NCBI RefSeq assembly: GCF_002571385.2
Contig: NW_019217822.1
Location: 224,398 to 288,397 of the forward strand
Source: Stylophora pistillata
Taxonomy: Eukaryota
Length of the DNA: 64,000 bases
Direction of reading: 5' to 3'
Shown: positions 1 through 64,000 of the stretch, piece after piece
Layout of the letters: the number at the start of each line of letters is the position of its first letter
Numbering within the stretch: position 1 is the first letter of the stretch
Notes under the pieces: generated by a model
The model's database searches: none
What the model was told of the DNA's origin: nothing
What the model saw: the letters and a program-made list of their open reading frames with translations, nothing else
Translations under genes and position numbers: made by a program

Positions 1-358
1 ATTTAATTTAATTTAATAGCTTTGTCAACCGGCAGGGACACCACAACAGCTAGCGCCAATTACTGCGGGCCCAATTAACCCACCCATCCCAACCCATGGG
101 AGGACATCCATCATACAGTAATCTTGTGTGTGGGAAATTAACATCTCCTACCCCAACCCTGCAGGAGACGGGACCTCCATTTATTCATCCCTATCCAAGA
201 AGACTAGAATATCTAACCATTTCTTGATGTTATAGAAAGGCAGCAAATTCTTCTCAATTATTTTAAGACCCCAAGTGTTGGTCTGGCCGGGGCTTGAACC
301 CTAGACCTCCTGCACAACAGTCCAGCGCTCTATCCATTGAGCTAACCGGGAGGCGGTT
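1..358 (-). mobile_element. tRNA-derived SINE (copy inside the duplication)
   Basis: A box TAGCTCAATGG, B box GGTTCAAGCCC, (TTAAA)n tail. Confidence 0.8.
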
Positions 359-417
359 GAAGCATTTTTCCCATTTTTTTCAAGTTCCCTTCAATCTTGA
401 AAGTAAACTATTCTTAC

Positions 418-535
418 CCAGTTGCCCAGCATTAAGGCCACAGGAGTAAACTTCATGTTTAGTGAAGAAAACTGAGTGATATCGCCCTGCTGCAGCCCCA
501 ACAATATCTTTGCCCCTCCACACCTTCAGGTGTAC
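418..535 (-). CDS. IBTK: Duplicate copy of the IBTK RCC1 exon (VHLKVWRGKDIVGAAAGRYHSVFFTKHEVYSCGLNAGQLG)
   Basis: Same sequence as 3677-3794 (offset 3259), with intact AG and GT sites. Confidence 0.85.
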
Positions 536-1949
536 CTGTCCAGTTGAACACAATTTTTAAGCCAAAAAATGAAATAAACTTTAAAAAACAATAGGCCACA
601 GGGCAGGCCATGGCCTAGGCCAGGTTTTGTCCACACCCCCCGAAAACTAAGACCTAAGACCTGCATTTGTGCTTGGCTAGCTACCTTCACAAGTTTACAA
701 TTTCAAGAGCAGAGGACATCGCTCGTTCGGCCCGTGTTTAGCAAGCTGCTTTAAGAAAACGAGAAATTCGAAAATAAAGGAAGAATCCAAAAGAAGGATT
801 AAATGAACGGACAACAAGTCGAGACACTATTCTGTTTGGCAATTCATTGCCCGATGTTGCACTGGATATTGACAGCTAGAATCGTATTGGTGAGCTAATA
901 GAAAGCCTTACAGCTTACGAAGTCCTGCTTGTAAAAAGCAAAAGAAACTTTAGCTTCAAAGAGCGTGCTAAAAATTTAACACGGTCACCATGTTGTACCA
1001 TGCAAAAATGCTGGCAAGATCTTAACACGTTCCTTTGTCTCTACCATGCAAAGGAAGACAATGGCTGCGATGTTAATGAGGCAGGTAACTAACACACAGC
1101 TAACGTGTTAAAAGCTAGTTCTTTTGTTTTAGCATGCGAGCGTGCAGTGTCCGTGCGCTCACCTTATTCCCTGAAATCCCGTGGAGGGTCACATAATTAT
1201 GATTGTGTAATTAAAAGAGGATTTAAAATTATGACTGAATGCAAACTTACCAGACACAATAAAAAGCTGTTTGCCAATAGCAAAATCCCTAACTGAGACA
1301 TGAAATAAATAAGAGGAACAAGCTAAGATGCCAGAGGATGAACATAAATTATACCATCAAACATGTTAATAATTGTGCAGTACCACTCAGAAATGCATTA
1401 ACCTAAAAATGGGATTTTTATTACTTCAGGGTTATTTACTAGAAAAAAACATCTTGAAACAAAGCGACACTTGAATTCATTCTGTTGTAAATAATTTAAA
1501 AAATTTTAACAATTATTTACCAAAGTGAAGGTGAATAGTGATGGATATCTACATGTACTGTGCCACAAACTGGCAAAGTAAATATCAACCACTTTCACCT
1601 GTCAGTAAATAACTGTTTTTTAGTATACACATTGTATGACACAGAAACCGAAAAAAAATCAGTCTGACTTGTACATTGTATTTCAATCTGTCATTATTCC
1701 GAAAAATAGTTGGAAATGAAGCTTTTGATTCACAATTTTGTCTCTTCTGCTCCTCAATTGTAAATAGTACTTGCTTTTCTCTTCTGAACTTGCCAATCAA
1801 ACTGTAGTAATATTATTATGTTGATGATATTTACCCATTATTCCATGAAAACTAATACTTGATGATGCTCAAAAATTAAACTGTGTGTGAAACATTGATT
1901 AATCAATATTACTGAGAGTGTACATTCTACAAACTAAAGAATCTCCTGA

Positions 1950-4900
1950 TTATGGACGAGGTAAAGCTGTTAATGAACCTGTGATTTGTCGGTTATGATG
2001 CCAAGAACATTCTCTCAAGCAACTGCCAGTAAACTTGGGCTTCCACTGGAACACCTGTTTTTAATTAGCAAATTAATATAAACAAGAATTATGTTAATGA
2101 TTACCAGTAGTAAGGACTTATTTTAAGCAACCTTAATTTTTTAAAGCTGAGCTAAAATAGAGAATATCATAGAAAATTATGCAATTTGTCTGCTTTTTAA
2201 TGGGAAAAACATTGTCAAATCAATTAATAAATATGCATTGTTAATGAAGCATGAGGTCTAGATGGCTGGATACGGGCAGAGTTCCTTGTATGTACTAAGG
2301 TCTTTGCAAATAATGATCTTGAACACCAAAAATAGTTGTGGATTGACTAACCCACCTTCCCTCTAGAGTTCAGCAATGTCACAGCAAGTTCATCAGCAAA
2401 CTTTTTGCTGACTTCTTGTGGAGATATCATATCAAGCTCACCTCCAACCACAGCCATATGAACCAAGTCAGTGAACCTTAAGGTGAAAGAAATGAAGCAA
2501 TTTAAAAAAAAATTTAACTATTCTTGACAACTTCTTTCATGCTAAGTGCATTACATTTTGGTAACAATGCCACGTATTTCTTACCTAGATATTATCTTGC
2601 GACAAATGTACAGGTTTAAAAGGAAGATATCTCCCTTGTCAGTTGCACATACTGTAGCTCCATCACTACAGGTCACTTTATTGATGGTGACATCTTTATC
2701 AGCCAATCCACTAACCTAAAGTAATAAAGACGCAAAAAAAACTTTTTATCTCTAGGATGAAGGAGCTGAGCAGAATGCAGTAGTAAATTAAAGAGCTTTA
2801 ATCTAGAAGGAAGAAAGCTGGCCTTCTCTCTGGCCTCAAATAGTTTCAGGTTCACTGAACATTAAACCACAGTGCAATGAATTAACCTATCAGAATAAAT
2901 GCAGGAATTTATAGTGGACACTGTAAAAGAAAAATTAATATTAGCTATTTTTTACAAATTGCAGTCCTCTGACTGTATTCAATACCTACAGTTCTGTAAT
3001 AAGAAGTTATTATCAATTAACATACAATGTATTTAATAAACAAAGAACAACTTTTAGTTACCTGACGAGGAAGTGTTTGGTATTCTTCTCCTTTTTGATG
3101 GCCTACAAAAAGAAAGTAATGGAGATAATTTATAGTGTTACATTGGACCAGTAATATTTTCAAATGATTAATCTAAAAAACAAGCACCACTCTCTATCAG
3201 GTACAAAAATTAAAACCTGACATGCCTTAGTGAACAGCTTTTTTTGCACAGTTGATTTAATTTAATTTAATTTAATAGCTTTGTCAACCGGCAGGGACAC
3301 CACAACAGCTAGCGCCAATTACTGCGGGCCCAATTAACCCACCCATCCCAACCCATGGGAGGACATCCATCATACAGTAATCTTGTGTGTGGGAAATTAA
3401 CATCTCCTACCCCAACCCTGCAGGAGACGGGACCTCCATTTATTCATCCCTATCCAAGAAGACTAGAATATCTAACCATTTCTTGATGTTATAGAAAGGC
3501 AGCAAATTCTTCTCAATTATTTTAAGACCCCAAGTGTTGGTCTGGCCGGGGCTTGAACCCTAGACCTCCTGCACAACAGTCCAGCGCTCTATCCATTGAG
3601 CTAACCGGGAGGCGGTTGAAGCATTTTTCCCATTTTTTTCAAGTTCCCTTCAATCTTGAAAGTAAACTATTCTTACCCAGTTGCCCAGCATTAAGGCCAC
3701 AGGAGTAAACTTCATGTTTAGTGAAGAAAACTGAGTGATATCGCCCTGCTGCAGCCCCAACAATATCTTTGCCCCTCCACACCTTCAGGTGTACCTGTCC
3801 AGTTGAACACAATTTTTAAGCCAAAAAATGAAATAAACTTTAAAAAACAATTATAAAAAGTGTGTGTGCGTGTGTGTGAATGTGCATGTGCATGTGTGAA
3901 GTTATTTCATTGTATCATTCTGTAATAACCAGTTTAACCTTTTGCACCATAACATATTCTCCACATTATTCTCCACACTATTCTTAATACATATCCTATG
4001 GTGCTGACAAGGAAAATTTGTGTAATGTTCAATATTAATCAAAAGCTTCTTTTGATTGAGTGGTGATCATTTCCTTTATTCTCGTGACCTTAATCCATGA
4101 TTTGGGGGTCATATTGTAAGGAGAAATTAGATACTGGTCTCTCTTGGGGGTCAAAGGGTTCATAAAATTAATGATACAAAAGTAATGTTTGCAGGGTTAC
4201 AGCTAAGAAATTACCCTGCCAGCTGAGATTTCAAGTGAGATGGCTCAAACGTGGTGAATGACTGGAAGTTTGTAACCTCAAAAGTGCCCGTTGTGCTTGT
4301 AACCAAGTGATCCCCTGCCAAAAAATCCAGCCAGTGATCGCCGCTTTTTCCTTGGGCAAATTTCACTGGCAGCTGGTGCTTAGCGACAACCCTGGTATGT
4401 TTTAATCTTCAGAGTTTACAAATAGTGAGTAAATAGTCACAAAACTATAATCACCATTTTTGGTAAAAGGCACTGTTTTGGCAGAGGTGACTGTCCATGT
4501 CCAAGCTGATGAGAATCATTTAGACCAAATGTGTAAACTGAGTGGCTGAAATAGAAAGAGAAGTTTTACTCAGTAAATTTGTCAATTAATAATACATTTT
4601 GTAATGTTTCAGGGACATACATGCAAGTAAAGTGCTGCATCCCATTCATTACTTATTGTATGGCAAATACTTTGTTAATGTTTCTCAAGTTTTAAAATGA
4701 ATATTTCAGAAAATCTTTTGTCGGAAATCCTATTCTCCACTTACTCATCTGTGACTACCACTGTATGATCCTGGCCAGCAGCAATTGACACACACTTGAT
4801 TCCCTGTAAAGCTTTTATCTCTTTTACCACCTACAGTGTACAAATTAACAAATAAAATATATTGAAATTAAGCAAAGCCTTGTACACTATGCTTTCTTTA

Positions 4901-7543
4901 TTTGGAATGAAGTAACAGTACGAGGGCCACAAATTTACCAACTGTTCTTAACTGTAATGTGTCACCTTCAGTAAAGTTATTTTTTTAAAGTGACACACAG
5001 CAGTTTCTGATAAAGAGTCTGGAGGCAAGGATGCTGGCAAGTTCATGAGGTTGTATAATGAGTTAGTTGAGTATAAAGGCAAAGTTAAAGATTGCAAAAA
5101 TCAACCTATTCTGTTAAAGTTTACTTTGATTGCAGTAACATCAAGGTAGTACATAGAGAAATACAGGTACAAGATTGTACTCTGCCTCAGATGGGACACA
5201 CCCAACTTCAATACAAGGCTACTCTCCTCACAATTTCACCAGGTTTCCCTGGCAGTTACACAAAATCCATTTTACTCCTGGGTGGACAAAGGCACTCTGA
5301 GAATTACAAACTGTACATGTAGATGTCTTGTTCAAGAACCCAACATAAAGATCTGGCTACAGCCAAATCATAGACTTTTTGATTCTACAACTAGCACACC
5401 AACATGAACCACTAGGCTCAGCTGCCTCTGTCCCATTTTAACCCTTTGGACTCTAACATCAGTATGCATATTCTCCATTCTGTTCTCTATACATTTCCCA
5501 ATGTGCTGACAAGGAGAATTTGTTACACAATCATGAGTTTCTTTAATTCATGATAATTTCCTTTTATTCTAATGTGACATGAATGGTTGATTCAGGGATG
5601 ATATAGCAAGGAGAAATTAAATGCTAATCACTATTAGGGGTGCGACAAAAATTAAAAGTTTATGAGTCGTGCCACTAACCAGATGAGTCCCTTCATTACC
5701 ATGCCCCAGTCTACCTCCTCTGCCGTGACCACAGGTGAAGACTCTGCCATCCATGCTCAGGAACACAGAGTGAAACTTACACATGACAACCTACAGTAAA
5801 TATAGAAACAATGTTCAAATGATTAAACTAATTACACAAACCAAAAATATTTTTTGTCATTCAATAATGCACGGCACAAATATGTTTGATATGTTCATGC
5901 CACTAATGACTGCACAATGTTTGTGGCAAATTTCAAACACACTACAGACTGTCTGTACCTCTTTGAAAGAAATTTTTGTGTCTCCTTGGACATTTTCAAC
6001 AATTTCAGGTGTATGTCTTGTGCTCTCATCTCTGTGACCAAGGGTGAAGTTTGTGTTGGATCCCCAGGTAAATAACTCCATTTGATAGGCTTGTAGAAAA
6101 GAAAAATCATTTAATAATCATACTGTATCCTCCAAGTCCTATCATTAGTATTATTTTTTAATAACTGTGCAATCAGGGTATAAGATTTACCTTCAGACAA
6201 AAGCTTGACATGATCCTTTGGAAAATGCCCTCGTCTTCCATTTAAATGACCAGTCCAGTAACTGCCATCATTTATGTGAATGTCCCTTATGATATCCCCA
6301 ACTTGTAACTGAAGTTCATCTTCCAGAGAGGATTCATACGGTGAAAAAACTTGAGCTTGAACTGTATAGCGTTGGCAAAAACACACAGTGAGTTATTAGT
6401 GATTGAAAAGATGTTTTCAATCACCATCTCCAAAGTGAAAGAAGAATAGCAGTCCAGAGTACTTGAAGCCAGAAATAATTATGTTCCTTCTTACAAACAA
6501 TCAATTTTGTTAAACTTAGAAGGGATTAGGGCACAGTGTTAACAGACAGCTTTTGAACCAAGTGGCCCATGCAACTGGATTATGTCTGGGAATAAATATT
6601 GCTATTTTCCCTGGCTAGGATGCAAGTCTACTGCAGGTTTTCCTCTCACCATTTTGTCAAGTCTCCCAGACAGTTACACATTGCCACAGTTTTTACTTGC
6701 ACTTCTGAACTGAGAGAGGCATTGAAAGAGCAAAGTTTCTGGCCCAAGGACACAAGACAATGGCCTGGAAAGGACTCAAAAGGGCTAAAACCCAAACTTC
6801 TCAATTTGGAATCCAGTGCAATGTGCTGATACATACAGCTGTCCTATACTCATGAATCGAACAACAACCTCTAAACATTTGTACTTTCAATTACCTTAAC
6901 TCTTATTTTTTTTCTTTTAAACTTCCGATTAAAAAAAGAATTAAAAAAGGAACAAAACCCACCTCCTTTTACAATTTGGAATGGTGCATCCAAGCGAATG
7001 AGATCCCATGGAGTGAGGCCTTCCTGGTCATACCAACCCAGATCTGAGCCAAGCTTTATAATGAACAATCAGGATGATAATTGAAAAAAAAAAAAAGTTG
7101 AGTTGTCCACCCTCCATTGGTTGTTTATCATGTTAACACTACTGGTTATGTTTGTTTTGACTTGGTTATGGTTTACTTGAAGGTAATTGTACATGTACTT
7201 TGATGTTACATTGGATCAACTTCAATTTTCAAAGTAGGCATACATCGGTTCCATATTAACATGAATCACTTCCAAGCATATATAGGCACATACACAAACT
7301 GTAAAATAAATGTAATAGCATATATCATTATCCAACTGTGCTTCGTAGAGTACAAATAATGTCCAAGACAAGTACAAACATCTTGCAGTATTATTTTGTA
7401 CTCCAGAGAATCATAAATAAATATCCACGAAATTCACCTGTACTGAAATAACAATTTGGCGTGTTAGATAATAAATCTCTTATCAAATGTTTGTTGTGTA
7501 GTAGTGCTGAATATTATGACGAAATTGTAGGGCGTCAAAATAT

Positions 7544-7577
<34 letters not shown>

Positions 7578-8066
7578 CAACAAATCGTTTAATAAGATAA
7601 TGTATTAATAAGCTTACATGTATGTGTTCTTACTCATAATATAACTTCATTTGTCCTAAAATACCTAATCGAAAAATAAAAAAAATTAATTGAAATCTTC
7701 TCGGTATATTACAAAAATGCATTTTATTTTCAACAGATAAGAGTGTGAAGTGTGTACCTGAATCAACTTGACAGCTGAGTCAAGAAATCCATAGAACAAG
7801 CTTCTGTGCAGAGCGGTCCAGCCGGACTCCAGATCTTTCGATCCCACGTCAAGACCTTGATCTTTCACCAGCCACTCCAAAATGTCGCCTTTGCCGCAAG
7901 ATGCTGCCACGTGTAAGGCATTCCGACCAAACTGATCCGACACGCGCGCAAAGTTCGAGCAGATTCGGGGCAAGATCGCTCGAATCGTTGCAGCATCTTC
8001 CTTCGTAATCGCGGATAGCACCAGATCGGCGTGCTTGGTAAGGCGACATTTTGGTGTGCATTCCAT
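1950..8066 (-). CDS. IBTK: Inhibitor of Bruton tyrosine kinase (ankyrin repeats, inserted SH3, RCC1 repeats); 5' portion only, BTB-encoding part not in window
   Basis: Phase-consistent GT-AG exons: 8066-7758, 7053-6963, 6361-6191 (SH3), 6089-5959, 5790-5680, 4830-4745, 4545-4455, 3794-3677, 3102-3062, 2715-2585, 2476-2356, 2054-~1980. Translation MECTPKCRLTKHADLVLSAIT..FGRNALHVAASCGK..DLESGWTALHRSLFYG..FTWGSNTNFTLGH..VVMCKFHSVFL..GHGRGGRLGHG matches the IBTK N-terminus as I recall it. The last exon runs into a stop at 1950-1952. Confidence 0.93.
3255..3617 (-). mobile_element. tRNA-derived SINE
   Basis: Pol III A and B boxes, body shared with 13182-13565, (TTAAA)n tail. Confidence 0.82.
3934..4160 (+). 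mobile_element. piggyBac-like MITE
   Basis: TTAACC(C/T)TT...AAAGGGTT ends; core catattctcca..gctgacaagga..ggagaaattag recurs about 7 times in the window. Confidence 0.7.
4191..4394. mobile_element. MITE with CAGGGTT..GCTAAG terminal inverted repeats
   Basis: Ends cagggttacagctaag and cttagcgacaaccctg; internal inverted ctgccag/ctggcag. Confidence 0.55.
5438..5640 (+). mobile_element. piggyBac-like MITE
   Basis: Starts TTAACCCTTT; same family as 3934-4160. Confidence 0.7.
6191..6361 (-). CDS. SH3-domain cassette exon within IBTK
   Basis: 171-nt exon with acceptor ctatacAG and donor GTaaat, phase 1 at both ends. Encodes VQAQVFSPYESSLEDELQLQVGDIIRDIHINDGSYWTGHLNGRRGHFPKDHVKLLSE, with SH3 motifs Y..DELxLxxGD, W.G and GxFP. 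Confidence 0.85.
7478..7597. repeat. Imperfect palindromic (hairpin) element
   Basis: Arms tcttatcaaatgtttgttgtgtagtagtgctga and tcagcgatactacacaacaaatcgtttaataaga. Confidence 0.6.
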
Positions 8067-8948
8067 TATTGATGGCTTGTTCGTGCACCATCGTAGCTAC
8101 AGAGCAAACATTACGATATATTTTGGCAAAACAGCCAAAAATACGAAGGTATTTACCTTTACAAACTAGCCGCCATTTTGAATCGACACGTAGCAAGGTA
8201 CATAAGTTTCGCGGGCTCTTTGTTGAGAAAATAAAACCTCCTCTCATTGGTCATGGTCAGGTGCTTTCCTTTTCGACCAATGAGAGGTATTGTAAGTTTA
8301 TTGATCGTTCTTAGAAACATCTGGTTCCTATAAACAATATGGAGGCTAATCGAAACAAACCAACAGAGTGAACTGCTCATTTTCCTACCGATCTTACTTC
8401 GGTATTCTGAGCGATTGTTCCACAAACAATTTGAGAAATTTTCGTAGTCTAAGTTTGTTCATGTCCCAGTTTTTAGAACATCGCGAAGAAACCGAGTAGT
8501 TCAAAACCGTATCAAAGTTTGTAGACGGAAGATTTCGACTGCGTGCATTCTAAATTAACAGTAATAAAATCATGGACAATAACAAGACTCAAACGTTATC
8601 ACGAAACCCAACAAGGTAAGCAAATTGGTAAGTTAATGTCACGAATTCACAGCGAGCGCAGAAAGTACGAAGCAATTGAATTGATATGTCATTCTGTCCG
8701 CGCCCTTAAGGGCTGCATGCCTGACGTGGACGGTTTCAGCCTGATCGTCCGGGAGAGAGTAGCTTGTCCTAACAAGAACTGTTGTTGGAAGTCGTGACTG
8801 ACATTTTGGCAACCTGAGAGGAAATCATCATCGACTCTGACGAAGTCCTGCGCTAAGGTTGTCGAAACTTCAGTCACTTCTGCCGACAACAGTCGGAATC
8901 AGGATGCAGGAATACAGGAATACAGGAATCAGAAATACAGGAATAAGA
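8067..8948. promoter_or_regulatory. Putative bidirectional promoter between IBTK and the uncharacterised plus-strand gene
   Basis: Head-to-head ATGs ~880 bp apart; CpG-richer than the flanks; YY1-type AAAATGGCGGC (minus, 8169-8179); inverted CCAAT pair at 8240-8252 and 8275-8287. Confidence 0.6.
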
Positions 8949-11900
8949 ATGGATGAATCACTCCGTTGTCCAAAGCAGTCTATCCTCTGGGCTCAGTAAT
9001 TGTTTTGCTTTCTCACTCGAGATGTTTACATGTACGTAGCATTTTTTTTTTATTCCATGTTTTTTTTAAGGAAACTTTTCCAGTCAACATTTCCACCAAT
9101 GATAGTGGACTATATGTCAAGTGCTGATTTGTCCAAACATCTGGATAGACAAATGTCAATTCATGCTGAAAAATATAAGGAACCAAAACAAGATGAAGAG
9201 TTTGATGAGGTACATGTACTGAAGCATCAAATCTCTTTCCTTTTTTCTTTGGGACTCTTCAACAAATATAGTTGTATCATTTTTTTACAAAAAAATGAGC
9301 ATGTAGCATCTGAAAATAAGAAAAATATATGTTATATTGTAAGTTCTTTTTTGTTAAGTGTGGAAAATGAAGAAGCAAGATGGTTAAAGGGCAGAGCACT
9401 GGCAAGGCGATCATTATTTTCTCCAGAAAAACCCCTTAACTTTATGGTGCCGGAAAATCTCCATCATTGTTATCAATAAAAAAACAGTTAGTTACCCCAT
9501 AGCAAGTGAAAAAAATATTGTGGTGCAAAATTACGCAGGTTAAAAAAATTGTACCTAGTGAAAAATAAAATTTACCTTTAAGTTAGAAAAAAAATTACCT
9601 GCAACATATATTAAGAGAGCTGTATATGATTATACCATATTTCCACGAATAAGTGCAAGGGTGCTTATTTAAATTTTGGGCTTAAAGGAGGGATGCTATT
9701 TGAAAAGAGGGTGCTCAATCAATGGGGCACTTACATTAAGGTAGCATAACAATAGGACTAAAATGATAAGAATAGATATCAGTCAATCAATCAATCAAAC
9801 TTTATTTAAAGAGGGTGACACTTAATAGTTAAAAAAACTAATGAACTTGTGGCCCTCCATAAACATTGTTACAATTTTAAAAAAAACTATTATAATTAAT
9901 AACCTAATTAAGAATTTAATTAAAACTTAATTAAAAATCACAATTTACAACATAAGTTACACATAGTTATGTTTTAGCACCTCTAACTGCAAGCACTTAG
10001 AGATAGAAATAACTGGAACAGAACATTAACTATTCTGAGCTGTACTGATTCTACTATAATTGAAGCTTAAAAAGTTGTAAATAAAGTAGCAATAGAAACA
10101 GTTTTTCCTTGTTTTCCTACCATTTAGAAAGTGAGGGAGCTTGGGGGGCACTTAATCTAGAGGGACCCTTGTACTTTCACATTATAGCCTATGTGGTGGG
10201 TGCTTATCCGAGCAAAGGAAATACGGACAGTATTTGAAAACCAGGAGTATTAAATTTTGGTAGAAGTGTGCTATCAGGCAAGCAGAGGGCATGGCTCACC
10301 TGCTAATTTTGGCCTCACTCATTTGGACTTTGTTATTTAAAGGTGAAAGAAAAGAAGAAGATTAAAAGAAAAGCCAGTAAGCTCAAGAAACTGCCATCTC
10401 AACATGGAATGATTCTTCAGGGATCTGATAAAAGACTTCAACAGAGCATGACAGTAGTGCAAGATGAGGAGGAAGAAGAACTGGACGAGGAGGAACAGGA
10501 ACATATCAGGAAGATGAAAGAAAAGGTAGTCTACATGAAATAAATAGCCACCTGTATAGAACTCTCTCTTGTATAAGATTAAAGAGATCAAGTTTTTTTA
10601 AGGACATATATGGTGTAAAAAGAAGTTATGAGATGGTGAAAAATTTTGATAGAGAATTATAATTACTACATATTTTAATTATTGTTCTGACTTTAATTTA
10701 AGTGTTACTGTAACAATAAAAATTATTATAAGATTTTTACCTTTTGAAAACTGGAGAGTAAAGAATGATACAGCTGTATATAACTGACTTTATGAATTGG
10801 AGGTATCAGGGGCCTACTTCTAGTAAAACTTGGAATCTAATGGACCCAAAAAGTAGATTTTTCTTTGCCATCTTTCATTGATTTCCCTATCAACAATTTG
10901 ACAGATTTGAAATTCAAACAATTACAAAGATATCAGGTACCAATGATTTAAGAAACAGAATGGACTGATGTTTGAGTGGAGACTCGCATTATTATTTCAT
11001 TGAATTAGATTTACTAGTAATAAAGATAATTAATTTTGTACTACATTTTAGGCGCATGATGAGTTGGTACAAGGTCTTCTGTTATTACGTGACTATTACA
11101 AAGCAGAATATAAAAAAGCCTTACAGGATAAAGTGGATCAGCAACGAAGAAGCCAGCAATTAAGGAAACTTAAATGTGAAGAAGAAATGAAAGCTGCAGA
11201 ACATCAACAGGTACATGAGGGGGGCATAGGGGTCTATTAGAAACTGCCACAAAAAAAAAAACATCAGTTCTAAAACTGCAAAATTGCAAAAACTTTGATC
11301 AAAACCAAATAGCTCAGTAAAACCTTTTAAAGAAGATCAATTTTCACATCCCAGTTATCAAAAACCAGTGTAATCGACATGATACAGTGGTGACAAGTAA
11401 AACATACAGAGGTTTTGTGGATCGAGGTACATAATTGCCACTCATAATTCAAATTAAGAGAAACCTGGAACACAATTTGAAAAACTGAACACCTCATAAG
11501 ACACCAATCCAAAAACAGCATTTAACTTAGCATTTTTGACAAAAACCAAAAGCCAAATGTTAAAAAAACAGAAAATCAGCAATGAACACCAAAACTGAAA
11601 AACTGAAGTTTTTGAGCACAAAAGCAGAAAAAACCGAGCTAAAAATAGCCAAAACCAGAAAACCAAAAATCCCAATATCCCCCCTCATACGTTTAGAGAT
11701 TCCATATTATATTAACTTTACATTTAATTTTACTGGTATTTGCTACCCAGAGTGTTTAGAATTCTGTGGACTTTCATAAGTATGTATACAGCTATATGTA
11801 TTATTCAATTACATTAAAAATTAATTATATCCACAGGAAGTAATGCAGCATAAAGTTGTTCGCAAGCTTCCAAGGTCCATTGTCATCAATGATGTCCAAT

Positions 11901-12634
11901 TCAATAAAGGTTTGCAAACAGACTTTTACAAAGTAAGTATACCTCTAGCAACTACATGCATGTACACAGCAATGTGATGGAGTCGGCATAATTACGCGGA
12001 GAGTTACAGACTTCAGTCTATTCTTAAAAATATCATTTTCATGTTTTTGCTCTTTTGTCTAGATGATTAGTCTTGAAAACCAAATGAAAAAGGAAGGATT
12101 TCTAAACAAAAGCCATGAGATCAAAGAATTCTGGGAATTTATCACTGTGCCAGAAAATTTGGAAGATGTTCTTGAAGATGGTAAATGATTGATGTGAAAA
12201 GATCATTATGTTTTACATAGACTTAAAGATAATCTTAATATTTGATTTCTAGATATGCCCCTCCCACTCCAATGGCAGATACATAATACAGAGCTCTGTA
12301 GCAGTTGTAGAAAATTTAAATTCTTTAAAATGTGTGTATCTTTAATTCATTCATCCCCCTAAATTTGACTAGCATCTTATTTTTCCTTATAATTAATCTC
12401 ATGCCTGAATCACACATTATGGATACAAGAATAAAGGAAATGATCACCAACTAAAGGATCTTGTAATTTGGTTATATCAACTAAGTTGAAATTGTAAATT
12501 GGCCTTTGTAAAGAGTTAAAAAGCTGACTCTTTGAGTGTTAGCCCTTCTTCAGAACAAATAACGAAGGGCTAATGCTCAAAACGTCAGATTTTTAACTTT
12601 TTCACTCTGACTCAGCACAGTTTACTGACACAGA

Positions 12635-12666
<32 letters not shown>

Positions 12667-13761
12667 ACCATTTGTCTGAAAGGAACTCTTGATTGTTCCA
12701 CAAATTCTCCTCATCTTGTCAGCTCCTTAGGAAATGTATAGAGAAGAGGAATTAAGCCAAATATGCGTACTGATCTTAAGGTGTAAAGCAGTAATATTAT
12801 TATAATTCTGTAAGTAGGTTCGAAGTGTTTACAGCATAAAAGCCACGCTACAGTACATGTAGTGCTGTTTAAATGATCATTTTTAAATGATCATTTTTTT
12901 TAATGTACATTTTTTTTGTAGGTCAGCTTTCATGGGAAAGAATAAGAAACTTCAACAAAGAACACAACAAGAAAGCATTGCTGACTCAAGATGAAGAAAT
13001 TACATCATCTCAACAGGCAAAACAGACCAGCACGAAAAAATTTAAAGGTGGTACTGCTGTCTCAACGTGGAGGAGTACCACACATGGGATTCGCACAATA
13101 CTTACTGTGAGTGCCATTAATATATATTACTTTACTTGTTGTGCAACTGAAAATTTTTTTTTAACTTAACTAAATATTTAAGACCCCCCAGTTTGCTCAT
13201 GACAATTAGTTAGAGCGCCGGATTGTGTTGTGTGGGAGGTCGAGGGTTCGAGTCCTGGCCAGACCAGTACTCATGATCTTAAAATAATTAACTGATGAAA
13301 ATTTGCTACCTTTCTATAATATCAAGAAATGGATAGATATTCTAGTCTTCTCAGATAAGGACAAATAAACCGTAGGCCCCGTCTCCTGCAGGGTTAGGGG
13401 TAGGAGACGTTAATTTCCCACATTATGAGATTACTGTGTGATGGATGTCCTCCCCTGAGGTGGGATGGGTAGGTGTTATTATTTCACAGGGCCCCATTTA
13501 AACTAGCAATTTGCTAAACTGGGCTACCCTGTATAAATATTCGTAAATACAATACAATACAATACTATACTATAGTTGTGAATGTTGCTTTATTTTGATG
13601 TTTTGGTTAGAAAAGTGACTAAAAGCCTGAACATAAGATGTTTAACTAGACATGACTGTATAATGTGGAGTAGAACTGCAGTATAGTATAGATTAGACAA
13701 TGTACTAACCATGTGCAAGTAGAAGATAAGTTGCATGGCTTAGTTATCCTTTTTTAATTTT

Positions 13762-13792
<31 letters not shown>

Positions 13793-16700
13793 CTGTGTGT
13801 AAATCAGTTTCAGAGCTTAAACTGTAACTTACATCCAAACTTGTGCACAAAGTCGGTTAACAATTCAAAACAATGTATATTTACAAAGAGCTACTTTTTT
13901 AATTGTTGCACATGAATAAATCTCTAACTTATTTTCTAATTTTCACTTTAAGCCCTCCACTCCTTGCTCAGGTGTTGCTAGTGGAAGCAGGAAGTCAAGT
14001 GCTCATGTTTCTAATGGAAAACAGAAGGCAAAGAAGACGCCAACCCCAACAATGATACCAATTGAACAAAAATTCCCCAAGGTAAGCAGTAGTGACAGGG
14101 GTTCCATTTAAACACCTCTCACACTGTCCCCCATATCTCTCTTATAGGTATGTTAATTTTGACTTACATGTCAAGTTCTTGACTGAATGTTGAAAAGCTA
14201 ACAACTTAACGAAAGGCAACAAATTTGCAGTTGAAAACATGTTTCCTGTACTGCGTGAGCATGTTCAGGAACTTCCAGCTATTTATATGCCTTTATTGGA
14301 ACGTTTTTGCGAATTTTCTCAGAACGTAAAGAAACCAGCTTAGAAATTGGGTCAGGAAACACAGACGTTCATGTTATTTAAGCACCGACAGAAAAAATCC
14401 CTCATGAATTGTTGTTTAATCAATATATATGTTTCTTCGACTCCATTTTCAGGTGGAATTCCCTCCATTAGCAGCCTACAGATTGGAGTTTGGTGAACCA
14501 GACCCAGACCCTGAAGAGGTAAAGAATGCTACAGTTTGTGAATAGTCCTTTTTACAGTTGTGTGCTTGGTTGCCAAGCCTTTGAACAGGAGTGAGGCTAG
14601 AGATGACCTTGTTATGATACAAACCTTGCTGCCTTTCAAATGTAAATCACTTTGTTATCATGCTAACTAGATACAGGTCTCTATCACAACAAGGTCATCT
14701 TTAGCCTCACTCTGAATCAAAGGCTTGGCAACTAAGTACACAACTGTAAAATGGCCTATTAAACTAACTTTACTAATCACTTACCACGACAAAAATCAAT
14801 GGTCCAAGTTCTTCTGGAACAACTGGAGAAAGCTCTTCTTTGTGAATGCGCCACTTTAAAATCCAATTTCTTTATTTCAGAATTTGTTATATTACGCAAA
14901 AGAACAATGCACCTGAAACTTTAGGTAACTTGCCACGGTTTTCGACAAGCTCGGATCGTTTGGTCGAGGGTGTGTGTCTTGCGAACCTCGGACTACACCT
15001 GAGTAGAGTGGAGGTGGACTAGTAGCCCTAAACAAGAATGTATTACATAGTCCTGGGGTGAATTAGCATTTAGACGCTTTGTTAGTTGTTGGATTATTGT
15101 TTAGTTCGTATATATTTGTCCTCGTATTTAACAGGTACGAAAGCAAGAAGAAGTTAATAAAAGGTTACAGGCAAGAAATAGTCTGAAAAGAACCTTAAAC
15201 ACGATGTTTTCACATGCCTTGGCTAACAGAGCCGCTACGCTGAGGTATTCACCAATCCCTCCAATTTTTTAACGTTCAACCGTAAAGTTGATTCGAAATC
15301 ACATCCCTTCTATTACTCTTTTAACTCTCATGATCTGATTGTTAATTCTTTCCCCTAGCTGCTTCATAATGTAAATTCAGTAGTTAAGAAAATTATGGTG
15401 TTAGGTCAAACTAACAAGTTGTACCTGATAAGTTAAAGTATTCTCATTACCTGTTTGCTGGGTTATGTATGGATGATGTAGATATCGCTGTTGAAATCAT
15501 TTACTAATATTTATCAGACTGATGGATAAGAATGAAGACTATAATTTTGAAAACCTTTCTGGAGCTTCAAATATGGATGAGGTAAGTTAATTACGTTTTC
15601 CTCTAACTTTTTGGAAACATTTTTTCGCCACTATCTGTGATCATCTGGCCTTGGTACTAGTCAACATTCTCCGATTTATTGAATGGTCTCTCAAATTCCT
15701 CAATAGAACGCCAGAAGCGAAGTAGTCAAACCAAAATTGGTTTGTCCAAAAGACTATTAAAGATGTTAATGATTGCTCTTGCTGCAGTATCTAACAATTT
15801 GTTAATTTATTTTTCAACCGTAGTTTCACGACTTGGCTAGTGTTCAGTTTAAACCGAGAACAAGCGCCATAAAGAAACAGTCGGCAAGGACATCCAGTGG
15901 CAAAGGTAAAGCTAACTTAATGAAATGTAGAACATTTTACTTGACTGAGATATGGTTTTGTTTTCCTTGTGTACCATCCTCACGGTCAATGAGATTAGAT
16001 TCTCAAGGTTGTGTAGTTTAAAAGAAACTAAAACCATTGAAAGCGCTTTGTAATAGGCCGAATTTTTAATTTTATTAATTTTTATATAACCATTCAAGAG
16101 AGTAAAACAGCTAGGAACCAGTTGTAACTCTTTCTTCCTTTTCGTCACTCTCTTTCGATTTTCTTCTAGGGGAGAAGTGTAAAACTGATAGTACTAAGAG
16201 TGCCAGAAGGAAAGCTAAGATTCCAGAAAGTGATAATCCAGATGGAAGTGAATCCAGAGCCGGTTCTCTCTCTCCTAAAGAAGAGTAAGTTTCGCATTTC
16301 GTTTTCCTTCATGGTATCAAGGTTGATATGCTAAGTAATGAGAAATAATAAACATTTAAAAAAGAGAGATTAGATTCTTGTTGAGGAAATTCGAACGTCA
16401 GCTAGTCTCGATTTCGCGTTTAGAAGCCTCATCAATAGACCAGAATAGAGTTCGTTGGCGAGTCAGGCCTTGTACGAGGTTGTTACAGTGATCGCGGAAA
16501 ACTACGATTCGTACTCCATCATCCCTAAGTTCACCCTTTTGATAGTCAGCTCCATCACCTTGTTTGGTGGGTTTTTGGGTCAGTTAATTACCGACCTCTT
16601 CACTGATGCTCCTCCAAAAATCAAGGATATTAAGGTTGAACGTGTCCTAGATGGAAATGTTAATTTTTAAAATGTCCCACTTAAAAACCATTTTATTTTA

Positions 16701-17186
16701 TTGTTTTCATAGCTTGGTGGTGGAGCTACCACCGCTCACCCTAAATCAGCTTTCCACTCGCTGCACCGTCAGGGTAAGTGCCATTTGCAGACGATCCCAT
16801 TCCCATTGCTTGAATTTACCTGGTAAACCACTAGATGGCTTAAGAATTTCAACAATGAGTTCATAGTGTCGGCGATCCCCCTGTTAGCTTGTAGAAAAAA
16901 GGTCTTATTCGTTCATCGATTCTTTTCCGTAAATAGCGCAACCTTTGCGGCGCCCCTTTTAGCTCTATGCTCGTACAGGATTAAATTCATACAATATAGA
17001 AAGCCATCTTCTGTAAACTGACTTTGACGTGGAGAACTTTAACTTGTGACGGTTTTATCGCTTGACGACACAAACCCTAACCTCATAACCTATTTGTTGT
17101 TGTATGTTTTCCCTCAGGAGGCCAAATGTCTGAGTTCGTTTTGGGTCAACCCAATGACCGAAAAAAAAGAAGTTGAACAGCGGTGA
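8949..17186 (+). CDS. Uncharacterised ~540 aa charged, partly coiled-coil protein, 15 exons
   Basis: Phase-consistent GT-AG exons: 8949-8995, 9071-9209, 10343-10525, 11052-11210, 11837-11932, 12063-12180, 12922-13106, 13953-14081, 14453-14518, 15135-15244, 15518-15581, 15824-15905, 16170-16284, 16713-16773, 17118-17186 (1623 nt, open). MDESLRCPKQSILWAQKLFQSTFPP...CLSSFWVNPMTEKKEVEQR*. Confidence 0.82.
11216..11688. mobile_element. MITE with GAGGGGGG/CCCCCCTC ends and AAAACCG-like internal repeats
   Basis: Ends tgagggggg and cccccctca; related copies at 32979-33308 and 38846-39246. Confidence 0.65.
12355..12787 (-). mobile_element. piggyBac-like MITE interrupted by a decayed palindromic hammerhead-type element (~12462-12670)
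   Basis: The two MITE halves flank ttagcccttc..acgaagggctaatgctcaaaacgtcag..cagtttctttagaaac. Confidence 0.6.
13182..13565 (+). mobile_element. tRNA-derived SINE with a different 3' tail
   Basis: B box GGTTCGAGTCC; body homologous to 3255-3617; ends in (CAATA)n. Confidence 0.8.
13766..13800. repeat. (TG)n microsatellite
   Basis: Read directly from the sequence. Confidence 0.95.
14541..14760. mobile_element. Near-fully palindromic MITE (~220 bp)
   Basis: Arms ttttacagttgtgtgcttggttgccaagcctttga..gagtgaggcta..gatgaccttgtt and aacaaggtcatc..tagcctcactc..tcaaaggcttggcaactaagtacacaactgtaaaa. Confidence 0.8.
15319..15480 (+). mobile_element. Degenerate piggyBac-like MITE
   Basis: Resembles the reverse complement of 47580-47776. 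Confidence 0.5.
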
Positions 17187-19303
17187 AAATCGAAATTCCA
17201 CAGAGTTTGTGTCCTAACTTGTCTCGGAGAGTAGAGTATTGACAACCTCAAAATGAAAGGGCAGAAATTGTGACATTGTGGGTTTACAAATGAACAAACT
17301 CTGTCACCAACTAACTGGTGTACGTGGAACATTCAAATGCCGGAGAAGACACTGAAGGCGATTTTGCCGAGTGGCAAAGATCCAGTTGGCTCCAGTGTCA
17401 CTCGTTCTATAATCTTTACGTCATACGCGGTTATTTTAACATGGGATCTGACTGTATAAATAAGTATCAAAGGAGAACAAATTAAAGATATTTTATTTCA
17501 GACTGTGTTCTGAGTGTGTACGTTTCTCTACCTCCTCAATTTTCCAGAGCGTGCTCGAGCATACCCAAAGTGTGTCATGACAAGAATTATGCGCAGTAAT
17601 ATTGAAAAAAAGGAAAGAAAATGAAAAGGCTTTTATTGTTAGTTTAGACTTGAGTACGAACATGTACCATTCATTGTATGGCGATTTTATCTTTTTAAGA
17701 CTAGAAATATGAAACTACGATTTGTAGAGTTAGCATCAGTTTTTAAAATAAAACGATACTTTTCTAAAGAAAAAATCTTTGAAGGACCGATTCATAAAAT
17801 TCTCTGTCCCTAATTAGCCTTCGTAGAGGTCTACACAAGGTTATAAAAGGCAGTTTGATCGTATTTTCGCATCACTTTTCGATTTTATGGTATAATGTGT
17901 AAAAAGGGGACACGAAAAGCGTGAAAGAGGAGGAAATCTCAGAGTTGAATGATGATCAGCTGCATTGAAAAATTAACTCAGTAATCTTTCGTGTACACCG
18001 GCACGAATTCAATTGCGTGAGTGTTATGTTAATAGTTGGCCTCCGGCCCGCCATAACTTTCGTCAGCTGTTCAAATTGAAATAATTGTCAGCATCTCCTA
18101 GAATGCTGATGACAAATTGGATTGAATCAGTTTCACAGGGAGCCTAAATATTCAATATTTTGTCAATCGCACGCAAGTCCTAGCCGAGTCGCCTCCAAGA
18201 AATTCAGTTGCGATTCAGTAAATTTGTTGTTTAATGCTATTACCTTTTTTTTTTTTTTTTGGTTTGTGTTGTTTTTGTTTTTGTTTTTTTTTCTGCTTTC
18301 TTTCCATGAAATAAACAAAAAAACATAAACAAAGCAAAACAAAGCAAAACAAAAATATTCACAATTTTTTTTTCTAGGCTGGCGAAAATAATGAAAGTCC
18401 GAAATTGGTTACGATCTTTTAAACCGAGTTTCGAACCGCATTGGCATAACTGTAGGTTTGTCTGAAGAGCAAGCATTATTAACTTCCAATTTACCGATCA
18501 GTTAAAAATGTTAATGAAACGTACGAAAGAATAAGGAAACTTACATGCAAGCATGCTAAAAACGCTAAAGACCATGAAAACCAATTAAGCTTTGAAAGAA
18601 TAATTGTAGGGTTAACAAACTCGGGATTCTCTGTTGTGAGTTATATGACACACTACGAATTAAGATTTCCGAAAGTAATCAGGACCGGACATCAGAAGTG
18701 CTTTCATACGGTGAGTTACGAATCTGACATATAAATTATTTAGGATAGTTTATTCAAAATCATATGACAAGTTATTACGTTCGAGAGAGGTACAATTTAC
18801 ACAACTGTGAGTTTTTGGATACGTTTCCAATGCAATTTCTTCAGCCGAAATGAGTAACGCAAAAATTAATCAGCGCTCAAATCACCAGTCTGCCCAAAAC
18901 GAACCTCGACAGAATTCCATTTTACTATTTTGAAAAAAAAAATTGGTCGAGAACTCAAATAGTCTTAATTCGCCTCTAGTTTCTTTTATTTTTTAGCTTT
19001 TCTTTCAATCGGGAAAAAGACTTAGCTCTGTTATTTCAGGATTTTGCAGCATTCGAAATTAATCAGACAACGGCGCAGCACCTTTTTTTTTTCAGTTTGC
19101 ATCATCTCTCGGTGGTTTTATACCGGAAATATCAGACCGCATTGGGAGAATGAACGCGCGCGCGCACGCAGTAGCCTAAATTTCAGACAGATGACGATCC
19201 ACGCGACGTAAACAGAGGACAGTGGCGGGAATGGCTTTGGAACGCATTTTAGTTGAAGTGTCTTTTTATCATTTCCCAGCAAATTTTCAAGCTTGGCAGG
19301 AAA

Positions 19304-22300
19304 ATGTCGTCGCCTACAAAGCAAGTTAGTGTTCGAAGGCTGCCGCCGCTTCCAAATCAGCTAGGTCAGAGGAACATAAGAGAAGCTATCAGCTCGAATA
19401 ATGAAAATCACGCCAGAAGCAGTATTAAAGCAAAATCTTCTGGAGGTAAACCCGAGCAAGATTTATTCTTTAAATCTTTTTTAGCTGTTCCCAATATTAA
19501 GCTGGGAATATTTTTCTACAGTTCCTAATTTTGCTTGTATTAGAGCTTGGAGTTTTTGTTCATTACTTGTTATTGCACGATAACCACTCTGTTTGTATAA
19601 ATACATAGATGAAAGTACTCCAAAAGACACCAAAGCCGTCGCCTAAGCCTTACTTTTTATGATAATTGTATTTTAAATCGACTCTCTCCTGGCGGTGAGG
19701 TCTTAATATTCGTCTTTTCTGACGCATAATCCTCGTAAGCGCTAATAGGTTTAAAGGATATAGCGCGGCTTACTTCCGAATAATGCGTTCAGTGCTTCCT
19801 GCATACAGAATGTCGAGTCGAGCTCAATAATTTCGGATGAAATATGACCTGATGATAATGGCAGGAACTTTCTAACATTATCTTTGAAGCCCCCGACTGA
19901 ATTTAAGCTTTTTAGAATACTGCTGGTCAGATGACTAGAAATTAAACCATTCTATGTAAACATTAACCGCTAAGCGCGCGTTTAGACATTTTGCTCTGTG
20001 TGAAGTTTCTCAGTTTGGATGTGAACAATTAACGATTTTTAGTTTATATTTATAATTATGGTTTTGGGTTTTTTCCGATGCTTTTACTGTTTTCTTTGGC
20101 TGCAAGCTTATTCATGTCTTTTCGTGGAAGCGTTATTTCTTTCTATTAACAGGGAAATGCGGACCAGAGTGTGAATGCAAATCAATTTTTTTCTATTCAA
20201 CTCGAATATGCGACAAATTAACCAAAGGAACGGTTTCACTATTTGTAATCAATTCAATTTTCTTATATCTAAAACTAATACTCCAAAAAGAGGAGGTTGT
20301 TATTAAGGTTGTTATCTTTTTTTTAACAGCGAAGAAGAATTTTATTTGCTATGGCTGTTGTCTTGGGTCGCTAGGAGCTGTCCATCGAGAATAAGCTTAA
20401 TTAAGGCATATATTCATTTAGAACCAGACTTATTCGTAGCGACAGAATCATTCATTATTTATAAAATACGTATCAGCACGAGCACTAAATCTTTTAAACC
20501 TCTCATGAAATACAATAAAACCCACCGCAGTGAGATTGCGATAAAGAAATGTTATAATGAAATACACCAGGTGACCCTAAGATTGAAATTGACATTTTAG
20601 TACGGAAAGATGTCAACGTATTATTCATGTATTTCGGAAAGCTTTTTGAAGCCCTGTGTCGAAAAACTTTATTATCATACCAAAGCGTGTTTTTTCTTTT
20701 CTTTTTTTTCATTAGTTTTGTCATTTTTAGTTTTTATTTGCGCCCTTAATAAGGAAGATAGCATAAAAATGTTTTATTACCAACCAAGTTTGAGGCTAAA
20801 TGCGTGCATTTTAAATTCAGTCTTTAAATCTTTTCCCCTTTTGTTTATCTATTTGTTTAGCTACTTATCTAGTTTTCATCACCAATCAATTTTCATATCA
20901 AAAAGGGTGCTTTTGTTTAAATATTTGTCTTGCTTTTTAATATCTACGTTTTCGTTTATTTTCGTTGAGTGATTCAGTTTATTTACCGGGTTTCTGCTCG
21001 TTCGGTTGCCATCTTCAAACTATTCACATTTTTAGTTTGGATTTTTGCGTAATTTCCTTGCAGGATTAGAAATCACCTTTACCCTTTACAGCAAAAAATA
21101 AACAAAACAATAAGAAATTCCCAGTTTGAATCCTTTTGGTTTCTCTTGGCGAGAACAACAGCTAAATTCTAAATTTATTTCTATTTATTGGTTATACATA
21201 TAATACAATTACAGTTCTTTCTGACACTTTTTGACCTTTTATTATTACACATAATTGCACTAATTCAGAATTTACTTTTCTGACATTAGTTCTCTCAGAG
21301 ATGCGAGTTAAAGAGTACCTATTGGCCAACCCACAAGTGTTGGAGGATTTCATCATGGCAGATATAAGCCAAGAGCAGCTAGAAAGATGGCTGATCAGAA
21401 AGACACAATCTGCAGAACATATTAAAGAGGACGGTGGTGCTGGTATGGCAATTTTATTAGATGGTCATCAGCAAAACATGTGAATTTAAACCGGGTTTAA
21501 CCGGATAAAATTCGAAAACGAAGCACTGAAAAAAGGAATTTCCATAAGTTTTAAAAAGTCACTAACTTGTATTTTCAATGCGATGAATTTCAAGTCTAAC
21601 AAACATCGATTAAGCAGCTTCCATGAAGAAACCAATTTTAAACCGTGTTTAACAAAACAGATTTTAAGCATTGGTACGAACGGGGCACAAGTCTTCTATC
21701 ATTGTTACGTTATAATTGTGCTCTTTCCAATCCCTTCTAAGGCCTTTTCTATAAAGATCTTAGGTCTTTAAACTAAATTGTTTTCGCTCTTTGTTGTGAA
21801 TCAAATTTAAAGTCTTGTTCGATACTCTCCTTTAGAGTTTTGAAGAATTAAAAATTGTGTAATTTGTCTTCGATATGTTTCTTCTCCATTTTCCTAGGTG
21901 TGAGATCATCTCTCTCCAAATGGAAGGTACGGTAGGAACGTTGATTATGTATACATACGCAAATCATTGGCGGATCCGAACCTTAAGCTAAGGGGGGCCC
22001 AGTTTTGGTTGTGTGTGTACACCTGCACCTGCTGGATTCAGTTCTTCCTTCTGTGTTTATATTTTTACCAAAATAAAGGGGGGGGGCTCAATAACAACAA
22101 CAACAACTTTATTTTTTCACCCCAAAATATACAAGAGAGAAAAATTTATAATAATAGTACAGACAATGATAGGGGGGCTGGCTGCCCGAAATAACCTTAG
22201 AGTTAAAAATGCCAGGCCTCTCCTAGATCCGCCACTGCTAATAAATTGAATCGTCATCTGTTCATTTGATTGTACGAAAACTCTAATTAATGATACATTT

Positions 22301-25300
22301 ATGGTTTTTTTTGTGTGTGTGTGGGGATAGTTTTGCGTTCATACCGACAAGCGAAAAATGCTCCAGCAACTGACGAAAGACATCAATCAACAGCCGAAAA
22401 AAGTCAGAGTTATGCACGAGCTCGTCAAAAGCGTAGCTGCAGGTGCGTAAGAATTTTTAGTGTTTGTCTTGCGATGATCTGAAACTATTTTCCTTTAATT
22501 TCGCTTTTCCTTTGCATTATTGGAGAGGAAAACTATATCTAGGTAATCATAAGTTTTAATATTGATACTTCTCGGTCAACGATAGGCAATTTTACTCATA
22601 ATTAGGCACAGTTTCTAATGTTGCTGGAACTTAAGAAGTCTCGCACAACTTCTGCGAGAATCCGCAGAGAAAACAGGAACAAATTCATCATAAAATAGAG
22701 AAAACAAGGAATTGATAAAAGTCTTTATAATTACATCTGGGTGCAGGAATGATTTAAGGATAATAATATCAAATGAACCCTATGTCCATCAATAAATGTC
22801 AGTTTTATGTTTCCTAGCCACCCATGCAAATGTACATTCACTATACCTGGTGGACAAGAATGGAAGGGTAAACTTTCATCGATCTTACATTCAAAAATCT
22901 TACCTAGTCATGTTCATCAACTGTATAATCTTGATTAGAAATTCATTGCGAACACTGATTGGTTCGGAGCCGGTGAGCGGCGCAAAAGGCAAGAATTTAA
23001 TTTTCTGCTGTTGTCTACCTTCAATCGTTTACTCGATAAGTTTAGAACTGAAGACATTTTAGAGTTTTTTTCTCTAATTTGCTGAAAGATACTGGCTATA
23101 TCCTCGTTCACGTTTGCAGTAAATCTGTAGATATTACTTTTATTACAAATTACTTTGAACTGAAGCAAATAAAACTTATCGTGTTTCTTTTCTGTATTAA
23201 TGAGATGAACACCATGTCTTATGTTCTTTCAATCTCGCAGGACATTTATCTGTATTCAGAGAACAAGCCGAGGTAAAGCAAAGACATTGTTGGCTCAAGT
23301 GTGTTTGTGCGATTCAAATTTATGTGCGACCAGCCTTGTACTCTCTTCAACTGTAAATCTGATTTTTGTTTGATTCTTTTCTTTTTTTTTTTTTTTTCGT
23401 CTTGCCGGTCTCTTTGTCGTCAGACAATCGGATGTGGTGGCACAATTGCAGCTTATGTCGCTGAGACAGGACAAAGGCTTTACGTTAAAGATATTCTCGG
23501 GGTAAACCTTTCATCGAAGTTTGTTGACTTAACGTCATGAAGTCGTGGCTCTCTTATGCACCATATCTTTCAAGCGCGCTGTACAAGAACTCTGTTCTAA
23601 TCTTTTCTACACTCCCCTTAAATTGTGGCTTTTCGCTAGCTAACGACTTGTCCATTTCACAACTTGGCTAAGACTTACTAAATCGAGAAAGTGTTACCTA
23701 ACCCAGCCAGCTCCACGTGAGGTAATGACGTATTTAGCCTCAATGTCAATAATATTTTTTCTTATTGTTGGAGGTGTTTTTGTTATTTCTCTTCACTCAG
23801 ACGTTTGTGGTCTGAATCCGTTCTGGAAAAAGCAACAAACCAAAGCAAAAAGCGATAACGATTCGTTAAATCTAGAAATAAGTTCATTATACACGGTGAA
23901 CCAGCACACTGAACACCTTGTGATTTAAGATTGGCTAATTTGAGTACAATCAGACATTAGTTCTTAATAAAAGTTATTATCGATTATTTTGTCATAGGAC
24001 GAGAGATTTCCCAAAGGAATTGGCATTGAAGGTAAGCTTGCACACATTTTCTTTTAGATTGATTTCCATATTGAGTGTCGAAAGAAATTCGCGATTGGTT
24101 TAGAAAACTCGAGCTACTCTCTCAGCCAATCAGATGCAAAACTAAAAAAAAAAGCGTCTTAATTATGTTCGTTTTGACGCTCAATCCAGATGCTCTACAT
24201 AACTAAAGTGAGACGCTGCTAAACGCCCGACGCAGCAGAATACTTAGACGAAAAATTAGGATTCCTCGATCAAGCGTAACCTTTTGTTGTAGCAAAAATT
24301 TCTCTCCTCTAATTAATACAATCTAAACTCCTTTCGACGACGGCAGGAGTATGATAAAACTAAAGTAAACGTAATTAATAGGAGCGAAGAGAATCGTAGA
24401 CAGATTTTTTTTGAATAGCTGTTTCTGAAAGTTTTTGGTTCACGGAAGAAATAGAAAACGTCGCTGCTTTGCCGTTCTCGCAATCTGCCTTTGCGTCGGG
24501 AAAATCTTCAAGAAATTATTTCGTATAAGCTGCAATACGTCGGGTGCCATTTATGAGTGTACTTTTGTACAAATGATTGAGTTCTCTGCGCGTAATCATT
24601 CCCGCTATGCAGAAATGACAGTAATAACTGACAGTCACTTGGAAATGTGCCTCTTTGTGTTTCAGACAGCACAGCCCAGTCTGTATTGTGTCAGCCTATC
24701 GTGCAAGCCGATGGAACTATAGTTGGTATGAAAAAAAATTTTTTTTTTTTTTATCTAATAATTCCAAAACTTTGTACCATTTGATGCAAAACACAAATAA
24801 AATCTTCAAGCTCCGGCTGTTCAAATGGTGGATAACACTGTATCCACTGGAAAAGTCTTTAATGATGGACAACGCCGTACGATTTTTTAACAATTGTCCA
24901 CCGGATACCTTTGTCCGCCTTTAAAACGAACTTGCCCAAGAGTTAAAAAATAGGCACCAAATCTGTCTCTTAAAAATATCAATAATTTTGAAGTTAGTAC
25001 ATGTAAGGGATACGAGTTAGGGGAATATTTTATCAAAAAAATATCTGGAACTCAGTATGGTACTTATAGATGAGGTGGTAATTTAAAGATGGATTTTTGT
25101 GCAAAAGTAGTCATCAAATACTTAAGGTTTACAAATCCTATCATTAAAAGTCAGCTTGCTCCATGGGAAGGAAAGAAATTGAGAGTTCATTTTGGTGGAA
25201 TCACTCTTAAGCATGACATATTTTTGTGACAGACAGCGCGGTATTCTGGTTTTTATTCCAGGTATTGTGGAATTGGTTAAAAAACTCGGCAACCCATCAT

Positions 25301-28300
25301 TTGAACGGGAGGACGAGGAGGTAAGCGATATAACTGACATATCTTGTGGCATTTTGCCAATCGAGTGAAGAAAATGGAAAGAACTGAAAATCACGGATAA
25401 ACCAGTTTCCCACCGCACATTATTACGGTTAGGGAAATGTTCTCTTGCTATCTCCTCAGGGGTAAGTTACATTTAGACTCGCTCTAGTTTTCTTGCACAT
25501 AAACTTCACCGCACTAGCGAGAGAAATTAGGTGGATACAAACTACCTGCACGGGAGGAAATATTCTTCACATCACGCTTATTATAAGCGCATCAATGACA
25601 AAAAAATCATGGAGAGCGAGAACCTGTTACAGCTCCAATCTGAACCATCTTGTTTATTTGTTTATTTTTGTTTGCTTGCCCTTTTAGATCGTCAACAGTT
25701 ATCTTGCTTGGGGTAGTATAGCCATTCATCATGCCGAGGTAAGTAATAGTAACAGCTTTCTGCGTCTGGGGCGAAGGACGAGGTCGAGAAGAGAAACACG
25801 GGGAACTGGGTTGAGTAACAGGGCACGGCCCGCCCTTCTTCCCTCCAAAGATTCTCCTGGGTTACCGTTTTCTAGCTAAATTATGAATAATTTTCGTCAA
25901 TAACATAGACCAGCCATGCAAAACTGAGTCATATTAAGATTTTGAGCGGCTTCTCTGTTGATGTTATTGTTTTCAGAGCTCTTTGGTTTTGTGAAATATG
26001 TAAAATGCAAAAAGCTTAACGTATTAGTCGTAAAGCTTACAGACGCTGCTTCTAAAAATCTACCAATAATTTTTCGTTTGTTATCCCCTCTAGATTTCTA
26101 AACAAATGCAAAGGCAAAAAGATCTAAACAGTTTCCTGCTGAATGTTGTAAGGTAAGAGTCTAAAAGTAAGTATTTATGATACAAAATGTCTGCCGATAT
26201 TCACGAAATGATACTGAAAAACTTCACAAGAATTTTATCACTGAAGATCACTTTATGAGAATCTAGGCCCGTCGTGTGATCATGCGATCTCATTTGTAGG
26301 TCGACGAGATACCACGAGCCCTCAACTAGCACAAGTTCATGAAATTCAATTCAAGAAGAACGAGATTTTGGGTTTTGTGTATTAATCACTCATGGTAACT
26401 TTCCTGGAACGTTTACGAAAATATTTTACCTTAAAGAGATCGGCAAAAGAAGATCTAAAGTCGCCCCTTTAATTAAAAGCAAATATCCTTTCACAAGGTA
26501 TTTACTAATGTGTGACGTTTGACTATTTTATCTTTCAGATCTATTTTTGACGAAGTCAATACTATGGATGTGGTAATCGAAAAAATTATGGTTAGTGTAT
26601 ACTAGAGAGATCTTCCGAAAGCCACTTGCTTTCCGCCCCTATAAGGACCGAGAAAGAAAGAGCGCATTCCATTTCCTTTTGTCTTATGTCTTTTGTAACT
26701 GCTGTTTCTATCACATGCAGGCTTTTGCCAAGAGTTTGGTAAATGCTGATCGCTGTGCACTCTTCATGGTGGACTCCAAATCAAATGAGTTGTACGCCAA
26801 TCTGTTTGACGATGGAGACGAGGATGGCTCTGGATACAAATTTAGAAACGGAGCAGAAATAAGGTATAAAAACAAACTGAGGAAAATTAATGAGACAAAA
26901 AGAGACGGAAAAAGAATCCTGAAAGCTTTTTTTTTTTAATGTAACTTCTTTTATTCTAGTGCACTTTTGAGAATCTTTTCATAAGTTCGCTATCATGCAT
27001 GTACCCGTCAAAATATTATTTACTCCATTCATTTGTAATCACTGAGATTCCCTGACAGAGAACAAATTTTTTTTTAATTTGTTCGCTGCTAATTGTAGAC
27101 TTAGTTGGTAGTAGCGCCATCAATATCTACGAATCCAATGTTTGAATAAAACGGGTAAATTTCTAAAGAAAATGTGATGCTCTGTTGGTGTGGAAGTATA
27201 ACAAGATAATTTGGTTTTATCAACTGAGTTGATAATGGGAATTACATTTGCCACCGTAAATAGTGTCTAACACTTCATAAGAGCTAAATAACCTGGGTTT
27301 GACTTGGTTTGAATAGCGAAGCGCAAAAAAAGAGAGAGGTTTGGGTCGAGTCACGACTAGACCTAAACCTCCCTTGACTTTTCACTCCTTAGCTTTTATG
27401 GCTCCGTTTACTATCGTGCTTCGTCTTTTACCTGGACTATTATACGGTTTGAATCCTGTTGAAGCTCGAGTTCAGGCTTAATTGCAGTTCAGCTGTGAGT
27501 ATAATCTCTTCGCTAATCTTTTATGCTTGTTTTCAAATTCAATTTTCTAGATTTCCTATCAATAAAGGCATCGCCGGCTTCGTTGCTAGTACATCAGAAA
27601 CCCTGAACATCAGCGACCCGTACCGTGATACGAGATTCAATCGAGAAGTGGACATGAAGACGGGCTACATAACAAAGTCCATTCTGTGTGTGCCTGTTAG
27701 TTGCAAAGGAAGGCAAGAAAGTCTTAACTTGGTCGTTTTTGGGAGTAAATACAAATCTAAAAGCCTCAAACTAGAGAAGAGTTGGAACAAGACTTAATTA
27801 CTACCATAAGCAGAAAAGGAGATCCAAAAGAAATCCCATCCCCTGATTTTCTAATCCCATGTATCCCGAAGAGAGGCGAATGTAGCGTAAGTTGGTGCAA
27901 TAACTTCCTGCAAAAGTTTAGTATCTTATTCAATTGTTTTCTTCTTTCCATAGTGTCATTGGTGTCGTCCAGATGGTAAATAATAGAAAAGGATTTTTCT
28001 CAAATGAAGGTAAATTAAATTGTGTGCTTACCTATTAGGGAAAACAGCTTGGCTCTAAAAAACTAAAACTTACACAGTACGAAGGATATCGCAGACAAGC
28101 AAATAAAGTCTAATTGTTGTGATTATATGACACATACAGCACTGCGCGCTTTTATTAAAGAGCATATAAAGATTCCCTCGTAAGGGCTGTGCGTTAATGC
28201 ACACGACTCTACCTACGGACCTGCAACATGAACAAGGGAAGAATGCCTATTTACTGAGAAAGAGCAGGCAGGCCACGCTAGAATTTATTTGGCTCTCGCC

Positions 28301-30437
28301 CATGCTTACAGACCGTGTTGCGCTTCGTCCGTTTATCATGACCTCAAGGCAAACAATTTTACAGCCGGTCCTCCCTCACAGTTACATGTACAAAATTATT
28401 GTCTCCTCCCTCTTTCACGCATATAGAGTCCATCTTTATCTGTGATTTGTATTTAGATGCGCACGCATTTGAATTGTTTGCTGGTTATTGTGGGTTGGCT
28501 CTGCATTACAGTCAGGTGAGTCGTATTGACTTTCATTTTTTCATTGAATCCCATCTCTGAAGTGACTGGATCCGATCTAAGAGCTTACCCTGCGGGGAGA
28601 ACTGTTTTTGGCCTAGCTTACCTTGCCTTGACCTCAGTAAAACTACTTAGTTTCATTGTAATTGACTGAGTAAGTGTCCCACTTAGCAAAACAACACAAT
28701 GATCCTGGCAGCAGAGGCAGGGCTCGTTCTTAGAACTGTCGATCTGGATTCCAACTCTACTCCACCGGCGGTAACTACCCCCTTTAGCCCCCTTTGCCCC
28801 TCCCAAGAGTTTTCAAGTTTCCCCATCAGTTCTCCTGAAAGTTCAGACTGGAGAGGGGCGCCAATTAGAGCCATTGGGTGCACGTCTACTGCAAACTTCC
28901 CCACATCAACAAAAACATTTTACTTGTTGATACCAGATGTATAGTGAGCTGTTCAAAGGGCAACAGAAGCACCAAGTGGCATTGGAAGTTCTTACATATC
29001 ACTGCTGTGTACCAGCGAGAGAAACTGAACTATGGCTGGCCTCCGCGACCTCCTACAATTTGCCAAATGATTTTTATAGGTACTTCGACAAATAATTTCT
29101 TGTCTTTAGTTGATAAATGCTAACAGCTATGGTTAGTTTTGAAATCGTGGTTCTTATTGATAATTTCCATGCATGACTCAATGATACCTTTTTTAAAAAA
29201 AGAGGCATAGTGTGAAATAACCTAAACACTTTTCGCATATCTTACTCTTCTCTCTTGACTGTTTTTTTTTTTTTGTGATTTCGTAGATATTTTTGAGTAC
29301 ATATTTAGCATTTCCTCTAGATTTAAGACATTCTCTTACCAGAGTTTTTCATTACATCTCTCTAACAACTGAATCCCTCTCGCAACCTCCTCAGCAAACA
29401 GAAATAAAAATGCCCTTCACGCCACTCGGGATAAAGACCCAAAGACTGATGTGTAAGAAACTGCGGTGTAGATAACGCACGCAAAGAGGAGTCTCTTTCT
29501 TTCGCAGCTGAAACAGACATTTACCTTTCTTCTTCCTCTTTCAGCTATGAATTCAACTTATATCAAAGGGATGACGAATTAACAAACTATTTTATTCTTA
29601 TGACCAACGACTTCTTCCAGGAGTGTAAAGTCAGGTAACAAACTAACGAAGTACGGGTGTACTCTGTAGGCTCAGTAAAGATTACGAGTGAGATCTTAGG
29701 GTGTATTATAGGAGCAGAAAGCTGTATTGTTACGTAAAGTGTAACCAGGTCTAACCAATATAATAAAGGGGATAAGTTTCTAAAGAAACTGAGGTGCTGG
29801 GTCAATAGGGGGAATAGAAAGATAATTTGGTTTTATCAAATGAGTCGTTAATGTAAAAATTATGTAACGTGTACTTCCCGTATCGTGTTCCTCGAATTTT
29901 TTTTTGGACAAAGTTCTCGTCTTAGGACTTTTACCTCGAGACTTCCCGAAAACTCCAGAACCAGTAGTTACCTAAAAGCAACAGGAAAATGATTACCTAA
30001 AGAACACTGCCGGTATCAAAGCTATCATGATCAGTCTTATCCTTTCCTGGCCTTCGTGATCAAAGCCCTCCGTGTGCATGTATACAAATGTCTAAATGGA
30101 CTCATAAATCACGAATTGACTTTAGTAACACATCAACATCTATATAATTATAACACTAGAAATAAAGTCAATCTTAGACTCCCTGTGTTAAAAGGAATTG
30201 GGGAAAACAAAGATTTGCTTATCACGCTGTAAATGATTTTAATTCTCTCAGCGAGATAATACGAGACTCTGCCAATGTAAATATTTTTAAACGACAGGTT
30301 TGTAATTTTTAATTTAAGTGTTTATAAATTTTATACTCACAGTCTTCCCAGATATAATTTATTAGTTCTTAATCTTAATTTTCGAGGTCCTTTTCGAAAA
30401 CCACATGCATGTACGTGAAAAAGTTTCCTCAATAAAG

Positions 30438-30474
<37 letters not shown>

Positions 30475-33400
30475 TTAAAACTGACTCAGGCTAGCAATTT
30501 GCTTTCTAGATTTGTATATAATGATTCCAGCTATCTTTCTAGACTTGATATGGAGACACTCATTCGTTTTACCTTGACTGTGAGAAAAGGTTACCGTACT
30601 GTGGCATACCACAACTGGGGGCATGCATTTGCTGTAGCTCACAGCATGTGCGTTATCATGAAAATGGCCTCCGAGGTGTTTACTTGGGAAGAGGTATTTT
30701 GTTTTATAATTATAAGTTTTGTGGAGGTTACAAGTTAGTCTTTTTTGTAAGTTCTTATTAAAATTTTTTTATTTTCCTTCGTTCATGAGACATCTGATCT
30801 GTCTGCTGACCCGAATGTGGGTTAACGATGACAATAAATATATCTTATTAACAAAGCGCGAGGGCCTTACTGGGAGAATATCGGCCTGAGGTCTTTAGAG
30901 TTCGGACCTCGCTGCACTCGGTCCTTACAAAAAAGACCGAGGGCCGATATTCTTCCAATACGGTCCCGAGCAAGCTTGGTTAATAAGAGATTTATTATAC
31001 GACTGAAGTTCAAAGGGACACAGGTGCGGTATCGTTCGGGACCATTCGGGACAGTGCCCGGTCCAATACTTAGAGAATACTGGACCGGCAATAGAGTATT
31101 TTGATTGGTTGATTTTTTAGTTATTGGCCCTCTGACTGCCCGAGTCGTGTAATAAAACGTAATAAAATGAATGGAAAGTGATAACTGTTACATCTCATTT
31201 CATCCCAGAAAATCGCTTTGTATCTTGCGAGTATTTTACACGACATCGATCATCGTGGATACAACAACGCCTTTATGATCAAAAACAAATCCCCGCTGAG
31301 TCATCTCTACTCAACCTCAACCTTGGAAAGGCATCATTTTAAACAAGGAGTCTTCATCTTAGAGGTGAGCGAAATTTCAGTTCCCTTTGATGAATATTGC
31401 CAGGGCAAAGAGCTGTTATCCATTCGAACAAACAACTGATGCTGGTATTGGTTTTAGGTGGTTGCAAGACAAAATATTGGGGAAAAAAGTGGGTATTATT
31501 TCTAACTCTAAACATATTTCATTCGGAGATTCGTTTGCCTAGTGATTGGCGCACTCTGTTTGGAAGGTCAGGGTTTGAACCTTTGTCAGAGTTTGCGTCA
31601 GAGTTCGTGGGTTCTTCAACAAGAAACTTTAAACTCATTTTATCTCCCCACAACCAGGAGAAGCTGTCGAGTAAACCAAAACAAATTCCCAGACTAGTAT
31701 CGAGTTAAGTAAGGGGGATCGGGATATAACTGGTGCTTCGTGCTACTGGAATCGAGCTTTGATGCCACTGCGATTGAATTGCAACCGCATACACACCTAA
31801 CCTCTTTGGATAATCGCATACTAATTCAGTGCAAGTTTCCAAACAGAAATTTGTTACCCAGTCAACTTGATAATGTATTGCACCATCATATAGATAATGC
31901 TGAGCTTAAGCTTATCTTTTGTCCAGCCAAAATCTAAGTCATCTGAGCTGTTTATATCCATGGTATGGTAATTTTATTGCGTAGTGTCACTTTTAAATCT
32001 CACAAATCTTAATTCTATCGACAGACAGACGGTCATAATGTTTTAAACGCACTCTCCACGAAGCAGTACAAGTATACGTTGGAACTTATGGAAGACGCGA
32101 TCTTGGCAACGGACTTAATGCTGTTTTTCGATAACAGAGCAAAACTCGACGACATTATCAAGAATGGGAAATTCTCTTGGAGTATACCAGATCACAAGTA
32201 TTGTTGCTAATTATGGAAAATTATATCTTATTTATTTGTACGTGGTGTTTTTTTTTGAAAAGCATTGTGCTCTTATCTTCATGTACGCTTACACTGACTG
32301 TCATTTCAGGCGGCTTGTTCGAAGGCTGTTGATGACCGCGTGTGACTTGTGTACCTCTGCCAAACCATGGTACATTCACATCACGTCAGTCAAGAAAGTG
32401 TTTGAAGAATTCTATCTGCAAGTGAGTTTCTTTGCAAACCAGTTCTGTTTGTAATCAGAGCCCACGATTGCTTGCCTGAGGTTATAAAATAGGTAGAATT
32501 GCTGGCTAGATCTGGAAGTTAAAGTATTAAATGCATTTTCTCGACAGGGAGATGAAGAAAAGCTCATGGGTCTGACTCCTGTGCCAATGATGGATCGAGC
32601 AAGGATGAGCGAACTTCCTGAAAATCAGGTAGGTTTTTGTGAACCATAAAAGCTGTATTCATTTAGTGTATTAGGACAAGTAACATCCTTTTTCTGGTTC
32701 AGGCATTGTGGTAGACTTTTTTCAAATCCATCGAACAGAACAAATGAATAAAAATTTGAATTATCACTTCTAAAATTGTAATAATTGGCGTCACGTTGAA
32801 ACCATTTCTATGGTTACCTCATTTAGGGTGAAAACAGTGGCTTGGCTTGGCTTGGTGAGGGTGTTAAATGATTCTCCTTGGTCAATACGATGGTAAAAGA
32901 GTGGTAAATTAATTTGAAGTTAATGACAAGCACCTGGGGAGAAGCATGTTCCTCCCGCACTCTTTTAAATGAGTCCAAGCGGGGGGGCTTTGGGATTTTC
33001 GGTTTTGCGGTTTTGACCGCTTTTTGGATCGGTTTTTCGGTGTTTGGGCCAAAAAGGTTCGGTTTTTCGGTTTTGATGTTCAGAGCGGTTTGCGAATTTT
33101 ACGTGTTTTTGCATTCGGTTTTCAGTTTTCACAAAAACTCTGTTGCAGTTTTCGGTTTTTCCTTTTTGACCCCTTTAAAGGTGAGGATGCAGCGATTTTA
33201 TCAGGTTTGCATGCGGTTTTCGGTTTTGCTGCCTTTTTTCGTGGGTTTTTCGGTTTTGGAGGTTTTTTCTCCGGTTTTGCGGTTTCCCAGAGGCCCCAAT
33301 GCCCCCTCGTCCAACCAAGAGCATCCTGAGAAAATCTGGGATTGAATTGCCACTTTTATTTACATTCGGTGGACTAAGGAGGCTAAAATATAGTTCACCT

Positions 33401-34144
33401 CAAACTTCTTCTTCATCATTTATTTCTTTAATTGGACAGGTCTCATTTCTCAAAGGCATCGTCAAACCCTGTTATTCAACGCTTATTAGTGTCCTTCCAA
33501 TGATGGAATCGATAATGGCCACTATTGAGTAAGTCGGAAAATTTGGCACCGGTGTATTGCCCACACCTGCCTGAGACATTTGCAAATAGATTGTGCGTTT
33601 TTCTATTTATTTGTTCGTCTATTCGTCGGTGCAACTGCTCATGTGCTCATCCGATCGTCTGTTATAAAGTTCGTCTGTTTGTCTGACCATCTGTTAGTCT
33701 GTTCTTCTGTTCGTGTCTTTGTCGGTTCGTTTGATCATCTCTTCGTGTGTTCGTGTGTTCGTGTGTTCGTGTGTTCGTGTGTTCCTCTTTTTCTCTGTTC
33801 CTCTTTTCCTCTGCTCCTCTGCTCCTCTGCTCCTCTGCTCCTCTGCTCCTCTGCTCCTCTGTTCCTCTGTTCCTCTGTTCCTCTGTTCCTCTCTTCCCCG
33901 TTTCTCTGTTCCTCTGTTCCTCTGTTCCTCTGTTCGCCTGTTCGTTGTTTTTCGTTTGACAATCATTTATAATTAAGCGTGACTTTTGTACTTTATATGA
34001 GATATTGTTCTCTTTTCCAGTTTAAATTTGACCTCATGGGAAAATCGTATAATACAAAAACAGATGCAGCCGCTTAGTCCCGGAGGACTTCAAGTGCCTG
34101 ATGGAACAGACTTGAGGGAGTCTGCGTCTTTTTTTGATTATTAA
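19304..34144 (+). CDS. PDE10A: cAMP/cGMP phosphodiesterase 10A (GAF-A, GAF-B, PDEase_I), 26 exons, ~821 aa
   Basis: Exons: 19304-19445, 21290-21442, 21898-21926, 22331-22442, 22818-22867, 23241-23272, 23408-23501, 23998-24031, 24666-24725, 25262-25320, 25688-25738, 26094-26152, 26539-26590, 26721-26863, 27551-27712, 27954-28009, 28457-28515, 28937-29079, 29545-29634, 30543-30693, 31209-31364, 32025-32197, 32310-32421, 32548-32628, 33440-33528, 34021-34144. Motifs: [64 protein letters not shown]. Confidence 0.93.
21965..22237. mobile_element. MITE with GGCGGATCC-type TIRs and an internal insert
   Basis: Ends cattggcggatcc and agatccgccactg; related to 38141-38312. Confidence 0.6.
27165..27262. 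repeat. Fragment of the palindromic hammerhead-element family
   Basis: ataatttggttttatcaactgagttga..gccaccgtaa resembles 56256-56305. Confidence 0.5.
30070..30472 (+). mobile_element. 5'-truncated LINE (CR1/L2-group) 3' end
   Basis: Frameshifted ORF2 C-terminus [22 protein letters not shown] / [27 protein letters not shown], followed by AATAAA and an (ATT)n tail. Confidence 0.75.
30840..31000. mobile_element. Palindromic MITE-like element
   Basis: Arms tcttattaac..aatatcggcc and ggccgatatt..gttaataaga. Confidence 0.65.
32979..33308. mobile_element. MITE, (CGGTTTT)-rich, G-run/C-run ends, flanked by a gtccaa direct repeat
   Basis: gtccaa-gcggggggg ... gccccctc-gtccaa. Confidence 0.65.
33742..33940. 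repeat. 8-bp-unit minisatellite (TCGTGTGT, TCCTCTGC and TCCTCTGT units)
   Basis: Read directly; it explains the spurious ORFs at 33580-33976. Confidence 0.9.
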
Positions 34145-35528
34145 TTATTAATTTATTTCTGGCACTTTTCATATCATAATTATTTGTTGATAAAATACCA
34201 ACAAAATATCAGAGAGAAGATTTGAGGCTTTTCATGGTTCTTGTTTTGTTTTCGTCTTATCATTTGATTTTTTTTTAACTCATGTTCAATTACCGATGTA
34301 CTTTGTAAATGTTGGAGTTATTTAGCAATCTTACAACTGTTATATATTTGATAATATTAGCTTTTCATGACACCTTCTGTTGTTTTTCTATATTTGTTCT
34401 TAACAAGTTATCCTAAGTTCATTCAGTTGCACTTCAAATAACTTAACTTTCCTATTTTGATTTCCTTCCTGAAAACGACTCCAAGGTTTCAATTTCGCTA
34501 TCTGCTAGTTTATTTGACGAATCCTAAAAACCATGGTAAAATTGCAAAGAAGGCGTTACAATAATCTGAATCATTTTTCAGACGAAAGACAATATTCGAC
34601 AGGTCTGAACAGAAATTACGCAAAATTTTATATTCATATTACATTAAGCTCGACGAATTCAATTTATCTTGATGAAAAATGAAAAATGGATTAAGCAAGC
34701 ATCTTTAGTACAACTGACATGATCCACGAAGGAAATGTCCTTTTTTTATAAACCGTTGTAAATAAACTTAGTTTTGTTGTGCCAAACGGGGAAAATAAAA
34801 CCAAATTTTGAAACAAAGCAGTTGCATTGAAGAAAGTTTTATTGATCGCAGAGTTTTTAACCACCCAACAACTCGCACATATATTTTTCAGCTCGTAGTT
34901 GGGAATTTCCTCCAAAATTTGCTTCCCTTTTGTTGCGGGGAGGGTGAACTGAAAAAATGACGATTAATTTAGTTAAAAAGGGGGCCATGGTTACTGATCT
35001 CATGTCGAATTAACCTTCTACAGGATTGGATCAAGAAACTCAGGTATCCCTCTACACGATTAATTGTTAACCTTAAAAAAAAACAAATAAACAAAAGAAC
35101 AGACAACACATGGGGACATTGGGATGATTTATCTGTGTTTATTGAAGTAGAGTATAGTATTTAACAAGTGCCTTTCAAAAAATTCTCTATTGCGTATGCT
35201 GTATTTTGATGTACCTGTTTAACAAAAAGTTCAGTCAAGCAGCTGACAATCTACAGATCCTGAAAATGCATTTTGTTTTTTCGTATATTCCTAGACCGGA
35301 ATATACGAAAATTCCGTGCTTATCATGCTTATACGTGCTTCAAAGGATCGACTCTAAATCTATGTAATTGCTAGCCTATCCATTTAAAGCTGATAAGCTT
35401 CATCAAGGTACTCATTATATCAAAACATAAAAAGAAAAACATAGGAAGAAAGACGTGCAATTCGTAAAGAATAAAAAAACCAAACACATAACCTGTGACA
35501 AAATTAAAAGTGCTGTATGAAAGTACGC

Positions 35529-38500
35529 TTAATTAAGTCTCTTCCCTCCCGGCCCCTTATTTTTAGGCCTCTTTTTAGGCCTCTTTTCAGGCCCCTTTGC
35601 TGGGTTCACCACAACATTCTCAAGACCATTGTTTTTAATAATATGAGAGATTACCAGGGTTCCTCTCACAATGTCGAGTGTATACTCGCCCACAGCTATG
35701 CGGGCTCTAACCTCGTTCTTCTGTTCCATGAGGGACGTAACACGCTTGATCAGTTCTAAAAAGGGAAAATTTACTTTTAGTTGAGCCCTAACTACATATA
35801 CAGTGGTTACCTTTGGGTTTTTTTCCCACTTAGCACCACAACAATTTTGAAACAGAAACTGTTCTGCAAAAAGTTTTTTTTACAACGTACGGGAGCACAC
35901 TCCGCATGCCACATGCGATCGATTATTTCAATCAGGATTATGCTTTTGTTCTAGCTGTTTTTTCTTTTTTTTCCTTAAAAATACTCACGTTTTTACAAGT
36001 ATTAATGCAATCATAAGCATCCTCCACGTTACGGTTGACAATATATCCTAATTTGGTCATGTAGAAAATCGCAAAGCAAACATTGGGGCGCTTTAAGATT
36101 GAGTGCCATTAAACAAAACCAAAGTAATACAGCGTCCAATCAAAATGAAAGAAAATAACTTTAAGAGTCAATGAGAACTCGTGTAAATCTGACTGAAACA
36201 ACCAAGTCCTTAATGGTTTTATTAATGCAGCCGTGATTGGTTTGGAGAGTAGTGCGAGTCAAGTTCTGGACCAATCACACAGCGAATTAAAAACAAACAG
36301 ATCCCGGATCACTTTCGACTCTCAATTGAAAATCGCTTAAATAAACCAACAAGGACTAAGGGTGGAGAAGACTCAGATTGCAAATGACAAACGTGGAAGA
36401 ATTCTTCTGCTGAGACCTAAGATTTATCTCTTTTAAGTTGAAGCATTGCAAACAAAAATGAGTCAAATGAAAGATTTTTCATCTGGCTCTTTTGATTAAC
36501 TAATAATAATAATAACCAGTTACCTTCTTCATATCCTTTCGTAAGGCCGTGTATTATTCCCCAGTTGTAGTGAAGGATGATACCCTAAAAGAAACAAAGG
36601 TTTAAATTTTTTAGCATGCATTGATATGGATAGTTTTTAATGCAGAGACGGTGCTCGGTTTGGCAGCTGTTCAGGACCAGTCATCATTATTTGTCGGGTA
36701 AGGTAAGGTGGGACTGGGAGGGTTTTTTGGGGGATCACATGGTCCTTTAGCTAACTGCCACTAAGGGGGGGGGGGGGAAGGGAGGATGAGGAGGTCGTAA
36801 AATATTATAGAGCCTTATCAGACTAATCGGAGATCAGGTGAATCTAATCGTGGCCAAACCCAAATTCTCTAACTCAGGCAATAGATTATGACTGGTCTTT
36901 TATTCCTTTAAAAAAAAACTGCTCCCTCAAAAATGAAAAATTAAAATTTTCCACAGTATGCCTAATGATGCACGCTTCCATTGCAAACCTTGTATACAAA
37001 GTAATATTCCACACAGAGAGTCGTGGTATTCGCTTGGTATTTGATTCTTGCCACGGAAACTCGTTAAAACTCTAGCATTTAAGGGACTAAACAAATAGAA
37101 AGTTTATACGATCATGATGATTCCGATGAAACCGGACTCCGCGCTGATATTTTGACCAAATTCAAACTAAGTCTTTTCTTTGCTTTTAGAACCATGACGA
37201 TAATGGTTTCTGGTGTTCGTGTAAGAGCAAGTAACACGTTTTCATCTTGAATAATTCGTTAATCATAATATCACCAATGAGGATATGAGTAAATACTGGC
37301 TAAATTTACGTCTGAAATGATAACTCCTATTAGGAAGATAGACTAAAGATACGACTACTTACTTTTATGATCAAGTCCGTATATTTCTTATAGAGTTTCA
37401 CTAAAATAAATGAAATTCAGAAATTATTCCCTTATGATCAAATTAGTATAGGGATGGCGTACGTCGCAGAGATCGCTCGAATTCATCTACGTATGCAAAT
37501 TCAAAATTCTCCTTGCCAGGAAGAATTAACCCTTTCACTCTGAAGATTTCATTACAATAATAATTTCTCTTACTCTCTGCTATACAATTCTTAAGATGTT
37601 ACTTTGCTGAATTTGGTATATTGGATTAACAAATAATAGATATTTTTCTCTATTCTCGTCACTTGTCTGCTTGATGCTGTATTGATGTTGTAAGGCAGAA
37701 ATCTTGCTGACTCGTGGAAGTTTAAGTTTTTCTTTTTTTAAGTTTTTCAGTAGCCATCCACCTTACCCCTGTAAGAAGTGAATAAAGAGATAATGTGGCT
37801 GAGAGCGTTTGGTTTTAATAGAGATGCACACCTTCGATGCAGTTTCCTTCAGCGGAATTCTCAAACACCAAATCAATGATTCTTTTTCTGTCGTTACCAA
37901 CTTCAGATGGTGCCGAATCCCGTTTGACATGTTTAAGGAGTTCTTCCAGTGTATCTGAAAACGTTGAGAAACATTCAAGAGATGTCTTAACTGCATGGCC
38001 TCGTAATGGATAAGGGATTCTAGCGCTATCCGGACAGGTTTACAGAAATGAAATAAGGAAGGAAAGGTGCGTGAAATTCTTGCGTTTTACAAATTTTCAA
38101 GACTCGAACACCGCTGATCTTCCCCTTGTCTTGCCTGGAGTCTGGGGCGTATCCAGGGGTGGTTCGGGTGGTTCGGTGGAACCCCCCCTTAAATTTTCCT
38201 CAAAGTGCTGGAAATCATGTTTCCTGAGACCTAGTTTTCAAAATCTCACGGGGAAGCATGCCCTCGGACAATTCTCCGAACCCCACTTGACTAAATCCTG
38301 GATCCGCCCCAGGGAGTTTCTATGTTTCAAATAATGTTCCAGTCAGGTTGCTTAATTGTCTTTGATGAAAAATCAGGAAGGCAAGCTGAGTAGGCATTGT
38401 TTGGTTTACAAACAAAAAATACGTGCTTAAGCTTATTTAGTTCCTAAGGGGCCGATCATTTAACTTTTGAGGGAGTGGGTGATTTTGAAAAAAAATTTCC

Positions 38501-40174
38501 TGCAAGCGCTTGTTGGAAGAAAAAAATTGCATGCAGTCCAAATGTAACTGAAAAAATGTACCAAACAATCGGGAAAAAATATCCTGCACAGCAGATTGCG
38601 AGAAAAAAAAATTTCTTGATGACCAGAAATCATCCACCCCGCCCCCCCTCAAATGTTAAATGGTCGGCCCCAAAACGCAAGAGCAGGAAGTAGTATGATT
38701 TAGGTAGCCTAAGTGCGTAGGCATTGTTTGGTTTCGAAACAAATTACATATCTTTACTCTCACTAGAACGCACTGCATTAAATCAGAGAGCTCGCTTCTA
38801 AACATCAATTCAACTTGTTGGCAGATGTAGTCTTAATATTGACTAGGAGGGGAGAATTGGATAGTCTATTAAAAACCACAAAACCACAGAAAAATCATCA
38901 AAACCGTGAAGACCGATTCATTTTCACAGGCCCAGTTATCAAAATCCTGACAAGTGCAGCATACAGAGGTTTCGCGGCTATTCGAGACCAGTGGAGGTGC
39001 ATAATGCCCCTCACATCGAAGAGAAACCAGAACCCAATTATTAAAAAGCCCGAACCACATCAGATAGCCATATCCGAAAACCCAATAGCATTTTCTAGGA
39101 AAACAGAAAACCAAATGCTACGAAAAAAGGAAAAATACGCAAACCGCAATGAACACCAAATCCGAAGTTTTTGGGCACAAAAACCGAAAAACCGATCTAA
39201 AGATAAGCCAAAACCGCAAAACCATAAATCCCAAATCCCCCCTTCACTTGCTAATGATTATAGAACGAACGCAATAAATGGTTAGAACTATTCACGTTTT
39301 GTAAAAGAGGAGGCGCTTACTCGAAGAGGTATAGGTAAGAGGTATCCAAAGGCTCTTAGCATTCAAAGTTTTTCGGAACATCGATTCATCTTGTTTTGTT
39401 GTGAAAAATAAACTATGGATAGGACCGACAGGATACAGATAGATTGCTAAATTAACTTACGTTCTTCACAATCTTCAACAATTTTAGGATCAGTATACGG
39501 CTCTATTCTGTTTGAAAGATCAAATTCGCCATCTGGATCCTGTTCTTCGATAACCTCACCAATATTTTTAAACAGACCTGAAAGAAAATTGTAAAGAAAA
39601 ATAACTAATTAGAACAAAATAGGGTTTTTAATAAGTTTAGCCGTCAAAACCTTACGTATTTTATCGCATAGTAGTAAGCCGCCTTTCGCTGCAAAGCAAT
39701 TTTTTAACACTCCTTGAAATTAGAACTATGCGGCACCGATTTAGAAAAATCCCATAGATTGCATAATACATGATTAGAAGGTGTTGGATGGTCACTCGGA
39801 TTCCAAGAAAACAACTTACTGTAACACCTGATGGCATTAAAATTTCACGTCTCCTCAGAAACTGAACAGGAGAAAAAACAGTATTTCTTGAACAGTACAA
39901 ACTAGTAAGCTTTTGTCCTATTCTGCTTAAATGATCAACAGATTAAAACAAGTATCTTCGTTGATCAAATGAGCGGTCTATTTTCAGTCCTTGTGAAATT
40001 CTGATTGAGGTTTAAGTGAGTGGAAAGGGAAAATCTTTAACTAGAAGAGTATCTCCTATTTTTTTTCTACTGAGGAATACAAGGCATGCAGCTATTTAAC
40101 AATTATTCCACGAGCGCGCGTCGGATATGAGATGATAGATGGCCAACAAGGCGCATAGCGCCGAGTTGGCTATA

Positions 40175-40237
<63 letters not shown>

Positions 40238-40855
40238 GAAAACTNNNNNNNNNNNNNNNNNNNNNNNNNNNNNNNNNNNNNNNNNNNNNNNNNNNNNNNN
40301 NNNNNNNNNNNNNNNNNNNNNNNNNNNNNNNNNNNNNNNNNNNNNNNNNNNNNNNNNNNNNNNNNNNNNNNNNNNNNNNNNNNNNNNNNNNNNNNNNNNN
40401 NNNNNNNNNNNNNNNNNNNNNNNNNNNNNNNNNNNNNNNNNNNNNNNNNNNNNNNNNNNNNNNNNNNNNNNNNNNNNNNNNNNNNNNNNNNNNNNNNNNN
40501 NNNNNNNNNNNNNNNNNNNNNNNNNNNNNNNNNNNNNNNNNNNNNNNNNNNNNNNNNNNNNNNNNNNNNNNNNNNNNNNNNNNNNNNNNNNNNNNNNNNN
40601 NNNNNNNNNNNNNNNNNNNNNNNNNNNNNNNNNNNNNNNNNNNNNNNNNNNNNNNNNNNNNNNNNNNNNNNNNNNNNNNNNNNNNNNNNNNNNNNNNNNN
40701 NNNNNNNNNNNNNNNNNNNNNNNNNNNNNNNNNNNNNNNNNNNNNNNNNNNNNNNNNNNNNNNNNNNNNNNNNNNNNNNNNNNNNNNNNNNNNNNNNNNN
40801 NNNNNNNNNNNNNNNNNNNNNNNNNNNNNNNNNNNNNNNNNNNNNNNNTACGCTT

Positions 40856-40889
<34 letters not shown>

Positions 40890-40922
40890 ACCAATAATGG
40901 CTAAGTCAATAAAAAGTCTTGG

Positions 40923-40954
<32 letters not shown>

Positions 40955-43900
40955 TACAGATTATAATACTTACCATCCACTTTCTTATCACATGCTGCGT
41001 CAACCACCAGTTGTTTCATCTTACCCATCACTCCATGGGGATCAGTGTGGGTGAGGGCTTTAAAATCATCTTAAATAGATGGAATGACAAATGACGTATA
41101 CCAAGAGATAGCAATCAAGATCTAGGATACTAAGATGTATCACAATCTGAGGTTGCAGAATTTTCACGAACGAAAGTTCCTTGTGTAACTCGCAGTAAAA
41201 GGCACAACTCTGTTCATTCAGCTGAGGATATTAACAACGAAGATCGCAAATTGATAGTGCTGCTCTAGCCGTATTGTTTGTCGTAGTTTTATTTACTATT
41301 ACGCAGAAGTGACTTTATATGTAGTTCTGAAAGTTTTTATAGTACCCCGTAGCGAGGCTCTTGAAAGAGCCACCCGAATTTTAGAATCAGCAGCGTTTAA
41401 TTTCAAGAGTTTGATAGCATTTACATTTCAGTTGAGTCTCTTACCAGTCTTTTCGCCGAGGCCAGCGTCTTCGAGAACTTCGTCCATTTCTTCATCAAAG
41501 TCTAACACGGATAAAGCTGTGAAAGGTAAAACGCAACACCTAGTAACTCTTTACCCAGACGCAAGGTCCGTCAAATTCTGTCCCAACTCTCCCCACCCTC
41601 CTGTGAGACGACGTAACACCCTATATCGACCATTACGAGCTACCCTGAATAAGATGTTCTTTAGTAAGATAAAGATTAAAGCAAATTTTGAAGTGAGGAA
41701 AATCAAAATTTATATCAAGCTAAGAGGTACCCCCCAAAAAAAATCCGAAGGGGTGATAACTTAATGGTGAACCCCTTATTTTTAGAGCAATTTTCTGTCG
41801 AATGTCGCGGATGTCCCTGGTTTCCGGATAGCTTAGGTTTTACTTTACTTTTCTCTCTGATTGCAATTGGTCCAGAAAAGTTGTGCCACCATTTCAACCA
41901 CAGTCAGATTGAAAACTTAAAGCAATCGCGACTTCATCGGCTTTTTCCCGCGCTTTAAGCAGTTTGCTTGTTTTTACTTTGTGTTTTCCTTGGCTCCCTG
42001 CGGCATGATTGGTCATTGCAAAAAGATTGGTTTTGGGTTTCACGGCACTCAATTAATGTTGTATTCACCGAATTGAGATCGCTTGTAATTTATCACGTCT
42101 TACGAATAATTTCTGAATATCAAACCTTTGGAATGAAAGACCTCTTTAATTTTTTCACATTTATCGTAGTTGTCAGCTACATGGCGTCCCAGGATTGTCT
42201 TTACTTTGTCGTTTGAGGGTTCGCTTCGTATTGCCTTCATCAATTCCAGTGCTTTTTCTGAAATTTAAAATGTAACACACACTTATTTTTTTAAACCTTG
42301 GTTTACATACTAACTGGTCCGCTTACTGAGCCCTAAACTGGCGAAGCTTGGAACTTGGAAACAACTTTAAGGTACACAACAAAACATATTTTACCTATAT
42401 GAAAACAGAATTAAAGAAGAAATTTATTCATGATTTACCTCTATTCCTTTTATCTTTAGCAGCTTTTAGCGTCTTCAAAGCAGGAACGATCTCCCCTAAC
42501 TAGATAAAAATTTTCTGATTAGAATCAGTTTAAGGTAATGGTATTAGAACCGAGCAGATATTCGGTTATCTTCATGTTCTAAAATATTCTCGAAAACATA
42601 CGGAATAATTGGACTCTATCATTCAGTGGATGATATTTATAGTATATGATATAACAGTGGATAGCGTTGAAGGCGCGCTTTGATTGGCTACACAAACTCC
42701 GAATAGCCTTGGCTATCCACCCCCTAGCAACTCATGCGGAATTGCACCCCAAAAATAATGTAGTCGGTGCAGAAATAAATGAGTTAAAATCATCTCTTTT
42801 ACTGTATTATCTCAATTTTATTTTAGTATATATTAAAAAAATATATTCGCCTCAATGCCGCTGGCGAGTGGTGGATATTAATCTCGCCATTTTGCGGCTT
42901 GGTAAATATCCACTACAAGCTATCTGCTCTTCAGCGAATGGTTGTCAAGTATCAAAGAGATTGTTCCAGGTCTAAAACTTTGCTTTGATCCAGGCCGACA
43001 AAGTAGAGGAGTCTTCAAAAGTGCACATGAACTCAGAATTATCTTTAAAATTTTCTGAAATTAGAAAAAAATTATGAAAAAAATTATAAAATAAATAAAC
43101 GGCCATTAATACTGAACACTTACTGAATCAGCCAACATTTTCACCGCCTCCGCCACGGATCCCTCCCCCTCACCATGTTCCTGTCCTTCACGATCATTCA
43201 TCTGTTCACCTTTTTTCAAGAGATGAGCAAGGCGAGCTGTGGTTTTGGTCATTGAGGGATGTCTGAGTTTATTGACATCTACCGGTCCATCTGCGAAAAA
43301 AAAGTGATGGACATTTTTATAGTATTTTTTAACTTAAAAAGACTGGGGCTGACTGATGGTGGTGCGATAACTTTGGACCAGGCCTAGGCAAAGCCGGTTA
43401 CGTAATCCTATTTTCATTTCCTTAGTTGAGCGCAATGGAGAGATGTTGATTTCTGGGTAAAGCAAATGATCTGCCCATAAATAATAAAGGGCAATCTATG
43501 ACTGCATACGCCTACTGTTGTATAGTTGTATAGAGTATTACAGTAAAAAAGCAATGTGGTGTAAAATGCAGAAGGGGTTAATGAACAGCTCTTATCGATG
43601 CCAAACTTGTGACAAAAGGAGGACTTGGTTAGAGCACAGTTTGTACACTAGTCAACTGACAGGCCGGGGACAGAGCAGGAAATTAATAGTATAGGTACAT
43701 GTATGAAAGCACAACGGCGGTGCCCACGGCCTCTTAGAAGGAAGACACAGTAGGCACTAAAAACTATGGCAAGTAGAATATCCACTATTTACATTAACAT
43801 TCCAAAGCAATTTGTAATTTAAAAAAATCTTATACTCAAGAAATCCTTCAGCCATGTGCAACATAGAATGATGATGAAACAACCGTATATAAAAAGCAAG

Positions 43901-44959
43901 GCACGATCAAACAGCTTTGCAACATTTTAGTTAAACTGCCTCGAGTGGTGAAGATGTAAACAAATTAATTATATGTACGAATCTGGGTTGCCCGTGTCTA
44001 TTGCCAGGTGGTTTGGTACAAGACTAATGCCGGTTAACTCTGTTACCAACCCAAGCAAACAACAAGAGGAGGTAAAGAAGAAGGAAAAAAAGGCATTTTT
44101 TAGTTGTTTGAATTCTGTAGTTATAGTGCCATGGCAACACGTAGCAATCTTTCGCGAAATGCGGAAAAAAGCAAAATTAAACATGACAGGCATACGAGAC
44201 AAACAATTTAATTACTACCCATTCAATTCGTTTTAGCTTTGCTTGAGCAACTTTTTCATTCAACAAATTTCACTTTGATGGTCAGTTTGGTGTCGTATAG
44301 GATTGCGGAAAAAGTTTTGCTCATTGACGAGTCAACGAAATCGGAAAAAAATTAAATATCAAATATCATCGTGAAATTCTGCAGCGGCTCACCATGCATT
44401 TTTTTTGGAAAAGAAAAACTAATTTGAAAATAAAGAAGTAAATTCAAATGAACTGTCCTTAATTAAAACAAAGCGCATAGCATGTAAAATTCGTTAAGAG
44501 ATAACAGTAAAGCAGGCAAAAAGGATTTCTCTTAAGCCATATTCTGGTGTATACAAACTATTTTTAATTTATGTTTTATTTCATTTCTTTGACGGAACTC
44601 AGAACCCACAACTGATTGTCGGGACTTTACCGGTTTAATGCCCCCTTTATAATCTTAGCTCTCGCTTCTTCATTCCATCTATAAAATAATTCATTCAAAA
44701 ATTTTCTGTCAATGATATTAATTCCGATTAATGAAAACATGCGCTCTATAGTGACTTGAAAACTTTCTATAACCATTGTCTCGAGACATTACGACCACCG
44801 AATGACTGATAAAAAATTGTTATAAAGGAAATGTTTACCTCGCAGGTAGTGATCTAACTCAGCCAGTTTATTGCGGACTGTATTCTCAGGAAGATGAACC
44901 TGGCTCTGAAATGCTTCAGCAGCGGAGACGAAAAGAAAAGTTAAAAGGATATAATTCAT
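35529..44959 (-). CDS. Uncharacterised secreted protein, paralog A (11 exons, ~404 aa)
   Basis: Exons: 44959-44839, 43290-43124, 42499-42439, 42257-42126, 41516-41445, 41069-40974, 39577-39461, 37954-37832, 37400-37363, 36584-36524, 35755-35529; all GT-AG and in phase. Signal peptide MNYILLTFLFVSAAEA. Exon-by-exon homology to paralogs B and C. Confidence 0.88.
37526..37725 (+). mobile_element. piggyBac-like MITE
   Basis: Starts TTAACCCTTT; shares the family body. Confidence 0.55.
38141..38312. mobile_element. MITE with GGGGCG(G/T)ATCCAG TIRs
   Basis: Ends ctggggcgtatccagg and cctggatccgccccag. Confidence 0.7.
38447..38671. mobile_element. MITE
   Basis: TIRs ggggccgatcatttaacttttgaggg and ccctcaaatgttaaatggtcggcccc. 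Confidence 0.7.
38846..39246. mobile_element. AAAACCG-rich MITE
   Basis: Same family as 11216-11688. Confidence 0.6.
40097..40213. repeat. Hairpin repeat element next to the assembly gap
   Basis: Arms aacaattattccacgagcgc..ggatatgagatgat and atcatctcatatcc..gcgcgagtggaataattgtt. Confidence 0.75.
40245..40848. other. Assembly gap (N run) in intron 6 of paralog A
   Basis: Run of n. Confidence 0.99.
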
Positions 44960-47359
44960 CTTCCCCCACTGCCTTCCACCTGGTAATGACTTGCACGCGA
45001 TGGTTGACCCGTTAGACAACTGAGATAAATAACATCGTGTCGGCTTATTGCGTGGGAGTCATCATCCATTCATCACAAAGCGTTGGATCGATTTACAATT
45101 TCTCCCAATACTGTTGCTATATTTAACCAAGTGATGATTGACACCTAAATTCTCCAAACTAGCTTCCATGTTACTGCTCTGTAATGGAGAATTTTGATTT
45201 TAAACTTGTGGTCAAACAATAGCCATACTCATGTCTAACCATTGTTTTTAGTAGGCATTGTATTAAAGCATGTAATTAATTTTGAAATGATCCACAGGGG
45301 ATGTAAATGAAGCGCAACGCGGAAAAATCTTTAATTGCTCGATTAAAGTTCATATGGATTTTACAGATTCCCGAAATGTACTTGAAAATTACGGCTTTTT
45401 GATTGGGTACTGATTTGAAATATCTAACCATAGGTAAACTTAAGATCCTCATAGCTGTAAATAGGTATTCCCATGCCGTACCATATACTTTGAAAACCTC
45501 CTCCACACTTTTGTTGTTCTTTTTACACCAATAAGCGAATTACTTATTTTAAGCATTGATACAAATTGATGACAACGCGGAAAAACCAAACTAAAGCTGC
45601 TTCAAGCCAATTTAATTGAATACAGTCAATAAACGGTTGGGGTTTTTTGTTTTTAATGAAAAGTAGTTTAATGAAAAGTTGTTTTTAATGAAAAGTAGTT
45701 ATTGAGAAGGCGCTAATGGAACACGACCGCAAAATCTTCTCTGCAGTAATTCTTTAAGAAAAATCGAAAGTCTCCGCTTGAATCAATCCTTAATGAGGAC
45801 AATACTAACCAGCATTTATGAAGGTACTTTTGAATAAAGAAACAAAATGTTAAAGATGAATTCAGGCCCTGATCTGATATTAATTGCACATTCGCGGCTA
45901 AGCTTCAGTGTCGCACTTGAAAATGCCATGCAAAAACAATCTGCGAAGAAAAACCCAAACTGGTTACTCAAGTTGTATTTCATTCGGCCCGTTAGTCCTT
46001 GCCTGTAAATTTAACTTAAAGTATTTTTATCTTCATTGACCCAGGGTTCACCAATTCATGCACAGGAAATGGTAATGTATTTGAATAAAAGAAGACATTC
46101 CCGTGGGAAAGACTCTACTATCCTGGCAATGTAACCTTGAACGAAAATGAGATAAAAAGAAAAATGAAAACAAAGCGCTATCAAAAGATTTCTGCTATGC
46201 GAAAAAGTTAACCTCGTGGTTAGCCCATAACAGGCCGTGATGCGATTAATCGCTAATCCTAAGTTTTATCGGGAGTTACATGCAAAATGAGGAGCTAAAA
46301 GCACGAAATGAGACATATATACAGAGGTAGTCTTTAGTGTTAAATTTTCCATGGTTTTCGTTGCGTTCAATCTTTCTTAAATTTTAGGGTGGCGTATGTT
46401 AAATACTCTCTTAGAGACCGATTTATCATTCGAAAAGATTTTCTTATTTTCTATTTTTTCTTATTTATTGTCGGGAGGTTACCAGTCGACTTACTATTCA
46501 CTCAGTTTTGTCTATGAAGTACCGTCAAGTGCATATCAAGTCTTACCTGCGTTTTTAACCATAGCAGTCATCAGTGCGATACTCGCGCGCGCATCCATGC
46601 CACGAGTCTTTCGGTTATTGAGTCAATATCAGTTTATTATCAATTTTTGTGGTTGAATAAAAAAAAAGGACACTATTTCTTTACGAAGTTTACAGATATT
46701 ACATTCAAGACAGTAAAAACTCATTCGTTTCTCCCTCGGATTTTATTTGTTAAAAAAAAAAGAAGTATAAAACAAGAAAACTTAGACACCAATAACCCTG
46801 TGAGAGCAGCACAATACGGTAAGGCGCAAATTGCCAAGTTCTTGAATAAAAACGGTACAACTAATTAAAGAAGTTAAGAAATGAGACTTCTTTTGCTAAA
46901 AGTTAATTATTCCAATTTCTAAATATGGGATGACCATAGCCTTTTAAATGAAACAAATTTATCTGCTTTTTTCTTCCGTCTGTTTGTTTCCAATGTAAAC
47001 TACGACTGTTGCATATCCAGCGGGGAAAAAGGCAATGAGGCTCTACCTATCAGCCCTACAAAAGAGAAAAAGAAAAGTTACTCATTTGACAGATTGATCC
47101 GCAATGTTTTATAATCTATCAAACATTTCTACGCAAAGTTGCTAAATGTAGGTTCAAAACGGGCCTAGTTTGTACAGAGTTTAAACCAGAGACTTTTTGC
47201 TATGCCAGAGAATCGTCACCTTTATTCAGTGTTATCTTTAAATTGTTTGATCACCGACGTTATATACAAGTAACGCGATTTCCTTCCGGCTTACAGCTAC
47301 AGAACAGTGACAGTTTTCAGGAACACAGCAAGATTTAGAATTCCCATACTTACACTTCG

Positions 47360-50300
47360 TTAGGGAGGAGCTTGGGGAGATGCAAGTGCTTTTAAATGTT
47401 TCTCGACAGCGTTACCGATTACTATGGCTCCCCTCAACTGATCCAGCACATACTGACCCACAGTCTTATAGGCTTCATCCTCATCACCTTCCTTCATCAA
47501 CTGCGTAACCTTCGCGATCATTCCTTGGAAAAGAACATGTTTTCGTTTAGCATGTCGGTTACAATCGCTTCAGCCGGCTAACTCCTAAAAAGTGATCAAT
47601 ACATAACTTCTCCCCATGACATTATCCAGCAAACAGGTGATGAGAATACTAACATTTATCAGGTAAGAGTTTGTTATCTTGATAAAACACCAAATTCTTG
47701 TAACTAATTTATTGGGAAATGTGCAGCAGCAAGAGGGGAGAATTAACAGTCAGATCGTCGGGGTTAAAAGGTTTAAGTGAACCTTGGATGTTGTGCGAGT
47801 GTAAATCTAGCTAAGAAAAGGCACAGGGCGGACACTCAGAATACACTGTAACTAAATTTTAACTCATCCAAATGAGTTTTCTGCTCATGATGCCTTTTTT
47901 CCCACTTTTTTTCGCTATACTTAAGATTGTAATTAAGGTTTCTGGAAAGACGTTGTAATTCAAAGAAAGAAAATGTGAAAGTCTTTTTTTAAACACTAAC
48001 AATAATAACAATGGCGGGGGCGGCTATGGTACTCTATTGCACCGGTAAAATTATTCTTGCTACCTTCATTTTTTTTTTTTTAATTTTATCTGCTGAAGAC
48101 GTCTGGTTACAAACCGTAAATCGCTATGGCTAGCTAGACTCTTGTAAATCCTGAAGTTATGCAGCTTCAGAAGGGTTTCTAGCCGAACGATGTCTTGTTT
48201 GGGGGTTACATGTAGCTGGGTCCATGGCGGAAAAGAGTGGTGTATGTGAGATAGGAGGTTACTTTAACCGACAGCCCATGGCGTTAGGTACAAATTATTA
48301 CATACCAGCTTCAAATTTCTGTGTGACATCATGTAGCTCTTTAGACGATTCGCGTAACTTTTCACCCTAAAACAAATTGAGCAAAATATTACTTAAAAAT
48401 ATGATCTCGGTCCCGACTTAAGTACAAATCGCAAACCTTCTCAGATCATGAGTAGCGCTACTATGACTTATTAACAATTAAATCTGTGAAGATACATGCA
48501 AGTATATCTCTGAAAATGCATGATTATCTAGCTACCTGCGGTCATTTTGTACTTTAGATTGAATTTAAACAAATGATATTTTTGAAAGACATATTCGACA
48601 GTTTTTCCGTTACCTTAAGTTTAAACATCATAAAGTACAGAATTGAATTTAAAGTGTATACACAAGACTCGTACCCTTTAAATTCAACTCTGCACTTTGA
48701 AAATTTTTTGCTGAACCGGAGATAACCATGCAAGAACTTTAGAAACATGTCTTTCAAAAATGTCATTTATTTTCTTAAATTTGTAAAATATCTGCTCCTA
48801 TCTAGAACTTTTGATTGAATATTCACAGTTTCTCCCATAACGTGAGGGAGGAGAAGACAAAAGACAAGCTTCATGGTGGATTTTCTCAATCAATTTAATT
48901 TACCCACTAATAATCAATCTAATTTACACTCTAACAAAATCAACCGGTGAAAAGCTATAGAAATACAGGATAAGGCTACGGCATACGAGTTGTGATGCAC
49001 CCCATATGTATCGTAATTGATATGAGATAAGTTTGTTTTTCCTACAGCCACCCCTCCTTCAAAAAAAAACAAAAAACATTGTAACAATACTGACATTCGA
49101 ATAAATACTGACCTCATGGATAAGATGCACAATAAGCCGTATGAGGTTCACTGAAAAAAAAAAAAAAAGGAAAAACCATTCCATGATGGTGGAAAAAAAA
49201 AGCCTTTGGGAACAACAAAGTAGGGTTGCATGGAATCTTAATTAAATGACAAAAAGACTTGACAGGCTGCCTTTAGAGGTCTGATATCAGTTTCATATGC
49301 CGGCATTCTTACCCTTCTTTTGTTTTTTTCCAAAACTGCGCGAGTGTTAAACATCTAAGGCAAATAAACCCTGATTGATATCGATACATGTTTGAGGGAG
49401 ACAGAATTCAAAGCAGATACTGACTTATGTGTGCTTAACAGACCACAAAGCAAAAGCATACAACATGGAGAAAATAAAAAAGAAACGATCTCCCACTCCG
49501 TAGGATAAACCAAACCGAAAAAAAAGCGATACCAAAATATGGACTCTTGTTCTTTCCTTACGGTCTTCTCACAGGTTTCAAACTGAAATCAGGGAAGTTC
49601 TTTAGTTCGGTTGATTTATAAAATTGAAGAAAAATTAAGCAACAATGCTGAAAACACCAGGCTTGTAAAAGTGAGGAAACGTTTTCCTCAAAAGCGTGAG
49701 TTTTATGCTCAGTTCTGTACGTACCTTCATCGCAGTTGTTTTCGTCGTGATGCTCAAACACTAAATCCAGTGCTTTTTCCTTGAGGCTTTTTGGTTCATA
49801 AGGACCAGCGCGTTTGACCAGACCTTAAAAATCAAAATGAAAAAAAAAACTGATAAAATGAAAGGATTACTACGGGTTGGAAGGTATCAAAGAATGCCGG
49901 CCATGACAGTCTCAGTTGAAACAGGACATGTTCCCTTGGTCCATGTCCGTAATTTAAGCCGGACCATCTTTACATGCTTTCAGTGTGGGGCAAAAAGATG
50001 GCGGCAGCCCTTCCTTTCTTTTTTTCTCGGATGCGACCATGATTTCCCCATTTTTAAGTAACGACGAGTTTGACTTTGTTGATACCATGAGCATGGTAGA
50101 CACAATAGAAAAAGAGGAACAGAACACAGACAAACAAAGAAGGTAATACAACTGATCGTAAAATGAAGCTTCCTATAACTACTCTGGGCAATTTGATAGA
50201 TTGTGCCATTGGTCGTATTCCTGGTTTAAATTTCATGTCGTCGTTGCTGGACTTACTTCTATTCATACAATGCCCACTGTTCACTGCATAGCGATATGGC

Positions 50301-53300
50301 TTTATTTTCTTAGAGACATCAAAACTGCCACGAGGATCGGATTCGTCCACGGAACGAACAATCAAGCTAATCAAGCCTTAAAAACAACAAAGCAGAAAAG
50401 AAAAACAAAAATATCATTGGGATGAACAGAAAAAAAATGTTTCTATATCTTGCTTAAGAATTTTTCGAACCTGTAGTTTATAAAGATATATGAGAAAGAT
50501 AAAATGCAAAAGGTACTCAAGCTAGGGAAAGAGGCTTTTTATCAGGAAACTAAAAGTACGTCGCAAAAGCGGTAATCAAACCAGGAGAATTGACAAAGAT
50601 TACCGGGGTAAATATTGTCCATACTTTGATTAAAAAAAATATTAGGCTACTTATATAACCTTTTACACCTTTACATCTGTATTCATATTCTCCATACTGT
50701 TCTCTATACGTTTCCTACGTTGCTGACAAAGAGAATTTGTTCATCAATGAGGAGGTTCTTCAGTTGGTCATGATTTTCTGTATTTTCGGGTTAATATTGT
50801 AAGGAGAAATTAGGTGCTGATCGCTGTCAGGAGTCAAAGGGTCAACGTGAAGGCTTAGAAATGAACTAAGTACTTTACCAGAGCGGGATGTTTTTGTTTA
50901 GATAAGGAAAGAGATATTTCATACTCACCATCCATTTTAGTGTCACAGTAGGTATCAGCCAGTATCCCACCAATTTCCATGACAGCCTTTACTCCAACAT
51001 GATCCGCGAGACCGTGTGCATGAGCCATGCCGACAAACGCTTCAAAAACGTCTACAGGGAGGAGAAAGTGCCTAGGTGATTTATAGTGAATACCCCAAAG
51101 AAATGAAATTCATGGGAGTTAGTTTTAGAATTTTAAGCCTACTCCTCTGACAGACAAGTGCACAAAAAGAAAGACTGCGTTGTGCTCTCAGAGTTTCTTT
51201 GACGTAGTATGACAAGTTGCACTGCAGAAAACAAGCAACAACAACCTATATATAGATACTTATCTATATAGATACTTAACTTTACAATGCGTAGCACCAT
51301 CGGCCACAAAATGATAGCTGCTGTACGGAAATTTAATAGCTATCGTTAAGTGCACAACCCCTTTATTAACTAATTATGACATTAGAGATAATACAAGAAC
51401 TAATGATAATAACAAATACAGTACCACTCACGTCAGTACGTTAACTACACAGACGCATTTTATACGCTCAGATGCAGGCTAGTCAGACGCGCAAATACAA
51501 TTTTTATCTTGTACGTAACCTGTATACAAGTACAGACACTTGACAGACATTTGTACAGTCAAAATTCTCACCGGCTTGTTCGTTTAATTCCGCTTCTTTG
51601 AGAACCTTGCCCATTCCCTCTTCGAAATCATAGTTGTCATTGCCTAACAACGCTATCAGCTCTACACAAGAAAAGAAATGCAATCCACTAATTGATAACA
51701 GGCAAATTCTTGCACTTGTTACATGCGATTGAGCAGTGATGAATCGAATTATTTAGAAGTTTTTCATCTCAAATAGAATTTGCAGAACTTAGTTAAAGTC
51801 CTCTTGGTCGAACTAGAACAGTAAGTTTTACCTTTATTATTAAAAAAATAATGCTTCTATAGCTAACGAGAGCTTAAATTTCTCTTTTCTTAGAAGAAAC
51901 CTTAAATAAACCTTACGAATTTGAGGGAGTTATTTAAACGAGAAAGATGAAAATTTGGCATTTCACCTGTCATGTTGATGTAGTTAGCAAATAGCTTTTT
52001 TACATTATGGCATCTACTGTGCCATTCCATCGCATGTTTGCCCATCAGTTCCTTGATTTCAGTTGCGTTTCCATGCTTCAATACGGTCAGAAAAGCTTTT
52101 GCATCAGCTGAAAGTTAAAATTAAAGCATAAGAGCCTTTAATTGAGGACGACCTGAATTGCGACAAGGAAAACAAAGAGATTCGATGGATGAAAAACTCT
52201 TTTTCAGTGTGTTCGAAGTTTTAAGCCCATCAGTACAAAAACAAACAAACAAAAAAAAAACGACGAAAGGAAAGCAACGCAAAAAAAGACTTCCAAAGGG
52301 AAGAGGCAAAATATTAATGGCCTAACCCCCGAATTTCACCAAATACTTCGAGCTGGTTTTCTGATAAATCCAAATCCTTCAGCTTTGATACAATGCCAAA
52401 TATCCCATATATACCCTTCTGAATTGAGACTCAGCTCTAAATCTGACCTGAATGAAAACTTATTTCTCTCTAATATACAAAAAGAAGAGAAAAAGAAATG
52501 AACACAACAGAAAGGAAATTGATTTAACTATCCGTAGAACTTTAACTACATTTTCGAATTATAAGGAGTTGTCAACTACCTTTATCCTGTTTGTCCCTAG
52601 CCTCCTTCAATGTTGTCAGAGCTTGCCTGATTCTTTTTATCTACAATTCAAAAAAGGGTGCAAAGTTTACAGAACTACACTATGGCATTACAATTGCGGT
52701 TTAACAAGATTTTGTTTAATTTTAATCCTAATTTTCATGTTAGCCCCACAATATTAGAGATAGTTAACTGACTGCCGAATAAAAAAACATTCATTACGAA
52801 TGCTAAAAGTGAATTCCCTACCACATGAACCAATGCAGCTGATCCCGATTCTTCCTCTTCCTCTTCCTCTCCCTCGTGTTGGTCATTCATAGGCTCCCCT
52901 TTCTTCAACAGACGAGCAAGGTGAGCTGTTGTCTTGGTTAGTGAATGCGTTTCCGTGAGTTTCTTGACATTAATAGGCCCATCTGTGATGAGCAAAATAT
53001 CATGAGGAAATCTAAGTATAAAACACGGGGCAGATCGGGTATGGAGACGTGTAAACGTATGACTATTTATCTATGAGCCTAAGGAGGCAATGAAAGCTTC
53101 AAGTCTTAGTTATATGGTCCCACGTAACCTAATAAAGTTGAAGTGGTAAACTGGCCACCGTAACGATTACAAAAGCTAACGTTTCGAGTGTTAGCCCTTC
53201 GACGAAGGGCTAACGCTCGAAACGTCAGCTTTTGTAATCGTTACGGTGGCCAATTTACCATTTCAACTTTGTTGATATATCCAAATTATTTCGTTACTCC

Positions 53301-55262
53301 CACCGACGCAGCCCCAAACAGTTTCTTTCGAAACTGTCAGCCTTTACCCACGTAACCTAGACAACCCGTTCCCCAGTTTTGACCTATTTCTTTGAAACAG
53401 TAACCAACCGTTTACATGAAACTTGGGAACTTGTCTTAGGGTGCGAGATAACTCGGCTGAAGGCCTTGTCTCACCTCGGCATGAGGAATAGCGCTGTCAC
53501 GCGGGACAAGTTTCTGTACATACTTCGGCTCGCCTTCTCGACATCCTACGACTAGACGGCTGAAATTTTTCTCGGAACCCGTGTGTTTTATGTCGGCGGA
53601 GAGACCGATGAAGAAACAGCTGTTACAACTCACAACTCCAAATAAACGCTTCATAAAGTTTTCTCAAAGGGGATTTGTCTCTAACCTGAGACCTGTTCTT
53701 TACTCAGGTATCGAAAAAATAAAATCAACTGCATTTTTGTTCTGCGAGCTTTCAGTATACAGTACTACCGACTGTACTTAATTTTCTGTCATCGTTAAAA
53801 CTAAAATTTTACAAGTTGAAATGATTTGTCTCGATGTTTTGTATCCGTCTGGATATTGTCTCGTTTTTGGCCCATGAAGATGGTGGAAGCGGTTGTGCTA
53901 TACATATAGGATTTTGCTGGAGACTTTGATTCGCTTACTTAAATAGTTCGGCCGTGGCTCTGATCCATAAGTAAAAATATCCAATAACCCCCTCTAATTG
54001 CAATGCTCTCAAAAATGGGATCATCGTAACTGTTTTTGATTTAAAGAAGGCCTAAAGATAAAATTAGTAGGGTCATTTTATTGTGCAGTGTTAGTCTTAA
54101 CTAAAAACATTGATACAAGTTTTTCAGATATGATTTGAAATTTTTCCCCAGGAAAACAAACTAAAAAGGTTAAAGATACGATCCATAAAAAAAAAAAATG
54201 TTTAAAAGTATTGAAATAGTTTTAAGCCACCTTAAAAGCGTTTCGCTGAAAGAGATATGCATGATTTTTACATTCACAATTGATTACTACTGAAACATTT
54301 GTCTCCACATCTATTAATATCTCTGACCAGTTCTAAGAACAATCGATCTTAAAGTGTCAAGCGAAACAAAGCGTTTTCCCTGAATGCGGAAAATTTGTCA
54401 GCCTCTGAGAATCCGGCTCAACAAAAACTCATTCATCCAAAAAATCCTGATAACCTGAAAGAACTTTGCATCATTAAGTACAATTAATGAGACTGCCCTG
54501 AACGCGGAAAATATGTTGGAAACCATAACCTCGTTGTTTCGCTCTAAGAAATAAGATTCTTCTTTAAGAAATAAGGACTCTTGATTTCAAATCACTTAAC
54601 TATGTTGCCAAGCAACAAAAGGAGGCTTTTCTCAGAGGCGAAAAAAATATCGGTAGATTCGGCTTGGAACTGAGCCTATTGTAAAATAGATTTCGTAGCT
54701 TGGGAAACAAAAAAGCCAGTTTCTTTTCACAGATTTCGCAAGGTAGAAGGAATTCTTTTAAATTAATGTTTTCAGTGGAACATGTGAACCGAAATGAACC
54801 ATGATTTGTTTTTCTAATTTTTCATCGCGTTGGTACATAAGGCAGATTGGGAAGTGCGCAAAGATTCTCGACATTTGTAATGAATAGGAAAAAAAGCTTT
54901 AACTTCATTCCATTTCAATATGCTCATCGATGAGAGAGGTAGAATAGGTAGGACTGATTGGGTAGCTAAAATGAAAAAAAACTGAAAACTGAAATGAGTA
55001 AATCGCTGTAAATCTCTAACTATCAAAAAATGTTTAAGCAAAAATGATACCGACTCACAGGTAAGAAAGAAATACATCTTTGGTTAACTTATGGAACGTT
55101 ACAAACCAGACAAACATGTTTAAAGTGAAATCATGAACATAAATTAAACTTACCCTTAAGTAAATGATGCAGTCTATTGGACCTCGCCACTGAAAGATCA
55201 ACCAGACTCTTAAATGCTCCCACGGTTGAAGCAAGAAGCAAGGTTGCCAAGATAAACTTCAT
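47360..55262 (-). CDS. Uncharacterised secreted protein, paralog B (11 exons, 388 aa)
   Basis: Exons: 55262-55154, 52982-52822, 52640-52580, 52107-51967, 51661-51572, 51051-50929, 50376-50257, 49823-49725, 49150-49113, 48366-48306, 47523-47360 (1167 nt, open). Signal peptide MKFILATLLLASTVGA. Confidence 0.9.
47580..47776 (-). mobile_element. piggyBac-like MITE
   Basis: Family body on the minus strand; ends ggggttaaaaggtttaa. Confidence 0.6.
50656..50845 (+). mobile_element. piggyBac-like MITE
   Basis: catattctccatactgttctctatac..gctgacaaagagaatttg..ggagaaattag..tcaaagggtcaa. Confidence 0.7.
53132..53346. mobile_element. Palindromic non-autonomous retroelement (Penelope-like) with a 13-bp TSD
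   Basis: cccacgtaaccta at 53119-53131 and 53347-53359; ~65-bp inverted arms centred near 53201. Confidence 0.8.
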
Positions 55263-56199
55263 TTTCTTCCACTGCGTGCGCGATCAGCAGACCTCATGGA
55301 AAACTGACCTACACAATCTAGGGCTTTGCTTTTGTGAGCGATTCAACCATCCATTACATTGCAAAGTGTTGCCGAGGTTTAATTTCTCCCTACCGTACCA
55401 AGTGTTGCACTCACTCAAGCAGTAAGCTGGCAATTTTTTTAAAATTCTCCCTACTTTCTTCCGTAATGGTTTACTGCGATGCGATGGGAGAGTTTACATT
55501 TTGGCCTGCGATCAAATTGTGTACTCGTTAATTACCTCATGCAATTGTTTTTTACAAGGCATTGTTTGCTTCGTGTAACTAACCCCTAAGGGATTTTAAT
55601 TTTCTTTTTAAAAAGCGGAAAAAACTTCGATTCGTCACGCTAGAGGAACGTCGATTCTGTTTATAAAAATTTTGCAGCTTTACAGAAAATAAACCGTGCC
55701 TATGTCAGTTCATTTGTTAATGGCTGATGTATATTCCAGTGCTTCTGTTATCAGGGAAGTGATTTAGGGCCGTTATCGTGGTACTCCGATACGCTGTTGT
55801 TATGCTCCCACGCAATATGATGTAATTGTTGTGTATTTTTATTGTTGTGGCGTGACAGTGTGATTTTTTAAATATGACGCTAAGTCAATTCAGCACGAGG
55901 CGCGCGAATAACTTACTTAGCGAGAGGCCTCATTTTAGTTTAGAAAATGGGTAATCTAAAATCTAATTTCTTGACGACCTTAAACCGGCTTTGGAGACAG
56001 AACTGGTTGCAGCCTCCAACCCCTTCCCTCAAAACAACTTTGTGGGGGTGGGGACAGGGAGGAGCGGAATATCGCGGAGTTCCAGAACTTAAGGATCTGA
56101 TAAATAGATGGTCTATGTGATTTCGCCAAATCTATCGCCTATCGTTAAATAATTCGAAACAAAGTTCCCGACCCAAATGGGGAAACTATGAACTTAGTT

Positions 56200-56477
56200 A
56201 AAGGCTGATAGTTTCGAAAGAAACTGTTTGGGGCTGCGTCGGTAGGAGTAACGAAATAATTTGGATATATCAACAAAGTTGAAATGGTAAATTGGCCACC
56301 GTAACGATTACAAAAGCTGACGTTTCGAGCGCTAGCCCTTCGTCAGAGCGAAATCATCGCGAAATCATCGCGAAATCATCGCTCCGACGAAGGGCTAACG
56401 TTCGAAACGTCAGCTTTTGTAATCGTTACGGTGGGCAATTTACCATTTCAACTTTGTTGATATATTCAAATTATATC
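56200..56477. mobile_element. Palindromic non-autonomous retroelement (Penelope-like) with a 9-bp TSD, opposite orientation to the 53 kb copy
   Basis: aacttagtt at 56191-56199 and 56478-56486; ~95-bp inverted arms around a (cgaaatcatcg)x3 spacer. Confidence 0.8.
56316..56349 (-). ncRNA. Putative minimal type I hammerhead ribozyme
   Basis: GCU-CUGACGA-A-GGGC-UAGC-GCUC-GAAA-CGUC-AGC: CUGANGA and GAAA core, 4-bp stem II, GUC cleavage triplet, GCU/AGC stem I, minimal stem III. Confidence 0.6.
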
Positions 56478-57630
56478 AACTTAGTTTGGCCCAATAAACG
56501 GCTGTCTCGTAATTGCGCTTATCATTTCAAAGGATACGCCGATAACAATTTTAAAACAGGAGGTTTCCTGAATGCGGAATAAATGTCCAATTCTGAGAAA
56601 ATTTAAAAACAAAAACACCTTTGGCGGCCGGCGGTGACCCTATCGACAATAGGGAGCTTAAGATACAGGCGTTTTCGGGGCGACGGCCATGTGACAACCC
56701 AGATTCACTGGGTTAGAGGTTGCCGTTTTGGCGTCATAATTGATGACGGCCAGCCTTTGCGACTTCTTCGAAGTTCGTCGAGTTTCACTTTATAAATTGA
56801 GGCTTTTTTGTCGTAGCATAGTTACGTTTGAAGAATCCCGCCACTCCTCGTCCTTTACTACGACGCTAATCTTATTGGCGATGAAGAGTTCTTGGTTTTG
56901 TATGAAATATTTCCGTCTAAAAACCCTAATTTTCCAAATGAAAATCTCGATAGATCTGAGGTGTTCGTTTTCGAGGTGCATCTACGAATTGATAAAGGGA
57001 ATGGCAGCAAGCAAAAATTCCCTTTTATGTTAAGAATTCAAGTACTGTATGCGTACGTGCCCAAAACTTACCTCGACGATTTGGACTTCATTGTGTTGCC
57101 TCGGTCATTTTAAGTTATCTCTGTTACATTAATGGAAATTTAATTTGTAACTTTAATGCTCCTCAGTATATGGGAATCAAATCGTATCAATTGTGATGTA
57201 TGTTCCAGCGGAAACGATTGAGAGTCTTTAATTTGTACGTGCTTCTTCTGTTCTTGCTACGTCATTGTTGTTGTGCTCCTCATAAGATGAAGCGGACTCA
57301 GTACGGTGAAGTTATTGTTTTAGTATCACAATACTGACCCTTCAGCAGGCTTTAATTCGCTTTTGAAAGCGGTCAGTTTTTCCCGCGCAGGCAGAAAGGA
57401 ACACGCCTGGTAAATCTAAACACTTGGAAGCATTTTGGAGTTGATAAATAACAAACACAGTTCAATGTTGCAATTGGTAAATCAGCATCTTTCGCAAATT
57501 TGATGAAATGGCGTTTAAATTTGGGATTTTCTGTAGTGATATAATTTGAAGGCTTTGCCCAAAGAAATTTAAAAGGCAAAGTACTGCTTTCAAAATCAAT
57601 CAAAGCAAGCTGCGTTGAAATATTTGACCT

Positions 57631-57703
57631 ACCTCGTTCCCAGGGTACACGGCTCTCTTCCTCTCTCGAGGGAGAAAAAGAGAGGACCCTGAGAACGAGG
57701 TTG
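57631..57703. repeat. Short palindromic repeat
   Basis: Arms acctcgttcccagggt and accctgagaacgaggt. Confidence 0.7.
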
Positions 57704-58482
57704 AGATTCGAAGAGTCCTTTGCGGTGCCATGACGTCACTTTGTGATCAGGGGTAGGAAATTATTGATGTAGTGCAAGGTTGTCGATTGAACAAATTTGG
57801 CAAAAAGATGCCGGTATCCAATGCAATGTTTCTATTTTTTGGATATTTGATTATGGATTTGATTCCAAAGTGTTAATATGAAAGGTTTAGTTTAGTCGAG
57901 TGTAAGGGGATGGCCAGTTAATTCTCATTTAGTTCGCTTGCGGGCAACACAAGTGAGAGATGATACACAACAAAACATTTGTTAAATATGAAATTTATTT
58001 GGATTTCAACCAAGTAAACATGATTTAAAGGCGAGAAGTGCGTACTAACTAAAGACTGAACTCGGCGTATCATGTTTCACGATTGTGAAATGATCGGTAA
58101 TTTATTAACCGTGTGGTACAACTTGATAGGTATACCTGAGAATTGAATAAATGAAGACAAAAACTTTTGTTAGACTAACAGAAAAGACCATAGCTAATGC
58201 ACATAAACATATACGAGTGGAAATGAGGTACAAATTTAAAACAGACCAAAGGAAATTTGAAAACAATCGAAGCTATAAATTAAAGGTGTTTTGCATTTAG
58301 GAGTTAGTTGATAACAATATTCCATACGATGCTAACGAATACTATTATTTTTTTTGTCTCTATTCTTCGTCGAAATAAGCGACTCTTTGAAAAGGAACTT
58401 TCCTATCTATTTCTTAGAATCTGGAAACAGAGCTAAACGCACATTTTAAATGAAAAGGGAAAGTTTCTTACTCACAGTATGA

Positions 58483-61400
58483 CTAATTAACGGAAGTGGT
58501 AGATTTGAGAGCATCTGATAGCTGATCCAGGTTCTCCTCAACGAGATCAGCAAGCTTTTTAAACCTGTCATCTGTTGGCTTTTCGTCTCTCTTTTCCTCG
58601 CCTTTTTCCTCTTCCTTCTCTTCACTTTTCTCCTCCCACTTCTCTTCACCCTTCTCCTCGGCTGAAAGTAATGATTCCATTTTTTTATGCACAGCGAGAC
58701 CAACCAGAAGCGCTCTTCTCATGCTGTCCACAACATAGTCGCCAGCGAGTAAGAAAGCTTTCTCTACCTTGTGACTCGCCATAAGAGTTGTTACGGCCTT
58801 GATCATTCCTGGAGAAGGAAATGGTCTTCTTATCTGACACTTTCTTTCAAAAAAGTCTAAGGCGTTAGGTAAGTGGAGAGCTACGAGACACAAAATTACG
58901 CCTTTATAGACAGAACTTGTACCAGGGGGTGGCAAATTTTTTACAAGTGTGTCGCACATGTTAGAAATGTCACACTAAATGTTCACAAAACTTTTCTGGT
59001 GTTTGAACGAATTAGTTGTCAGAGGAACTTTTTTTCTGCATCCCTTGCTCTCTCGAGTGTGTTCTTTGCCCAAATAGAGTAATAAGTTGTTGCGTTAATA
59101 GTAAGCTTTTCCACAATTTTTTTGGGGTATACTGATCCACAAATTACTTTGTTTGATTATTAGCGACCAAGGCTCTTAAACTTCTAACTGTTTTTTCGGA
59201 GGGGGGTGTAGATTGGGATAATGACATACCTTGAAGACGTTTTCCCTCCACCTTATGCAAAATTACCAATTTTTTGTAGAGCTTGATTTTCTGTAATTGT
59301 TTACGAAAGAGGTAAAACTATTCATTTATTTATTTTCATAATCGAGTTATGATATAAAAGAGGTTAGTCGTATCACTGATCGTCATTAACACCATATATG
59401 GAGAAATGCATCGATGAAACATTACTTACATCCAACACCGTGCTGACTGCAAATCTAGCAAATCTCACTAAAAAGGTAATGAAATAGAAATGAGCAGTTA
59501 AGGAAAATTTTTTTTCCTTTTCACTTGGTTCAGCTAATTTACAGCTTGTGCTGACATGGTATAATATTTTAGTTTTCCTTTGTTTTATGAAAAAAAAATG
59601 GCTCCACTTTTCTGTTTGTCTGTAACGTTTACAGATCATGGTAAGCGTTGTGACGCGGGAAGTTGGAGCGCTGTTCTTTTGTTCCCAGGATCTTTGTACC
59701 AATTCTCCTCACTGTCTCCCATACAAATCCAATGACGTTTGTTTAGAGAAATTGGTATTGGGTGAATCATAAGAATCAAGGGCAACAAGGAAAGAGCGGG
59801 TAAATAAAAAGAACATACCTTCCTTGCAATATGAAAAAACGAGCCTGAGGAATCTGGCCTTCATGCTTTTTTCTGGTTTCAAGGACTGGATAAAATCTAG
59901 GATACAAGGTTTGATTATGACTAAGACGACTTTGAATAATGCGGAGCCCTCCATAAGTACACTGCTAGCCCTTGGGCTCAGTCTCTTTTGAAGAAACGTT
60001 AATGCTTTGTAGTTAGCGGAGTGCATAAAATCCAATGAAAGATGGTTTGGACAAATTGTTCACTGAGATATACAAGTTCATATTTTGAGATTAGACAAAA
60101 GGATTAATCTTTTGATGATATTATGAAAGGGAAGTCGAGAGCACTAAAAGGAAGTAAAAATTGAGAAATGTAAACAATTTTCAAGTGAAGACAACTGGTT
60201 GGTTGGATAAAAAGAAAGGATAAGATTGTGGAAGCTACTGGAAAACTGCACTTGAGATTATAGTGGTGGCTGACTTTAAACGAAATATAGAGAATGTAAA
60301 AAATGAAGAGGGGGAAAGTTCAGGGAATGTAGGATCTCTGACTCACTTCCTCTGCAAAACTTGCTCCGTGGGTTGTACAAGAATGGGATAAACTTGTCCG
60401 AGATATCATAGTCACTTTCTTTGTCTTCCTTCTCCACAATTTCCCCAATTATTTTTACCAGACCTAAGAAATCGTATAGAAAAGACGCTTTATATTGTTA
60501 AACAGGCTGTAATGACGTTGAAAAAAACACTAAAGGAAACATTTCCGTTATTACAATTTTCTTCACACTTGTGCCGCTGCTAAAAAAGTTGTTATCAAGG
60601 TTCTAAATGAAGTGTTACGTCACTATCAACTCATGTAAGTATCTTTTTTAATCTCTTGTCTACAAGCATCTTCTTAACATTTGCACCCTGATCTATTTTC
60701 TTCTTATAATAATCCTCATCTAATCTTAAGCACACAGGCTGTCACAAAGGTACTTTTCCGACTGATACGAGAAATATTAGTCATAAATGAATACGAATTC
60801 ATATTATAATAAACTCTGGTAGAATTGAAGACCGTGACGAAAATTTTGATCGCCCGCCGTAAAAGCCATTAGTCCATAGACACCCTCAAATAGATACAAC
60901 GAAATTTATGCTTACCATCTAATTTGGTATCACATGCGGCATCAGCCACTAAACCTCCAACTGCCATGATAGCTTTTGCTCCAGGATAGTTGTTAAGTCC
61001 ATTCATGAATGCAATGTGCGTAAATGCTTCGAAAACATCTTAACAAAGAAAAAAAAATGAGCCATAGGTCCTGATAAGTTTGTTTAGGCAAATTTCTGTA
61101 ATTCTGAGTGTGTGACGAGAATTTTTTTATCTCTTTAATATTTACGAGTTGAAGAGCATGAGCTGTGCGAGGATAGTATTTTTAAAGTTGTGAGTTAATG
61201 TACAGTGTAATATAATTCTTCTGAGAAGGTAACTTTGCTTTGCAGGTTTTTTCTGGTTTGTAGCACAACTTATAAACCAGCTCATATGATTATGCAAATG
61301 TTTATTACCTTTACCAACTGAAGCATAAGTACCTTTTCAGTATAGTTATTTCCTACTTAGGTGGCCGAACACAGTTTTTGATACCGGTGTTTCTTTCACC

Positions 61401-63755
61401 ATTTTGTCTCTCGGTCGCCAAAACTGGCAGAAAGCAAGTTAACAACACAAACTTTGTATTTCGGATAGTTAAGCTGACGTATGTGCCGTTGCCAAGGTGA
61501 CATGAATAAATATAAACAGACCTTTAAAATCGGTTTTGTTCCTTTTTAGAAAATCTAGTCATTAGTTTTTCTTTATAATTTGCATGCAACGAGCTTGTAA
61601 CGATACTCACAAGTTAGGACCATTTTGCTAACAATCTAACAGAGAGATCTCTAATTATCCCCTGATGAAGGTTGACTCAATTATCTAGAATTTCTTTTAT
61701 TAAAAATCAATTTTTTTTCCATACTCCAGTTACTTATTTCCTAAAGTATTTTCGTGCTAAATTTCGTGAAATTCTAATGAGTGGTTCTCAAGAAATAGGC
61801 ATATTTCCAATAAAGCAATTTTCCATTCAAACGCAATTTTTTTACTTACTACGCACGCGCTGCATTTAACTGGGCTCTCTCGGTAACAACGAAAAAGCTG
61901 AGAATTGCAGGGTTCTTTGCACCGTTAACTTTTCTAACATATCTGTAATAAAAGATTAAAGCCCTCAATACACTGCGCCAACTATAGAGAAAAATAGTAC
62001 AGAGTGCGGATACATGTTTAATAAATAAAATTACCGCTCTATTGACGGCGTGTTTGTTTTTTTGCAATCCTTGTGCCCGCGCTGAATTGCGTCAGGAAAA
62101 ACGCGTACGAAAATTGTGTTCAGCCACCTTAACCCTTTGAATACGAAAACGACCATGCTTTTTTCAGTTCTAATTTGGCGATACAAACTTAACCTCACTT
62201 TGTTGGTCCTTATATGGATCATGCGTTACAGTATTTGCAGTTTTGAGACACCATGGCCTCAGACCTTGAGTTCACATGACCTAGATCAACAGTTCGTGTT
62301 TGGATGCGTTCAAATCGATTCGGTTTCTCGATTTTCTGGCCGTTTATAAGTGTTTTTCGAGCCATTTTCCCTCTACAGAAGCCCTCCCGACGGCATCATT
62401 AAGCTGGAATGTGGGCAGAGGCAAGCCTCTGAAGGAAAACAGAGTTGAGAGATGGTTTCTTGTAGACTGGACCGCCAACGATGCTTTACTGCCAGCTTGG
62501 CGAGTTCACAAGTGAAGTTGCCTCTTGAGCCCCTCTGTGGATGGCTTCCAGGACCTACCAACGGCTATGTGGCCAAGTTTTGACCGGTAAAAATTTTAAT
62601 CGATGCGATACTTTGCTGGTAGGACTGGATGGCCCGACACGATGCTAAAAATTCTTTGAAATGGAAATGACAGGAGTTGCGTTTTCGAGTTATGGTCGAA
62701 TTACCCAGAATTCTTTTCGGGCATGAACAAGGTAACGGTTGTGTTCGCGACACTAGCTTTCATAAAATAAAAAAACAAGGGCTGGCAGATAAAGTGAGAA
62801 GGAATTTTCTGGCCAGACTCCAAGATCTGGCCCTGAGGTGTGATTTGAACGCAAACTTTTGTTTTTTTTTTAGCAAGTTTTTATCTTAAAAGATCGACAT
62901 GTTTTTGGTGTTTCTCTTCGAGCAAAATGCTGCACTTTGGGATTTGTTTCCATACGAACGGTTCACTGCAATGAATATCAGGAATCATTGTGGGCGTTTT
63001 AGGTTGCAATAGGTGTTACATCAACTAGCCGGCACAATTTACACACTTACATAATGTTGTGTCTTAAGTTCAACAAGAAACAAGTATCAAAAGTGGTAAA
63101 GGTATTATCTGGAAACATGTGTTCACTTAGTATGCAAAGGGTTAATCAGACTTGAACATGATTTACATTTGTGCGAGACATTTAAAGTATGCTTGTACTC
63201 TACATCAACAACAAAGAAAATGATTTTCACTTGAGCAGTTTACTTAAAAGTGTACTTCAAAAATGGTCCTGCAGTTTTAGCTAAAGTGCGCGCGGTACTA
63301 TTTAAGTACGATCGCAGTACAACTATTATTGATGCAGTATACTTGTAGTATACTTCAAGGTTATCCTTTTTTGTAAGGGCTAGCTTAAGTGTTAAAAAAT
63401 ATTATTAACGCTTTCTTGTTAGACTGACACAGAGCATATTTCTGTTACCTAAGAATGTTCGGACATTCACCAAAAAAAAAAATCCAGGTTGAAAACCAAT
63501 TGGAGAGAGTTTTTAGCTTAAACTTGCATTATATATTCATGAAGATTGAGTTTCTCAATTTTTTATCCAGCTTCCAGGTATTTTTTTTTTTAAGTAAATA
63601 GTGGAAAGGAAATCAATGCTTTTCATCCTATTTTCAGATATATAAACAAACCTGTATGAATTTCTTACCAAAGGCTTGTTGTTCTGCTTCTTCAATGACC
63701 TGCCCCATTACTTTGGTGAAATCCAAGTCATCCGAACCTAGCTGGTCCAGTAAAC
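58483..63755 (-). CDS. Uncharacterised protein, paralog C of the secreted family (exons 5-11; 5' end beyond the window)
   Basis: Exons: 63755-63669, 61038-60916, 60463-60347, 59896-59819, 59467-59430, 59290-59230, 58808-58483. Same phases and same 38- and 61-nt exons as A and B; DVFEAF..CDTKLD and GMIKAVTTLM..GDYVVD. Confidence 0.88.
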
Positions 63756-64000
63756 CTGCAAAAAAAAAAAGTTACAGACGTTGAAACTGTCATCTGGTGT
63801 AAATACAAAAACATACACGATTAAAGTTCAAGGTTGTATTAATTGAGGGCCTAACGGACTTATAACTAACCGATAATAATTACTCTGTACTAAATTTTTG
63901 AAATAATTTACGGTTTTGTCCATTAATTCTTGAATAAAAATAACAACAAAAAATAAAGTAGAACAAAATCTAAGACCAAGACGTTAAGATTCTCAACAGA

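What the first reader, a model, noticed from the sequence alone, without database searches (positions are those of the whole stretch)
6191..6361. IBTK carries an in-frame SH3 cassette exon between the ankyrin and RCC1 regions
Seen: a symmetric phase-1 exon encoding one whole SH3 domain. Both inclusion (..IVKG-VQAQ..LSE-AYQMELFTWG) and skipping (..IVKG-AYQMELFTWG) keep the frame. Established: human IBTK is ANK-RCC1-BTB, a CUL3 substrate adaptor with no SH3, and phase 1-1 modules are typical of exon shuffling. Inference: an undescribed ANK-SH3-RCC1-BTB adaptor that may switch on recruitment of PxxP substrates by alternative splicing. The WW motif reads YW and the PxxY motif reads PKDH, so ligand specificity may be atypical.
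Basis: partly seen in the sequence, partly recalled or inferred. Interest (0 to 1): 0.75.

Follow-up and report, generated by a model that had tools for sequence, protein, structure and literature searches.

The report
Coral IBTK gene carries SH3 exon
A coral's version of the IBTK ubiquitin-ligase adaptor gene has an extra exon, included in every transcript seen, that encodes an unusual SH3 binding domain shared with other corals and a sea anemone but missing from fish IBTK.

Summary
Window 6361..6191 (minus strand) is a 171-nt, phase 1-1, AG/GT-bounded exon that encodes one whole SH3 domain (Pfam SH3_2 E 4.7e-9). It lies between the ankyrin and RCC1 exons of an IBTK orthologue.

RNA from 4 of 4 runs joins exon 2 to the SH3 exon and the SH3 exon to the RCC1 exon. 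The skipping joint 6963>6089 was listed in 0 of 4 runs, and read depth on the exon equals that of its neighbours. It therefore looks constitutive, not a cassette switch.

The exon is conserved with the same borders in 26 other 90%-identity clusters (dN/dS 0.24-0.41). It is collinear with ANK and RCC1 exons on two metagenome contigs. It is also present in the RefSeq model XP_031553998.1, "inhibitor of Bruton tyrosine kinase-like" of the sea anemone Actinia tenebrosa (ANK-SH3-RCC1-BTB). Fish IBTK (Sparus aurata) has no SH3.

So this is a hexacorallian architecture already held in public protein models, though I found no paper that describes it. The domain is atypical: relatives keep Ser, Tyr and Cys/His where canonical SH3 domains have the binding Tyr, Trp and Tyr. 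Its nearest kin is the first SH3 domain of CIN85/CD2AP-type adaptors. I could not survey taxa beyond Hexacorallia.

The parts
8067..8187 (-). 5' leader of the IBTK-like mRNA, with three upstream ATGs at 8176, 8111 and 8091. The last one is out of frame and overlaps the main start codon.
   Evidence: RNA contigs start at 8172 (X1) and 8187 (X6). The sequence was read.
7758..8066 (-). Exon 1 coding part, 103 codons, ankyrin repeats. It ends in phase 0.
   Evidence: Ank_2 E 4e-9; joint 7053>7758 in 4 of 4 runs; 57% identical to Actinia IBTK-like residues 2-104 and 52% identical to fish IBTK residues 8-108.
6963..7053 (-). Exon 2, 91 nt, the linker after the ankyrin repeats. It ends in phase 1 (..FQIVKG).
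   Evidence: joints 7053>7758 and 6361>6963..
6191..6361 (-). The SH3 exon: 171 nt, phase 1-1, one whole atypical SH3 domain.
5957..6089 (-). Exon 4, 133 nt, the first RCC1 blade (AYQMELFTWGSNTNFTLGH..).
   Evidence: RCC1 E 2.8e-6; joints 6089>6191 and 5788>5957; matches Actinia residues 193-235 and fish residues 144-171.
5678..5788 (-). Exon 5, 111 nt, RCC1 repeat.
   Evidence: contig pieces and a joint. RCC1 E 2.5e-5; 81% identical to Actinia and 78% identical to fish.
2350..4565 (-). Further RCC1-region exons lie inside the stop-free stretches 4565-4440, 3815-3642, 2715-2584 and 2517-2350. Their exact borders were not determined.
   Evidence: RCC1 hits; the stretches are collinear on L004; they are collinear with Actinia residues 301-426 and fish residues 251-376.

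Best explanation
The stretch is a constitutive coding exon of the coral orthologue of IBTK, which in human is a CUL3 substrate receptor. The exon adds one complete SH3 domain between the N-terminal ankyrin repeats and the RCC1 propeller, giving ANK-SH3-RCC1-BTB. The domain is old: both coral sub-clades seen here and a sea anemone share it, so it goes back at least to the common ancestor of Scleractinia and Actiniaria. It is under purifying selection and is absent from a fish IBTK. It is not a recent shuffle, because the best paralogous SH3 exon in the same genome is only 47% identical. Its nearest kin are the first SH3 domains of CIN85/CD2AP-type adaptors.

Shown: the exon, its splicing, its conservation, the architecture and the atypical residues.

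Inferred: the domain serves as an extra protein-contact module on the substrate-recognition half of a CRL3-IBTK ligase. Ser, Tyr and Cys/His replace the canonical Tyr, Trp and Tyr of the proline-binding groove, and these replacements are conserved. It therefore probably does not bind classical PxxP peptides but a non-canonical ligand or another part of IBTK itself. I put about 0.5 on an intermolecular non-canonical ligand.
For: Exon and frame. SH3 profile matches above the curated cut-offs.

Splicing: joints 7053>7758, 6361>6963, 6089>6191 and 5788>5957 appear in 4 of 4 RNA runs. One contig in each of X1 and X6 (1583 and 5492 nt) carries all five exons. X24 has 7, 7, 8 and 8 joint reads, and X21 has 3, 3, 2 and 7. 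X24 depth is 6.6-8.8 on the SH3 exon against 6.9-9.2 on exons 4 and 5. All X24 first mates on these exons lie on the + strand, as expected for a minus-strand mRNA in a stranded library.

Conservation: 27 clusters (one of them the window's own) reach E<=7e-24 at 53-84% identity, and one more is a fragment. In one search the similarity starts at V(Q/H)A and stops at the donor G, and Y35, W36, G45 and F47 are invariant. In one search, dN/dS is 0.24, 0.41 and 0.30 against L004, L005 and L006, with the AG/GT sites kept.

Synteny: L005 holds exon 1, exon 2 and the SH3 exon in order, and L004 holds exon 2, the SH3 exon and six RCC1-region pieces in order. Seven SH3 ORFs share their 'longest contig' length with an exon-1 ORF.

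Naming and architecture: searches give Actinia tenebrosa XP_031553998.1 'inhibitor of Bruton tyrosine kinase-like' with Ank 28-108, SH3 137-187 (SH3_9 E 8e-10), RCC1 196-414 and BTB 600-662. Sparus aurata IBTK has Ank, RCC1 and BTB but no SH3. In one search the window's exons are collinear with both proteins, and the SH3 exon matches Actinia 136-191 (51% identity) and nothing in the fish.

Kinship of the domain. The 13 IBTK SH3 domains form one clade (SH-aLRT 99) next to CIN85/CD2AP-type SH3-A (support 82).

Human IBTK as a CUL3 receptor with ANK, RCC1 and BTB: PMC4447969 and PMC5133848 (abstract starts) and PMC2490745 (passages).
Against: Read depth is low: 15 inclusion joint reads in X24 and 5 in X21. 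The tool lists a joint only from 3 reads, so a skipping isoform of up to roughly 10-20%, or one limited to a tissue, stage or stress, is not excluded.

The BTB half is weak at exon level in this genome (BTB E 8.9e-4, 19.9 bits against a cut-off of 20.5). In addition, 7143 bases of the gene next to the window read N. CUL3 binding is inferred from the human protein.

The function of the SH3 domain is pure inference. Crk SH3-C, one of the best PDB matches, binds no PxxP ligand at all (PMC2689226 passages).

Confidence: 0.82

Rival explanations
1. The SH3 exon is an alternatively spliced cassette, and its inclusion or skipping switches recruitment of PxxP substrates on and off.
For: Skipping would keep the frame, because the exon is phase 1-1 and 171 nt long. 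Symmetric exons are the kind that can be skipped (PMC6335736, listing and abstract start). The read depth is too low to exclude a minor isoform.
Against:: 0 of 4 runs list a 6089>6963 joint at min_share 2. Both assembled transcripts include the exon. Depth on the exon equals that of the flanking exons. The canonical PxxP groove residues are replaced.
Confidence: 0.08
2. The SH3 domain is an ancestral animal (or eumetazoan) feature of IBTK that vertebrates lost. It is not a gain within Anthozoa or Cnidaria.
For: The domain is old: it is shared by corals and a sea anemone and lies on a long branch away from any paralogue. The intron at the end of exon 1 is shared by coral-like and fish-like exon-1 ORFs, so the gene structure is ancient. 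Exon-1 homologues of unknown, more distant taxa exist, but their SH3 status could not be read.
Against: The profile search fell from E 7e-24 straight to unrelated SH3 domains. It gave no intermediate hits, such as might come from more distant taxa. This is weak evidence, because ORF callers need a start codon and only 8000 candidates were scored. Fish IBTK has none.
Confidence: 0.3
3. The domain is a ligand-less, structural or autoinhibitory SH3, as in Crk SH3-C. It packs against the ankyrin repeats or the RCC1 propeller and does not recruit partners.
For: The best PDB E-values are to Crk SH3-C, with a near-identical C-terminal half. Crk SH3-C lacks a binding groove and acts within the molecule (PMC2689226 passages). 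Three groove positions are replaced and the replacements are conserved.
Against: By single-domain score and by tree, the nearest kin is the ligand-binding CIN85/CD2AP SH3-A type. The acidic RT-loop residues (LEDEL) and the groove Pro and second Tyr are kept. dN/dS of 0.24-0.41 fits either reading.
Confidence: 0.35
4. The stretch is a stray SH3 fragment, a mis-assembly or part of another, nested gene, and does not belong to IBTK.
For: None found. The only oddity nearby is an exact 592-bp duplicate at the window's start, next to a block of N.
Against: Spliced reads join it directly to the IBTK exons on both sides in 4 of 4 runs. The same order is seen on L004 and L005 and in the Actinia protein.
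Confidence: 0.01

Closest known systems
Actinia tenebrosa 'inhibitor of Bruton tyrosine kinase-like', XP_031553998.1 (RefSeq model, 805 aa)
   Same: The order ANK-SH3-RCC1-BTB is the same. All tested window exons are collinear with it. Its SH3 is 51% identical over 57 aa and has the same Ser, Tyr-Trp and Pro-Lys-x-Cys/His positions.
   Different: It comes from a sea anemone, not a coral. The model ends after the first BTB region at 805 aa, so it may be partial. It is a computed annotation, and I found no paper on it.
Vertebrate IBTK (human IBTKalpha in the literature; Sparus aurata A0A671WLP2 tested here)
   Same: Ankyrin repeats, RCC1 repeats and BTB domains occur in the same order. Exon 5 is 78% identical and exon 1 is 52% identical. 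The human protein is a CUL3 substrate receptor for PDCD4 and eIF4A1 (abstract starts of PMC4447969 and PMC11090508).
   Different: It has no SH3 domain. In the fish, the exon 2 homology ends near residue 136 and the exon 4 homology starts near residue 144.
First SH3 domain (SH3-A) of CIN85/SH3KBP1 and CD2AP adaptors
   Same: These are the best single-domain matches outside the orthologues, at 47 bits against 82 bits. P0032 is confirmed as this type. The best paralogue in the same genome is of this type. It is the sister group in the quick tree, with support 82.
   Different: Identity is at most 47%. These domains keep the canonical Trp-Trp and Pro-x-Asn-Phe/Tyr (print-out). The CIN85/CD2AP-like SH3-A exon in this genome does not end where the IBTK exon ends, so no shared exon borders support a direct shuffle.
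Crk C-terminal SH3 and Caskin SH3 (atypical SH3 domains)
   Same: Key groove residues are replaced. The C-terminal half is very like that of Crk SH3-C. Passages of PMC2689226 and PMC7830187 describe such domains as binding no PxxP ligand.
   Different: They sit in different proteins and a different domain context. The IBTK SH3 keeps an acidic RT loop. It is not in their clade by single-domain score.

Membership tests
SH3 domain (Pfam SH3_1 / SH3_2 / SH3_9) | Profile match above the curated gathering score over the whole domain | tested here: met
   SH3_2 36.2 bits against 21.8, SH3_9 32.8 against 30 and SH3_1 27.5 against 22.9. Nearly the full model length is covered.
SH3 domain (Pfam SH3_1 / SH3_2 / SH3_9) | Five-stranded beta-barrel fold | not testable with these tools
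Canonical PxxP-binding SH3 | Conserved groove aromatics: both Tyr of ALYDY, the first Trp of WW, and the Tyr of PxxY (Src Y90, Y92, W118 and Y136, from PMC7830187 passages) | tested here: not met
   alignments to Crk N-SH3 and CIN85 SH3-A show Trp replaced by Tyr35 and the PxxY Tyr replaced by His51. The first ALYDY Tyr is replaced by Ser7. Searches show Tyr-Trp invariant in 27 of 27 rows and Cys/His at position 51 in relatives. The placing of the motif names is partly recalled.
IBTK orthologue | N-terminal ankyrin repeats followed by RCC1 repeats, collinear with named IBTK proteins | tested here: met
   Searches give the Pfam matches. One search shows exon-by-exon collinearity with Actinia IBTK-like and Sparus IBTK, both named by their sources.
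IBTK orthologue | Two BTB domains after the RCC1 region | tested here: inconclusive
   The single-exon pieces are short. BTB reaches E 8.9e-4 (19.9 bits against 20.5) and BACK reaches E 0.04-0.05. However, pieces of L003 match the BTB regions of the fish (746-776, 849-882) and of Actinia (580-770) in order. Part of the gene reads N.
IBTK orthologue | Binds CUL3 and acts as a substrate receptor | not testable with these tools
   This is known for human IBTK only (PMC4447969 abstract start).
Cassette (alternatively skipped) exon | Transcripts that join the flanking exons directly | tested here: not met
   the joint 6089>6963 is listed in 0 of 4 runs, while inclusion joints appear in 4 of 4. Low depth leaves a minor isoform open.
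CIN85/CD2AP-type SH3-A | Groups with SH3-A of three-SH3 adaptors and keeps their Trp-Trp and Pro-x-Asn-Phe motifs | tested here: not met
   It is the nearest kin but forms a separate long-branch clade (SH-aLRT 99). The motifs are changed, and identity is at most 47%.

The most novel reading that the evidence does not exclude
Hexacorallian (perhaps all cnidarian, or ancestral animal) CRL3-IBTK ligases carry a dedicated, non-canonical SH3 module. Its conserved Ser/Tyr/Cys groove would recognise a ligand class other than PxxP, giving IBTK a substrate or regulator channel that vertebrates lost. A minor, condition-dependent skipping isoform that removes the module is still possible.
Probability: 0.3. 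Interest if true: 0.5.

Novelty: new variant of a known kind. Interest (0 to 1): 0.3.

Why it matters
IBTK is a little-studied CUL3 substrate receptor tied to translation control and stress survival in human cells. The finding shows that its domain make-up is not fixed across animals: corals and a sea anemone carry an extra, conserved, atypical SH3 domain on the substrate-recognition side. This gives a concrete handle for asking what IBTK binds in cnidarians, through pull-downs with one small domain. It is also a clean example of a whole domain carried on a symmetric phase 1-1 exon. It is not a new kind of system, because the architecture already sits in public gene models and the splicing-switch idea is not supported.

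Tried and rejected
1. The search of protein representatives with the 57-aa exon. The 150 listed hits were dominated by multi-SH3 proteins whose scores add up. Only three single-domain rows were useful (P0001, P0092, P0093), so no full-length IBTK appeared. This was a poor use of the single job.

2. The search for homologous proteins, all 3 searches. Because of the length window they returned only single-exon ORFs from genomic contigs, without organism names. A cross-phylum survey was therefore not possible.

3. Taxon names. Paper searches for the contig prefixes found nothing. The listing of cluster members gave names for only 2 of the 26 clusters asked about across.

4. The protein-atlas search with P0310 listed IBTK clusters but shows at most three Pfam families per cluster, so it says nothing about SH3.

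5. Exon-shuffling donor. The CIN85/CD2AP-like SH3-A exon in this genome continues past the domain, so it does not share exon borders with the IBTK exon. The tree has only 57 columns and support of 82, so the donor remains a lead only.

6. P0279 is a canonical SH3 ORF that also ends in VKLLSE|G and is 47% identical over 43 aa. It falls outside the IBTK clade, so I rejected it as a distant orthologue, though its context could not be read.

7. Rfam search on 5500-8300 found nothing.

8. The careful tree did not finish within 288 s, so the quick tree is what I report. Four of 68 rows were dropped for having under 80 filled columns (P0224, P0227, P0230, P0252).

9. For the tree I used 9 of the 26 SH3 relatives, the 9 own-genome matches that had loci (of 20 non-self matches), 3 of the 150 representative hits, and P0279.

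Supplements of PMC2490745 (IBTK orthologue alignments) were not opened and might list invertebrate sequences.
Full report
THE OBSERVATION. On the minus strand the window reads ...ctatacag|TTCAAGCT ... CTGAAG|gtaaatc. The exon is therefore 6361..6191, 171 nt long, with AG and GT at its ends. With one flanking base on each side it translates without a stop to 57 residues, VQAQVFSPYE...KLLSE. Exon 1 holds 309 coding bases and exon 2 holds 91. Three Pfam SH3 models match above their curated cut-offs over nearly their full length (SH3_2 E 4.7e-9, SH3_9, SH3_1). In the PDB, 324 sequences match at E<=1, led by Crk C-terminal SH3 and CIN85/SH3KBP1 SH3-A. The exon before it belongs to an ankyrin region and the exon after it to RCC1 repeats.

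IS IT EXPRESSED, AND IS IT A CASSETTE? The window comes from a coral: the runs are labelled coral metagenome or organism A. I laid two assembled poly(A) RNA runs (X1, X6) and two raw-read RNA runs of 2026 (X21, X24), from four studies, on window 5500-8300. The joints 7053>7758, 6361>6963, 6089>6191 and 5788>5957, all with GT..AG on the minus strand, appear in 4 of 4 runs.
- One contig in X1 (1583 nt) and one in X6 (5492 nt) carry all five exons.
- X24 has 7, 7, 8 and 8 joint reads, and X21 has 3, 3, 2 and 7.
- The skipping joint 6089>6963 is listed in 0 of 4 runs, although I set the listing threshold to 2 reads in 100.
- X24 depth on the SH3 exon (6.6-8.8) equals that on exons 4 and 5 (6.9-9.2).

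The exon therefore behaves as constitutive. The tool lists a joint only from three reads and the depth is low, so a minor or condition-specific skipping isoform cannot be excluded. Nothing supports one.

IS THE GENE IBTK? Exon 1 is ankyrin. The stretches at 6089-5957, 5788-5678, 4565-4440 and 3815-3642 are RCC1. The gene runs off the window's left end, where 7143 bases read N, and I left these alone. Beyond them, pieces of L002 and L003 give a weak BTB hit (E 8.9e-4, just under the cut-off) and weak BACK hits.

Names came from the listing of cluster members. The cluster of exon-1 ORF P0211 also holds XP_031553998.1, [quoted passage not shown] (P0310, 805 aa). The cluster of P0220 holds UniRef100_A0A671WLP2, "Inhibitor of Bruton tyrosine kinase", Sparus aurata (P0294, 1201 aa). 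Exon-by-exon blastp shows that all tested window exons are collinear with both proteins. Exon 1 is 57% and 52% identical to them, exon 5 is 81% and 78% identical, and the L003 pieces fall in their BTB regions. The gene is the coral IBTK orthologue.

HOW FAR IS THE SH3 SHARED? Pfam on the two named proteins gives:
- the sea anemone: Ank 28-108, SH3 137-187 (SH3_9 E 8e-10, with SH3_1 and SH3_2 also above cut-off), RCC1 196-414, BTB 600-662;
- the fish: Ank, RCC1 from about residue 140, BTB, and no SH3.

The window's SH3 exon matches anemone residues 135-191 at 51% identity and nothing in the fish. In the fish, the exon 2 homology ends near residue 136 and the exon 4 homology starts near residue 144.

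Among unnamed assemblies, a profile of the exon found 29 proteins at E<=0.001 out of 8000 scored candidates. Of these, 27 reach E<=7e-24 (one is the window's own species), one is a fragment of the same family, and one is an unrelated canonical SH3. All are single-exon ORFs. Their similarity begins at V-Q/H-A and ends at the donor-site G, which means they share the same exon borders. Seven of them share a 'longest contig' length with an exon-1 ORF (3186204, 387901, 677610, 506265, 2999951 and 815038; 581120).

Three metagenome contigs were fetched. L005 carries exon 1, exon 2 and the SH3 exon in order. L004 carries exon 2, the SH3 exon and six RCC1-region pieces in order. L006 carries the SH3 exon at its very end but no RCC1 exon in the 9 kb that follow, and its G+C content is different. 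dN/dS against the three contigs is 0.24, 0.41 and 0.30, with the AG and GT sites kept.

In a quick tree of exon-1 homologues (64 of 68 rows kept), all seven rows for which an SH3 had been seen by then lie in one clade of 24 rows (SH-aLRT 98) that has two sub-clades. The anemone's row lies just outside it, within a 29-row clade (support 89). The fish-like rows and others are further away. I read the 24-row clade as stony corals, but the rows carry no names.

WHAT KIND OF SH3? By the alignments to Crk N-terminal SH3 and CIN85 SH3-A, three groove positions are replaced. The ligand-binding Trp is Tyr35 here, the Tyr of the Pro-x-x-Tyr motif is His51, and the first Tyr of the ALYDY motif is Ser7. 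The naming of these motifs is partly recalled. The Src numbering Y90, Y92, W118 and Y136 comes from passages of PMC7830187. Tyr35-Trp36 is invariant in 27 of 27 aligned rows. Position 51 is Cys in most relatives and in the anemone, and Ser7 is kept in most rows. The acidic RT-loop stretch LEDEL is kept.

The C-terminal half resembles Crk SH3-C. Passages of PMC2689226 describe that domain as lacking a PxxP groove and acting within the molecule. By single-domain score, however, the nearest non-orthologues are the first SH3 domains of three-SH3 proteins of about 550-700 aa (47 bits against 82 bits for the orthologues), and one of these is confirmed as CIN85/CD2AP-like.

In the coral's own genome the exon has no close copy. 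The best other SH3 exons are 43-47% identical, and three of them lie within 4 kb on contig C9 in a CIN85/CD2AP-like gene. In a quick tree of 26 SH3 domains, the 13 IBTK ones (anemone included) form one long-branch clade (SH-aLRT 99) beside the CIN85/CD2AP SH3-A rows (support 82). That gene's SH3-A exon does not share the IBTK exon's 3' border. A CIN85/CD2AP-type donor is therefore a lead, and the event is ancient. All paralogues keep Trp-Trp and Pro-x-Asn-Phe/Tyr, so the IBTK groove changes are derived and then conserved.

HOW IT MOST LIKELY WORKS.
- Shown: a constitutive, conserved, selected SH3 domain sits between the ankyrin repeats and the RCC1 propeller of IBTK in corals and a sea anemone.
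- From the literature on the human protein: IBTK is a CUL3 substrate receptor with ANK, RCC1 and BTB domains (PMC4447969, PMC5133848 and PMC11090508, abstract starts in the listing; PMC2490745 passages).
- Inferred: the SH3 domain adds a contact surface on the substrate-recognition half. Given its conserved non-canonical groove, it binds something other than classical PxxP peptides (about 0.5), or it packs against IBTK itself as Crk SH3-C does (about 0.35).

IS IT NEW? Four paper searches found no description of an SH3 domain in any IBTK. These were IBTK with SH3 domain, RCC1 and ankyrin, whose one hit mentions only the SH3 domain of BTK; IBTK with invertebrate and SH3 (0 papers); IBTK with cnidaria (0 papers); and IBTK with ortholog, Drosophila and domain architecture (0 papers). 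The architecture is, however, already in a RefSeq model. I rate it a new variant of a known kind and of modest interest. Phase 1-1 symmetric exons as the usual vehicle of exon shuffling is established knowledge; for PMC6335736 I saw only the listing and abstract start.

LIMITS. There is no structure prediction. Most relatives have no genomic context or organism name. Junction depth is low. Part of the gene is masked. The supplements of the papers were not opened.

Noticed in passing
window 8067-8187 (minus strand): The 5' leader of the coral IBTK mRNA has three upstream ATGs: 8176 (5 codons), 8111 (4 codons) and 8091. The last is out of frame and runs about 80 codons past the main ATG at 8066. 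The same overlapping frame is open in a relative (P0228 / L005). Mammalian IBTKalpha is translationally controlled by upstream ORFs (PMC4019499 passages), so uORF control may be ancient.
   Followed up: partly
window 7327-7600 (intron 1 of the IBTK gene): RNA contig depth reaches the thousands (up to about 20,000 summed), with many 'opposite strands' joints and many loose ends in all four runs. This looks like an abundant, transcribed repeat or inverted-repeat element. Rfam gave no match.
   Followed up: partly
window 1-592 and 3260-3851: This is an exact 592-bp duplicate with 0 mismatches that contains one RCC1 exon (556-383 = 3815-3642). The first copy abuts a block of 7143 N just left of the window. 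It is probably an assembly artefact at a gap rather than a real exon duplication.
   Followed up: partly
L006 (OFEP01000211.1), 1-9160: The SH3 exon sits at the very end of this contig, but none of the RCC1 exons follows in 9 kb, and G+C is 47% against about 37% in the window. The contig is either chimeric or has a large insertion in the intron.
   Followed up: partly
L005 3668-3965: In this relative, exon 1 matches in two reading frames (3668-3781 and 3672-3965), a one-base frame change relative to the window. The same layout is seen in P0228, a cluster of 19 sequences. The cause could be a sequencing error, a different start codon or a broken copy.
   Followed up: no
G000 contig C9:1566531-1570625 (L007, L013, L014) and C514:30875-34717 (L010, L012): Two genes each have three whole-domain SH3 exons within about 4 kb. 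The C9 gene is CIN85/CD2AP-like by PDB matches. They are the closest paralogues of the IBTK SH3 in this genome.
   Followed up: partly
P0279 (ENA, contigs up to 4.7 kb): This ORF holds a canonical SH3 domain (Trp-Trp, Pro-Thr-Asn-Tyr) and ends with the same VKLLSE|G as the IBTK exon. It is 47% identical over 43 aa but falls outside the IBTK clade. Its gene context could not be read.
   Followed up: partly
window 40245-40848: A run of 604 N, which was left untouched.
   Followed up: no

Follow-up and report, generated by a model that had tools for sequence, protein, structure and literature searches.

Stony corals produce many lineage-restricted secreted proteins, and what these do in calcification, mucus, immunity or symbiosis is poorly understood. 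Biomineralisation toolkits typically include families that are arranged in tandem and evolve fast. Among described coral proteins, the coral acid-rich and skeletal aspartic-acid-rich proteins (CARP/SAARP) and other lineage-restricted secreted coral families resemble the probably secreted proteins analyzed here in being coral-restricted and quickly evolving, with an acidic low-complexity stretch. However, the present family has only a short acidic linker, most of each protein forms a structured helical core containing four cysteines, no sequence relation was detected, and Asp plus Glu make up 15-18% of residues, as opposed to the very high Asp/Glu content that defines CARP/SAARP.

The closest described entries are two RefSeq models of Stylophora pistillata labeled "uncharacterized protein", LOC111322539 and LOC111322501, which are genes B and C of the array themselves. 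Further family entries exist in Pocillopora (LOC113668575, LOC113668623 and pdam_00001519/1521), and other orthologues in Oculina patagonica (LOC144658764), Desmophyllum pertusum (OS493_037601) and Porites lobata/evermanni. No family orthologue carries a name, a domain or a published function, and a full-text literature search found no papers naming the family accessions or locus tags.

We analyzed a window of 64,000 nt of S. pistillata DNA. Gene A is a third paralogue that has the exon plan, the four cysteines and the conserved motifs in common with the LOC111322539/LOC111322501-like family; B and C were already known as RefSeq "uncharacterized" entries. The original prediction had called the family unrecognised; this description holds for domain and fold but not for the genes, since B and C were RefSeq models and their orthologues are annotated in other corals.

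Organization of the gene array

Three paralogous genes, all intact and co-oriented, stand in tandem on the minus strand, ordered C, A, B in the direction of transcription (C from 63755 to 58483 within the window, A from 55262 to 47360, B from 44959 to 35529). Each has 11 coding exons and canonical splice sites, and each spliced model yields one unbroken ORF. The phase series 1,0,1,1,1,1,1,1,0,1 is common to A and B, and C follows it from exon 5 within the window; exons 3, 9 and 10 measure 61, 38 and 61 nt in all three genes, with AG/GT sites and polypyrimidine tracts throughout. The same 61/38/61-nt sizes are present in the Pocillopora orthologue of A, and residue counts for the fixed exons are equal in Oculina, Desmophyllum and Porites. 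Amino-acid identity between pairs of A, B and C is 31-37%. The original prediction of three co-oriented genes with identical phases and fixed exons, and with low identity among the paralogs, is thereby borne out by the spliced models, RNA and RefSeq. Reading the plus strand produced nothing beyond one spurious ORF match, and this reading was given up in favour of the minus-strand matches.

Structure and expression of gene A

The features of gene A are as follows.

47055..55284, minus strand, gene A, 388 aa (RNA joints and conservation)
55262-55154, minus strand, exon 1, starts with ATG, 109 nt
52982-52822, minus strand, exon 2, 161 nt
52980-52882, minus strand, DGP..TKTTA..LLKKGE.MND motif in exon 2, preceding the acidic stretch
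52850..52875, minus strand, acidic (GAG/GAA)n stretch in exon 2, read from sequence
52640-52580, minus strand, exon 3, 61 nt
52107-51967, minus strand, exon 4, 141 nt
51661-51572, minus strand, exon 5, 90 nt
51051-50929, minus strand, exon 6, 123 nt
50376-50257, minus strand, exon 7, 120 nt
49823-49725, minus strand, exon 8, 99 nt
49150-49113, minus strand, exon 9, 38 nt
48366-48306, minus strand, exon 10, 61 nt
47523-47354, minus strand, exon 11, stop codon at 47362-47360
47353-47056, minus strand, 3'UTR intron, junction backed by loose read ends
from 47055, minus strand, non-coding exon 12

Splicing of the listed exons was checked against RNA-seq, and RNA from four runs of four studies supported nine of the ten coding introns. 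Exon joints 3/4, 4/5, 5/6, 6/7, 7/8, 9/10 and 10/11 were found in the four runs, and loose ends in RNA backed the exon 1/2, exon 8/9 and 3'UTR junctions. At the 5' end, an RNA contig reached approximately 22 nt upstream of the ATG. The predicted exons and splicing of gene A were retained, with two amendments: the end of exon 2 was moved to 52822, and the twelfth, non-coding exon was added. The exon 2 donor is an inferred position, as no read table displays that junction directly. A donor at 52798 (396-aa product) was considered and replaced, and position 52822, giving a 161-nt exon and a 388-aa product, is most likely on the basis of the fall-off in read depth, the conserved GTG|GTA donor of Pocillopora and the 404-aa product of that orthologue.

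From about 6% of run X24, gene A already received a read depth of about 70-110x. The first mate lay on the plus strand in X21 and in X24, the two runs analyzed as raw reads, which is the pattern of minus-strand RNA in most stranded libraries. Word-based searches and an exhaustive search with exon 11 found only a 53-aa fragment as a protein entry for gene A. These data suggest that gene A, a well-expressed member, lacks a full-length protein entry.

Genes B and C

The features of gene B are as follows.

35119..45169, minus strand, gene B, LOC111322539, XP_022781382.1, 404 aa (RefSeq and cDNA contigs)
44959-44839, minus strand, exon 1, 121 nt
43290-43124, minus strand, exon 2, 167 nt
43288-43190, minus strand, DGP..TKTTA..LLKKGE.MND motif, common with gene A
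42499-42439, minus strand, exon 3, 61 nt
42257-42126, minus strand, exon 4, 132 nt
41516-41445, minus strand, exon 5, 72 nt
41069-40974, minus strand, exon 6, 96 nt
40245..40848, no strand, assembly gap (N run) in intron 6, cDNA contigs unbroken across it
39577-39461, minus strand, exon 7, 117 nt
37954-37832, minus strand, exon 8, 123 nt
37400-37363, minus strand, exon 9, 38 nt
36584-36524, minus strand, exon 10, 61 nt
35755-35529, minus strand, exon 11, stop included

The spliced model of gene B is identical to XP_022781382.1, with UTR ends at 45169 and 35119, and two intronless cDNA contigs from two public runs (L008 and L009) align to all 11 exons with the same borders. The assembly gap begins 125 nt past the exon 6 donor and ends 667 nt ahead of the exon 7 acceptor. 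Both contigs run from the end of exon 6 (40974) to the start of exon 7 (39577) with zero letters missing, and orthologue alignments likewise lack no residues at this junction. Because the cDNA is unbroken here, the gap is purely intronic and affects neither coding sequence nor frame.

The features of gene C are as follows.

~64050-66685 (window-equivalent, past the window end), minus strand, exons 1-4, found in L005
58483..63755 (in-window part), minus strand, gene C, LOC111322501, XP_022781345.1, 454 aa (RefSeq)
63755-63669, minus strand, exon 5, 87 nt
61038-60916, minus strand, exon 6, 123 nt
60463-60347, minus strand, exon 7, 117 nt
59896-59819, minus strand, exon 8, 78 nt
59467-59430, minus strand, exon 9, 38 nt
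59290-59230, minus strand, exon 10, 61 nt
58808-58483, minus strand, exon 11, stop included

Gene C is not a truncated copy: the window end cuts the gene, and its exons 1-4 lie outside. Lengths of 109, 221 and 61 nt were obtained for exons 1-3, and exon 4, sized from the RefSeq residue span, has about 144 nt; the phase series continues as in A and B, and exon 1, which carries a predicted signal peptide, lies about 2.7 kb past the window end. The in-window model is contained exactly in XP_022781345.1. Exons 8-10 of the C lineage are conserved in the orthologues of Oculina, Desmophyllum and Porites, and some older gene models of this lineage skip them, so that these models omit three conserved exons. 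Transcription is demonstrated for A and B, and C is known from its RefSeq model.

Relatives in other corals and sequence divergence

Three copies only were found in the 398-Mb assembly of S. pistillata. Relatives among the matches came from Pocillopora, Oculina, Desmophyllum and Porites, all of which are stony corals, with full-length E-values of 1e-66 to 1e-200 among family members. Judged by sequence similarity, the family is so far found only in stony corals, in agreement with the lineage restriction originally proposed. The range of taxa is a minimum estimate, because the searches with full-length proteins were word-limited and the exhaustive one relied on a 53-residue exon 11 profile alone, which matches family members at E = 1e-9 to 1e-24. 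Gene A is 35-37% identical to all compared family members. In P. damicornis, an A orthologue lies directly upstream of B, and a further coral contig (L006) carries a C-type gene followed by an A-type gene.

Divergence of the array genes was compared with that of a neighboring phosphodiesterase gene. The dN values were 0.21-0.22 versus 0.065, corresponding to approximately threefold higher nonsynonymous divergence, and dN/dS was 0.40 for A and 0.52 for B versus 0.17. Exon identity was 79.2%, compared with 80.3% for aligned non-coding DNA. The fast divergence that had been claimed was thus upheld by a ratio of 0.4-0.5 against 0.17 and by exons conserved no better than alignable introns. Seven of the nine listed exonic SNPs of gene A were nonsynonymous, and exon 11 of this gene occurs as two haplotypes. 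Because the overall ratio is below 1, diversifying selection is not demonstrated.

The weak conservation of exons relative to introns, the failure to find a full-length annotated product of gene A and the C-lineage models that skip exons 8-10 could all be read as signs that one or more of the three genes are decaying duplicates or gene-model artefacts. We regard this as very improbable, given that all three have complete ORFs and canonical splice sites, that gene A is well expressed and correctly spliced, and that Pocillopora has an intact, annotated orthologue of it (404 aa). In addition, dS exceeds dN in the array genes compared, and none of the exon sizes, phases or cysteines has been lost. 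We consider it likely that the three are genuine genes for secreted proteins and form a new coral family that is so far unclassified.

Protein features and structural comparison

A simple hydropathy and cleavage-site reading identified in the family proteins a hydrophobic leader at the N-terminus, with a cleavage site of the A-x-A type; the signal peptides expected on A and B were read in both, and one is predicted for C too. After the leader, no 19-residue hydrophobic window exceeds 1.6. None of the C-termini, which end in QAPP, KRLN, TSVN, FWEK or DLFQ, is of the KDEL type. From the leader, the cleavage site and the lack of a membrane segment or KDEL-type end, the proteins look secreted.

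One cysteine in each of exons 4, 6, 7 and 8, as initially proposed, is invariant in eight family members, and the cysteines of the mature part number exactly four in the proteins of Oculina, Desmophyllum and Porites as well as in A, B and C. As described, A and B contain the DGP..TKTTA..LLKKGE.MND motif and, after it, an acidic stretch; the motif also occurs in Pocillopora and one other coral, and the C-type exon 2 differs. The acidic run is short. Exon 6 encodes a conserved, fairly hydrophobic helix between charged helices. Gene A lacks the C-terminal tail, which is basic in B and acidic in C, and in other genera the tail is rich in Pro, Ser and Thr and is followed by a short acidic helix. 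An AlphaFold model built from 11 sequences was all-alpha, with a core pLDDT of 70-87, a mean pLDDT of 54.6 and a pTM of 0.52; it replaced a first model from six sequences (pLDDT 44), which was unusable. Taken together, these features make it probable that the proteins are soluble and exported, with a helical build braced by disulfides and with charged tails that vary.

The claim that no domain is recognised was sustained in every search. Pfam searches with single exons, three full-length members and 11 members returned noise far below the cut-offs. PDB sequence searches with a profile and a single protein gave just designed helical repeats, matched along a single helix (in one case a helix of 50 residues, at E = 7e-6), the ESM Atlas yielded no usable match, and Foldseek on the 11-sequence model gave nothing below E = 0.36. 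VIA-align returned four-helix bundles only, at Z<6; bromodomain-like bundles superpose on residues 160-243 of the C model at Z 5-6. Identity to such bundles and designed repeats is 4-15%, and the scores are within calibrated noise for helical models. The likeness to four-helix bundles is a common arrangement, not kinship.

A different identity is implied by the UniRef name of PFX31192.1, which says SIL1. SIL1 proteins carry a signal peptide, span about 400-460 aa and are entirely helical; the present family likewise has a predicted signal peptide, a length of about 400 aa and an all-alpha build. That the genes encode an ER-lumenal SIL1-type co-chaperone, acting as a nucleotide exchange factor for BiP, is nevertheless extremely improbable. 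The Pfam SIL1 model PF16782 gave no match at E<=10 with three members or at E<=1 with 11 members, and PDB sequence searches at E<=10 returned no Sil1/HspBP1 chain. No armadillo-like Sil1/HspBP1 chain appeared in the Foldseek or VIA-align lists for the medium-confidence model. A six-frame search of the coral's own genome with the Pfam SIL1 model gave no match but is uninformative, since the controls were silent as well. Apart from this lack of sequence or profile similarity, the C-termini (..QAPP, ..KRLN and ..TSVN) are not KDEL-like and bear no ER-retention motif, and a threefold tandem, fast-evolving, coral-only family is unlike a conserved single-copy eukaryotic chaperone cofactor. The name "SIL1" on the old model is unsupported.

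Possible roles

With regard to mechanism, the 390-450-aa product would be directed into the ER by an N-terminal signal peptide that is then cleaved off, and would fold into a soluble, entirely helical core held by two disulfides. Because it has no membrane segment or ER-retention signal, we propose export of the product. Exons 3-11 encode the conserved core, probably a binding or scaffold module, and the variable exon 2 linker (acidic or Gly/Ser-rich) and the C-terminal tail may set charge and glycosylation. An extracellular component of mucus, matrix or a secretory granule is our best guess for the role, possible but on balance doubtful.

One more specific possibility is structural. If the products are skeletal organic-matrix or calcification proteins, their acidic or Gly/Ser linkers would bind calcium or mineral, and organisation of the matrix would fall to the helical core. 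The secreted appearance, the acidic stretch in exon 2, the detection of the family only in skeleton-building corals and a tandem, fast-evolving organization as in biomineralisation toolkits are consistent with this. Such a role is still clearly unlikely in view of the modest Asp plus Glu content and the short acidic run. Moreover, XP_022781382, XP_022781345 and PFX31192 are absent from the searched part of the Stylophora skeletal-proteome texts and supplements, and the Desmophyllum accessions from the main text of the Desmophyllum skeletal-proteome preprint; absence from these partial sources counts weakly against a skeletal role.

Another possibility is an effector function outside the cell, in which the secreted proteins would serve host defence, symbiosis or venom; they might, for instance, be membrane-active alpha-helical proteins that insert the exon 6 helix into target membranes. 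The raised nonsynonymous divergence and mostly nonsynonymous polymorphism, the conserved and fairly hydrophobic exon 6 helix between charged helices and the arrangement of paralogues in a tandem array point in this direction. We judge it quite improbable, as the overall dN/dS is below 1, the searches run gave no match to toxin or pore-former families or folds, and the conservation of the four-cysteine core across distant coral genera also fits a housekeeping extracellular role.

A broader reading is a stony-coral innovation in which a new all-alpha, two-disulfide fold has given rise to paralogues diversifying under selection as coral-surface effectors, with gene A as an expressed, highly polymorphic member that current annotations lack; we hold this to be unlikely, though with some chance of being right. 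Examples of a coral-surface effector function are microbe or symbiont recognition and membrane attack.

The family of probable secreted-protein genes is now defined by a conserved gene architecture, four invariant cysteines, variable tails and fast divergence. The genes keep their tandem order from one coral genus to another, no relative of the family was detected among known domains or folds, and the misleading "SIL1" name is corrected. If its members are not effectors, they represent one more orphan family, now properly described; if they are surface or matrix effectors, they would offer a coral-specific handle on host-environment interaction.

Gene structure of the array

A six-frame self-comparison of the window showed similarity among A, B and C on the minus strand, and collinear exon-sized matches delimited three genes:

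63755 to 58483 (in the window), minus strand: gene C, first in transcription order
55262 to 47360, minus strand: gene A, second in transcription order
44959 to 35529, minus strand: gene B, third in transcription order

Exon models were built from similarity anchors and splice-site reading, with 11 coding exons in A, 11 in B and exons 5-11 in C within the window. AG/GT and polypyrimidine tracts were present at every junction of the three models, and each joined model gave a single ORF. Exon phases were 1,0,1,1,1,1,1,1,0,1 in A and B, with C consistent, and three exon lengths were identical in all three genes (exon 3, 61 nt; exon 9, 38 nt; exon 10, 61 nt). The exon plan is strikingly rigid, and the predicted array, with its 11-exon plan, phases, 61/38/61-nt exons and single ORFs, was borne out.

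Exons 1-4 of C were located within 2.7 kb past the window end (L005), which ruled out a truncated gene C. Exons 1, 2 and 3 measured 109, 221 and 61 nt, and exon 4 is about 144 nt, an estimate from the residues it spans in RefSeq. These exons extend the common phase series, and exon 1 is predicted to encode the signal peptide. Exons 5-11 are contained in XP_022781345.1 (LOC111322501). The older GenBank model of C, PFX31192.1, lacks exons 8-10; in it and in the Pocillopora C-lineage models, exon 7 is joined straight to exon 11, whether through alternative splicing or through mis-annotation, leaving an odd number of cysteines. Exons 8-10 (59230-59896) are present in the RefSeq, Oculina, Desmophyllum and Porites proteins.

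Transcription of A and B

The model of B is identical to XP_022781382.1 (LOC111322539). Public runs yielded two intronless contigs of 1.8 kb that contain its complete 404-aa ORF, and both align to all 11 exons at the modelled borders. An assembly gap occupies 40245-40848, after the exon-6 donor (40974) and before the exon-7 acceptor (39577). Because the cDNA contigs run directly from exon 6 into exon 7, and orthologue alignments show no missing residues at this junction, the gap is purely intronic and affects no reading frame.

For A, we used reads and contigs from four runs of four studies over 47300-53299. Exact joints were obtained for seven introns (E3/4, E4/5, E5/6, E6/7, E7/8, E9/10 and E10/11), with up to ~90 reads per run, and loose ends with letters identical to the adjoining exon were found at E1/E2 and E8/E9. 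In the two raw-read runs, X21 and X24, the first mate lay on the plus strand, as expected with most stranded libraries when the RNA comes from the minus strand. A loose end at 47353, equal to 47031-47054, marked a 298-nt intron in the 3'UTR (47353-47056, GTAAGT..AG); the stop codon lies 6 nt before it, and the last coding exon is therefore not the terminal exon. With these RNA joints for A and the cDNA contigs for B, both models stand as spliced genes, and transcription is shown for A and B. All three paralogues are intact.

The exon-2 donor of A was absent from the listed joints, and RNA depth dropped at ~52884 beside a (GAG/GAA)n run, which was probably masked in read mapping. A donor at 52822 (CATGTG/GTAGGG) is kept in Pocillopora as GTG/GTAAGA, and the 404-aa Pocillopora product fits a shorter exon 2. 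For these two reasons we infer that exon 2 spans 52982-52822 and that the protein has 388 aa. A candidate donor at 52798 was rejected, as Pocillopora has no GT at that place. Neither the exhaustive exon-11 profile nor word-based full-length searches of the databases recovered a full-length A product, yielding only a 53-aa exon-11 fragment; A may therefore be unannotated or poorly represented.

Repeats in the window

Several repeats were noted alongside the genes. An element similar in all reading frames occurs at 53124-53300 (in intron 1 of A), 56265-56485 and 12464-12549; the first copy showed extreme RNA depth on both strands, with many "opposite strands" joints at ~53200 in the four runs. 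An interspersed repeat at 50500-50899 in intron 6 of A, similar to 4101-4163 and 5449-5523, was deeply covered by RNA from both strands that is unrelated to the A transcript. A tandem low-complexity repeat at 33668-33970, reading (EEQRNRGT)n in minus-strand frames, sits in strong AT skew (-0.25 over 32001-34000). Segments 6-591 and 3265-3850 (~585 nt, direct orientation, 3.26 kb apart) are 100% identical, which may reflect either duplication in the very recent past or an artefact of the assembly.

Family range and conserved gene order

An exhaustive search with an HMM of the A, B and C exon-11 alignment matched 18 proteins, and further exon-11 fragments occurred on coral-like contigs. The 398-Mb S. 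pistillata assembly held these three copies only. Members in other corals were as follows:

Pocillopora: B type and C type among database proteins; A-type orthologue on L010, the P. damicornis locus
Oculina: C type
Desmophyllum: C type
Porites: C type
L006 (ENA coral contig), 2515-8276 and 10842-14377: C-type, then A-type
L007 (ENA coral contig), 892-8342: A/B-type

Relatives were found only in stony corals, in keeping with the predicted lineage restriction; the range is a lower bound, as the full-length searches were word-limited and the exhaustive search covered the 53-residue exon-11 profile only. In P. damicornis the B orthologue comes immediately after an A orthologue (A exons 47-82% identical), and a GAF-PDE gene follows on the other strand, as in the window. 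On L006, exon 1 of the A-type gene ends in ..RLHHLLKG, as in A. Since the tandem order is kept in other corals, the duplications that gave A, B and C are old and retained. The neighbouring GAF-GAF-PDEase phosphodiesterase gene (~24456-34837, plus strand) is collinear with L010 28457-19012, and even its introns align between Stylophora and Pocillopora.

Rate of evolution

Comparison with P. damicornis:

A: amino-acid identity 68%, dN 0.21, dS 0.52, omega 0.40
B: amino-acid identity 66%, dN 0.22, dS 0.43, omega 0.52
Phosphodiesterase neighbour: amino-acid identity 87%, dN 0.065, dS 0.37, omega 0.17

The anticipated fast divergence was seen in dN, 0.21-0.22 against 0.065 in the phosphodiesterase gene, a baseline of best-conserved exon matches only and hence biased towards conservation. 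DNA identity was 79.2% in the exons of A and B vs 80.3% in alignable non-coding DNA. Seven of nine listed exonic variants of A in the RNA runs were nonsynonymous. In exon 11 (47411-47492), two haplotypes at ~30-50% in the raw-read runs had seven differences in 82 nt, nearly all nonsynonymous, and the haplotype Q363H, L364M, I370V, N372R is the same as that of an independent fragment in the databases (P0001, ENA). The family is thus fast-evolving yet under purifying selection overall.

Protein features and possible role

Pairwise identity among A, B and C was 31-37%. On hydropathy and cleavage-site reading, each has a hydrophobic leader and a cleavage site of the A-x-A type, and each mature chain has exactly four cysteines, one at a conserved place in each of exons 4, 6, 7 and 8, as had been proposed. 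None of the three has a hydrophobic window >1.6 past the leader or a KDEL-like C-terminus, and charged residues make up ~30%. Exon 2 of the A and B types encodes DGP..TKTTA..LLKKGE.MND, then a linker that is acidic or rich in Gly/Ser. Past exon 11, A has no tail, B has a basic one and C an acidic one; the proteins of Oculina, Desmophyllum and Porites have a Pro/Ser-rich tail, then basic residues and a short acidic helix. The AlphaFold model (11 sequences) was all-alpha, in line with the helical body first proposed (core pLDDT 70-87, mean pLDDT 54.6, pTM 0.52).

External searches used exons or database proteins as queries, the joined A protein serving only for translation, alignment and dN/dS. 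Pfam gave no match for single exons or full-length members, the PDB sequence searches matched nothing but designed helical repeats, along a single helix, and ESM Atlas gave no usable match. Foldseek with the family model returned nothing below E = 0.36, and the VIA-align matches were all four-helix bundles at Z 5-6, inside the noise range stated for helical models. The view that no known domain is recognisable held, and the family is real, lineage-restricted and fast-diverging as claimed; "unrecognised" needs amending, as B and C are already annotated as "uncharacterized".

PFX31192.1 is named "Nucleotide exchange factor SIL1" in UniRef, but the name is unsupported and a SIL1-like role is highly improbable: there was no Pfam SIL1 match and no retention signal, and the PDB sequence searches showed no similarity to solved Sil1/HspBP1. 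Sil1/HspBP1 was also not among the fold matches, for which the query model was of medium confidence only.

Family accessions were absent from the paper texts and supplements that could be searched. A skeletal-matrix role seems unlikely, and a role in defence or as a toxin slightly more so. Our best guess, a tentative one, is an extracellular role in mucus, matrix or granules. The products of A, B and C would be soluble, exported, disulfide-braced helical proteins, whose core may act as a scaffold or binding module while linker and tail would tune charge and glycosylation. The three genes belong to a genuine orphan family, coral-restricted and uncharacterised.
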